A stretch of 64,000 nt of DNA from Botryllus schlosseri. Lineage: Eukaryota. Made by a program: the position numbers and the translations under genes. The stretch is from contig CM119371.1 in assembly GCA_051294905.1 (NCBI GenBank), forward strand, positions 17,238,001 to 17,302,000. Reading direction: 5' to 3'. Shown here in pieces: positions 1 to 64,000 of this stretch. Below the pieces are notes generated by a model that had not been told where the DNA came from, did no database searches, and saw only the letters and a list, made by a program, of their open reading frames with translations. Each line of letters begins with the position of its first letter. Positions within the stretch are counted from its first letter, which is position 1.

Positions 1-9
1 TATACCTAA

Positions 10-300
10 AAGTACGATTCACGACCGCACCCATAAGAACACATGGCGAATCACCACAGATCCCGTAAGAATACATGGCGCATCACCGCCGCAGCCTATA
101 GCAAAAAAGGCGAGTCACGACCACGAGTATTTCAATACGATTCACCGCCGCAGCCTATATCCGAAAAGGCGAATCACGACCGCATCCATAAGAACACATG
201 GCGAATCGCGGCCCCGCCATAAGAGATAAGAGGCGAATCGCCACCCCGGGTTTCCAGGCGAATCGCCACCCCGCCATAAGAACCCCTGCCACATCACGAG
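10..300. repeat. Degenerate ~31-bp minisatellite (core GCGAATCAC/GCGAATCGCC), truncated by window start
   Basis: Core recurs at about 15, 46, 77, 110, 138, 169, 200, 233 and 258. Spacer variants such as CATAAGAACACAT and GCAGCCTATA are reused. Confidence 0.75.
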
Positions 301-1224
301 CGATCTATATAACTACTGTTGCCCGCCCCTGGCCTAGAGTCATAGTTTTACTTACTGTGTGGTAATCGCCGGCGCCAGTATGCCGATTTCTTTAAAATAT
401 GCCCGTTATTTACTACCATTCATAACGACATGAAATTTCGTGAAGAAAATTTTCCCATTCCTTAAATCTTTCCCGGGAGCGACGAACGAAATACTTAATA
501 GCTCTCTGTTCGCAGAGCGGCAGTGACGGATCCGGTTAGCCCGTATAGCTCTTGTGTATATTATTCCTGCCCGCGGTTCCAGGAACTTCGTGAAACACAA
601 TGATCGAATTCGTGCATCCACGAACGAAGTTTGCGTTATTAGTATTTTTCCTCCACTATATGATTAAATAAATATTATACTGTGATAACGAAACGATTTT
701 AAGCCCGCTTGAAACAATTCTTAACGTGATTTCGGTGAATGAAATACTACATAGTTGTGGAGAGAAAAATGGTTATTATATGCACATGCACACTGAAATC
801 GCGATGTCAGAATATTAAATCCAATGGCGCCATCAATTTATGCCACACTTACATTATGTCCAACGATTTCACGGCTAGACATTTCAGATCGACTATACTA
901 AGGTTAATGAGCTGCGCTGATTCCCTAATCTTTTATGATTCATTGCTGTGGTACCGTATACTTCCACGGGGATTGGATAATTAATTGCGAATATGGCTAT
1001 TTTATTGTTATTACAATACGACCTCACTAAGTACCGTGAATATACATCAAATATGATTCAGTCTGAGTTTAATACACTTTCTGTTGAGGGCATTACCAGA
1101 TATGACCTTGCTGGCTACTCAGCATTACCTTCAAGTTATTAAATACTCAAAATTATTTTGTTGCGATAAGCTGTACGTTGTCATCGTAAGCATAGCCGGG
1201 GAACACAAGACACTGTGGCTATTT

Positions 1225-2340
1225 GATGGTGTGAACCAGTGTTGGGATGACTCGAGTCACTTTATCGTAATAGAAATAGTTTGTGAATAACTGCTTGTCG
1301 CCAAACCGTATCGTAGGCTTTATTGATGTCGATGAACACTGCGATTGTGACTCGAGTCACTTTGCTAAAATGGCTTGACTTGACTTGACCTGGCGTATCA
1401 GAAATGTGGATTGACTCGTGACTCGGAGCAAAATTCACGAGTCAATTTTAATTCATCAAGTAATCGGTGTCGCTAAAAATCACTGTATCTTGCATATGTT
1501 CGGATTGTCCGCGCAACGCTGATGTAACCCGTGACAGCGATCAATCATCCAATGATCGTGCGTGTTACTGAGCCTCCATTGTTCTCTCACAAATATATTG
1601 ATAGCAAACGAAGTGATCGAAGCTGACATACTACGTTGTCGTTAACTATAGTATAGTAAAGTAATTTGATAGCAAAATGTCTATTTCTGTTTTGTGTTCT
1701 TAACTTAACCGAACCTCTTGTTATATTGAAATTGAATTCGAAAATAGTTTATATAGTCCTCAACCGTTGGCGCAAGCTCGAATTGTATCATATCAATTTG
1801 CAAAAGGGTAATGCATTGCATCTTATCAATTCGTTTCTCTATTCTCTATTTTGGCTGGTAACTATAAACTGAGGCTGTGCAATTAATTACGTGGTTTATT
1901 AGCTCTACTTATACGTGAGCGATACAGCGGCTTACTTGCGTGTATAATAAACTCTATATTCGTTCATCGGTTCCAAATCAATGACCACTCAAACTGTATT
2001 TCAGACAGCTAGGAAAATACAATGACGTAATCACGCCTCATACCTCGAAAAGGCAATTTGACTTGAATTGTGACTTGACTCGCGACTTGACTTGACTTGA
2101 CTCGACTCGACTGGAGTCACCTCCGAACATCGACTGACTTGACTTGACTCGAGTCACCTTCGAAAATCACTTGACTTGATTTGACTCGAGTCAAAATGTG
2201 CAATGCCTCGAGCTCGTGACTCGAAGGTAGTGACTTGATCCCAACACTGGTGTGAACCTCTGAAAGGTTCAGATTCGTGTGAACGCGAAACTCATGACGT
2301 CACGACACGTCATATTGCTCATTTCTAACCCTACATTTCA
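1225..2340 (-). mobile_element. Truncated end of family-A MITE (TAGGGATGGTGTGAAC TIR), interrupted by the 1237-2249 element
   Basis: GATGGTGTGAAC at 1225 continues after 2250 as GTGTGAACCTCTGAAAGGTTCAG, the reverse complement of the right end of 2703-3668. Confidence 0.7.
1237..2249. mobile_element. hAT-type MITE family B with subterminal GACTCGAGTC/GACTT arrays
   Basis: TIR CAGTGTTGGGAT...ATCCCAACACTG. Perfect 8-bp TSD GTGTGAAC (1229-1236, 2250-2257). Second copy at 46959-48258. Confidence 0.92.
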
Positions 2341-2702
2341 GTATTATTATAATAATTATTATCATTATGTATAAAAACATTTAGTGGTGCTTTTCGCATC
2401 GAAGGCTTTTTGCACCACGGCGATTCAGACATTTTGATCAATATGATGGCACGAAATGTCATGAAAACCCAGAATGAGTACGTAGTTAAATGCGACGCTT
2501 TGACTCTCGTATGAAGTCCAGTAGATCGGCGATAATGTTGCTGTCCGTTAAAAGGTTATATAGCCGGAAAGGTACGTTCTTTGTCTGCGCGATACGTTGT
2601 AGCTTTCTTCTTATCTCAGTCAGGTGTAAGCAGGTCATAATATAATGTTCGACCGTTTCTTTTCGCCGCAATGCTCGCACAATGGTGATTCCGAGTAGCC
2701 AA

Positions 2703-3668
2703 TAGGGATGGTGTGAACGTGAGGTTCACGTTCGCGTTCTGTGTGTGAACCTCGGAAATTTAGAGGTTCGCGTTCACAACAGAACCTTGGTAGGTTCTGC
2801 CCTGTGAACCTTTTGGAAAATTGTAATTTTTACTCCATTATAAGATCTTTGGCTCAAATTTATTGCATTTCAACTGCGGGCCACTCCATGCATGGTGCTG
2901 GCAGGATAAAAAATCAACACTGAACGAGCATGCACCTCGACAACCTTAGAAGTTTTACTTGCTTTGTTGCAAAAATTTTCTCGGAATATCCAGCTTTCCG
3001 TTTGTGAATATTTAGTGACTCTCTGCTGTGAGCCTGACCCGCAATCGATATACGTAGTCAGCGAATGATGCTTAGTCAACCAATCAATGACATTGAGATT
3101 GTCTTCTGATGTAAAAAATCGAACGGTCGTACTGGGTCAATCTTGACTTCATATCTTTACTGTATCATTAAAACGAAATCCGTGCGATTAAGGTGCGTGC
3201 TACTGCTGCATAACTTGTTGTTTGTGGTATCGGTAGCGAGTATAGAAACCCGTTGTACACTCTGCTCAATATCAACTACGAACACATTGTCCGGTCTGGC
3301 TAAGACCGTTAAGGCGTAAGCTTATATTCCTTGGTAAGTCCTCGTCGAAATTGTTGGCAAAGCGACGGAATGTACTGATTTTATGCAATTATTATATCCT
3401 TTGATTACCGCGGTTGATATATTTAGCGACGTTTAAAACGCCGATATGTACTTCAGCATTGTGGCATTATGTGGGCCGAATCTTCGCTAGGAATAGTGTA
3501 CATTAATATAGGGCATATTAGGCCATCACTTCATTGAAAGAAAGGGTTGGACTTAACAATATGACGTCACGTGACGTCACGAGGTTCACGTTCGTGTTCA
3601 CACAGAACCTTTCTAAAAGGTTCGCGTTCACACGAACCTGAACCTTTCAGAGGTTCACACCATCCCTA
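2703..3668. mobile_element. hAT-type MITE family A
   Basis: TIR TAGGGATGGTGTGAAC...GTTCACACCATCCCTA. Perfect TSD GTAGCCAA. Copies at 12630 and 42587. Confidence 0.93.
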
Positions 3669-3985
3669 GTAGCCAATGTGGTGTAGATGTGCATTGAGTC
3701 CGCAGTGACCGGTGCGTAGTCGAAACAACGTAGCTTTGTTGCGTCTTGGTGGGACTGATGTTAATTTCACCTCCATATTTGGTCCGAAGATTTTATAATG
3801 GCTCCCTGTTTCTGTATCGAGATATTCCCGGTTCCAAATAGCTTTGCATTTATGTGAAGCGATTTTCTTTGCATCTATAGGGATGTCATGAATTGTGATG
3901 GCACGATGTGATAATATTGCCTCCTTGGCCAGACGATCGGCTACTTCATTTCCGGGAATTCCTGGGTGGCCCGGACTCCATATGA

Positions 3986-4416
3986 TAGGCTTACCATATT
4001 TTGGGAACATTAAAAGAGGACAGAAATTTGAGACTTGCAAAGCCGGATAAGAATTCTCAAAAATCGGTGAATTTTTCCCATTTTGTGACCGGTTGACTAA
4101 AAAAAAGGTCATCTTCCCGCTCAGAGCTCAAAATACCGTTTTTCTCTCCGCATTGCTAGGTGGATGACTGAAAAAAAGGTTATCTGTTAACTCAGAGCTA
4201 AAATCACCGTTTTTCGCTCCGAACTACCCTCCGGAGCGTCACTTCTGTACTAATTTACGGCATATCACTCGCAATTTGCTCTAAATCTGACCTAAATTTT
4301 CAAAAAAGAGGACAAAATCTCAAAAAAGAGGACAAAAGGCCGTCCTCCGAGGACACTTTCAAAAAAGTAAAAAAAAGAGGACAATTCCTCTTAAAAGAGG
4401 ACGTATGGTAACCCTA
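3986..4416. mobile_element. hAT-type MITE family C (TAGGGTTACCATA TIR, AAAGAGGACA repeats)
   Basis: TAGGCTTACCATA...TATGGTAACCCTA. Perfect TSD CCATATGA. Copies at 10241 and 39225. Confidence 0.9.
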
Positions 4417-4688
4417 CCATATGAGCGTGATTGCCATTCCTACTCTCTTCAACCTGTTGAGAACACTAACAATTTGATTAACGATAAAAGGCCCATCTGT
4501 TCGATAATTAGCTATACAGTCCAGTGCACTAAGGCAATCGCCGAGGACAACAGCTTGGCTAACGTTATTCGTTCAATCCAATGCAGAGCGGATAATACGG
4601 CATATGATTCTACTGAGAATGACGACAGGGCTCCTTGGCATTTGTGAGATATTGTTACATTCCGATCTTTTAGGAATATTGCATAACC

Positions 4689-6188
4689 CAGTGGTTCCCA
4701 ACCGGTGAGGAATTCCCCCCTTGGGGGGAATTTTGCAATTTTTAGGGAGGAATTCCACTCTAGAATTGTAACGGATTTTCCAAATTGTTCATGTTCATGT
4801 CCGAACTGTCATGTAGTCAACCAGTTATATCCGAACGTATGCTCCTCATGGCTGTTTTTTGTTTGCTGAAAGTATATTCAAATGCTATTTGAAATCTCTT
4901 TTTCACATACAAATTACCCCCTTTTTTCAAACTAGTTCAGATGTGCTGCAGTTCGCAAGACAATTTTGTAGGCCAGCGACGGCCTCTCAATCAACTATAT
5001 CCTAAGCGAGCAAATGTTGAGCCGAATCTATCATAACAAGGCCTCTAGTAAAAGTATTTACCTTATATTTTCAAGTCAACATTTTCAGACAGTGACAAAA
5101 TATTCCAACGTCATCGATTCAAGTCAAAGAACAGCTACCCGATCTAAAAAAGACATATTAAACTTGGTGCAATGTTGCCGAAACGTAATGGGTGTCCTAA
5201 ATTTCAATGAGCTCCAGCAGGGAATCCGATCACGTGTATGTTATAAATCAGGGCTGTAACTAAATCACGAGGCTCCGAGTCACAAGTCAATCTCACTTTC
5301 ATACTTTTGACTCGAGTCAAGTCATGTCATTTTCAATTCACCATTGAGTCAAGTCTGAGTCCAAGTCACAGCTAGAGCAGAGGGTCGAGTCCGAGTCATG
5401 GTATTATGACTCGAGTCCGAGTCCAAGTCACACCCCAGACAACACTGTTTGTTGATATTGAATGATTTGGATTTATGATATACTAATTTTCCTCACTTTG
5501 AGCAGTTTCTTGTCGCATTGTCAAGTACCAGAATCAATAGACGAAATTCCAATAGAGTGGTCGCTGTACTGTTCTTCGAAATTACAATGAAATGTCGGTA
5601 TTGGCCGTCTTATAGCCTCGAGTCATATGGCTTGGTTCGAGTCATGCTCAATGACTCGAGTCCAAGTCGACTCAATACCCAAGTCAAGTCGAGTCGTTTC
5701 CGTATTTTGAGAAAATGACTCGAGTCAAGTCGAGTCGTCAGAAAATGGGGAGTCGAGTCAGACCCGAGTCTGGTCAACCCTCCTATATACGAAAGTACCA
5801 ATATTATTGGTCAAATGCATACGCAAACTTGAAAATAAATCGCGAGACCAGCAAATCTATGCATACTGATTTTTCACAACAGTTATATTAGCGATTGGTG
5901 CATGGTAAGCCGAAAACACAAATGGAAGTGTGGGGGTCTGTTGAGTCAAGCGTTTCAAAATTTGTTTGATTGCGAGCAAGACCATTGTTTTTGGAGGTCT
6001 ACAGAGTGTTATTACAGCACTGCTAGAAACAAACACTCGGTACCGCCCGTCTTATTCTCTCAGTCAACAGGTGTTTGCGCGGTAAAAATGACCTTTTTTA
6101 ATCGTCGGGCAGATTTATCCTAAGGGGGGAATTTTGGTTTAAATTTCGGCCAAGGGAGGCACGAGATGAAAAAGGTTGGGAACCACTG
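4689..6188. mobile_element. Buster/Charlie-like hAT non-autonomous element
   Basis: TIR CAGTGGTTCCCAACC...GGTTGGGAACCACTG. Perfect TSD GCATAACC (NNNTANNN). Confidence 0.92.
5249..5782. mobile_element. GACTCGAGTC-rich MITE nested in 4689-6188
   Basis: Starts CAGGGCTGTAAC and ends GGTCAACCCTC, with dense GACTCGAGTC repeats. No clean TSD. Relatives end at ~8091 and ~29050. Confidence 0.65.
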
Positions 6189-7098
6189 GCATAACCAGTG
6201 GCATCCGTGGTCTTCGATCCGTTTGTGAAAACATGTATATGGTTTGGGTATGAGCCCATTAGTTCAGTGTAGGCTACGTCCACAATATATCAGATTGAGT
6301 GACGATTGGTAATTCGTGATAATGACAAATCAACCTGTAAATCACCGATTGTTCAAGGTGTTGCTCGAACGAGTTCCTTGCCGCGAATACACTGGTCGTC
6401 GAGTGGGTTCGATCTTGTCAAGAAATCGATCGTACAATATCTGTTTCTCAATATGTAGTATGTGTCTTCCCGCGTAGTCTTGAGTAATTCAGAGTTTTGA
6501 TGGTTTGACTTAGTTAAGATTTGATATCGGTATTTTAAACAAAGATACTAGTGTCTAATGTGTATTGGCATCTCGTTATACGACGCTTCTATCGAACATA
6601 TCGGAATGCTTTTCATCGCACCACAGCACATGCGTAATGCCTTATTAGTGATTACCGTGATTTTCTTCAGGTACGTCACAGGTGCGAAGAAATACGCCTC
6701 CATCCCATATTCGATCACGGATTTTACTAGAGTTCTGTATAAAGTTAGAAGTACATGTTTCGAAGCCCCCCATTTCGTTCCTGACATCTGCTTAGTCAGA
6801 GCCAGGCAATTTCTATCCAAGAACACAAAAAAGTATTTTTCGTTGTACTACAAAAGTTATTATAGTTTTACCATAATTATGGTAGAAATAAAATAATATA
6901 TAATGCGTGATATAACTACTGGAATGTTTCACAAGTTCAGATATATAAATAAAGTATTTAATGAGACGATTTGTCAGTTTGGTTAAAAAAATGCAGGCCC
7001 AAGATTATGTGCGAAAACACCTATTTACATACATGAGGGCTAATATTCGTTAAAATTGAGTTTTCAAGGTAAATAATGTCCAAATCTTGATTTTTCAG

Positions 7099-7119
7099 AT
7101 CAGAACCTGACGGTGTTAG
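7099..7119 (+). CDS. Candidate 21-nt microexon upstream of the NACHT exon (xQNLTVL-G)
   Basis: TTTTTCAG acceptor and AG|GTAACA donor. It ends in phase 1, matching the phase-1 start of the NACHT exon at 8242. Confidence 0.4.
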
Positions 7120-7559
7120 GTAACAAAAATCGCCCTACTCGTTATACGTTCCAATAAATCTGAAATGCATTGTTGTTTAGACGTTAAGCATAGTTCTATG
7201 CTAGTGAATCGGTCTCCTAAGCACATGAAATGAAAAAAAGCTTGCCTGAGAAGTGTCACATCTTCAAAACATAATATCCTTTTACAAAAACTGTTCATGC
7301 GATAGATATCTATTTTTCTTTAAACCTACTAAACGTCGTATCAGATGCGTGAAATAAATGCGGGATGCTGACGCCTGGCACAGAACAAGAAAATAGGAGG
7401 CCTTTAGACTGAATGAAAAATAACAAAAGATAATATAAAAATGAAAGGGATGAAAATGAAATGGCATATGGAGTCGATATGCCACTTCATCGAGACGAGT
7501 GTGAGTCTGAGTAACGTGTATATTGTGTTTACACAAAGAATGAGTCATTAATCTATCTG

Positions 7560-8091
7560 AAATCTGATGATTCTCAATGATCCCAAAATATTCGCGATAA
7601 TTAGATTTGTGTGGCCAGCTGACTCGACTTGTACTCGAGTCACTGTTCATGACTCGAGCCAATTCATATGACTTGAGACTGGCACGACCAAGACAGAAAT
7701 TTCGTTATAACTTCGAAGAATAGTAAAGTTACCACATTATTGGTCTTTCGTCTGTCATTCCTGATAGGCCTACTTGGAAATTAGATCCAAGAAACGGTTA
7801 AGATTGCTGGAAATGACGATATTGAGATTGCGAGCCATTCTATATCACTCGCGCTGAGTTGAAAAAGTTGTCTGAAGTTGATTTAACTACTAAACTGAAG
7901 AGTGAACATATTTATTTGAATTTGGACGGACTCGAGTCGAGTCAAAACACTATGACTCGGATTCGACCATATACTTACTAGCTCACCTTAACTTGGACTG
8001 GACTCGAAGGGGAATTGAAATTGACTCTACTTGACTCTTGACTACTTGACTATAATATTCAGATTGACTGATGACTTGGTTACAAACCTGC
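7560..8091. mobile_element. Decayed GACTCGAGTC-rich MITE relic
   Basis: GACTCG/GACTTG arrays ending in TTGGTTACAAACCTG. Left boundary approximate. Confidence 0.5.
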
Positions 8092-8241
8092 CCTGGGTGT
8101 CGTTAAGTAGCATAAGTCTAGGTCTAGACCAGGCATATCGATTTGTTCAAAGTATTCAAAGTATCGTTCCGGAGACCCTGTAAGCCTGAGTTAACTGTCC
8201 GAGTATATGAACGGCATTGTAAAGGTTTCATTTTAAAACAG

Positions 8242-9392
8242 GTTTGGTGTATCAGATTAATAAAGAAACGAATATTACGCTTGAGAAACTACAGCACCGC
8301 CATTCCATTTCACAAATGCATCTCACGCCGATCAAGAACAAATACTCCCTGAGATATCAACGGTTGACCTTTGACAAATCGGTAAAGCACGTCGACGAAA
8401 AAGCTGATACGACGAAAAGAGACTTCTTTAACCCAGTGCCACTAGCAACAGTACATGAGCTCCAGAACAACCAAATCTCCTCAACGGTGCTACTTCTTGG
8501 GGGATCAGGCGAAGGAAAGACCACCACTGCAATGAGATATACCAATTTAGCTAAGAGAGGAGAAATCATCGGACCCTCTGATGTCAAAATCATAGTCTTC
8601 ATTGAAGGAAAATCCATTCACTGGAAAAGCAAGTGCAGGCCTTTTGATCTGTTATTTAAAGATCAATTTGCTAACATATTTACAACTGTGGAGGCTTCAA
8701 AACCGTTTGAGGACTGGATAGCCGAAAATCCATCTCAAGTTCTAATGATTATTGATGGCATTGACTTATCCAGTAGTGACTCAATCAGCTCTGCAAATGT
8801 AACTTTAGACATGCAGGTACACCCCATATCCATAATAGTAAACCTTCTTCGCCGAGTTATTTACAAGGGCATGTGGGTAATGTGTACTGCCGCGCCTCAG
8901 TGGCTTTGGAAATTGCCCTATTTTATAGATATAGAAGTTGTTCATATCGTGGGCTTCGACGAAGAGGACGTGCAGAATATCCTCGTACAACTCACGGGTA
9001 ATCGGCAACGTGTTGGCCTACTCCTTCATTATTATCCAGATATAAAACAGATCTGCAAGACACCAGCTACGCTGATACGCTTCGCACATCATATCAAGAA
9101 TAATGAAACAATGACTGATATTGAAATTCTTGATACGATACACTTTTTCCACTCACACCACCCTTGTGAAAAAATAACTGGACATGAGAGCATGAAGTTT
9201 GTGATGGCCGTCGCACACAAAGCAGCAACAACCGGAAGAATTGATTTAGAAATAGAAGAATCGAAACAGGATATCGTAAACGAAATGAGTCATTACATTT
9301 CGATTACGTATCCCCCAAACAGCGGAAGATTCAGTGGAAAGACAGCAATGTATCACCACACTCGTTTCAGATTTATTAGCAAAGCAGTACGT
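8242..9392 (+). CDS. NACHT (STAND P-loop NTPase) exon of an NLR-like gene
   Basis: Walker A VLLLGGSGEGKTT, Walker B VLMIIDGID, sensor-1 strand VMCTAAP, VHIVGFDEEDV and ICKTP. Acceptor TTTTAAAACAG and donor CGT|GTAAGT. Confidence 0.9.
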
Positions 9393-9520
9393 GTAAGTAG
9401 AACATAAACTACTCGTTACGTGTTACCTACATTTGCAATATGAAATTTCTCGACTAGATTGACTGATCAAACCCCATCGTGCTGCTGCGGCATCGGCAAA
9501 CATTAACTTACATCGTGCAT

Positions 9521-10139
9521 TTGTGGTGTTCAAAAAAAATTTCTAATTTCATCGGCTTCGTTTTCAAATTGACAGGTTACCTAAAAAACGTTGCGCACCA
9601 AATTTGACTCAATAACGACCGGTGGAAGCCGAGGTCAGTCAAATTGAAATTCGATCATTTTTGAAATAATAGTATTTATGGTGTCCAATTCCATCACACA
9701 GACATCACCGAAAATCGTGTTCCAGGTATGCCCGAAGAAGCAGGGATGTCTTTTCCACTTGTTTTGATCTCGACAATGGCCAATGGTAGAGTTTGGATGA
9801 ACAAATCGCCAGTAAACGGAGAAAAGATATGACACGGATTAGCTGGAAATTAGTCCACTTCATTGGAATAAACACGCTAAAACGATAGTGAGATAATTCC
9901 AAATATAATACTTTACACACTGTCTCTTCAGGCATACCTGGAACACGATTTTTTGTCATGACCATGTGACGAAATTGGTCACCGTAAATACTATTATTTC
10001 CAAAATGACCGAAATTTTAATTACACTGACCTCGGCTTCTACCGGTTGGAATTCAAATTTGGTGTGAAACGTTTTTTCAGGTAACTTGACGATTTGTGAA
10101 TCAAGCCGATGAAATTTGACGAAAAGAAGGACACCCCTA
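9521..10139. mobile_element. Long-TIR (foldback-like) hAT MITE
   Basis: Arms are imperfectly inverted over most of the element (e.g. AAAATCGTGTTCCAGGTATGCC / GGCATACCTGGAACACGATTTT). TSD TCGTGCAT. Related to 16426-16955. Confidence 0.82.
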
Positions 10140-10240
10140 TCGTGCATTTCATACCCTAAGCACGAACTTATACGGCATTGAACCTGTGGATAAGCCAAAC
10201 ATTCATATCACAATAAATGAAACTCGTAGTTTTTATAGTA

Positions 10241-10590
10241 TAGGGTTACCATATTTTGGAAATCTGAAAAGAGGACACTTATTCCAAATTTTCAAACTTG
10301 CAAAACCGGAGAAAAATCATTAAAAAATGGTAAATTTTTCCCACCTCGTGGTCGGATTACTAAATAAAGTCAACCTTCCGTCTCAGCTCCCGAAATACCT
10401 TCCGGGGCGTTACTTCGGTACTGATTTATGGCATCTCAGTCGAATTCGGCCGTTAATTTGACCGATATTCTGAGAAAAGCGGACAAAATCTCAAATAAAA
10501 AAGTGGATAAAAGGGTGTCCTCCGTGGACACTTTCAATAAAGTCAAAATAGTGGACAAATTATCTTAAAAGAGGATGTATGGCAACCTTA
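10241..10590. mobile_element. MITE family C
   Basis: TAGGGTTACCATA...TATGGCAACCTTA. Perfect TSD TTATAGTA. Confidence 0.9.
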
Positions 10591-11315
10591 TTATAGTAAA
10601 AGTTTTTGTTTTTGTAAAAATTATGTTTGTATTCAATTATTTGTCACTCATGAGATATGAGTTTTGATATAGTATCCACCCACATTCAATAAATCCCCTT
10701 CAGTTGCGCGGTCAGTTCGTAGTGCCTGGACACATAAAAGATAAAAAAAATACTTTCATGAGCTGCAAAGTTATTTCGCTCCTCGCATGTTAAACGGGGC
10801 AACGCACACTTCATTATTATCAAGACAATGCTTGCAACTCTAGTGTTGTGGTGCATTGACACCAATTGATAAATCAGGTCCTTAGAGTTCCCAATTTTGA
10901 ATGAAACTATGATATTTTTAGTAGTTGCATTATCGAAATAATTTTTCGGCATGCAACTTCCTAATCGCATTTGTTATGTAAATGCAACCCCATTAAATTT
11001 GGGGTTTGAAGCATCTGTCATGTAGTTATCGTTTGTGACGTCACTTTTGACGTCATGTCACTGCCTGCCGAAAGTGCCTTGAGCCAACAGAATCTTATCC
11101 TACAGCACTTTGTTTTCATCGTCGGTTTGCTATTTTCTTCGTACCTCTGCTATTGGATGTTCGTTCATTGTTCACTTTACACAGTAGTTCTTTATGATGT
11201 CTCATATCATGGCTGATTTATCATGGTACTACAGAGGCGCAAGAAATGACTAATATAATTTTGATACCAATTTACATCTGAAATAAAGTTATAATGTTGA
11301 TTTTAACTCATACAG

Positions 11316-11481
11316 GATATCTTAGCTGCATTTTATTGGCTCTCAATGGACGATATCAGAGACTACAAGAAGCTACAAGCGATATTATCTTTTTCCTATG
11401 TTCCGAATTACATTCTTATTGGAGTGGCAATCATTTCAGATGAAAAAAAATGGCCCTTTATAACTTCATGTTCAAATACAC
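11316..11481 (+). CDS. NLR-like gene exon: end of winged helix / HD2 (DILAAFYWLSMDD...)
   Basis: TACAG acceptor. The phase-0 join gives RFRFISKAVR|DILAAFY, equivalent to the NACHT F-H-S-QEFLAA motif. Donor C|GTGAGC is phase 1. Confidence 0.85.
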
Positions 11482-11549
11482 GTGAGCTCATAACTTTTAT
11501 CTGTGTAATCGTGCCTGTATGCAACACCCTTTTTGATGATACCACATAG

Positions 11550-11845
11550 GTGAAGACAGTTTGAGGCATCTACAAAAGCTACTGCTCAAGTTCCTCAAAT
11601 CGAAGAATAGAAGATCAATGATTAGCGAAGTCAAGGATCTTCAAATACTACGCAAATGCACCCTAGTTCTTGCTAGTGGTATTCTGTCGAAAGTGACCTC
11701 GATAAAAATGACGGCAAATTGCGATGCAGCTGATGTAATATCCGTTGCGCAATCAATTCCATCCATCGTTAAGGTGACGGTGGATCGCAGCATGACGATC
11801 CACTCGTCGTCACTGGCATTACTATTAGTATCAGTTTCTATGCAG
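11550..11845 (+). CDS. NLR-like gene exon (REDSLRHLQKLL...VSMQ)
   Basis: Follows a 68-bp GT-AG intron and is phase compatible. Donor CAG|GTAAGT. Confidence 0.82.
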
Positions 11846-12629
11846 GTAAGTTATGGTTCATCTTGAAATATTTCGCATACGTTAAATTATACGATATAAA
11901 ATAATCAATTTACGAAAGTGTGCGATACGTAGAGTAGATATTCAAGTATAATTTCTGAAATGTTGATAAATGGGCCCTACTTGAGCATCATGAACAATCA
12001 TTCATAATAGAATATCCTGCCATCTCAATATATACATGAAAAAAATGGTGGATATAACGTTATAGCTATACGGCTTTACGGGGCGCACCATTTTATATTA
12101 TGAATCGTCTAAAAACGTAATTGTTCTATTATTTGTTTTAAACGGCGTGGATTACATAGTGAGTAACAACTGGTTAAATTGTTTTGGATCTATATCTGGA
12201 TGCTCGAATCGCATGGTATATAGTTACATTTCCATATCTTGCGCTTGCGATCTTAAGAATATAAATGAATATATGCGATGCATAGCGGGAAAAAACGTAT
12301 CAGATGGCAACATTTACTGCGCCTTTTCTTATTTGTCTCATGAATGCCGAGTTGTCCACATGAAGATGCAGCACAGCATTATTAAATGCCCTAAATTTTC
12401 GAAGACTCCCCATCCATCAACTCTACCGGTGAATCTGAGCACATGGGTTGAGAAAGGACAAATATTTGATAGTAATATGTGAAGCTATACAAATATTAAG
12501 AACAAAATTCACCCATGAATATATGCACAATTTACGAGCTTCGCGGACAAGGAAGCGAATCCCTGTGACTATTAATAACATGGCTACTCACGATTTCGGT
12601 TCGCATAGTAAGCCGATATGAGTAAATAG

Positions 12630-13687
12630 TAGGGGTGGGGTGAACGTTGGATTCACGTTCGCGTTCTGTGGGTGAACCTCATAAATTTAGAGGTTCACGT
12701 TCACAAACAAACCTCGGTAGTTTCTGCACTGTGAACCTTTTTCATATATTACAATTTTTACTTAATATAAAATCTTTGGTTGAAATTTATTGCATTTCAA
12801 CTGCGGGCCACTATATGCATGAGTCTGGCAGCATAAAAAAGTCAACACTAAATGAGCATGCACCTTGACAATCTCAAATATTTTACTTGCCTTGTTACAA
12901 AAGTTTGCTCGAAATATACAGCTTTCCGTTTGTGAATATGTAGTGACTCTCGGCTCTGAGCTTGACCCGCAATCTCACAATATCAGGAAAGAACTACACT
13001 ACATGTAGGTAGTCAGCGGATGATGCTTATTTAACCAATCAATGAAATTGATATCGTTGTCTGATGTAAAAATCTAGCAGGCGTACTGGGTCAATCTTGA
13101 TTTCATATTTTTATTATATCATAAAAACCAAATCTGCGCGATTGGGGTGTTGGATACTGCTTTATTACTTGTTAATGGGGTAATATCGGTACCTCGCAAT
13201 TGTGTCTTATCGCATTGTACATTGCGTGTGTCTTGTTCGGATGAAAATATAACTGGACAAAAAAGTGTAGAAACCAATTTCAAACACTGCTCAATATAAA
13301 CGTAGCAATACTCAGACGCCGAATACGTTGTCCGGTCTGGCCTATAGACCGTGAAGGCATAAGCTTATATTCCCTTGCAAATACTCGTCGAACTTCCTGG
13401 AGAAGCGACATATGATCTTGATTTATGGGATTATTATATAATTTAAAAGCTCCAGTTGATACATTTGGCAACGTTTAAGGCGTCAATATGTACTTCAGTA
13501 TTGTGGCATTGTGTGGCCCGAGTCGTCGCTAGGTATCGTAGCTATCACCATACTGAAATGTAGGGTTGGAATTAGTAATATGACGTCAAGTGACGTCATG
13601 ATGTTCACTTTCGCGTTCACACAGAAACTTTCAAAAAGGTTCGCGTTCATACGAACCTGAACCTTCCAGAGGTTCATATCATCCCTA
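12630..13687. mobile_element. MITE family A
   Basis: TAGGGGTGGGGTGAAC...CATATCATCCCTA. Perfect TSD GTAAATAG. Confidence 0.9.
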
Positions 13688-14381
13688 GTAAATAGATTAG
13701 TCCGGAGTTACCCGGCAATGGACATTGACAGTTTAACGTGGGTATTTGGCGTTCAGTAAGTTCATTTCGACTAGGCACTGGAATGTGGCCGTAGGCTGCA
13801 GAAGTAATTGAATTACCGCCGTAAATTGCAGAAAAGGTTGGCCAATATCCTACTTCATTTGCTGAAGGTTGTCAGGTATCGTCTCCATTCAGTTCAAAAT
13901 AGAATGAAAAGGCTGATCATGATATTTTTGTTGCATTTGTATTTCTTCAATAAAATACTATTTCTTTTGTGGTAATTATGCCCGACCGCTAGGCTGAACA
14001 GCACAGCGTTGTGGTGACGTTGAGTTATTAAAAAGTCGTTGTTAAACCACGCTGCCTATTTTTATCACGATTTTAAAGTCGTGCGGTCTGTGGCCCGCGA
14101 CCCGTTTCGAGTTGGCGACCCCAGTTTTAGAGGACGAGACCTTGTATTTGCTCGTCACATCGTGAAAAAGGGGTCATGACATAATAAGTAGGATACTAAA
14201 ACATTTAGGAATCCTGCGCGGCCGACCTGCAATAGCTTCGCGACCCACCGGTTGGGAAGCACTGATTTCACTATGTCGAAAAGTAATGTAATGTGTTTAA
14301 CAAATGATGTCTTGTGTAAAAAAAACAAAATTTCAATTCATCACGTCCAACTCCGGTATGTAGCGGTCTTAAATCATTCAG

Positions 14382-14537
14382 ATAACCGAATTGAAAATTG
14401 TTGGGGAGCTGCAGGAAGATACTGAAACATTGTCAAAACTGCTGGCTACTTGCTCCTGCTCAGAAGATTCAAGTTCCTCTACGTTTAAAATGGGATCCGT
14501 CGAGCTGACGGATTATAATATGAAGTACGACGTTGCG
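14382..14537 (+). CDS. Phase-0 exon (ITELKIVGELQ...KYDVA)
   Basis: CATTCAG acceptor, GCG|GTGAGT donor, 52 open codons. Confidence 0.72.
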
Positions 14538-15532
14538 GTGAGTTACCTGGTTCAATTTCTGACTCCGATCATCGCATCGGCTATTCTAGCTTTGAGCCTA
14601 ACAGTGTTATCGAGTTACACCGTGCGTCCCGAGACCACGAAATACAATTTTAATCTTAGTATGGTGCGTCTTCGTCGGAATGTTTGAAACTAGGGTTACC
14701 GTACTTTGAGATACGAGGAGGTCCAGAGGTCACTTTTACAATCGTTACTCACAGACATTGAAAGGCGGTATTTATACGGAACATAGGGATCGGTCGTCGG
14801 TCATTTTTTTTTGCCGATATTAACACTTTTAGTTGTCGCATTTCGGTGTTCTTGAAATAAAGAGGACAAATCCTTCTGAAAGATGACATATGGTATCCGA
14901 AATGAAACGGAAAAGGTGCAGGCAACGACTTGTATACGCTACGCGGTCCTGTAAAAGATAATTCATTGTAACAACGTCAGTGAGTCGGTGAGGTTGGCGT
15001 AGCGACGTAGCCAGAAAAATGGAGGACAGCAATTATTCGATGAGTTCGGGTGACCTACAAAGTGTTGGTTTTAAGCATGGATCCAACACCATAAAACTAT
15101 CATCGTCCTTCATCCTCACAGAGAGATCTGCAAAACTTTCTGGGCGCAAATCGTTTCTCAGACCCCCTTATAATATAGCTCATTTCATCTCTTCCTTCGA
15201 CACATATTTACACACAGAGACTTTTCGTATCGAGCCAAGTTCGATAACGGTGTACGCTAAACCATATCATATCATGGATATCGGCTTAAAAAAGTAACAT
15301 AATCACTTATATTATTGTATTGAAAATCAGTGTGCGCATAATTTTCAAAGTTAATGAGTAAATTTGGGTATTAATATTTGTACTTGGATGTATTGCGTGT
15401 ACCAGAGATGACTCGTCACAAGATGAGAGGCAAGGCGTGTGAATATATGTTGGTATTGATTGGGCATTCTAAAGTGATACTGCAACCTGTGGCGTGACGT
15501 GTTATCGTCAAACTGCTGTATTCATTTTTCAG

Positions 15533-15727
15533 CGAAATTTTCTTGAGGTCAAGGAATTGAAGGAAAACACAATCACCGTCGTCAACGACCTCTTCAAGTT
15601 TACCAATGGAGGCGCGACTATACAAGTCCAAAATATAAACATGGAAACATTTACGAGACAAAGCGTGCGGGCACATCTTGAGAAAATAACCAAGATGCCA
15701 GAAGATGCAAATAACTGCGTATTAAAG
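15533..15727 (+). CDS. Phase-0 exon (RNFLEVKELKENTITV...NCVLK)
   Basis: TTTTTCAG acceptor, AAG|GTGAAG donor, 65 open codons. Confidence 0.62.
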
Positions 15728-16425
15728 GTGAAGACGATGAGGCTTCAGTTAAGCTTGGCGTTTCCGCCCGTCGATAAGTGTTATTCGATGAGAAAGAAAT
15801 GGCCATAATACCATTCACGATTTATCCAAGACAGCGGCATCACGATTCAAAAGTAATTCTCTTTCCCCACCATGTTGCCGTTGTTGTTTACTTTAAAAAA
15901 TATTTGTTTGCTGCCATCTAGCTATAATGCACCTTGTACAGTTGAAACTGGGTAATGCGAGCTCGATTTAGTGACCGATCACATATAAGCATTGGATATA
16001 TGAACGGTGTAATCACCCTTTTGAGCAGTGACTACGAGCCACGGCCCCTCGGTATAGCCTTCTTGCGGCTCTCATAGACCTCTAAATATGCTCCTAAATA
16101 TAATAGACGACGGATGTTGAATAATTATAGGTATATTTATAGTCAATTTCTGTATTTGAAAGCTAAACTGAGGGTTATTAGTTATGTATGAAGCCGTCGA
16201 AGGCCGCTTCCGAGAATCGGGAAAGAGAATTCTTGCGTACGCATGGATGCACACGACATGTGTTCTGCTGACCATGGACCGTTTTATATCGTCCCTGTGA
16301 AGAGTAGAATTCGACACAATTTTATTAACATCGCAATAACGGCTCATAGTTAAGTATAAATTGCAATAAGTTCAATGTTACTCAGCTTACGATCTTGTGT
16401 ATTAGGTGATGAAATGCATGAAGAG

Positions 16426-16955
16426 TAGGGTTGTTCAAAAAAAACTTTTTTCTCCAAATCTCACTCGCCTGATGACTAAACCGTCAGGTTGTCCAAGAAA
16501 ACGATGCACACAAAATTTGACTCAATTCCAACCAGTAAAGGCATTGCAATCTTTAATTGAAATTTTTTAATTTAAATAATAACAATATAAAAAAAAATTC
16601 TCAAATTTTTCTCTCAACCCCATGAAATTGTTGAGCTGTCTTCAAAGACGATGGAAAACGAATTTGAGTGAATTCCGACCAGTAGAAGCGGAACTATTTG
16701 AGTTTTTCGTTAATAATCCCCGGATCAAGGCTAATCCGAGAATTATCAACGAAAAACTCGAATAACTCCCTCTCCACAAGTTGGAATTCACTCAAATTTG
16801 TTTTGCATCGTCTTTGAAGACAGCTCAACAATTTCATGGGGTTGACTGATTGGAATTGAGTCAAATTTGGTGTGCATCGTTTTCTTGGACAACTTGACGA
16901 TTTAGTCATCAGGCGAGTGAGATTTGGAGAAAAAAGTTTTTTTTGAACAACCCTA
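16426..16955. mobile_element. Long-TIR hAT MITE (TAGGGTTGTTCAAAA ends)
   Basis: About 100-bp TIRs plus internal inverted repeats. Perfect TSD ATGAAGAG. Confidence 0.93.
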
Positions 16956-17445
16956 ATGAAGAGCTATCACAAAGTTACATAATAGTATTGCCTAATTTAC
17001 AGTAATGATCCGCATTTTTAGTTTATTCCAATGTATAGCAATCGCCAATCTGCGTATATCCATACTAAAATACCCGATGTTTAATGGCTATAAGTATGTG
17101 CGCATGTGCTTTGTGCATTTCTTGGAATTCGCTTGATAATAAGATCCAGATGTAGGCTAGCTATACCTTTAAATATTCGCTTTAAGTAGCGTACTCGAGT
17201 GTTTCCATGTGGCTCCATACGTACTCGGAGGTTTGAAATGCGGGTCCGACATCCAGAAAGGTCCGGAGCCACTGCCCTTGAGCCAAGCCGAAGCCGGATA
17301 AAACACCCTTGCTAGAGCCTTAATTAAAAATGCCACACAAATGTTTTATACAAAATAAAACAATCTGTAGTAGACTACTGAAAACTCTTGTTCGTATTCG
17401 CCTTTACTCATTACGGCTTTTATCTTTCTGTTGGTTGTTTGACAG

Positions 17446-17577
17446 GTTAAAGAATTAACATGCCCAGGGCAGACCGATGCAATAATCGAATTAGAGGAGC
17501 TAATGGCGAACAGGGACCGAATTCAAATTGACGTTTTGAAATACGGAAACGTGAAGGTTTTGCCAGAAATCCAACCG
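17446..17577 (+). CDS. Phase-0 exon (VKELTCPGQ...PEIQP)
   Basis: Pyrimidine tract plus GACAG acceptor, CCG|GTATGA donor, 44 open codons. Confidence 0.65.
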
Positions 17578-18187
17578 GTATGAATTCTGTGACCATAGCT
17601 TGAAATTATTCAAATGTATGATTGATTTTGGGTTACTTATGAATGCATGCATCACGGGATATTACTTCGGCGTAACTTAAACCTGATATTAACGAAATAG
17701 GCCTAATTCGCGAGAACCACCTCGCAGAAAATTAGATATACCTTCGCACGGAACTAATTGAGAAATATTATGACAATTTTATGACATCCTAATAAGCGTA
17801 AGAGCGTTTTAATATTTATATTTCAGAAATATATGTATCATGCAATAATGTAAAACCATGTGTAATAATACAGCTCTGTTTAACATATTCTGGCGATTTC
17901 ATCAAATCAAGTCGCCATGGGCAGATGACTTCAGATCGAAGCAATCAATGTGTCACATTATAAAACTATATTGGGCTACCTCATAAATATGTATCATGAC
18001 TTGAGGGGTGATATTCTGAACATTTGTGATTTTATATTCATTTTTCATTTCGCGAGCAATATAGTAGTAAAAGATGTCGAAATGCCGATCGGCAACATTC
18101 GCGAACTTACTCGAGCATTCTGAGTACGCTCAATTTTCGTGAACCAGCGCGGAAATGTTATCGGAAACTTGAGTGTGTTGATATTAC

Positions 18188-18569
18188 CAGGGTTGCATTT
18201 AAAACAAATGGTTGTTTAAAACAATATTTTAAACAGAAGCCTTTCAAAAAATAAAATTTCAAGTTGTAAAATCGTGCCGTAATTGTGTAAATACTTTCCA
18301 AAAACATGATGTATGAGCCTTCCGACAATTACCAACCGACTTATACGACATAAGATGGTTGGAACCGTCAAAATAGTCGGTTCAACAAGTATAGTGCGTA
18401 GATATTTCGCCAGAGGAGCTATATTTACCCTACATTTTCATTTGTCAATGTCAAGCAACCATGACGTCACGATTCGTGGCGCCATGTCTTGAAAAACATA
18501 AGAAACATGTTTTAAGCAAGGGCATTATTTTAAACATGTTTGTTTTAAATTGTTTTAAATGCAACTCTG
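18188..18569. mobile_element. hAT MITE (CAGGGTTGCATTTAAAAC TIR)
   Basis: Ends GTTTTAAATGCAACTCTG. TSD GATATTAC/GATTTTAC. Relatives near 21427-21792, 50740-51301 and 60950-61407. Confidence 0.82.
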
Positions 18570-19927
18570 GATTTTACTTTTGTTTTCCACAGCTGATGCT
18601 CGCAGTTGCGCATCTTTAGATCTGATATGGAAGCCACGTGTAGCGTGTCAATAGCCAGATACAGTATGATGCTTCATCGAAATTCAACTCGAATTCTTTC
18701 ACTCAAACCTCAAAATTGCAAACAATCCTATAAGTCCCCGCAAACCCAGTGAAATGAATAGCTTCGCCGCCTATCTACATCACATACGTGCTCTTTGTAC
18801 AGCTTATATGTTTCAAAAGTTGTGACCAAAGTGATCAACTAAACATCGTTGTATTTGAGAACTAAAAATTAAATTGCCAGTATATATCTTCGTCGTATCA
18901 TAAAGAATGAATCTACTTAGTGCTGTGACCAACAACCCAACATGCACATAATAATATATAGATAGCTCCGATTGGAGTGCATGAATTGTAAAGTTACGAA
19001 CTGGGCATAGTATTACCTATGTTCTGACGAACTGAATTCAATGTGAGCGTAGGTATGTGACACATGTTCGATTGATTTACTAGTCACACAAAACAATGAA
19101 GCAAAATACAATATACTTTTACTGGATCGCCAATCGGAGTTTTGGAATCGAGGTGTGCACATTTGGCTCAAATCATATTTGTAAGAGCCCGTACCCAATA
19201 GTTGTTGTAAAGACCTTGCTTTGATTAACTTTTTATTAGTCGAGTGGTCATCGAACGCTATTCACAAATATTTCCTATAGTTCCCATGAAGACACACCCA
19301 CTACCCAAGCTTTTTAGTATAGGCCTCAAAGCATGGGGACGCCAGACCAATAGAATTCATGAAAATATTTTGCTAGGGAAAAGGATAAGAACCACTGGCC
19401 ACTGAACCACTGAATCATCTCACCTCGTGATGACGCCGAATTAGATCTGGTTATGAGATATACCACCTATCGGAGCTCGGGATTCATGGCCCTCAATCCT
19501 AAATGAACATAGCAATCCTCAGAAATATCACTTAATGAACGGATCAATTATCAAACCGAGAACAATCAAGGCAAACGTCAGTGTTCACTAGTTGGAATAT
19601 ATATTTACACGGCAATTATTTTTGAAACGAAGTGACAACAATAATTTATCAGTGACACATCAAGTTTTCGAGCGCCGAGCGACTATCATACGCAAAGCAA
19701 TGACATAAAACTATTCATATCTTTGAATCTTTGAACATCAGTAGTCGTTACGAAGCCCCATTTATTTAATCTCTGCACGATTTATGTTAGGTGATGAACA
19801 ATCCAAAAAATGTCGTACATTGTAGAGATGAAATCAATCAATTTGTTTGACATTCAGCAAACATATTTTATCTTGTAGGTACATTACCAACAAAGATACT
19901 GCATGCATGACATACCTTCTCTTTCAG

Positions 19928-20074
19928 GGCAACTGTGTCAACAACACGTCGTTTCTCAACATGGACGAGGAGTTAACAGCATCCACGGCTTTGGTATCTC
20001 TACTTAAAAGAGGCTTTGCGAGCAATGCTCTTACAAGAGATTTTAAAATCTCTGTTGAATTCAAAAGCGATGGG
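19928..20074 (+). CDS. Candidate phase-0 exon (GNCVNNTSFL...VEFKSDG)
   Basis: CTCTTTCAG acceptor, GGG|GTAATT donor, 49 open codons. Confidence 0.45.
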
Positions 20075-21834
20075 GTAATTGTTGTGTTTGTATAAATAAA
20101 GGCTCGATCACACATAATGAAGTCAGATCAACAACTAGAGATGCGACGGAGCATTTCTTTGTATCTTTATCCTAATCATTGCGAGCGCCATTCTGGGCGA
20201 ATGACTATGTGACGATAGCGCGATGGTACCTATTTTGTTGCTCTAATTGTCTCGGTGAGATATCGATTCGTGGGAGGGCAGTTCGGGCCATGCATGTGAA
20301 TGGCGATTGTTTACGAGACAAGATCTTGCAGATGCTGCCTGACCATCGAGAGAGAGAGAGAGAGAATTCATTCGGTCCATGAACATTGATAATACACAGA
20401 TAGATAATTATAAAGCAAAGTATATATAATTTAGAACCAGGCTGTAGCGAAGGGATCTGGAGATCATCAAGTCAGCTACAGCCTGAAAGGATGGTCGTAA
20501 TATGAAGCTTATACCATAATATAACACTTTCGCAAAGCAAAAATATAACATATTCGCAATGTATCAGAAACAGATGAACATCTCTTCGAAATCGTACATT
20601 ATTCCGAATCGGTAAACTACTCCGGTGCGCAGTCAGCCAAACGCTTCACTGCCCGATCATTGTGGCCACCTCGTGGCTTTGATATTGAGAACCATACCCC
20701 GCGTTGGAATGATCGATTCAATGAGATCGTGCCTTCAATGCACGTTCGTTGCACGTTTTCGTTCTTTCATTGGCATTAAAACGCAACTTGCACGTTATCA
20801 TACCTTCCAATCTTCTACCCAGAGCATATCATCCAATAATCACCACAATAAATGTAAGAATGATGTGGTACCGATGGACCAAAAATTGCAAAATGATCTC
20901 TGGCCCTCAAATCTTCAGCCGAGAATAGCAGTTCTTTTGCTGGCTCAACACTTTCATCCAAGCCCTAGCTATCGCGGACATTTACATGAAATCCGCCTTT
21001 TCAAAAAATATTTATGAACCTTCAAAATGTATTGCCTGATTTAGCTATGGTACCATAGGCCCCCACGATATAAATATTGTAATTGGATTGAAAATAGTCC
21101 ACTCGAAGATGGTATCGAAATAAAACATATGTAGCATTATATACCTTGATACAAGCTCTGCACTTCACATTAAAAGTTATGGCTGGTTTGTTAGTATGGA
21201 AGGGGATATAGAAAAATGTATACGGCGATCCAAATTTGTTTTACACCACCAAAAACATAATTAATCCGTCACAGACCCCCTAACTCAACCAGGTCGAATT
21301 TTTCTGCTAGTGAGGAAAGATTCTGCCAGCATGCAATTGCAGACTAATTCGAATGCTGTAATCATGGGATTAACACGTACGTATTTTTGATCCGACTGTC
21401 TCCTCGGAAACAAATCTCCCCTACTTAAGGTTTGCATTTAAAACAAAAATCAATTTAACACACTTTTTATAACAAGGCCCTTGTTTCAAACTTGCTTTTT
21501 AAACCTATGACGTCACGAATATTCAATATTGACGTCATAGTGGATTGAAATTGCCAATTGAAAATATAGGGTAAATATAGCTCCTTTGACGAAATATCTA
21601 CGTACTATAGATGTTGAATCGACTATTTTGAGGGTTCCAAACATCCCATAGCATATACGTCGGCTGAATACATTGGTAGTCGTCCGTAGGCTCATACAAC
21701 ATGTTTTTGGACAGTATTCACGCAATTATGACATGATATTACAACTTAAAAAAACGCATGATTTAAACAAGCATTTGTTTTAATGCAACTTTAAATGTAC
21801 TGTTATACGCTAAATATTCCATGATGGCTTTCAG

Positions 21835-22014
21835 CATAATCACAGATATCCATTTGCCCTGCGAATTGAGAGTACCGCCAAGAGAGACAGTGATCGGGTA
21901 GCATTTGATCAAATCGTTTCTTTCATGATCAAACTCGGATGCGAAAAACTGGATTTTTCTGATATGAAACTATCATTATCGGTGCAATACATCTGTGTAA
22001 ATGAAGAGAGAAAT
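21835..22014 (+). CDS. Phase-0 exon (HNHRYPFALRIE...NEERN)
   Basis: TTTCAG acceptor, AAT|GTGAGT donor, 60 codons. First of five consecutive exons. Confidence 0.75.
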
Positions 22015-22075
22015 GTGAGTGTTTTACGTGACTAACGGATACTGAATCAATAATTCGTGATTTTATTTGTGAAAG

Positions 22076-22258
22076 GTGGAGAAAATTACACTACATCAAT
22101 CCTCACTGGGACAGGGGGTACAAGCAATCAAGTCCTTACGAGTCTTTTCAGGAACGTTGTACGCGGACATGTTGAAATCATTGTTTCAAAGATCCGATGC
22201 GCCCAGAATTGAGATCGTACCTTTAACGTTTCAACGGTACTGCACTGATCAGGGCTCG
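22076..22258 (+). CDS. Phase-0 exon (VEKITLHQ...DQGS)
   Basis: Follows a 61-bp intron. Donor TCG|GTAACT. Confidence 0.75.
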
Positions 22259-22328
22259 GTAACTGATGCTGACGTCAATATCAAATAACTCAGTAGGTTT
22301 ATCCGGTGCTACTAAATTTCTGTTTCAG

Positions 22329-22496
22329 TTGCCGAATGAATGGATCTATAAGGTGTTGGATCTCGAATGTGAGGCTTTCAAATTTTTACATGATATTCAA
22401 TCGCTATTGAAAACACCACCGGCTAGAGTTGGTCGCTGCTCATTGAATGTCACCGAGATATCATTATTGGGGAAATTGGCATCCAGCTTATCACAG
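22329..22496 (+). CDS. Phase-0 exon (LPNEWIYKVLDLE...SSLSQ)
   Basis: Follows a 70-bp intron ending TTTCAG. Donor CAG|GTTGTG. Confidence 0.72.
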
Positions 22497-22562
22497 GTTG
22501 TGGAAGTTTCCATTACAGAAATGACAACAGCCTAGAGACCTCGCATTTGTTTACAATATCAG

Positions 22563-22694
22563 ATCGACGAATTGAATCTAATTGTCGAAAACATATGGGA
22601 CTTAGGCGATTTCCATCAATTGATTCAAGGGATAACTTGGAACAAGCTCACTCTAGATCATGAATCGCTGCATCTTGTCATCGACAAGAATCAG
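22563..22694 (+). CDS. Phase-0 exon (IDELNLIVEN...DKNQ)
   Basis: Follows a 66-bp intron. Donor CAG|GTGAAT. Confidence 0.75.
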
Positions 22695-22759
22695 GTGAAT
22701 GCTTGTCGAAGTTTGGAGAACTTCGAACACGAAGGTATTATTACTTTCATATCTTGCAG

Positions 22760-22957
22760 AGTGCCGAGATTATCGTTCCGAAGATGTACATGTATGAATT
22801 TGGACGGTTGGTCGAAAGTCTGCTCCCTCTTTTAAATGAAAAATCATTCTTTCACGTGGCCAGACTCATGCTACCACGACAATCCCCGACAGAACGCAAA
22901 AAAATTTCGGAATTCTTCTTCAACGTCCGGCACAACACGAAAGCTGTTACATTGCAG
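22760..22957 (+). CDS. Phase-0 exon (SAEIIVPK...AVTLQ)
   Basis: Follows a 65-bp intron ending TTGCAG. Donor CAG|GTATAG. Confidence 0.75.
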
Positions 22958-24609
22958 GTATAGACATAATTTCTTGTGTATCAGGGTTTCTTGAAGTTTA
23001 TTGGTCGCGAAGGGTATGAATTCGGGTCCAGACTGAATCAGGACGTTATTTTAATATGTATGTAACATCAGCGGAATTTCTTGGGCGCAGTAAAAATAGA
23101 CTCCTGTGATATGTTCGTTCTTTCTGGGGACATTGTGTTTAGTAGTATAGGTAATTAGCGAGAGACACAGACAAGTGAATATGACAGTATGGCTTGTTCT
23201 TGAAAATGTGCCCACTTCTGCATTACACACGTTAGTTTGATGTTATCAAGAGATTTGTATGACATTGGTTTCTATTGAAAACTCTATACCTTGCACGGTT
23301 ATTCCTCGGGTAGAATACTGGGGGGGGGGGGGGGAGTGGGACAGTAGCTGACACGGCCCATATTTATTTTGAAGATGCACTTTTCCACTACGCCTTCTAT
23401 TCTTGGCGCAGTCAATGACATATGCATGTCAGGTACAGATGTAATTTGTTGTTCGGTATGAAATTAATGTTCAGTCAGGACGAGTATGCTGACTAAAATC
23501 ACCACATGGTAATAGGCAATAGTTTCACTAGACAAATTTGCCGATTTGTGAATATGATGATGCGATTTGGATGCCGAATTCAGAAACGGAAACGCGTTCA
23601 AATAGCTCACTTAGCCTGAATAATTTCAGAAGTTCATTATTTCATCAACTGACTAGCATTCACTTGCTCAATAACAATACAAAATTGATTCTTCCCTAGA
23701 GCGAAAGTATCACTACTAGTTTCTGAGAAGCAGGATTTGAATGCAATATGTGGAGCATTCGTGTGCTCTGTGCACTCTAAACGGGTGGGTATATACAAGC
23801 ATGAAACACGAGACAATAATATACTTTTGACTTATGTCATGATACAATACGAGTACGAGTACAAATTATGCATGCATGTGGGAACGTACGTCTACAGAGA
23901 TAAGCACGGATGTAAGTAGGATATATAACCGCGGTATAATTCAGAGTTGAGTTTAGTTCTCGTGAAACACCTTTTCGGCCATTTGGGTGTGAATTCACAC
24001 TATCTTCGCTAAGAGTGTGGTCTGCCACTTCAACTCCAAAAATTTCGTAATCTATCAGGCAAACATGCGAAAGTGGGGAGCATGTCAAATTTGCTATTTG
24101 CCACTAGATATTTTCAATAGGGCAGCTTTTCTACAAGTGCCTCCTCGAGGTCTACAGAGCAAGCACAATATAAATAGCTGCGTGTCATAAACATTATGAC
24201 CCAATGAAAATCTCTGGTTTAAGATGCTTTATAATTTTATTACGTGCCCAAATGTTGCGAAGACACACATCTACCGGTAAATGTAGCCACGTGGAATATA
24301 TACACGTACCAATATTATTGACCAAATTCATTTATAAGATTCGCGCAATTAAAAAACAAATGCACAATGGCTTTTCAAAGCATTATTATAAACGATTTTG
24401 GTAGTACTTCGTGGTAAATGACAGCATACATGGAGATATAGGCCTAAACCTTGCGTCATCGGTTACTTAATCCGACTCGTGCCTGAATCGCGTCCTACAA
24501 TACTTGACTCGCTAACGACAGGGTTTGGTTGAAGCATCTGTGTATGTTGGAGTGAGCACGTTCCCCATTGCACAGAGAGACGAAGAGTCCCGGGTAAGTA
24601 CCTCATAAG

Positions 24610-25559
24610 CAATGTTCCCACTAATCTGCGCACGTGCGCAAATCCGCAGTGCTGAAACGGTCTCTGCGCACGGAAAATCAAATTTCGCGCCCCACGCGAT
24701 TTACTTTTGTCAAATATCTTGATTATTGGGACCCTTTCCACAACAAAATAATATACGCAGGATTTATAGAAATGGGCACTTGGGCGTCGGCCATTACCGC
24801 GCCACGACATAACAAGACACATGAAGTTATGAGCTATGTAACATGCGACTCCGAGAAGTGCGACAGAACGATCAGCCGCGAGAAAACCTTGGTCGAAAAG
24901 GACTGCCTTTGTGCTGACCGAAAACTTCGATATACACACATATACGTTTATTTGTCCATAGACGCCTAAATGGCTGGCGCCTAATGTTCCTGTCCTGGCG
25001 ATACGAGTCCCACAAAACGAGAAATGCCATATCGAGGGAACATTATTTACCAGTAAAGAAATACCAATTTGAAATTGTGTACGTCTTTTGGTTTAATACG
25101 CTTGGGCGATTTCAATATCTTTTGACATAGCGGATAGGAGGTCACGAAATAGCATCATGTAATGAAGTCTGTATACCAACGGGTACGCCCGAAGATGTTT
25201 TATCATTATTTAGAGTGCCTACCTTTTTCACCTCATTCGATCAGCTCTACCGGTAAATCTGATTATGTGAGCAGAGAGAGGATAAAAAGTTGGTAGCAAG
25301 ATATATGCAATTCCCGATCATATTGACCGATTCAATCATGAATTTTTTCGCGCTTGAGGGAATACGACCACTAAACAGGGCCCAACGTACATGATAGGTA
25401 CCGGTAAAAAGCATCTAGCCCGAAGAGGGTCGACGGGGCTTCTCCCCTCAGAAGTTCGGATTATCACACTATGGGGCTTGTTTGTGCACTATTGTCCAAG
25501 GGCCTGCGCAGTGAAGTGGCGTGTTTGCGCAGACTCGCGAAGAATTAGAGGGAACATTG
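24610..25559. mobile_element. hAT MITE (CAATGTTCCC TIR) carrying a shared internal module
   Basis: CAATGTTCCCACTAA...TTAGAGGGAACATTG. TSD CTCATAAG/CTCATGAG. Confidence 0.82.
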
Positions 25560-28110
25560 CTCATGAGCCGTGTTGATCACCCTATGGGTAGGCCTATAAA
25601 ACCATCGATGTAGGGAGTGATAATCTGCTGATTCAGGCCTGCTTGAACCAAATACTTTGTAGTGTAATATACTACATCAAATATTGCCCCCTCGGTAACC
25701 TTATGAGTACGTTAGGCCACATGACTCGAGTAGTTTTATGCAAACCAGATTACAAATTGTTTATTTCTAATTGTTTATGAAAACTTAAACGTAATTAAAT
25801 AGAATTGTATTAAGTGGGAAGAGCTCCCATTGTGTGAGTAAATTAGTCTATTGTCTGAATCATTTGACCATTGAATAAACTGAACAATTGAGCATATTTA
25901 TAGTCGTAATTTGCATTTCAACGTTTCTTCAGTTCTTATGTAGAGGAGTCTTAGAGGCAGCGTTACAGGCCTAATTGCAACGCGTACATACTTGATTGCA
26001 AAATTCTTTGAGCCGGTTTGATCTTGAAAATCAGTACTAAATGTATATTCTTGATTGGACGAGTGGTCCGTGAACCATGATGGGGTGTGAAGATATTACC
26101 AAAAGTCGAGCTGAAGCCTGTTCCGCGAGACACCAACAGCCTATCTCGACTTTCACCGTGCTGGGCAGGTCTCTTTATGATGAAATAATCGCAGCATTGT
26201 ATGCTCCTAACGAGCATGCAGCACAGCTCTGTAACTTATTTCGACAAAAATTTCCCAGTTTTTTTTTCAATCATTATTTCGAACAGTCTCACTAGCATAT
26301 GTTTGGTAATAATTGTGTATCGACTATTCTGATCATTCCCACAAAGCCGATACACTCTATTACAATTCCTGTTATGCCGACGAGAAAAACGGGCGACTAT
26401 CGTTTTATTCTTTTGCAAGACACCGCTTACGAGGATCAAGTCTGGATAAATTTTCAGCTCTTTGGTAGGTATTCTAGAGTTCACCTCAGTAGTGATATCA
26501 TCTGAGTTATAGATCATCCAGTCCGCGCTCCTGAGGCTATTTATGTTCGTCGCTCACCACCAGATTACTGCGATGCGTATTTACCGCTATTTATTGATAA
26601 CAACTTGCTTCCGAGAAATAAATAACATTTATTATACGTTATATAGTATTACATAATACTTTCTTGACATACTGGGCTGTTTTGTAAATTTCAATACCGA
26701 TTATTCATGTGTATTTAGCACTATGTTTTGATAATAGCTTGCTTACGAGAAATAAGTAACATTCAATATACGTTAGGGGTTAGATGATTAAATTTCGAAG
26801 CTTGATAATAACTTGCTTTCTAGATATAAACATTCAGAATATACATAAATTTCAAAAACTATGATGTCTATGCAAGACTATATTCGCCAAATATTCAATT
26901 ATTATGTGTATTTAGGACTTTGTATGTTCGCGGTTAATTTGAGCTCTTAGATAACACTCCTCAACGTTGAAGTAGGCGCGGTTTTTATGATAATATATAA
27001 TAGTGATTAGGAAGCAATATATTCACTGATTAATTAATGTAAAATGCGAATTTGAGTGGAGAAAGATCGTGGTTTCGATTTCCGAGGTCTCCGCCTTTTA
27101 AGACTTAAATATCAGCTCGCAGTATACCTTAGTAAGACTTCATACTGGCTTCATTTTTGAATGTCCAGTATAACGGTAATTAAATCAGTACTAATATGCC
27201 AACGGACTAGCCGCAGGCGCGCGATTCTCGGAGCTATAATAGGCCTTTTACAGGACTTCGATCACGTGACTAGATACGCCCAGCAACCACAAATTGGTTA
27301 GCAAGCTACTTTCTCGCTTACCTGCTTCAGTGCTTAATATCGCATAGTGCACTGTTGATTTCTGGTTGTAAACGTTTCGGAATTTTGTTGTAGAAGTCAT
27401 CAGAGATTCACCTATGCTAGATGTCAATCCTGTACAATTATGTACAATTATTTCGCTGTAGAGCCCCTCCTAGTAAAAGCGACTACGGTTTTAGATTACT
27501 TTTAGTAGTACTTAACAGTTTCAGATTTAGATAAAATTCGGAATATAAAGTAATCGAAAAATTCCTGATACGCTATATCTGAGTTTAAAAAATTATTCAC
27601 CCTGATGAGTCGAGATGATGGTAATTAACTCATGTTTTCGATAGTATAGGGAAAGCAGGCAAAACTTATATTTGAGTACTGCGAAATGTGCAAGTACTTT
27701 ACCTTTACACGACGTTTTGTAAAATGAATACTAATTTTAATAAAAAATAAAAAATCTCGAAAAATTATATTTTATCCCGGAACACAGCAAGAAAAATCTT
27801 ATGAATTTTGTAAAGTAGATAGAAAACTACACTATTCCGATGCACTAAAGATTTTTTACAATCTTTATTTTTGTAGTATATTGTAATTTTACATTGCGGA
27901 GTATTCGGTAAACTTTAATCCAGTGGTCCTCTATCTATTTTCAATCATGACCCCATTATTATTCTAGGCTTCGAACCCCACACCCAGTACGTTTTATAGG
28001 GATTAATATTTTTAGACTCAAATATAGCGTACCGAGACTTCATGAAACTTACTTGGAAATAGTTACTTCTACCCTAATTTATAATATTTCTCACATATCG
28101 TAGCAATGGA

Positions 28111-28194
28111 ACTGGGTTGGCCGAGAGGTTAATGCGTTGGACTTAAGCTTCAATGGGAAAGTGTTCACGCGGGTTCGAGCTCCTACACCTAGTA
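28111..28194 (+). tRNA. tRNA-Leu(UAA)-like gene, probably a pseudogene
   Basis: Acceptor ACTGGGT/ACCTAGT, D-arm TGGCCGAGAGGTTAA, anticodon arm TTGGA-CTTAAGC-TTCAA, long variable arm, GGTTCGA and downstream TTTT. The T-stem is imperfect. Confidence 0.7.
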
Positions 28195-28339
28195 CGTTTT
28201 ACCGGGATTAATATTTTTAGACTCAAATATAGCATATCGAATACTTTTTCGAGCGCATGAGAGACTTTTACACTATTGATTTCGTAAGCTTTCTAAAGTG
28301 TAGATGTTACAAGTACTTCCCATAAATCCGACATACTTG

Positions 28340-29050
28340 TTCGCTCGAGTTAATGCCGTAGCTCTTGGATCATAGGTTTTCGACAATATCCAACATGCGG
28401 GCTCATTTCGAAGGGTGATTTGTAAAACTGAAATATCGCACGGTGGGACTTCGCAAATTTCGCTTTATTTTTGCTCGAACTCAACCAATTGGTGTTCCAA
28501 TTGTGGAATATACAATTGCGCTGTCCCAGCACTCCCAGCCAGGGTTGTATTGATTTGGTTCGGACTCGAGTCACCATTTTTAGTTAACTCGACTTGAGTA
28601 AAATCATTGTCATAAAAATGGAGGATGACTCGATCCGACTTATTGAGTAACTTGGTGTATTCATTCAACTTGTACTTGACTTAATGTGCATGACTCTAGA
28701 TTATACCAATACTTGAGAAATAGGTCTTTGAACTGTCTTTTATCTGTTTGCATAGGCAATTATGCATCTTAAGAGTGGGAAAATGAGAATATTATGAATG
28801 CCATACCTTCGATATCACCAAAGAGTTTTAAAATATTGACTTGGACCTGATGGGACGTCGACAATGAACACTGAACAGTGATCCCTATGACTTAGGCTCG
28901 GAATCGAATCCAAGCACTATGACTTGGAATCGACCCGTTGCTCCCTGACTTGAACTCGATATTACCTTGGTGGTGAGTCGAAATTGAATCGACTTCACTC
29001 GGGTCAAAACTATTAAAGTAATATAGACTTGTTTTTTGGTTATAACCCTG
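28340..29050. mobile_element. Decayed GACTCGAGTC-rich MITE
   Basis: GACTCG arrays ending TTGGTTATAACCCTG. Left boundary approximate. Confidence 0.5.
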
Positions 29051-29701
29051 CAAGTTGCACCACCATATATATTTCCATTTCATTGGTGGCAGACATTACA
29101 ATTCGATTGATTATACGATTGATTAAATAAAAGAAAAATTATTCAAATTGAAATAATACCTTTGCGATCACCATGAAACTAACACGAAAACGGGTCGCGG
29201 ACTACTTTTTAAATTTCATACAGGCCGCTGGCCGCAATAATTCGACATCGAGATAAAATAGACCACACAGATTAAAAACCACGTAGTTAGAACTTTATGC
29301 CATTACAACGCTGTGCAGTCTAACATGGATGGCGAGCATATCTATCACAATAAAAATTGTAATGAAGAAATGCAAATGCAGCAACAAATCATTACCATCA
29401 CCTTCATTCTCTTTTAACGATGGGCGGTGAACGGTAGGCTAACCCCGAACTAATTCTCAGCGGCAGCTAAAGAATTAAAATTGGGGTTAGCGGGAAAAGA
29501 ATGTTCTCGTATTGTTTGATCTTGTGATCCAGTCGTTTTCTATATGAGTTTGGTGTTGGCAGTGTCTGTGCCAGTGCACGTCAAGGCAAAACACCCGGTC
29601 ACTAATTTATATCAACAAATTATTCCTCTATGGACTGCTAATATCAACACCATTGCTGAAGCTGTATCAGTTTGAGGATTAGTGATGCTGGAACACTAGA
29701 A

Positions 29702-30621
29702 CAGTGGCACCCAACCCGTGGTCCGCGTACCACTAGTGGTACGCGAAGGTCTTCCAGGTGATACGCGAGTAAAGTATAGTCGAAATCTGTTTTTTATTCG
29801 ACCGAAAAGAGTTATTAGCTAAGGTGGGGTTGAATACAAAGATTGTTCTCCCTTAATCTTCAGGCTTACCGTGGCCTCCTCGTACTCGACTCTAGCTTGT
29901 CACGCTATTCCCCAGCTGCTAATTTTCCCTTCTACGTGAGAGTGCGAGCATGGATTTTCATCTCTGATGACTATCAAGTCAAAGAAACGAAACCGACTAC
30001 TTGCGCGCATGCATGACTTTCGATGCGCTGTGAGCAAACATATGCCACGCATCGAACAGCTACTTCAGTGTTTCTTTAACTGGGGGGGCACGAAAGCATC
30101 TGAAGGGGGCGCGAAGCTTCGGCAAACTGAAAAATCCAATCCATTGTTTTTGCTCTGTGTATAGTCCTATTTGCATATTTAGTAATTCTCTTGGCAACTG
30201 TCATAACCTTCCACGCCATCAAATTATTCGTTGGGGTTGCTAGCATTCTGGTTGCATTTTGTGATATAATTAACGGGGGCGTGTCCAAAATAGTTTGAGA
30301 ACAGCTGAGCTAGCGGAAAATAAGCAAATGCAGCCATCGCATTGAAACAATTGACATTTATTGTTAGTTGTTTGCTGTTATTTCAATATTATTATGTTGT
30401 CCTTCTTGTGACTGGTGGTGAAAAAACAGTTCCATGCATCCCATTAACCATGGCTGAAAATGCCTAGTTGAATAGTATTTGTTATTAGGTCTCACGCACA
30501 TCAAATACGTCATTATGACGTCATAAACGATGGAAACATTTTGACCGCCTTAAGCGGTGGTACGCGATCACTGCATAAACCTCGAAATGGTACGTGGGTG
30601 AAAAATGGTTGGGAACCACTG
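29702..30621. mobile_element. Buster/Charlie-like MITE
   Basis: CAGTGGCACCCAACC...GGTTGGGAACCACTG. Perfect TSD CACTAGAA. Confidence 0.9.
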
Positions 30622-30795
30622 CACTAGAACAAATTCTTTTCACCAACAATCACAATATTTTGAAACTGAAATCAATTTCAGAATTTCAAAATGCTTTACT
30701 TAACGTTTTTTCGAAATCTTTCTATGGAACAATCCCCGACTATCATCAAAATCAAGGAAAAAATTTATATTGCCAGGTGACTGTTCCTTTTTCAG

Positions 30796-30936
30796 GTGGA
30801 CGAGCTAGCTTGCAGTGGCTACTGCATTGATTTATTGCAACTGATCTTGGAGAATGAATCGCGATACCTAATTGTTTGTACGATACGATCAGATATTGGA
30901 ATTGAAATCGACTTTAAGCGTAAACAAGACAATACG
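30796..30936 (+). CDS. Phase-0 exon (VDELACSG...KQDNT)
   Basis: CCTTTTTCAG acceptor, ACG|GTGAGA donor, 47 codons. Starts like the 17446 exon (VKELTCPG). Confidence 0.72.
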
Positions 30937-31839
30937 GTGAGAGAAATGCCTATTAGAATACTCGACGGAAATTATATATAATATTGTTTTGAGGCATTAA
31001 AAGATACAGGATGATTTTCTTCCAAAGATCCAAACTGCCTATGTTAACTTGAACGAGTTTATCATTAATAATATATCTATCATTCTGACTTGAACGAGTG
31101 CGTTTACCATGCTAATTCCTCTCCAATTTGGGTATAAAATGGAACAGATACCGCCCTACATATCCGCTCGATAACAAGTGAAAGTTGTAATTTCTAACAC
31201 ATGTAAAAATACTTCTTCAAGTGGAAGAAGAAAATGAAATATCCGAAATGTACCGAAATCAGTGCTACGTCTATGCAGGAGAGTGTTGCATACTTTTAGC
31301 GGTGACTCTGAGGTGGCTACACGAAATCGCAAGACTTATCGTCTATAATTGCACTACTCCTTGGTGGATACTTGGAAAATAAATTCAGTTACCGTGATTC
31401 AGGGTCTATTTCCCGCCTTTTAATTGATAATATTACTCATGACAGTTGTGCAATCTTAACCCTAAAGTACCTCATACTTTTCAATATCCAAATTGCAAAA
31501 GTAAATAGTAGGCTATATACAAAATACTGTTCAGGTTGAATTGGAATTAGTCTAATCCGAGACTACTTAAGGAAGTACTGCAAGTAGGTCAAATCTACTT
31601 GAGCAACCTAAAGAAGTAGTAATAATGGACATATCTGTTATCTCAAAAACGTAATATGTTGGGAAAAAAGCCAGATTCGGATTTAGCGCCCAAAATTGAG
31701 TCATATTGATCCTAAGAAATCAGAGCTCAAAAATCGTGTCAACCATTGTTAAACTTTCTGAACTAGCAGGCCTATATAATTTTTCATGGTGAAAAACTTT
31801 AATGCGATAATTTGCATTGATACCATGTTTACTGTGCAG

Positions 31840-32010
31840 ATTAAAGAAGTATTAATCAACAGTATGAGCGTAGAATCGTTGCTCTATATCAATACTTGGA
31901 TGGAACGAATTAAAAGGCAGGAAGATCGCTGCTGGAATTGGATTTTCCATGTCAATATTTGTTACTTTGGAATTCGCGCAATATTGGAGCATGCTGAAAG
32001 ATCGAAAAAT
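31840..32010 (+). CDS. Phase-0 exon (IKEVLINS...ERSKN)
   Basis: TGTGCAG acceptor, AAT|GTATTG donor, 57 codons. Confidence 0.6.
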
Positions 32011-32389
32011 GTATTGACCTACGGCACAATGATCTCGAACGTAAGCATATGGCTTATTATTCCACGTTCAATATTAGATCTAGGTAGAATATGTGGTGCT
32101 TATGGACGATTCTCTTCACTTGCTACAAGTTTTCGGTTAATCCGCAATACCTAAAATGTCGACAGAAGGTCTTGCGTGAATTTTATTCATGTCGATTATA
32201 TTATATGGCAAGGATTCAAGTACAACTACAGCTTCAATATTAGGGCTCGTCAATAAATTTCAACGAAATAGCCATACATATCATCTGAATATTAAACTTA
32301 TAGTCATGGCGCAATAAATGTGTAGTAGCATTCAGTTTTTTTTATTGCTCATTCCATTAGTTAGCAACGACTGCGAAAATTATTTTCAG

Positions 32390-32533
32390 ATATCATCAGT
32401 GAATGTCAATGTACCTTTCAATGTCGAAGTACTCAAAGCCTGCAATAAGCTGCTACTTAGAGGGCGGATTGGAGAGATGGTTTTTCACGATAAATTCAAC
32501 TTCACAACACGGCGATGTGTTGGCGAACGTGAT
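32390..32533 (+). CDS. Phase-0 exon (ISSVNVNV...GERD)
   Basis: TTTTCAG acceptor, GAT|GTACGG donor, 48 codons. Confidence 0.6.
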
Positions 32534-33707
32534 GTACGGTTTTCGTCGAACTTTTCAAAATAATCCTATAGCAATACAAATCTGTATGCTATACCTTTTA
32601 TATATCTGACACAAATACTTTTATATTCGACATCCAACCCAACTCCCATTTGCAAAAAAATCATGAATGTATGTTGGATCCGATCACGGCCATAATCAAT
32701 AAATCTGCATTTGCAAAGTGATGAATTTGAAATCTACCTGCTACTATAGTTTACAAAGAATTCAGCTTGAAGCACTCTACAACTAATGCTTCAGTTCTTC
32801 TTTCTTTGATGCAAATCGGGTTTTATGACATTTTAGAGCGAAATATAACGGTAATAAATATGTGACTTGCTACAATCTGAAAGCATTCCTGAGTATAAAA
32901 TAATAATAATTTAAGTTTAGAGCAGTGATTCCCAACCGCGGCCCGGCTAGCCATCTTGCGGCCCCCACCAAAATATTGAAAAATCGATTTATTAACAAAA
33001 AAATTATATTTATAAAATACTCTTGCTTGGCTTGGAGTCTGGAGTTTTCAATTAGGATTCTAGGAAAGTTGTGAGTAGACTGCTAAGATTACGTCACTGC
33101 TGTTTCAATGCAATAAGCCCTAACTTTCCTGTTGAACGGGCAGTACCTATAGATATAGGTATAGATATTGGTATCGACATTTTAGAGCGAAATATAACGG
33201 TAATAAATATGTGACTTGCTACAATCTGAAAGCATTCCTGAGGATAAAATAATATTAATTTACAAATAAAATTAATACACCTCAAAATATAGTTCAAATT
33301 ATTGACTCGGCACGCCGCAATATTTTCTTCCTCTCATTTGGGCTACTAGGGAAAAAATGCCACGCCTGACCTGGACTTATGCAGGAAGAACAAAATTGAT
33401 TTGCGTCAATATCGTGACATCTAATACACGCGTTTCCAGCAAAGTTTTCACATAATGTCCGTTCCACACGTGCAAGAAGCTTTTAAGGATTCGTACCATC
33501 CTGATTTCTACCATGTCACAACTATTCAATTTATAAATAAAAGTTTATTGTGACTTGTATCTAGCTATTTTACCCGAAATGCCTTCATGAGACCAGTCGT
33601 TTTATCTCCATAATTTTATGACAACCGTGATTGATGTCCCAATTGCTTTCGACGACCACCCGGAAATATTGATCCGGAAAAATGTGAACGTTGATGTAAA
33701 ATTTCAG

Positions 33708-33890
33708 GGAGAATTATTCGGCCATATCGACTACATCACAGTGAGAGGACTGGAAGACTTGCTGAATTCGCTAGCGTTACATTGTCCGAAAATGATGGAA
33801 GTTCACCAATGTGAAATTGCAGTTAACCAGGACGACATTCGTGAAATGCTTCGCAAAATGACGGATAAAGCTATGTACAAACGAATAATG
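33708..33890 (+). CDS. Phase-0 exon (GELFGHIDYITV...KRIM); may begin further upstream
   Basis: ATTTCAG acceptor and ATG|GTATGC donor. The frame is open from before 33618. Confidence 0.6.
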
Positions 33891-34455
33891 GTATGCTACA
33901 TTTTCAGCATTTTACTGAACACTTGTGCGAAGTGCGGCCCGCGGCCAAATGTGGCCTGCGAATCTATTCTGTGCTGCCCGCGAAAGGTTGTTTGGAAGTC
34001 AAAACATAGAACTTGCTGTTTTAATGACTAAAACCATAGGCTGTATCAAATGAGCAGGAAATTCGTTTTCTGTGAAGCTTGTTCATTAATATGCCACGAT
34101 TGCGCTGCCTACGTACCCCACATGGGATTCAAAATAAAGGCAATGTGGCAAAATAAAAGTGGCAAAAAATGACAAAGAAATCACTCTTTTCATGAGGTAC
34201 GTGATGCATTTCCAAATCTCTTCCAAATCTCTCTTTGCGGCCCCCACCAAAATATTGAAAAATCGATTTATTAAAAAAAAATTATATTTATAAAATACTC
34301 TTGCTTGGCTTGGAGTCTGGAGTTTTCAATTAGGATTCTAGGAAAGTTGTGAGTAGACTGCTAAGATTACGTCACTGCTGTTTCAATGCAATGTGCCCTA
34401 ACTTTCCTGTTTAACGGGTAGTATCTATAGATATAGGTATAGATATTGGTATTGA

Positions 34456-35766
34456 CAGGACCGTAACTGCCGCACCCCAACCACCCCCTCCCAATTGGGG
34501 GGAGCGAGCTCGAAGGGTGCCCAAAATTATTTAGTGAATTAGCATAAATTAATGAGTATTTTATGAAATTTTATGCAACTTTTTCAAAGATTTTTCGCGC
34601 AGCGCGTGATTTCAAGTTTCCAAGTAACTTTATTATTGGGTATTCTTCGACCAAGATAAAATACGAAAGATTTATAGAAGTGGACATATCGGCGTTGGCT
34701 ATTACCGCACCACGACGCACGAAGACAAATAAAGTTTTAGGCCATGTAACATGCGACTCCAAGAAGTGTGCCAGAACGATCGGCAGAGAGAAACCCTTGG
34801 CCGAAAAGGACTGCCCTTACGCTGACCGAAAAATTCGTTATGTATATTCACAATACATACAGGTATAATTGACCATAGGCGCCTAAATGATTGGCGCCGA
34901 ATGTTCCTGTCTTGGCAATTGAAAGTCACGAGACAAATAGGCTACGATTCCGCAGGGAAGAATTATATGCAAGGGAAGAACTACCAATTTGAAATCGTGT
35001 GCATCTTTTAGTATGTTTGGGCGATTCTATATTTCTTGATATACCATACTGGAGGTCACCAAATAACAAATACCATATTGTAACGAAGTCGTACCAACGG
35101 GTCCGCCCGTCCGAATATGTTTAATTATTATTTACGGGCCCTACAGTTTTCAAGACACCTCACTCAGCTCTACCGGTAAATCTGATTACGTGAGCAGAGA
35201 GGACAAGTAATTGATAGCAATATATATGCAATTCCCGATCTTATTGACCTATTTCATTTTGAATTTTCGAAAATTTTCGCGCTCCATGCTGGCTCACTAA
35301 ATGGGGATCCTGATTTCTTGGCAGAAGCAAACAACGACATGGGGGGGGCGGTTTATCACCCTATGGGAGCTCAAGACCCAAGGGTTTTGGGGGGCCTGAC
35401 GAAGTGCTGAATCTTTCCTGCCAACGGGTATACGTCCGAAGATGTTTAATTATTATCGAGTGGTCCTACGTTTTCAAACACCACTGACTCGGCTCAACCG
35501 GTCAATCTGATTATACGTGAGCAGGGAGAGGATAAATATTGATACCAGTATATATGCAATGCCCGATTATATTGACCGATTCAATCATGAATTAGAGATT
35601 AGTCGCGAGAAGCGACCTAAAACTGACACCCAATTTTGATGATAAATAGGGGTAAACAGACATCTAGCGTGAGGGGGTCTGGGGGCTTCGAAGTTCTGTT
35701 CATCGCCCAAGAGAAACCTCTTTTTAATTTTTTTGGGGGGGCTGACGAAGTGCTGTTACGGCCATG
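34456..35766. mobile_element. hAT MITE (CAGGACCGTAAC TIR)
   Basis: Ends GTTACGGCCATG. Perfect TSD GGTATTGA. Similar right ends at ~40505 and ~46715. Confidence 0.85.
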
Positions 35767-38642
35767 GGTATTGATAACTGATTTACGGATAGATGTGCAA
35801 CAATTGACTCACGATTGAATACGCCGAGATGCGTACTGCTTAGCCGGCAAAAAGCAGCCTAATTGGTAGTCCTATAGCTCGCGACCCAAGCGTCCGAATA
35901 GTTTGATATGTTGGTGTTTATCGAAACCAAGTGTCGCACTGATTCCAAAAATACGAATTGAAATCTCGCCAGGGCAATAAAACTACTCCGAAATAGTCAG
36001 CAAAGGTTTATTGTTCTGAACAACGGGAGCGCTGCAACACAGTGGCCAGTGGCGTCAAGCGAATGATAGGAACAATGCCAATTTTCATATTTTGGTGACT
36101 ATTTTGGGTTCCTTTCATTCCCTTGGTATTCGTGCGGTCCCGGCCGTACTCTGAAATTCTAAATTTGGCCCTGCCACCGAAAAAGGTTGGGAATCACCGG
36201 TTTAGAGCAATAAATATTTGTATGCTCGAATCAGGAGTAAACCCCCTTTCAGTTTGTGCCGAGGATGTCGCCGAGAATAGGTATCTTAAGTTAAGTGGGT
36301 TTTATGACAGAAACACGAAACACTCGGTCAAGAGAAGGCGAATTTGAAAAATAGCCGCAAGCTTCACTCAACATCCAGGCGATTTAGGCTACATACTGCT
36401 CGGAAGGTAGCGACCAAGAGAACAAGCTTTGTATTATTGCATATACATTTCAGTGTAGTAGTTCTCGAACTGCGAACCATGAAAGCGGCACAGTTTTTCG
36501 ATTTTTTCCGCACTTCGCGCGATCTATCCTAAGATTATACTGCATGCTACGTGTCTTGTCTGACTTTTATATTTCAGAAATTTTTCAGGCGTGCTTAAAA
36601 CAGTTTGAGAAACAACCTGTTAGAGTATTAATAGAAGAACGTCAATAGGGGATTAAAGAGAGTTACTAATGTATCATGTTTAACATTGTCTCGAATTATG
36701 ACGGCAAATAGATATACCGTATATATACCGTCACTTTCTCGTTACCTAACGTGAACACATTCACCGAGCAGCATTTATTACCAACGTAATTTGGAAATAA
36801 AATGAATATACGCTAGGTAATGTAGGCAAAATTTCTCATTCGGCCCGCCGACTTATTTTTACTTCCCATTTGACCCGTGGAGCAAAATAATTGTCCACCC
36901 CCGACTTAGAGCTACGTATAACACAGTAAATGAAACAGTGTGATCACAACCTCACATGAACGTTACATATTATGAGTTGCTTTGTTTGGAATACATCCAT
37001 GTTAAATTTATTAACTGGGTACAGTAATTAATTCAATCGAGCAGATATATGCATCCCATTCTCAGCTGACTTACTTATTGTTATACAAAGCACCAAGACA
37101 AAATCCAATGCCATTCGGTGAGCTCGATGGGTGCCCTAAATTATTTCGGCGAATGAACATAACTTACGCATCATGTTTTGACGACTCCACCACGGAAGAA
37201 TACTCATAATTATCGAAAATAGAAATAGGCATTTCGGCGTCAGCATTACCACGCCAGTATGCACGATGATATATGAAGTTCCTGTCAGTATGGGACTTCG
37301 AGAAGTGTGTCAGAAAGATCATCAGCGAGAAAACCTTAGCCGAAGAGGATTGCCCTTATGTTGAACGTGAACTTCGATGTATCAGTCTAATTGTCTATAT
37401 GTGCTTGAATCACTCGTGCCGAATTATCATTTCGTCGCAATCTGCAACCCACATGAAAAATAACATACATCAGAGAAAAATTATTTGCCAGTGAAGAAAT
37501 ACCAATTTCGAATCGTGTGCTTACTTAAGTTCACTGATTTTCAACCTGTGTGACGGTTCGCACTAGTGCGAATGAAAAAAATTTCAGTGCGAATGACGAG
37601 CGTGGTGCCAATGGTGCGAATGAAAAATCCGGATGAGTGCGAATGAAAATTGTCCATGTTTCTCACATTTTCCGACGTGGAATAATTCAAAGAAACACGA
37701 TATAAGTACAATGAGCCCGTAAATTTTGTCGTTTTGGAAGCAATTCTAAAAACTTGTTGGTAGCTAGGCTTTTCTAGTTCACAAGTGAGGAACGTTCCCG
37801 ATGCGTGCATAATGCAAAGTTTGAGATAATATTTCCGCACGAGAGGATTACATCACTGCATGGAAAAAAGAAGGAGTTGAATCGGTATCAGTTGCTCACT
37901 TGCTCGGAAACATCCACCGTGTATGGATATTGTATACGGGCCTTGTATGAATGTAGTAGGTAATAGTAGCTGATGCCAGTGTTGATATTTGGCATATTGG
38001 AATGCAAAATATTGGAATTTTGGCACATATTCATGTTGATTAACAGCAGAACTTAGCGTTTCTTCAACTATAACAATTAGCACATTAGATCTATAACAAG
38101 TGTTGTTAACTCGTGTACCTAACCAAGGATTAGAGGCCAGAGAGACCAGTGCCAAGGCCTGTTTGTAATGCGAACTCCACAATTTAGGCTTAGACACGCT
38201 TTCCTGTTCTTGGACTGATGATCTCAGGCCAAGTCTAGATCGTAAGCTTAATTAGACTGTTGAACCTAATTAGTCTTTATGTATAAGGATATGTGGGAAA
38301 GTAGAGATAATTTGGCATTATTTCAGTCAGTTTTCCAATATTGTACGATTGACCTAAGAGCCATCCCCGCCGTTGACTACCCGGGCCGATATAACTGTGT
38401 GTTAATCATGAATCTTATGTAAGTGATAATTATTCAAGGTGGTGAAAGTGTTGGCTTTGACAACACAAGGATCCCGAACGTTGTTATTGAAAGATAAGTT
38501 GATTTGTGTACTGCATAGATAAGAAGTGACTGAAGCCTAAGCTTATCTATAAACAAGAGTCATCAATTACTCGGATTGTGTGGGTTTGTATAGCAATGCA
38601 TTCCTGATTTTAACGCCCACCGTACCATCCAATCGTCTAACA

Positions 38643-39215
38643 CAGGGGCGGCAACTTCTCCAGTCGGCGGGCCGGATATAGGAAAATTAAATAGGCGCAC
38701 TTGGCGGGCCGGATTGCTGAATCGATACAATATTCGCCCATTTATCCTCATATACAAGAAATAAATCGTATTTAATTAATGTATTTTAACGACAGCAATG
38801 TCACTTCAAAGCCATTTCTCGCCGATAAGTGACTAAGACAATGTGGATTTGAGAACAGCATTGTCATACAGCCGCCGCCATGTCTGCTTCTCTCTGATCA
38901 ATGATCATTTAACACACCGTGCAATCCTTAATTAGATTTCAAGGCATTCGTTAAGACCGGTACCCCAAATTACCCAATATATTAATTCATTGGGTTTGAG
39001 AACATCGTTGATGCCAATATTGCAAGTCTCGCTTCGACGAACGCACGCAGCGCACATACGTATATAATAACATACAGTCACTAATACTTATTGACGTTAA
39101 GCAAGTATAAGTGCGGAATTTCGGCAGACTTGGGCCGCGGGCCACATTATCATATAAAGCGGGAAACTGTCCGAGGGCCGGATCCGGCCCGCGGGCCGTA
39201 TGTTGCCCGCCCCTG
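38643..39215. mobile_element. Buster-like MITE (CAGGGGCGG TIR)
   Basis: Ends GTTGCCCGCCCCTG. TSD GTCTAACA/GTCTATCA. A partial relative lies at ~54910-55542. Confidence 0.82.
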
Positions 39216-39224
39216 GTCTATCAT

Positions 39225-39568
39225 TAGGGTTACCATATTTTGGAATCGGGAAAGAACGACACTATTTCAAAATTTTCGAACACAGAATATCAGTGGAAAA
39301 TCCCGAAAAAGTGGTAAATTTTTACCACTTCGTAGTCGGTTGACTAAAATAATAAAGAAGAAACGGTCAACTTTCGCTCAGCTCCCGAAATACCCACCGG
39401 AGCTGATTTACGGCATCTCAATCGAATTTTGATATAAATTTGACCAAAAGTCCTAAAAAAGAGGACGAAATCTCAAAAAGGAGGACATTTAGGCGTCATC
39501 GAAGGACTTTTTCAAAAACCGGAAAAAGGAGGACAAATCCTCCTAAAGGAGCACGTATGGTAACCCTA
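39225..39568. mobile_element. MITE family C
   Basis: TAGGGTTACCATA...TATGGTAACCCTA. TSD TCTATCAT/TCTAACAT. Confidence 0.87.
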
Positions 39569-41953
39569 TCTAACATACCTTAGTACGCGAAGCATCTTTT
39601 CGAATGTTGTCAGACCAATGAACCAAAGGTACTAGTCCCAGCATTGATGCTACGAATCAAGTGCAGTTTCACTATTTTGTGCGTTCTGGTTCTAAATACA
39701 AACAAATTCACATCGCGATGACGCAACATGTGGATTTAGTGGCAGAGTGATATGGTTGCGATTTGCGAGTGAATATTGTTCTTGGGTTCGCCCATTAAGC
39801 TTCCAAGGAAATCACTGCACGATATACCCCCGGAAATGCAACGAACTTCTCGAGAACAACGGGAGTGCGATATCTGTGATTTTTCTACTGCAGTGATTTT
39901 AGTGCTTGATTAGTCAATAATATGATACACTGAATGCAAAATAATGAAGCTCTGTACCTCCAAGAAGCTCTTCGCATACAAAAGTGATAAGTTTCTTCAA
40001 TTTCTTTTCGTGTACTAAATTTCGGCTGACTGGTGCGAATGAAATTATTTTTCAAAAAAAAGTGCGAATGGAGCTCAAAAAGGTTGAAAAGCACTGCTTT
40101 AGTTAATTACGTTTTTGCGTTTCAATATCTTTTGACTATACAGCGGACAAGAGGTAACAAAATAACAACATGTAACGAATTGATTGTACCAACGGGCATG
40201 CCCGAATATGTTCAATTATCAATTGTCTGGCCTTCATTTTCCAATAACACAGCCCACTCAGCGCTACTGGTAATCTGATTTCGCGGGCTGAGAGAATAAA
40301 AAGTTTATAGTGACGTATATGTGCATTTACCACCTATTCATTCCTGCGTTATGGAACATTTTGGCGCCTAGGGCGAACAGGTCACACAAACTTTGCTGAC
40401 CATCGAAATCACGCGATGAGTTTCTTGGGGCGAAGCCTTCAGACGTTTGATTTATCACGATGGGGGTGCGCAAGACAATCGGACAGACGAAGTGCTGTTA
40501 CGGCCTTCGTCGGCGCTCTTACCCATTGTCTTTATTACAGTCCTTACAATATCAGGTGAGGGGGGGGCGCTGGAGCACGATAATTTTTGGAAGGGAGAGC
40601 CGGAGGAAAAAAGATTAAGAACCACTGGTATATTATGTATTCTTACAGAAATATGTGATGTAACAATGCATCGATTTCGGTGATATTTTATCACGCAATG
40701 GTACTGTAAGTGTAACAGTCAAATACTCACATTTACGGAACTATATGGCACCAAACCCAGAGATGAAATTTTCCGACTATAATATCGAAGCTGTACTTGT
40801 ACCGAGATGGATGATCAGGAGCCCAGATCAAGCCCCGACACAAAGAAGAATTGTTTAACTGCGTAATATGTGCATTCGTAAAGGTGATTTACATGTCGCC
40901 TTTTCGTAGCAGACTTCAGTTTTGTTGCACCAACTCGGGGCTTTTCGAAACGCTTTATTTTCAGCAAGATTAGCGATGACAAGTCCAAATAATCTCTGAC
41001 ACATTAGAAAATGGTTGAACCAGTGCATAAATGATTAGTACATATTCCCATTTACATGACGCGTTCACAGGGATTATATATGACAGGAGAACTTTAACAC
41101 AATCCACAGAAACAAGCAGCATAAAACGATCAAAAACGATATAAAAATGGGACTGTAGGATTGTATGCGTATACTATAGTCACATGCCTGTGGTTCCACT
41201 ATACTATTTACCAATAATATCCATGTATTTGATACATGGATCTTGTATTTTACACGTATTTGCAATAGGGTTGCCATACGTCCAGAATTTCGCTGTCTAA
41301 ACCAGTGGTTCTCAACCATCGGTCCGCGGACCGGTGCCGGTCCGCGACAACTTTTCTGCAGATCCGCGATGTATAGTAAGATCCTTATACAGTAATTTCA
41401 AGATGCAAGAAGTTGAAGGCTTGTCCATTGGTAAAATAAATAAAACGTGAAATTTTAAACCGATGCAGAACTTCGTGCGGTAATGTTAGGCCCAGAAACA
41501 TGTTCGATTTCACTTAAAGTTCAAGCTGTCTCCGGTAACGACATGTGAACGACTAGCTGAATACGAGCTGAGTCGCTGATCCGTACGCTCAATCGTTCTC
41601 GATTCATTAATTTTATGCATGGCCAGGTATCGCTGTAATCAGGTGTGTTCGTGCGGTGCATTGTAATCGTAGTAGGCTACGTATGGTAGTGGTGGGTAAT
41701 GAGCAAGATAGCTCGACAAAGTGCTTGGTACTACTCCAAAACGCTTGATCTCTGTATGTTGTCGACGAAAAGAATATTATTCCAGTTGGCGTGGTCGGTT
41801 TCAATCCACGGCCCTTCGGCGCGAAATTTGCCCATATTTATCTGGGCAAGTCAATTTTACTCAGCACTCAGCAGACAGTACGGTCAAATCAAATGAATAC
41901 CACCATAAACATATTTTATTACGAACAAACCCTCGCAATTTCACTCACTAGTA

Positions 41954-43689
41954 CAGGGATGGGCAACCTGCGACCGTAAAAGGAAATTTGTGCGATCGTG
42001 GACATGAAAATTTAGTTTACGAATTGACTCCCGAATTTGAGATATTTTGCTTAACCTTGAAATTTTCTCCGCGATAGGCGCGATTCCATGCGACTGCATT
42101 TTTCGATTTTAATATAGTCGTAGGTAGCGCCCTTCATAATCCGGGCCCCACACAAATGCGAACAGTGGAGGAAAATGATGCACACCATATGGAAATAACA
42201 ATTTCGAATCGTGCAGTCCTTACGAAAAAAAAAAGTTTCTGGTAGGCCTACGTTTGGGAGATTCCAACATATGTTCACTATATACCAACATCCTGATGGG
42301 AGGTCAAGAAATAACAACACGCCCCAAAGTGACTATACCAACAATTCGACCGCCCGAAGATTCATCATCATCTGTCCTAAATTTTCGACGACATTTCCAC
42401 CATCAACCCTACCGATGAAATTTAGTTGAATCACTTTCGTTGAGAAAGGATAAATATTTAATAGTAATATGTGAAACTACGACCACTATGTGCTGATTTC
42501 GATGCGTATAGTAAGACGATATGAATAAAGAGATTAATCCGGAGTCCACAAGAAATGGACATGGACAGTTTAACATGGGTATTTGATAGGGATGGTGTGA
42601 ACGTGAGGTTCACGTTCGCGTTCTGTGTGTGAACCTCGGAAATTTAGAGGTTCGCGTTCACAACAGAACCTTGGTAGGTTCTACACTGTGAACCTTTTGG
42701 TAAATTGTAATTTTCACTCCATTATAAAATCTTTGGCTCTAATTTCTTGCATTTCAACTGCGGGTGACTTCATGCATGGTGCTGGCAGCATAAAAAATCA
42801 ACGCTAAACGAGCATGCACCATGCACCTCGACAACCTTAAAAGTTTTACTTGCTTTGTTGCAAAAATTTTCTCGGAATAACCAGCTTTCCGTCTGTGAAT
42901 ATTTAGTGACTCTCTGCTGCGAGCTTGACCCGCAATCACACAACATCACGAGCGATATATACGTAGTAAGCAAATGATGCTTATTCAACCAATCAATGAC
43001 ATTCATAGACTGATGTAAAAAATCGAACGGGCGTACGGGGTCAATCTTGACTTCATATCTTTACTGTATCATTAAAACCAAATCCGTGCGATTAAGGTGC
43101 TTGCTACTGCTGCCTAACTTGTTGTTGTTTGTGGTATCGGTAGCGAGTATAGAAACCCGTTGTACACTCTGATCAATATCAATGTAGCAATACTCAGACT
43201 CCGAACACATCGTCCGGTCTGGCTAAGACCGTTAAGGCGTAAGCTTATATTCCTAGGTAAGTCCTCGTCGAAATTGTTGGCAAAGCGACGGAATGCATTG
43301 ATTTTATGCAATTATTATATCCTTTGATTACCGCGGTTGATACATTTGGCGACGTTTAAAACGCCGATATGTACTTCAGCATTGTGGCATTATGTGGACT
43401 GAGTCTTCGCTAGGTATCGTGTACATTAATATAAGCTATCACTTCATTGGAAGATAGGGTTGAAATTAGCAATATGACGTCACGTGACGTCACGAGGTTC
43501 ACGTTCGTGTTCACACAGAACCTTTCAAAAACGTTCGCGTTCACACGAACCTGAACCTTTCAGAGGTTCGCACCATCCCTAGTATTTGATGTCCAGTCAG
43601 TCCATTGCGACTAAGTCCCGGAATATGGTCGTAGGCCGTATAAGTAATCGAAATGCGGACGCGAGTAGCAAAAAGGCTGGCCACCCCTG
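41954..43689. mobile_element. Buster-like MITE (CAGGGATGGGC...GGCCACCCCTG)
   Basis: TIR-like ends with no clean TSD. Internal sequence is homologous to 12340-13845. Confidence 0.65.
42587..43581. mobile_element. MITE family A
   Basis: TAGGGATGGTGTGAAC...GCACCATCCCTA. Perfect TSD GTATTTGA. Highly similar to 2703-3668. Confidence 0.93.
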
Positions 43690-46600
43690 CTCTATAGTAT
43701 CATACTTGCCGAAAAGAGGGTGCATACATTACATTTGGTGTTGATTTCAATTTTTAATGTCCGACGGTCCGCCAAATTTTACCGGTCCGCGAGGTGAGAA
43801 AGGTTGAGAACCACTGGTCTAAACTATGCGTCCGGCAGCAAATGCTGAAATATGTTTAAATGTCCGGAATTTTTAGGTCTTGAAGAAAGTTTAAAAATTA
43901 TTCGTAAATCAATTAAAACAATATATTATTTTTAGGAAGATTTATGCAACTTGAAATTTTTCTTCGTGCTGCACACTATTTAATGTCTTAGTATGTTGAT
44001 GCGTAGGCGTACCCGTGTCATCGCAAAAACTACAATACAAATTAAATGAAAATAACTTTCATATACTGTAATAACACTGATTGTAATTTCAATTTTAAGA
44101 GAAACGTATCATCCTAGTGTCCATTCCTGATAACTGTCTTTCACTGTAATAACACTAATTGTAGTAGTAATTTTAAGAGAAAGGTATGTTCCTAGTGCCG
44201 TAAGGGCAGTTTAGATACTGTACTCAAAGACAAAGGTTCTGAAGCTTGGAGTCGTTTGCTTATTTCTGAGCATCGCGAATATGTTGATCTTGATCAGTTT
44301 CCAACATGGGTCGTGAGTAAGTCCGGGCAAAGGTCCTGGCCATTTGTTTAGTAATCGGCTCACCAAATCTTGAAATGGGCTACGGAATATTTTGAAATTG
44401 AAAATGGAGTTGCAATCATGAAAGGTTAGAAACCACTTGATGTGCAACATGTAGGTGCGGGTGGGCATTTCGGCCAAATTAGTCTTATCCATGTACCATG
44501 AACATGACTTTGCGATACAATTGTATCTTCTGTATCTTCATAGTTATCATCCCCACAATCTATACCTGGCCTAGGCAAAGTGCGGCCCGCGGGATAAATG
44601 CGCTCCGCTGAGCTATTCTGTGCGGTCCGCGAAAGGTTGCTTGAAATTGAAAATATAAAACCTTCTTTTTAATATTGCTTGGTGGAATAAAACCATAGGA
44701 TATAAAAACTGAACGGGAAATGTATTTACTATAAAGCCTGTTATATGCCACGATGTAGCAAATTATGCCGTTACAATTAAAGTCACAAGAAGTCACCCAA
44801 CCTTCTTTGTTGCCGTTGTCACATTACGTATTACACGGCCTGTGTTTCAAATTGTTACATGATGCGTTTCCATATCCAAAATTCGTGAAACAAGTCAATC
44901 TGCGCCCGTGATTTCTTCGAGTATATCACCACCCATAAAGGATGCCAAAAAAAGAAAGCCGAAAGTTGAAATAAAAAGATGGTTCGGAGGACTAAATATT
45001 TGTTTACTGCACGACTTTTTAGTAGTTAGTGCGGAGAACGGCGCCGTGTGGAGTATAATTTACGCGCCACGACGCATCAAGATATATGAAGTTTAGGCCA
45101 ACAGGCCATTCTGAGAAGGCATGGCATTCGCAACTGCTGATCAAATTAACTAACTAAAGTAAAAAAAAACTCGACAGCGGGAAAACCATGGCCGAAAAGG
45201 ACTGCCCTTATGTTGACCGAAAACCACGATGTCCAATTGTCCATAAGCAATATTTCTAAGTGAGGAAATACCAATCGGAAATCATGTGCGTCTTTCAGTT
45301 TAGTACGCTTTAGCGATTTCGTTTTTTTTTCACATAGTAGACGGAAGGTCACGAAATTAACAGCATCTAACAAAGTAATGATACCAACGGGCCCTCCCAA
45401 ATATTTCCAAGACAGCATCTCACTCAGCTCTAGCGGTAAAACTTAGTACGTGGCTGAGAGAGGTTAAAAATACAGCATTATATTTGTAATTACCAATATT
45501 ATAGACCGATTGAATCATGAACCATGGAAAAGTTCCGCCCTTCGCGTGATCTGAGGATCTTCTCTCCAATTTGGTATTTTTGAAGTGTAACTTATCATTG
45601 ATTTGATCTGCCGTCAGTGAAAACTCACAATACCCTCTATCCATTTGACGTTTTATTAGGTATGTGCATTGTGCACATGAGTAATAATGAATGTCTAATG
45701 TTGTGTGATGTTTGTACAGTAGTGCTGTTCAAAAATAACTTCTTTTTTATTTTACTTGATGGCTACTTGATAAAATTGTTATGAACACTGAATCTGGTTA
45801 AATTAAAAAAAAATAAAGTCAACGATATGATAAGAGAAAATTTTGGATTTGAAAATTAATGGAGTATTTTTTTAGTGAGAAATTCTTGCATCTCCCATAG
45901 CATTGCTTTCAACTGGTCGGAATTGAGCCGAATTTAAGTTTTTTTTCAGGCAACCAAACTATTCTAAGAAGTAGCTGGGCAATTGGAAAGAAATGTTTTT
46001 AACAGCCCCAATTATTTCTCCAATGCTGTAACTGCGATGTAGTCTGTAATGCCATTGGGAAAATCTTTAGTAATATCAAAAAGTATATGTTTCTTTTTAT
46101 CACTGCACATAGCTACATGCACGATTTTACAGCATGCTGGCCTGGTGAAAATATCCCTACATAAACATGCATCTGTTGATTCTCTATCACCTTATTTGTC
46201 GACGTGAATTCGTAGGTTCTCTATCAGAAAGTATGTAGACTTGAATTCGTTGGTCCTCAATCAGCTATTTGTAAGCTGTCGTCGATGTGGTTGTAATAAA
46301 AACTGAATGCTTGTAATTGTGATGTATCAGACTGACAGGACAGTTATTTGATTTTACGTTCTAAGATTAGAAAAGTTATCATATTGGCGGCCTGTCTCGC
46401 CTATCTGTAGCATTGGTAAATGAAGCCAGGAACTGTCCGTAATCTACCTAAATAAACATGTGCCAAGACTCTGGTAGTGACGAAGTAAGCATGTAAGGCA
46501 AGCAAGGAATTCGATATCACCCAAGCAGGATTGAAAACACTTGATGAACATGACTTCAATACAGTGACTTGGACTCGGACTCGAGTCATACCACTTTGAT

Positions 46601-46958
46601 TCGGGTAGCGACAAATAGCCCACTAGCTGAGTGGGGTCTGGGGTTCGGTTTATCACCCTATGGGGCCCAAGACCAACGTATTTTGGGGGGCTGACGAAGT
46701 GCTGTTACGGTCGTGATTGGAGTCAAGTTGGAGAAATGATTTATTTTTATTCAACTTACGAAAATTTAGCTGTAAAAGTGAAATTTTGAGGTTGAGCCGA
46801 AAAGTTGACCTTTTTTATTAGTCAACTCGCCGGTGATCCCAGTTTGTATACCCATTTTCGATTCCCAATATTTGGGGGGCGATGATCGGTATGGAGCTTC
46901 AAAAGGGGGCGATGAGTCGAAAACGTTTGGAAACCACTGTCCTAAATAATCTATATAC

Positions 46959-48258
46959 CAGTGTTAGGATCAATTCACTACCTTCGAGTCACGAGTCATT
47001 TCGAGTCATTGCACATTTTGACTCGAGTCAAGTCAAGTCAATCGATTTTCGAAGGTGACTCGAGTCAAGTCGAGTCACTCGATTTTTGGAGGTGACTCGA
47101 GACAAGTCGAGTCAAGTCAAGTCAAGTCATGAGTCAAGTCACAATTCAAGTCAAATTGCCTTTTCGAAGTATGAGGCATGATTACGTCATTGCATTTTGG
47201 TAGATGTCGGATTAACAGATTGATGTGGTCATTGATTCTGAATCGATGAACGAATATAAAGTTAAGTATACACGCAAGAAGGCACTGTATCGCTCACATA
47301 GGCATATACGTAGAACTGTTCAACTATACGTAAGTAATTGCATAGACTCATTCTATAGTTACCAGCCAAACTTGAAAAACGAATTGATAAGATGAAATAC
47401 ATTACTCATTTACATGTTGATATGATACCATTCGAGCCTACACCAATGGCTGAGGAGTATATAAACTATATTCGAATTCAATTTCAATAAAACAAGAGGT
47501 TTGGTTAAGGTATAAGAACAGAAAACAGAAATGAATATTATGCTATTAAAATACCTCACTACTAGTTTACGACAACCTAAGCTGTACGCTTCAATTACCA
47601 CGTGTGTGGTCATATTATTTATGTGGGACAATGGCCGCTCAGTGAACCAAACGATCACTGAGTGATTTGTCGCTCTCACAGGTTACACCAGCGTTAACGA
47701 TCAAGATAGCGTAATGGTTAAGCGTCCGGCTTCTTGATCGGTAGGTCGTGGGTTCGATTCCCGGCCGGGTCAGACCAAAGACCTGATTAGTAACACTGGT
47801 ATCCATGGCTTCCCTGCTTGGCGCTCATGCATTACTGGGATAGCGTGGAGGGGTGGTGCATGACTTAGAAAGTCGTAAAGGCTTTATCTGCACTTCCTTG
47901 TCCAGCGGCATATGCACATCATGCACTCATGGTATGCATATGCGCAGATCGTGTGTATGTATATCATGAGTCGGTTTATATGCCGCAAAAACATCAAGGA
48001 CAAAAATAAACTACGTCCTTTCCTTCGCGAACAATCCGAACATATGGAAGATACAGTGATTTTTATCGACACCGATTACTTGATGACTTGAAATTGACTA
48101 GTGAATTTTGCTCCGAGTCACGAGTCAATCCACATTTTTGATGCGCCGAGTCAAGTCAAGTCAAGTCAGTTTTGCAAAGTGACTCAAGTCAAGTCATACG
48201 AAAAAGGTGACCCGAGTCTTACTCGAGTCAAGTCATGACTCGAGTCATCCCAACACTG
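46959..48258. mobile_element. MITE family B (inverted relative to 1237-2249) with a SINE inside
   Basis: CAGTGTTAGGAT...ATCCCAACACTG. Perfect TSD CTATATAC. Confidence 0.92.
47696..48025 (+). mobile_element. tRNA-derived SINE
   Basis: A box TAGCGTAATGG (47707), B box GGTTCGATTCC (47751) and a CCTTT tail. Absent from the 1237-2249 sister copy, which defines its limits. Confidence 0.85.
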
Positions 48259-49997
48259 CTATATACTCGGTATAAGACCTGAGCTAGTTTTCACCCGATT
48301 TTTCCCACACGAATAAACGGTCAACGGCGTATTATATATACGTGAAATGATAATGTATATTCAAGGACACTGTTCTGGAAGCGACACGTAATAATACGAA
48401 ACAGCAAATCGACATGTTGGAGAATATTACGCTGCGATTCAAGGTTAGTAAATAAAGGAACTGAATAAATTGTTAATACTGTTCCCATTACTAGAGCAAT
48501 AATTTTAGACTTGACCTTTAAAGACAAAATCAAGTCATAATTACCGATTATGTCAAAAATTTTTTACGAACTATATTGCCGTATCGTGTTATATGTTGCC
48601 AGGTCAGTACTTTTATATTTTACAACTTGCAGCCTATTTCAATATTGCGTAATTTACCTAAATGAGTTTTTTTGGGATTGAACATTTGTCCAAATTGAGC
48701 TCATTTTTATTGTCCAATGTATTAAAAAAAAAGTGAACTGTAAAATTTTTGATATTATTAGATCAAAATCATTCATTTTAGACACGAACATAATCGACCA
48801 AGTGGTTACATTTTCGATTTTTTATTTGGCTAGGATGGAAGGGACTTAGATCGGTAAAACAGTATCGTAGGAATGTTCCATAGCTATTAGCTGGGGTATC
48901 AATGCAGCCGGAATCGTATGCTTTGCTATGCATCTGAAACATCCACAATAAGGCAATTATGAATGCAGGATCTTCGAATAGACACATTGACTGTTACGGG
49001 GAAGGGAGAAGACATCGAAGCAATCACAACAGATTTAATTATGAGAAAAGAAAACACGAATTACTTGTTTCAGGTAGCTAAATTTTGCTCGAATAAATAC
49101 TTTGTTGCGCCGATAGCAGACGTGAGACGATATATATAAACGTAAGACCTTGGTGGCTTCCACACACTATTTAACGTCTACTTGCAAATGAATATACCTT
49201 TATTAGTTGCACGAGCTTTCAAAGCTCTGCTCCTTCATCTGGTGTTAAAGCGAAGGCTCGTGTAACTGATCAAGTTTTGTTCATTGACAAGTGGGCCTTA
49301 AATAGGATGTGAAGGCTGCCGGGATCTTACTCCAATGAATGCAATAATTGTATATTTAAATGAATAACGTATATAATAAAATTGTTCCATTGTCAAAGCC
49401 AATAAATAGTCTATAGGCATATAAGCGACTGATTTTCGATGTACGCCCCCTAATAAGACAGTGTTTTCAATGACACCAAAAGAAGTTTCCCACGAAAACA
49501 CCCAAAAATTCAGAAACGTCAACATTTAACGTGTTTTACGGGGTGGGGTTTGGGATATTAGGTTTGTGAATGACTAATATTAGGAATTGGAGATGGCGGC
49601 TTTGAGTTGCGGGATGACATATACTAGGGTTAGTGGACGGCGGATATTAGGAATTAGAGATTACGGTAATTTAGGTTGTGGGATGACAGATATTGGGGTT
49701 GGGGGACGACGGATATTAGGTTGGGGTGAAGAACTCCAGGGTTAGCAACATTAGGGTAGGGAGGATTGGGGTTGGGATGAAGGGTATTATCCATAACCAC
49801 AATCTAAGTCTAGCATCCTTTAGTAATCTCTCATACCAAAACCCTTATATCAGTCATCCCCCAATCCTAATATTTGTCATACCTTACCCCCAATATCTGT
49901 TACCCCCTAACCCAAATATATGTTTTTACCAACCCTAACTTTAGTCATCTCTCACCTGCCTATCCCCGGATTTTAATGTGCCTAAACTGACTCGAAC

Positions 49998-50613
49998 CAT
50001 AGTGTCCTATATGGTGTCGACACAAGCAAATCTCACGGCTCAGTAAAATTGATTCACGTCACAATTTTCGTTTGGTTACAGGCAATTTGACGGTCATTTT
50101 TGACCGGCTAACCGAGCATTAAATTTGGTAAAACGGATATCAATCGAAAGCTGACTCTGCACTGATTACGAAAATATAAATTTTATTCCGCTCGCGGCCC
50201 TGGAACCCCCACACTCAGCCTCTATTTTTTCATTGTTATGGAGATTGGCATTGGGACGCAACAATGCTATCTGGCGAAACGAGAGACGCAACAATGCTGT
50301 CTGACTCCTTTTTTCTTGAGCTACTATCTCGTTTCGCCAGACAGTATTGTTGCGTCACACTGCCAATCTCCTCAACAATGAATAATTTGGGGCTGATTGT
50401 GGGGGTTCCAGGGTCGCAAGCGAAATAAAATTTATATTTTCGCAAGCAGTACAGCGTCAGCTTTCGATTGATACCCGGTTCACCAAATTTAATGCTCGGC
50501 AAGCCGCTCAAAAATGACCGTCAAATTGCCTGTAGCCAAATGGAAATTGTGACGTGAACCAATTTCATTGAGCCGTGAGATTTGCTTGTGTCGACACCAT
50601 ATAGGACACTATG
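49998..50613. mobile_element. Foldback element with CAT...ATG ends and 7-bp TSD (P/Galileo-like)
   Basis: Inverted arms over 200 bp starting CATAGTGTCCTATATGGTGTCGACACAAGC. TSD CTCGAAC. A solo arm lies at ~54680-54908. Confidence 0.88.
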
Positions 50614-51653
50614 CTCGAACACACAATAAATTTTGACGTTTATAAATTTTGTTGTGATGTTCGTGGAAAACATTTATTGGTTCCATGGGGAATACTGGCT
50701 TGTCATAAGCCGTGCGATATTGAAGCAACGCTATATAGGCTGGGTTTCATCTGATACAAATATCAATCAAATATCACATGTTTAAAACATGGTACTGCAT
50801 AAAATACTTCTTCATTTTTAACCATGACGTCACTGATATTTAATTGCGACATCACAGTGGAATAGCATTGACCATTGGAAGTATAGGATAAATAGGCATC
50901 CTGTGACGGAAAGGGCTTCAGAACCTGTCATAAACGTACTAAATCTCCAAAATATATTCAACCAGGACTATATCGTTATGCATCATTCGTACGGCTGGCG
51001 GTCATCATAATCATCAGAACACTCATTCCGTACCAATGATGTATTTTTACGTGATATACCCGCTGAACCGTCGACGATTTCGAGGGTTCCAGCTATTCCG
51101 TATCGAATACGTCGACTGAACTGGGTGCAAATCGTCCGTGGACTCATACCACATGTATATATCAGAAGTACTTACATAATTGCGGAATAACTATATAATG
51201 ATTGAAGAAAACACAATTTTGTTTTATTTGAAAATAACTGTTTAAAACATGTTGGAAAGAAAGTGTTTCAAAACACGTTACTTGTTTAAAATGAAACCCT
51301 ACATATAGGCATTTCTAAAATAGGGAAACTCACGAAAGTGTTGATTCATTGCGGCATCCTATTGAGCGATGAAGAGATGCCGAAAGATAGAGAGGACATG
51401 CCAAAACAATCAGCTTAATCAATAGCTTCCCGGTGTGTTAATATCGACCAAGATTGACTTGCACCTCATACGCAAGTATTAGAGACTACGTATTATTGCG
51501 ACAGAAGAATCACTCTGACTATTGATTAGCTGCTTCGAATAGAATAGAATTATAGTATTGATTAGCTTGAGAACCATTTGCGTCGAATAGGACCTTTTAA
51601 ATTCGTGCAATCCAACACAGCAAGAGATGAAAAAATATCTTCTTTTCTTACAG

Positions 51654-51824
51654 GTCAGAAGAATAAAGCTTGATACTTTGTCGCTGAACAACCACCAATT
51701 CATAACAAAAGTTTTGGATTCAGGAGTTGCTCTAGATGCGAAATGCTTGCTCGTTGACGAGCCGAAAGAGTGCCTTGAAAACTGGGAAGCAACAATGAAT
51801 ATTATCAGGAATAATATTTTCAAG
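51654..51824 (+). CDS. Phase-0 exon (VRRIKLDTLSL...NIFK)
   Basis: TTCTTTTCTTACAG acceptor, AAG|GTGTCT donor, 57 codons. Confidence 0.68.
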
Positions 51825-51977
51825 GTGTCTCCATGCACGTTTCCTATTACCCCTACTTAAAACCTTTATTCCAACACCGTGCGATATTTAAACAAATTCC
51901 TAACACAATCGAAATGGTGATTTGCTACAAACGTTCTTCTCTAGTGCAGAGATTATGAAATCGTGAATTCATAACAG

Positions 51978-52115
51978 GAATATTCAATCAAAACCAAGCA
52001 TCAACTGGTGCATGTCACCCAGACTATTAATGGCATAGCACCGATTGTACACGCTCAACAATTATTGGATAAAGATGGTGAACGAAACATTGGAAATCAT
52101 CACAGCCATACATCG
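51978..52115 (+). CDS. Phase-0 exon (EYSIKTKH...HSHTS)
   Basis: ATAACAG acceptor, TCG|GTGAGT donor, 46 codons. Confidence 0.58.
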
Positions 52116-52199
52116 GTGAGTTACAGTTATAATGATTATTTCATCGTGCAACTGAATATTTGGTGTCCTAATCCCATTAGTAAATTTGTTGATATAAGT

Positions 52200-52932
52200 C
52201 AGGGCCGGCCAACCCGTGGCCCGCGAGCCAAATGTGGCCCGCGAGAAGGTTTTGAGTGGCCCGCGAGGTAATTTCCGAAAATTCTAATATCATCAAAAAT
52301 GGATTGCACAGATTGTGAACTTGCAAGGCGAACCAAAAATTTGATTAGTCTGGCGGCAAGGCTTGAGATGTGATGACTAAAATATCAGTTCCGACGCATT
52401 GGCAGATCCATCAGCCATTCACATATTGGTATATCTTCGTACACTACAATTATGCAAAAGAATTTGCGATAGATTTATCAAAGGTGAAAATTTTCTACAA
52501 GCTTGGTGCAACATGTTATCACATGATTTCTTGTTTTTAATATTGTTGCCCTTTTGTGAAAATGGAAGAATACCTAATGTATCAGATTGAGTCTAACTAT
52601 ATTCGCGATTACGAGACAAAGTGTCGTTCAACATATAGCCTATGCGACATTCCGTTTGCGCTCGCAGTAAGACCGTCGACTATGAAACGTATAGCCACGA
52701 AATTATTGACGCATGTTGGTCGCAGCTTTCGATATCGATATGTCCATGCGCCGAATAGCCCAGTCTTCGCAAACTGAGCCCAGCGATATACAACAGGCCC
52801 ACAATATAGTCTAGTGAAAATATTATTGACCTATAAACTTCAAAAAATTTTCGCGCTTCGCGCGGCAAGTGGCTCGCGCAATTGTTCGTCAATCGAATGT
52901 GGCCCTTTGGCTGAGAAGGTTGGCCAGCCCTG
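52200..52932. mobile_element. Buster-like MITE
   Basis: CAGGGCCGGCCAACC...GGTTGGCCAGCCCTG. Perfect TSD ATATAAGT. Confidence 0.92.
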
Positions 52933-53021
52933 ATATAAGTGATAGGCTATGCCAATGAGAGCAACGTTGTCATCGATTCGAATAATAGCTCATGGTTCTT
53001 CGTATAATATTTTCGTTCCAG

Positions 53022-53119
53022 GATAATTCAGAAGCAATGTTCTTCCGAGCACTTTTTGCACCACCGCGAATGACCATAACCACGACGAGTTTTTGCAACA
53101 AAGGTTTGAAGTTATGCAC
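53022..53119 (+). CDS. 5' half of an exon split by the 53120-59689 transposon (3' half at 59698-59731/59742)
   Basis: TTTCGTTCCAG acceptor. The frame stays open across the rejoined TSD to a GTAAAA donor. Confidence 0.5.
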
Positions 53120-53723
53120 TAGGGTTGTTCAAAATTTAGAAAATGTGTGGAATACTGCGTATACCTGGCTTATTCTGCAGATAATTATTAAAAAACAATA
53201 ATGGGCCTGAAATAAGCTCGCAGGAAAGCCGGTAAGATTTGTCTAAATGCACTAGAAAGTAGCAGTCCGCTGGAGGGGGGAGGGCAAACAAAAGCCAATA
53301 ATCTTGATTGGTTGAAGCCGGTAATAATATGCTACTGATTGGCTGAAAGACCAACTTTGTGAACACTGCTGGTAACGATTTCTGTCTATGCTGTCGTGCA
53401 GTCGTTTCTGTTGGTGGCATTGCAGACATGATAGGCCTATATTGATATCGGTAATGTTGTCATCGAGAGTCCATAGTGCAACATTATAGCTCCTAAGGCA
53501 GGGACGGGCAAACTACGGCCCGTGGGCCGCATATACCGTTTTGTGCGGCCCGCGAAAGGCCCAACAATCGTATTTAAAATATTGAAAAATGCGCAGTAAA
53601 AATCTAATTTCTGCAGGTACTTGATTAAACTTTTTCTCATTATATTTCTCCATGAATAGCATAAGTTATATTCTGACTAGTATATTTTATTTTATTCCTG
53701 GGGCGATAGCCCGACCTCAAGGC

Positions 53724-54263
53724 TAGAGGTCGACCGATATTGATTTTTACAGACCGATACCGATATATCAACACACTCACAAGGCCGATAACCGATATCA
53801 CAGACCGATATAAATATGGAAGGAGCAGAGAACAATTTCACCCAAAATATCCTATATTAGGCAAGATGGCACTTGCACAACAAACGAGAAAACTGAAATT
53901 GAAAATAATTATTGCCTAAATGTGCACATTCGTTGAAATTTGGGATAACCCAAAAAGCAAAACGTGATACAGAATTGCATATCAGTCCAGCAGAAGTAGA
54001 TTGTAATGGAGGAAGCATAGTTTATCAGCCTGCTCACGCAGTTAAACTCGTCCTGCAAGGGAAAATCTGTCATATATCGCCCTTTGCGTCGTCGATTTCT
54101 TGAGATTGAGAACACGGAGCATTGAATTTCAAATATTTTTAAAAAAATTTTAAATATAAAATATCGGCCGCAATATCGGCCTTCCTAGGCCGATATCGAT
54201 GATCAGGAAAGCTTTAAATATCAGCCTCGATAATCGGCCATGTCGATAATCGGTCGACCTCCA
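53724..54263. mobile_element. hAT MITE with CCGATA subterminal repeats
   Basis: TAGAGGTCGACCGAT...ATCGGTCGACCTCCA. Perfect TSD CTCAAGGC. Confidence 0.9.
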
Positions 54264-54990
54264 CTCAAGGCCCACGCATGTTAAAAGGTTTCAATCGCTA
54301 AACATTACAGAAATTCAAATGGGAATGACTTTCGGATCACGAGTGTAATTTTACATTGGCCACCTCAGCATGTTTATTACTTTTAGTCCTGTACTTGTAA
54401 AAACCGATTCGCGCGCCGTTCTCCGCCTTTGCAGAAGTATTTATATTTATAAAATCTATATATTGCATATTTGAAGCTAACATGGTTATGAGTTATGACG
54501 CTGTCGCCATTGTGTGTCCTGGAGTTGAGCCAAAAGTAGAATCAGCATATCTATAAACAGATCACTGCTCACAGATTCAAATCTCCATCCTGTTCTAAGA
54601 ATCGGGACAACTGACTTCATCCCTAGTTTTGAAAATTGGTTATATGGTTGCGTCACAATACCAAAATCAGTTACAATGCCACATTCGAGGCTGATTTTGA
54701 GGGGTCCAGAACGAGCAGAATAAAATTTATATTTTAAAAATCAGTACAAAGGTAGCTTTCGATTGATACTCATTTTATCAAATTTAATACTCGGAAAGCC
54801 GGTCAAAAATTACCGTCAAATTGCCTTTGACCAAATGAAAAGTGTGACGTAGACCAATTTCACTGAGCCGTGTGATTTGGTTGTGTCGATACCATATAGG
54901 ACACTATTGTGCAATCCCTAATTATAATTTCGAGGCGTTCGATACGCCCGGTACCCCAAATTTACCAAGATATCAAATCATTAGGGTTGA

Positions 54991-55267
54991 TGAGGTGCCG
55001 AGATAGCATAGTGGTATAAGCCACAGCTACAACACCAATGGGTTATGGGTTCGTGTCCGACCGAGGTCAACTCCAGAATTCTAGCTAAGAGTTGGAGGTT
55101 TATCTAGACTCCTCCTCGCCAGCTTATTCGCATACGCGGTGTCATACAAAAGCCTAGAAGTGTGCCGTGATACAAGTCGGCGGTTACCGAATCAAAAATT
55201 AGAAATATTGACCTTGTGTAAATGACAATGTTAGGTAGTCGTCAAACACCATGATTAACACAAACAA
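54991..55267 (+). mobile_element. tRNA-derived SINE (second family)
   Basis: A box TAGCATAGTGG, B-box-like GGTTCGTGTCC, CAA-rich tail and 12-bp TSD CATTAGGGTTGA. Confidence 0.82.
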
Positions 55268-56369
55268 CATTAGGGTTGAGTAGCCTAAGCCTACATCGTA
55301 AATTCTTATGAAGTAAGTCTTCTCGCATTGACGAGCTCACGCGTAATCTCCACCCTCATACGCTGCGCAGGCGCACACACGTATGTAATAACATAGAGTC
55401 ACTAAAATTTGACGTAGTTAGCAAGTATATAGTGGGGAATATCGGTAGACTGGGGCCGCCATGGCCACATTATCATGTAAGATGGTAAACTGTCCACGGG
55501 CCGGACAAAATCCCGTCACGGGCCGTATGTTGCCCGCCCCTGATTTATATATTATATCCATATTTCTACGGTCACTATATGATAGTGGTTCTCAAACTGG
55601 TGGGTGGGGTGGAAGCATCTGGAAGAAGGCGCGAAGCCGCAGCAAACTGAAAACTTTTTCGCGCTCCGCGCGAAGTGTCTCCCGTTTATGGTTATTGCTC
55701 TGTCTGTTATCCATATTTCATATTTGATTATTCTCACGTCTACAGCCATAACCTCAATGCCATCATACTATCCATCGGGATTGCTAGCAATCTGATTTCT
55801 CTCTTGGGTATTTTATGATATCACGATAACTGCGGCGCGAAATTTTTCACTATGATAAAAGGCGGCGTGTCTAATAAAGTTTAAGCACCACTGCTACCGG
55901 TATATGATTAAATACTAATATAGCCTTTGGGCTAATAATCTCAATTTAATATAGTGTGGCCCGCGAATGGATTCAGATGTTGAATGCGGCCCGCGAGCCC
56001 AAAGCTTTGCCCACCCCTGTCCTAAGGTATTGTCTACCTGCAGAATGTGTATATCAGTGTTTCTATGTATTGCACAGGTGCTCTCACTAGTTGAGATACG
56101 AATAAACTAGATGAATGCATCTTGCTACCTTCGACCTTTCCAAAACGTACTGACAGTGAGTGAAACTCAAAAAATTCCCACCAGTAGTCAATATCCCTGT
56201 AGTACTTGTTATGACTAGTCGACGTCTCACCTATAAGCCAACGCATATTATAAATTTTATTCTGATTGAATGAAGGCAAAAAGCGCTATTTACAAAAGAC
56301 CTTAAAAAAAGTATGTTGCAGGATCACTGTTGCATTGTCATGCACAATTTGCTTATTGCAGACCTTTGA

Positions 56370-58640
56370 TTTGAGTTTACTTCCTGTGGTCACGGACTGT
56401 CTTCCTATGCTGCTTCCACAGCTTGAAGCGCACTGTCTCTTTGTTTTTCATTGGCATAGTCCAGTGGTTACCAACCTTTTTCACCCACGCACCACTTCAA
56501 GGTTTGATGCAGTGCTCGCGTACCAGCAACATAATTTACGCAAGCCGTAGGGCGTAGTCGGTCAAAAATGTTTTAACCATTTATGACGACATATTCACGT
56601 ATTTGACCCATGTGTCGTGTAATAACTAGGGTGATTTATTTACATAAAAGTCGGAGGATTCGAACCTAAAAAACTTAATTTTGACCAAAATTTTACCTCA
56701 CGCACGCTAATTAGGTGAATTGGCATATAATGTTAAAATTGAACTACTTAATTCATTTTTGGTTGGCACTGTCTGTCCTTGCAAAGTAGTTTTGCCTGAA
56801 AAAGCGTTTTTGACTTGAAAACTGACATATTTTGATATAAATTTTTTTAAGGATATCTGGACCAGTAGTTACAACATTTATTATGGTAGAGTTAATAAAA
56901 ATTTGTCGTAGCACAACGAAAGATACTTTCCTACATTCTCGTGTAGAAAGTGTCTGTCCTTATAATAAGTAGCTTGCCAAGAATGGGAAAGACCGTTCGA
57001 AAGCAATAGTTGTTGGCTGACAACACTGAATTTGTGCGTGCAATCTACACTGCTGGTGATACACCATGATGCTTCATTCTGACAATGTTGTCATACATGT
57101 CAATTTTATATCATGCGCTTCTTGATAAAAAGAACCATGCAATGCCCAATCAGTCTTGCTTCAAATAGGATATTGCGGTACGTTGAGCCTAACATCATGT
57201 CAATTGTCAACCTATTCGTTTCGTTTGACAGTTTATGATCCACGATCAGCAGCCAATAGGCTGTCTACAACGGTAGGCTTATAAAGTTGGCTACAAGCTG
57301 TAAAATAACAAAATCTAAGATGCAAACGAAATGAAGGGGTCAAAAAATGTTGACTTTGTAAACAATTTTTTGATTTAAAGCTTCAATTCTGTCAAAATAT
57401 TCGACCTAGTAATAAAAATATCTATTAAGCTAGGCATTATCAGTCCTAGTTGATTAGATGCATGGAATTGTTTTTCCACTACTAGTCAAAAAAATTCAAA
57501 AAATTCCAAATCAACCCCACCTGAATTATCAACTTCCTTCATTCCAAAACAAAAAACAGAATCTACTCGCGTACCACCTGGAAGACCTTCGCGTACCACA
57601 GGTTGGGAACCACTGGCCTAGTCTGTGCTAAGCTTCAAACCTCGTTCTGCGGCATCATAAACGACTTTGCCAGAACAGATGTAGGAGCTCATTCTTGTAT
57701 AGAAATCTGATAAGTGCTAAAGATCAACCGGGTGAGCTAGCCACGCCCAAAAGCATTCATAAACATCAAATATGTACCTTCTGCAGGCCCCTTCTGAAGC
57801 TTGAAGTTCGCTTTACCTGCAGGAGCATCTTTGTCATGTTTTCTCGGGTTTCATTGATTTCGCTCGGCGAAAACAAGGTATATACAGAGGTTTTCTCCAC
57901 GATATATCATTCATGCTTTAAAAGCTTCCGTTAAGCAGCTTTGGAAACGTGTCCATCATGTTCCATGTAACTCAACATGTCCTGTATGAAACTCAAGTCA
58001 TTACCGGCTGAATCACGGCCGACGCTGAATGCTGGGATCAACCCAGGCAGGGATATAAAAGAGAACTGAAAATAAATTGAAGCGATGCAGTAGTTCCACT
58101 TCTCCAGATTGTAATGTAACTGATCAGCCAACACGAACATCTTATGAGCATACATAATTGTGACCATCCATCTTGCATGGTGTGTTGCACCAGGTTTGTG
58201 ATGATGTATATTTTCACCTGCAACGAGAAGAGCAAGAGCATCACATACATTGTCTGTAGTCATCCAGTGTGAAGAAATCTTTTCCGGTCAGTAGCAGCTT
58301 GAAGTTACCAACTGTCACTGCATGCTCGTTCTTTAAAACATATAGGAATAGTCAGAGTCTTGAATTTCTGCTTTCTGTCAAGACTGCTCCAGCTCTTCCT
58401 AAAGTGAGCAAACCATATTCACTCCATCTTTAGTGCAGGTTTTGAAGTAATTGCACCACATGTGACTTCTGCATTGTCGCAATTCTCGCCATTTTCCGCA
58501 CTGTCCTTACATGGTCCGCCACCACATTACTTAATTCATGGGTAGGGGTTGACTGATGACAATGCTCTTTCATATGCAGCAAGTAATTCTTTACTTCTCG
58601 TATAGTAGGTGATCTCAAGCCACACATGTAATTGCAAGTA
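56370..58640 (-). pseudogene. Fragmented hAT (hATm-like) transposase
   Basis: N-terminal PTIREVKNYL (58430-58627), PGATHHARWM (57931-58263) and KVVYDAAERGLKL (57630-57668). The last joins across a MITE TSD to DYANEKQRDSALQAVE. Many stops and frameshifts. Confidence 0.78.
56462..57615. mobile_element. Buster-like MITE inserted in the transposase
   Basis: CAGTGGTTACCAACC...GGTTGGGAACCACTG. TSD GCATAGTC/GCCTAGTC. Confidence 0.85.
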
Positions 58641-61600
58641 TATCGAAGTACTACTCAGATTTAGACCTTGTTCTTCGCTGCGGCATGTGTATAATCTTTC
58701 GCCGTTTTGCCTTGTCATTACTGCAATATGGTTGCTCCAAATCATATAGCCTACTACTGCTATTGAATCTAAAGCATTCAACGAATACGTGTTATAGTAC
58801 TGCTAATGACGAGGGCAAGTTTTTGCAACTTTTGCAACTTTTTTACAGCTTCCGGCAGCTTCCTAAATACTCGAAAGATATGTAAAATGCTGTTTTAAGC
58901 TGTTTGAAGGAATCTTATAGTGCAATTTTTTGCAACTTTTGTCCTTTTTTTTTCATGCAACTTTTTGCAAAATTTTGCAGCTTTTTCGAATTCAATGAAA
59001 GCATTCTTGATTTGGGTGAAATACACGGCAAAATTCGACTGAAATACCGTAAATCAGCACTGAAGTAATGCTCATACGGGTATTTCGGGAGCTGAGCCGG
59101 AAAGCTTACCTTTATTTCAGTCAATCAATAGAGAATGAGGATGGAATACTCTATTTCGGTATTGGAACTGGGAAGTTGACCTTTTTTTTAGTCAACCGAG
59201 CAAAATGTGGTCTTTTAGTGCAACTTTTGTGAAAAAATAATTGTAACTTTTTACTGCAAGTTTTGTCAAAAATAAATGCATCTTTCCACGGATTCAACTA
59301 TAACAAAAACTTGCATTTCTATTGGCATCAATCCACAAATAGCTTGTACAGAACCATAGCCGCTACTAACACACTCGAACTCAGCAAAACAGACTTCGGA
59401 ATTAGTAAAGCGAAGCACCCGAATCCGAGTCAGCTGTTGCAGTAATCCTTGGAGATTAGCTGATTAACCAATCAAAACTGTGCTTTCGTGATCGCCCGCC
59501 TATCGCAACTCTGCTGTTGGTAGCCCGCCCACTCTTCAACAACGACTTTCAAGCGGATTTAGAAAAATCTTACAGACTTTCCTGCGAGCGTCATTCGGGC
59601 CTATTATTGCTTTTTTTAAAACAATAATCTACAGAATAAACCATTGATAAGCAGTATTCCAAACATCTTCCAAATTATGAAAGACCCTTTCATGCACCCT
59701 TTTGAATTTATATATACAGACCGTCGCGTTAGTAAAATGAGGGTAAATAAGGTGTATTTAGCATGCTCCATTATTGCGTGGCGTGCAAATCCCGCCATCG
59801 GCACTTTTTAGTAATGAATTCTACCTTCACACCTATTCCAATGGATGAATGAATGAATCTTATACATCAATCTTAACGAGGGTATATCTCAGCGGTGCGG
59901 TTGGTTCACTTTTCGTGTATCACCTTCTTGCCCTTTCTTGAAGGGAGTGGAAAGGGGTGTAGTTACTAGATTTCCAACATAGCGTAGGGTCCAAATCAGT
60001 CCATCATTAACCACTGGTACAAAATTTTGATTTCAACCTCATTTTAATAGTGAGTGGAAACGAGTCACATACATCAATACTGCTAAAGTTGTACACAAAG
60101 CGTACAATGGGTACCTCCTTGGAGCGACTTATGGGGTGGTACACGAAAACAGGACCCTTCTTCCCTGGGATATGTCTGTATATGACTTCTTTTCACATGT
60201 CAGAATGATCACGTACGCCTGTCCACCACTTCATTTGACACCATATCATTGTTTCATGCAATCAAAAATATATGTTTGGTAAGGGTGGTAGGCTTCATAA
60301 GAACGCAGACGTTCATGAAAACTCAATTATGAACAAATGTGAACAAAGTGATATGCCGTTGAGAGATGTAATAATCCTAACTCAGACGCAAATCTATTTT
60401 TAGATCTAAATGTTCCATAATGATGTCATAGGATCCGTGGTTAGATAACGGACCGAAAGAGCCTTAGTTCGAACCAATGTCCTCGGGTTGTTCGGATGAT
60501 CTTTTTATATCAATATAGATTCCTCCCTGTTCTATCCTTACTATCTTGCTAAGGATTCAGACAAGTGAATACACGCGTCTTTTACAGTCAAGATATTGCT
60601 ATTTACAGAATACCGTGCATACTTCGGTTTGCATCAGCTCGAGTCCCAGACCGTCACATGTGCAATCCACATGTAACCCTCTAGCTAGATATGTCATGCA
60701 ATGAACTTAGTGAGTACGCAACACTCCCCACTCACTGAAAGTGGCATTTTAAGCTCGATCATACTGCTTTCTTACTGTGCGGGAAGATATAAACCAGTGG
60801 TCACTAACTCATAATGGGCAAACGACAAATTTTTAGCGTGGAATATCGAAGGATAAATAAGGTATTCGCTATAGCCAATGTTTAACAGGTTCTACGGCAC
60901 TGCACCAGTCGAAACCCTGTATTTCATTTTGTATATGTTATAATTTATAAATATTATTTTAAGCCATGAACTCACGAATATTCAATTGTGTCGACATAGT
61001 AGATTGACATTGACGATTGAAAATATAGGGTAAATATAGCTTCTTTGAGAAATAGCTTTTCAACCTCTGGACCAAAAATTTCTATGACCATGACTACATT
61101 GTCATGCAGCAATTTTACAGTCATCATCACCAGAAACTTAATTACGTACCAGTGATCTAAATCTACGTATTTCAGCTGTTGAACCGACTGTTTCGAGGGT
61201 TCTAAGCGACCCATATCGCGTCAGCTATATCGGGCGGTAATCCGCAGGCAAATACAACACATCTTTTTAAAAGTATTTACACAATTATGGCATAATATTA
61301 CAACTTAAAAAATTATAATTTCGTTTTAGGCCTTTGTTTAATACAATGGTTAAAACATGTTTTGAACAAAGCGTTTTAAACATCCATTAATTTTAAATGA
61401 ATCCCTAGGGATAATGGTTCTAAACACGAATTTATGAGACCGTTATATACATATCCGAATGTCACATTGTTGCAATACGGAAATAAACGTCGCCTTCTCA
61501 GTTATTCGCCACCTTTATATATTCCAGGATCTCCTCCACCTCCTCCGCCACCTAATTCGTTAGAATTCAAGCAAAGAAACGGTAAGATCACGTCAGATAT

Positions 61601-61707
61601 AGGATATAGGTTTGGAACTGTTAATGGAATTAAGACTAGAAATGCATAAACATGAGCACATATATGTACACACAGGGTTGTCCAAAATTTGGAAAATCTT
61701 TAAATAC

Positions 61708-64000
61708 CCCGTGTGTGGGTGAGTAGGGGGTATTATGGCGCTCAGCAACTAGGGCTCTGTGCGCCAGGCCTGAGTGGGAGGGTTGATTGGGGGTTATATT
61801 GCCCTTCTGGTCAATATCACATAATCTATTATTGGACGTACCATTATAGGATTGTTCAGTAGTACATGAAAGTCCGTTGGAAGTTGTTGTAGATTACATC
61901 TACCGAGTAGGTAACCTCTTTGTGATCGGTGACGCGTGCATGTAAATATGAAGTGTTCTAACGTTTCGGGCACATGGCATCGTTCACAGAGACCACTGTC
62001 ATGCTGGCCAATTCTGTGCAGATGTGCATTTAGTCGATAGTGACCTGTTTGAAGCCGAATAAGGATAGAGTTTTCACGCTGATTCAGTTCGTGTAGTTGG
62101 GAGGTTGCACCGACCAAATTCACCAGGTAAACATATCTGGAGCTCGATTCCTGATCCCGTATCTCCTTTTGCCATTTTGTGCGACAAAAGTCTGATATCA
62201 TGGATTTGCATTCGCTAAGCGTCAGCGAAATCTCTTCCATCCCATTGTTGATGATGTTCGCTGCAGCTTTTGCAAGCCTATCCGCCACTCCGTTGTTTAC
62301 TATTCCTTTGTGAGCCGGGATCCATATAATTTTTGTGCGGCTGCCGCTTGACGAGAGGCTAGAAATACACTGAATGATGTCATCGATAACCATGTTGCCT
62401 TCGTTGAGTCTTTGTTCGATGGCTTTGGTCGCACTTTGCCTGTCTGTAAAAATGGCAATATTTGAGTTTGATGGACAGTTACTGCATGCCCAAAACAGAC
62501 TTTCCTTGATGGCGATAAGCTCCGAAGAGTACACACTTTTTAAACTACTCAAGGAAAGATTGAAAGAGACAGCAAGTGTTGGGATGTAGTAGCTGGCACC
62601 GCATCCCAGGTCAGTTTTTGAACCGTTAGTATATATAGCCAAATGATGATTGTAGCGGGTAGACATATACTCTTTGCACACAATTCTGATCGCATCGGGG
62701 TGTTCGATGTTTAAGGTCTAAGAGCCAAGAGTTAGGTCTACTGAAATTTCCAAAGGAATCCATGGGGGTACGGAAGCGGGTTCAATTCGGGTGAGTTTTA
62801 TGTTTCTGAGCGGGTCTATATTAGATATCACATTGAATGTCTTGAAATTTTTCGAGTCTGGAAAAATTTCGTACCAGGAGTGTTGTGTTACCGATAAGCA
62901 ATGGTGTCTAGCTTGGCACAATACTGTGCACCGGTATGCGGCGCATGCTTGCAGGTGCCGAAGATGTATCGGTAATTCGTTACAGAAAGTCTGTAGCGTG
63001 ATCGTTGGGGTACTAATCATTGCCCCACAACAGAGCCGAAGAGCAGAGTTTTGTATCTTCTGTATGGTTTGACTGACATACTTCGGTGCTATAAAATATG
63101 GCTCCAATCCATATTCCATCATGGAGCGAATAATGGCTCTATAAAGTAATATCATGCATGACGTAGACGCACCCCGGGATGTGCCTCGCAGACACCGTAG
63201 GATATTCAGGCGCTTACTACATTTTTCAGCTAATTGGCGGGAGTGCTGCCGGTAGGTAAGTCGAGAATCAAACGTGATGTCAAGATACCGGAATTCTCTT
63301 TCGAACTGGATCCGCGACCCATCGAGAAATAGCTCAAAATTTGCGGGCTTGCGCCGTCTCGTGAATAGCATGGCAGCCGATTTGCTCAAGTTCATTTTCA
63401 ATCCCCACTTTTTACACCAATTAGCAACCTTATTCAAGGAGTGCTGTATAATTTGCTGGCGGTCCAACGCATTCAAGTTTGAATCGTAAATACATATATT
63501 GTCTGTGTATAGGTTGACATGACAAGTGACTTCTACGGGTAAGTCATTCATCATATTTGCTAACAAAACTGGGCTTCCTTGTGGTGTGCCATTTGTCGTA
63601 TGGTAAGTATCGGACAGCTGATCTATAATTCTAACTTGAAATGACCGATGATTAAGGAAGGAGTTCAAGCAACGTAACGAACTACCACGAATACCAAGAT
63701 TATGGAGTTTATACACTATTGCTCCCTGCCATACCCTGTCATAGGCTTTTTCCAAATCTAAAAATACCGCTAGGGTATATCTCTTGTTCGAAACGGCCTT
63801 ATAAACTTCATCATGTAGAGAGATAATGCAGTCTCTGGTCCATCTGCAGGGTTGAAAGCCGCAATGAGCAGGGTGCAGGAGGTTGCCAGTTTCCAGACAC
63901 CACCATTCCACCATATACGATTGCATATCAAGCGTTCCATAATTTTACACATATCGCTTGTAAGTGAGATAGGTTTATACGAGGCTGCTTCGGTCGCTAT
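61708..64000 (-). mobile_element. LINE ORF2 3' part: RT + RNase H + CCHC finger (I-group-like), inactive
   Basis: RT motifs AVFLDLEKAYD, GTPQGS and YTDN (degenerate YADD). RNase H IYTNGSK and WIPAHKGI. Finger CERCH...HFIFTC. Break between ORFs 62718 and 62681; 3' UTR hairpin GGCGC...GCGCC. Runs off the window. Confidence 0.93.

Follow-up and report, generated by a model that had tools for sequence, protein, structure and literature searches.

The locus examined here raises the question of what protein is encoded by a NACHT exon followed by many short exons, and whether those exons could diversify an immune receptor. The window, the whole 64,000-nucleotide stretch of Botryllus schlosseri DNA that was analyzed, had been proposed in the original prediction to hold a very large NLR-like gene at 7099..59742. 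Judged from its sequence, the gene is real, and it appears to encode a NACHT-type immune-sensor-like protein of approximately 1,470 residues in 21 exons. We lean, by a small measure, towards an intact 21-exon gene for a NACHT-class STAND ATPase whose tail is a degenerated LRR-type solenoid, and whose family would have gained its variety by gene duplication and tail divergence. The coding part lies on the + strand at 8256-53201 and comprises the NACHT exon (8256-9392) and 20 further exons. Five genes were compared, the window gene and its paralogues A, B, C and E from a seven-copy cluster; exons 1 to 20 are kept in all four of these paralogues.

Exon 1, 8256..9392, + strand: N-terminal stretch of ~85 residues, NACHT NTPase and the helical region after it (Pfam NACHT; paralogue copies)
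Exon 2, 11316..11481, + strand: 55 codons and 1 base, helical part of the NOD module, conserved in A, B, C and E
Exon 3, 11550..11845, + strand: phase 1 in and phase 0 out, last part of the stretch with homology to other NACHT proteins, followed by the first putative LRR-like strand-helix units
Exon 4, 14382..14537, + strand: 52 codons, first residues ITELKI
Exon 5, 15548..15727, + strand: 60 codons
Exon 6, 17446..17577, + strand: 44 codons, first residues VKELTC
Exon 7, 19928..20074, + strand: 49 codons
Exon 8, 21835..22014, + strand: 60 codons, first of five exons with 61-70-bp introns between them
Exon 9, 22076..22258, + strand: 61 codons, first residues VEKITL
Exon 10, 22329..22496, + strand: 56 codons, kept in the paralogues, acceptor in paralogue E not placed
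Exon 11, 22563..22694, + strand: 44 codons, first residues IDELNL
Exon 12, 22760..22957, + strand: 66 codons, AF2 beta-alpha-beta-alpha model (pLDDT 70)
Exon 13, 30796..30936, + strand: 47 codons, first residues VDELAC
Exon 14, 31840..32040, + strand: 67 codons, first residues IKEVLI
Exon 15, 32390..32533, + strand: 48 codons, first residues ISSVNV
Exon 16, 33708..33890, + strand: 61 codons
Exon 17, 48366..48443, + strand: 26 codons
Exon 18, 48969..49073, + strand: 35 codons
Exon 19, 51654..51824, + strand: 57 codons, first residues VRRIKL
Exon 20, 51978..52115, + strand: 46 codons, conserved donor GTGAGT
Exon 21, 53022..53201, + strand: 59 codons and the stop (TAA/TAG region 53199-53201), probable last coding exon

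The spliced frame of exons 1 to 21 is open over 1,471 codons and closes with a stop at 53199-53201; exons 1 to 20 supply 1,412 open codons with GT-AG at all introns, and exon 21 adds 59 codons and the stop. As predicted, the NACHT exon was found to splice in frame through two exons, with corrected borders (11316-11481 and 11550-11845). At least 15 more + strand exons had been expected; 18 follow exon 3, and 16 of these measure 44-67 codons. The idea of one NACHT-headed gene was supported, but its proposed extent was not, as conserved coding exons stop at exon 21 (53022-53198, stop at 53199-53201) and the last 6.5 kb have no support as coding sequence. The final exon of the original prediction (59635-59742) showed solely multi-frame, non-colinear similarity to a paralogue region. 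Likewise, "very large" describes the locus, which covers ~45 kb with repeat-filled introns (the large ones of 7.8 and 14.5 kb), but not the protein of just ~1,470 residues. Terminal exons homologous to exon 21, with nearby stops, were found in A (43 aa), B (64 aa) and C (40 aa); exon 21 of the window copy itself matched the paralogues weakly (E 0.018) and is its least conserved exon.

The NACHT domain was identified in the open reading frame at 8223-9407 (PF05729; E 9.8e-14; 52 bits against a cut-off of 26.7), and its Walker A (GGSGEGKTT) and Walker B (IIDGID) motifs are invariant or nearly so across the five genes. At the exon 1 donor, CGT is followed by GTAAGT. It was noted that exon 1 has an alternative acceptor at 8241/8242 (phase 1), and both candidate acceptors are kept in the paralogues. 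The exon 2 donor GTGAG is conserved, and the 68-bp phase 1 intron between exons 2 and 3 retains its GT and AG in three paralogues. No N-terminal effector domain (CARD, PYD, Death, TIR or BIR) was detected by Pfam in exon 1 and the 36 + strand reading frames of window positions 1-8349. Using tblastx, we found no upstream coding exon conserved in the paralogues (10.6 kb upstream of A, 1-2 kb upstream of B, C and E), nor an exon with a start codon among the sequences upstream of exon 1 when compared with the upstream DNA of A, B, C and E.

We then examined the relatives of this module. The best matches in a library of 1.84 billion proteins were two uncharacterised NACHT proteins of Styela clava, XP_039248824.1 (2,508 aa) and XP_077976001.1 (1,650 aa). 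The five-gene alignment matched Styela NACHT proteins by hhalign with a probability of 99.8% (E 8.5e-28) over residues 60-484, which takes in exon 2; the homology, at 28-30% identity, starts ahead of the P-loop and reaches the end of the helical module. The Styela proteins to which the profile aligns up to residue 484 carry Pfam NOD2_WH; the window protein itself gave no Pfam winged-helix match. The gene resembles XP_039248824.1 in placing its NACHT ~85 residues from the N-terminus with no effector domain, and the Styela proteins in having a long tail after the module; other Styela members possess Death domains, whereas none was found in the window gene. A homologous-protein search with the NACHT exon at the "longer" setting returned no match, and a PDB sequence search with it returned 0. 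The NACHT profile retrieved just P-loop proteins from the PDB (E > 0.1). Neither the single exon nor its profile thus matched a solved NLR in sequence, a difference from vertebrate NLRs.

Evidence that the downstream exons belong to this gene came from its copies. Six further loci on this contig carry copies of the NACHT exon that are 42-63% identical, making the window gene one of seven in a tandem cluster of 0.9 Mb on one chromosome. Exons 1 to 20 occur in the same order, with AG/GT borders throughout, in paralogues A, B and C, whose exon lengths equal those of the window at 17, 18 and 14 of the 20 exons, respectively, and whose spliced frames are open over 1,415, 1,412 and 1,405 aa. Paralogue E, the most distant, possesses all 20 exons, 19 of them bounded by AG/GT. 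Protein identity between the window gene and the four paralogues is 40-65%. That this order recurs after the NACHT exon in all four supports the reading as one NACHT-headed gene. Across five pairs, dN/dS stayed below 1 throughout, at 0.21-0.35 in exons 1-3 and at 0.30-0.59 in exons 4-20.

The exon structure is regular. Phase 0 was found at 19 of the 20 introns between exons 1 and 21, in agreement with the prediction that nearly all exons would be 0/0, and the introns between the five consecutive exons at 21835-22957 measure 61, 70, 66 and 65 bp, within the 61-70 bp that had been proposed. The 66-bp intron between exons 10 and 11 is itself in frame. We further assessed whether exons begin at a fixed structural position, as had been suggested from their strand-like starts. 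A motif ([LIVMFC]xx[LIVMFC]x[LIVMFC]) was counted when kept in at least four of the five genes, giving 26 motifs in the ~940 tail residues; by our arithmetic approximately 0.5 exon starts would therefore carry it, and it was found exactly at the start of 8 of the 17 tail exons (exons 4 to 20). The total of 26 is not above that of shuffled sequences (21.5 +/- 4.1). A scan for open phase-0 AG...GT exons with a starting motif yielded 7 distinct starts on the + strand, all of them conserved exons, and 0 on the - strand as a control. The window gene thus appears to have symmetric exons whose borders sit at one fixed place relative to a beta-strand.

This plan is reminiscent of vertebrate NLRs. According to passages of Hoss et al. 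(2019; PMC6642158), most human NLRs have their exon border at one fixed beta-strand place with two LRRs per exon, and NLRP3-type LRR exons are a uniform 171 bp (57 codons), each a pair of 28 and 29 residues. Compared with that account, the window gene shares the NACHT module followed by a long tail on many short symmetric exons, the border fixed relative to a beta-strand and roughly two strand-helix units per exon, and in principle it shares the potential for in-frame skipping. Its tail exons range from 26 to 67 codons (78-201 bp), in contrast to the uniform 57 described there, and its tail lacks the 28/29-residue period, LRR consensus and Asn/Cys ladder of NLRP3. Pfam likewise detected no PYD, CARD or other effector domain in it, another difference from vertebrate NLRs.

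The tail, which begins late in exon 3 and runs through exon 21, was searched extensively for repeats. None of the 20 peptides of exons 2-21 matched a Pfam LRR family at E <= 1, as the prediction of no canonical LRR anticipated. Exon 11 holds one near-canonical unit, the Asn/Gly of which are not retained in the paralogues. In the 20-40-residue range, the periodicity power of the tail was 0.40 and that of shuffled sequences averaged 0.80; the Styela control reached 3.3 at 28 residues. The 153 profile comparisons between exons gave a best P of 0.006, about chance level, and 12 exon peptides searched by tblastn in the window returned self matches alone. The Styela tails are obvious double repeats of 56-57 residues whose period is 28 residues, unlike the tail of the window family, which has no detectable similarity to them: an HMM of the Styela repeat found no match among six-frame reading frames of the window (best E 1.1), hhalign of the tail against that repeat gave a best E of 0.05 (probability 1.1%), and tblastn of Styela-type library proteins against the window matched the NACHT exon alone. 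LRRs recognisable by sequence therefore appear to be absent from the tail; PMC8662601 defines an NLR as a NACHT with terminal LRRs. It was also observed that Pfam calls no LRR in the Styela relatives either, despite their clear 28-residue period, which cuts in favor of an LRR reading.

Structural leads may indicate LRR-like units, weakly and solely at the tail start. When exon 3 was folded alone by AF2, strands at 50-53, 74-77 and 96-97 were each followed by a helix, with units ~24 residues apart, in a model that was confident in one of five cases (pLDDT 86.3). At least six NLR entries by title were among the Foldseek matches listed for it, and many more matches were presumably LRR proteins; every one of these fold matches falls below the noise levels of the tools themselves. 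All named language-model neighbors of exon 3 were LRR families, with scores of at most 0.83. A complex prediction with exons 4 and 5 and the last part of exon 3 as three chains, made without alignments or controls, scored 0.01 and gave no verdict. The proposed divergent solenoid thus gains some weak backing from exon 3 but none from exon 12.

The tail would, in the reading that we favor, most likely be a strongly degenerated alpha/beta solenoid of LRR type. The protein would open with a short N-terminal stretch without a recognisable effector domain, followed by a NACHT-winged-helix-helical module (exon 1 to the middle of exon 3) and the tail of ~940 residues. An exon holding two units may have been duplicated to give this tail, in the manner of NLR tails of the ribonuclease-inhibitor class; its sequence repeat would no longer be detectable, and the remnant of its origin would be a gene structure of symmetric phase-0 exons, each placed directly ahead of a beta-strand motif. 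If other NLRs are a guide, the tail could keep the ATPase closed, and a ligand or perturbation would free it, after which nucleotide exchange and then oligomerisation would follow.

A possible, if somewhat doubtful, alternative is that the gene is real and its tail is not an LRR solenoid. The tail could then be a new alpha/beta sensor region, another type of repeat or several unrelated small domains, with the strand motif reflecting some other modular origin. The failure of all sequence-based LRR and internal-repeat tests fits this view, as does the AF2 model of exon 12, a beta(8)-alpha-beta(8)-alpha arrangement whose 8-residue strands are longer than LRR strands and whose fold search gave no LRR match and generic alpha/beta folds alone. 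Exon 14 had no usable neighbor in the language-model search (Protein Atlas), and PDB sequence searches returned 0 matches for the exon 11 profile and 2 irrelevant ones for that of exon 3. However, a model of one exon taken from its context is poor evidence, three weak lines (AF2, fold matches and language model) make the tail start LRR-like, and the closest outside relatives, from Styela, carry LRR-type double repeats at the same place. The exon plan also fits the NLR LRR plan described in PMC6642158.

It appears improbable that the window copy is a silent or decaying, unexpressed member of its family. Four bulk RNA-seq runs labelled as Botryllus schlosseri gave zero depth on all 12 exons within 8001-28000, and the reads placed in that interval were all partial matches to intronic repeats, with no joint that fits an intron. 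The repeat-filled introns, the poorly conserved terminal exon and the missing upstream start exon could be read in the same way. Nevertheless, all 21 exons are open with every splice site intact, dN/dS of the window copy against the paralogues is 0.32-0.59, and 6-13% of each of the four RNA-seq runs was read. Low expression, or expression in few cells, is common for sensors of the NLR type.

We consider it decidedly improbable that the tail is a modular sensor of a new kind and not a degenerate LRR. In that reading, a lineage-specific NACHT family without a classical effector domain would carry ~18 symmetric exon modules, individually conserved and with a beta-strand at the start of each; together they would build a surface, solenoid-like or multi-domain, that is not known from solved structures, and skipping of cassettes would supply varied isoforms. 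Modular LRR exons with skipping are no new mechanism: symmetric LRR exons and exon skipping are already described for vertebrate NLRs, and skipping of one LRR exon for human NLRP3, in passages of PMC6642158. It is highly unlikely that the symmetric exons of the window gene serve as cassettes yielding a repertoire of receptor isoforms, for although 19 phase-0 introns out of 20 would allow any run of tail exons to be skipped in frame, no RNA read covered the exons in the runs described above, symmetric phases are a by-product of exon duplication, and all exons correspond one-to-one in five genes at near-identical lengths, each with its own conserved sequence, which speaks for a fixed full-length protein.

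The same one-to-one conservation leaves no sign of exon shuffling. The original prediction had proposed diversification by this route and a search for paralogues with other exon counts; the 20 exons recur in all four paralogues examined, and the exons lack similarity to each other. Variety in the family would instead stem from gene copies made in tandem and from tails that diverge faster. The locus may show how far an NLR-type sensor tail can drift, with repetition lost and the exon plan recording its origin by duplication. Domain-based NLR censuses (NACHT with LRR) would miss both the window family and its Styela relatives, and counts for invertebrates and tunicates may consequently be too low.

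The tandem cluster, in which the tails change more quickly than the ATPase module, is a candidate for a lineage-specific family in immunity or recognition. The same genome contains at least 63 further NACHT-exon matches, 21-27% identical to the window NACHT exon. These other genes resemble it in carrying the NACHT in one exon of ~400 codons, and they stand closer to the Styela proteins (31-37% identity; E 1e-48 to 1e-61) than does the window family. With this proximity and their low identity to the window exon, the family of seven would represent a divergent side branch.

A NACHT domain was identified in a plus-strand open reading frame at 8223-9407 (PF05729, E 9.8e-14). To place exon borders, open intervals flanked by AG and GT were located by scanning and then compared with the paralogues, which gave the model below.

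Exons of the NACHT gene (all on the + strand; scan and paralogue comparison)
8256-9392, +, E1, the NACHT exon
11316-11481, +, E2
11550-11845, +, E3
14382-14537, +, E4
15548-15727, +, E5
17446-17577, +, E6
19928-20074, +, E7
21835-22014, +, E8
22076-22258, +, E9
22329-22496, +, E10
22563-22694, +, E11
22760-22957, +, E12
30796-30936, +, E13
31840-32040, +, E14
32390-32533, +, E15
33708-33890, +, E16
48366-48443, +, E17
48969-49073, +, E18
51654-51824, +, E19
51978-52115, +, E20
53022-53198, +, E21, stop codon next

When spliced, E1-E20 formed a stop-free frame of 4,236 nt with GT-AG at every intron, and E21 contributed 59 further codons. The sole intron outside phase 0 was the 68-bp E2/E3 intron (phase 1), whose GT and AG were kept in the paralogues. 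The run of short introns predicted within 21835-22957 was confirmed as four introns of 61, 70, 66 and 65 bp. The original prediction of a very large NLR-like gene at 7099..59742 was largely right, although its exon borders were corrected and its 3' end proved shorter than stated. We consider the gene model sound, describing a lineage-specific divergent NACHT family with a tail (~940 residues, end of E3 to E21) that is unrecognisable by sequence but exon-modular.

Within the 495 Mb assembly, where the window occupies C1:17238001-17302000 (contig CM119371.1), the NACHT exon had six close copies (42-63% identity) at 16.43-17.00 Mb of the same contig and at least 63 more distant matches elsewhere in the genome (21-27% identity). 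It was noted that the copy at C1:16673733-16674434 on the minus strand matched only NACHT-exon residues 1-236 (58% identity) and may be truncated or interrupted. Five of the seven copies were compared: the window, paralogues A, B and C (60-70 kb each) and paralogue E (40 kb, the most distant); the other two lie near 16.89 and 16.67 Mb of C1, the latter being the copy with the partial NACHT match. All of E1-E20 were found downstream of the NACHT exon in all four paralogues with their order unchanged. In A-C, per-exon identity to the window was 33-68%, AG/GT borders stood at the projected places for every exon, and the spliced frames were open (1,415, 1,412 and 1,405 aa in A, B and C), with exon lengths equal to those of the window in 17/20, 18/20 and 14/20 cases, respectively. 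Paralogue E possessed 20/20 exons with clean borders in 19, the acceptor of exon 10 not being placed. Similarity between copies was limited to exons, except for dispersed repeats matching in several frames and both orientations. For five pairs of copies, dN/dS ranged over 0.21-0.35 in E1-E3 and 0.30-0.59 in E4-E20. The conserved exons, borders and order, together with dN/dS, show that E1-E20 are genuinely coding, are maintained by selection and move as one unit with the NACHT exon, which is not proof of a single transcript.

Downstream of E20, the only block common with A, B and C was the terminal exon, which reached a stop after 40-64 codons in the paralogues and after 59 in the window, where the match to the paralogue exon was weak (E 0.018). 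Sequence beyond it, including the last exon originally predicted (59635-59742), resembled paralogue regions only non-colinearly or in more than one frame, and for this reason the coding part was ended at 53201 rather than 59742. At the 5' end, two candidate E1 acceptors (the AG before 8242 and the AG before 8256) were both kept in the paralogues. No in-frame ATG common to the paralogues was found there, and a short coding exon upstream of E1 is therefore likely. Comparison of the first 8.2 kb of the window with sequence upstream of A (10.6 kb), B, C and E showed no conserved exon, and none of the 36 ORFs upstream of the NACHT exon yielded an effector domain.

Of 1.84 billion representative proteins searched in full with HMMER, only 33 matched, the best at 28-30% identity; those with names were uncharacterised and came from the ascidian Styela clava. 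The family profile aligned to the Styela proteins over residues 60-484, reaching mid-E3 (probability 99.8%). These proteins carried NACHT and NOD2_WH matches, with Death domains in some. The tails of two of them, P0002 (XP_039248824.1) and P0003 (XP_077976001.1), were long and consisted of double repeats, each of 56-57 residues, that showed a sharp period of 28 residues. Since no Pfam LRR was called in the Styela relatives at E <= 0.01 despite such clear repeats, a Pfam blank is weak evidence in this group, and domain-based NLR counts would miss P0002 and P0003. The Styela proteins were nearer to other NACHT genes of the Botryllus genome (31-37% identity), which makes the family of the window a divergent side branch. 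A larger, mainstream NACHT family of the same genome comprises at least 28 further single-exon matches, lying partly in clusters on contigs C3, C1 (23.4-24.8 Mb), C9, C12, C14 and C15, with 31-37% identity to a Death-NACHT protein of Styela clava.

By sequence, the Botryllus tail would be classed as neither LRR nor repeat. None of 20 exon peptides matched Pfam LRR families at E <= 1, the Styela repeat HMM found no match in the tail, and profile-profile comparison with that repeat reached E 0.05. The second-best local match to P0002 paired E10/E11 with an LRR unit at only P 0.06, and the best of 153 exon-pair profile comparisons gave P 0.006. Exon peptides searched against the window returned self matches only, and the tail lacked periodicity. 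A near-canonical unit in E11 of the window was set aside, as the paralogues do not keep it.

The structural evidence is thin, with only single exons folded, out of whole-protein context. For E3 (98 aa, 5-sequence alignment), the best of five models had pLDDT 86 and pTM 0.76 (others 41-63), showing three helices and then three short strands (50-53, 74-77 and 96-97), each leading into a helix. Among its Foldseek matches (best E 0.067) were, by title, NLRP1 twice, NOD2, NLRC4 twice and NLRP3, as well as many LRR proteins such as FBXL17, tropomodulin/leiomodin, Mex67, TIR1 and NLRX1. Language-model neighbours of E3 were LRR families throughout, with scores <= 0.83 that the tool treats as leads only. 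E12 (66 aa) was modelled as beta-alpha-beta-alpha (pLDDT 70) without an informative match, and no neighbour was found for E14. A solenoid tail, as originally predicted, is plausible, with LRR-like fold and neighbour leads from E3 and none from E12 or E14.

The strand-like motif predicted at exon starts was upheld: 8/17 of E4-E20 began exactly at a hydrophobic-x-x-hydrophobic-x-hydrophobic motif kept in at least 4/5 copies, against ~0.5 coincidences expected by chance from 26 motifs in ~940 residues. Three further exons carried it 3-6 residues in, and the minus-strand control gave no motif-started exons. PMC6642158 reports exon borders at a fixed place in the strand for human NLR tails, a property shared by the tail of this gene. 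This likeness and the exon-start signal lead us to read the tail as probably the product of ancient duplication of exons that each encoded two units, the copies having since diverged past recognition. Tunicate proteins are noted as fast-evolving in PMC8662601.

It had been proposed that the symmetric exons offer a diversification system, a concept already known as exon skipping in vertebrate NLRs (PMC6642158). The copies examined did not support this: every exon was conserved as a distinct sequence and paired one-to-one across all of them, and neither exon shuffling nor a change in exon number was seen. Identity between copies was 34-59% in the tail versus 41-73% in the ATPase module, and family variety comes from gene duplication and a tail evolving faster than that module. 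In-frame exon skipping is possible in principle, and was unobserved. Four bulk RNA-seq runs with the same species label were mapped on 8001-28000, 6-13% of each being read; in these partly read runs depth on E1-E12 was zero, and every mapped read matched an intronic repeat over only part of its length.

A dispersed repeat was present in three copies (~2700-3700, 12630-13700 and 42590-43600) and in introns of A, B and C. Reads of all four RNA runs stacked on a ~40-nt piece at 13199-13238 and then continued into unlike sequence, so a related expressed repeat copy lies elsewhere. Intron 12 contained a tRNA-Leu (UAA) gene or tRNA-derived element at 28111-28195 on the plus strand (Rfam tRNA, 32.9 bits; ARAGORN concurs). 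Downstream of the NACHT gene, adjoining minus-strand open frames at 61794-63944 (408 and 307 aa) matched RVT_1 (E 1.4e-21) and RNase H (E 9.9e-10), marking a retroelement.
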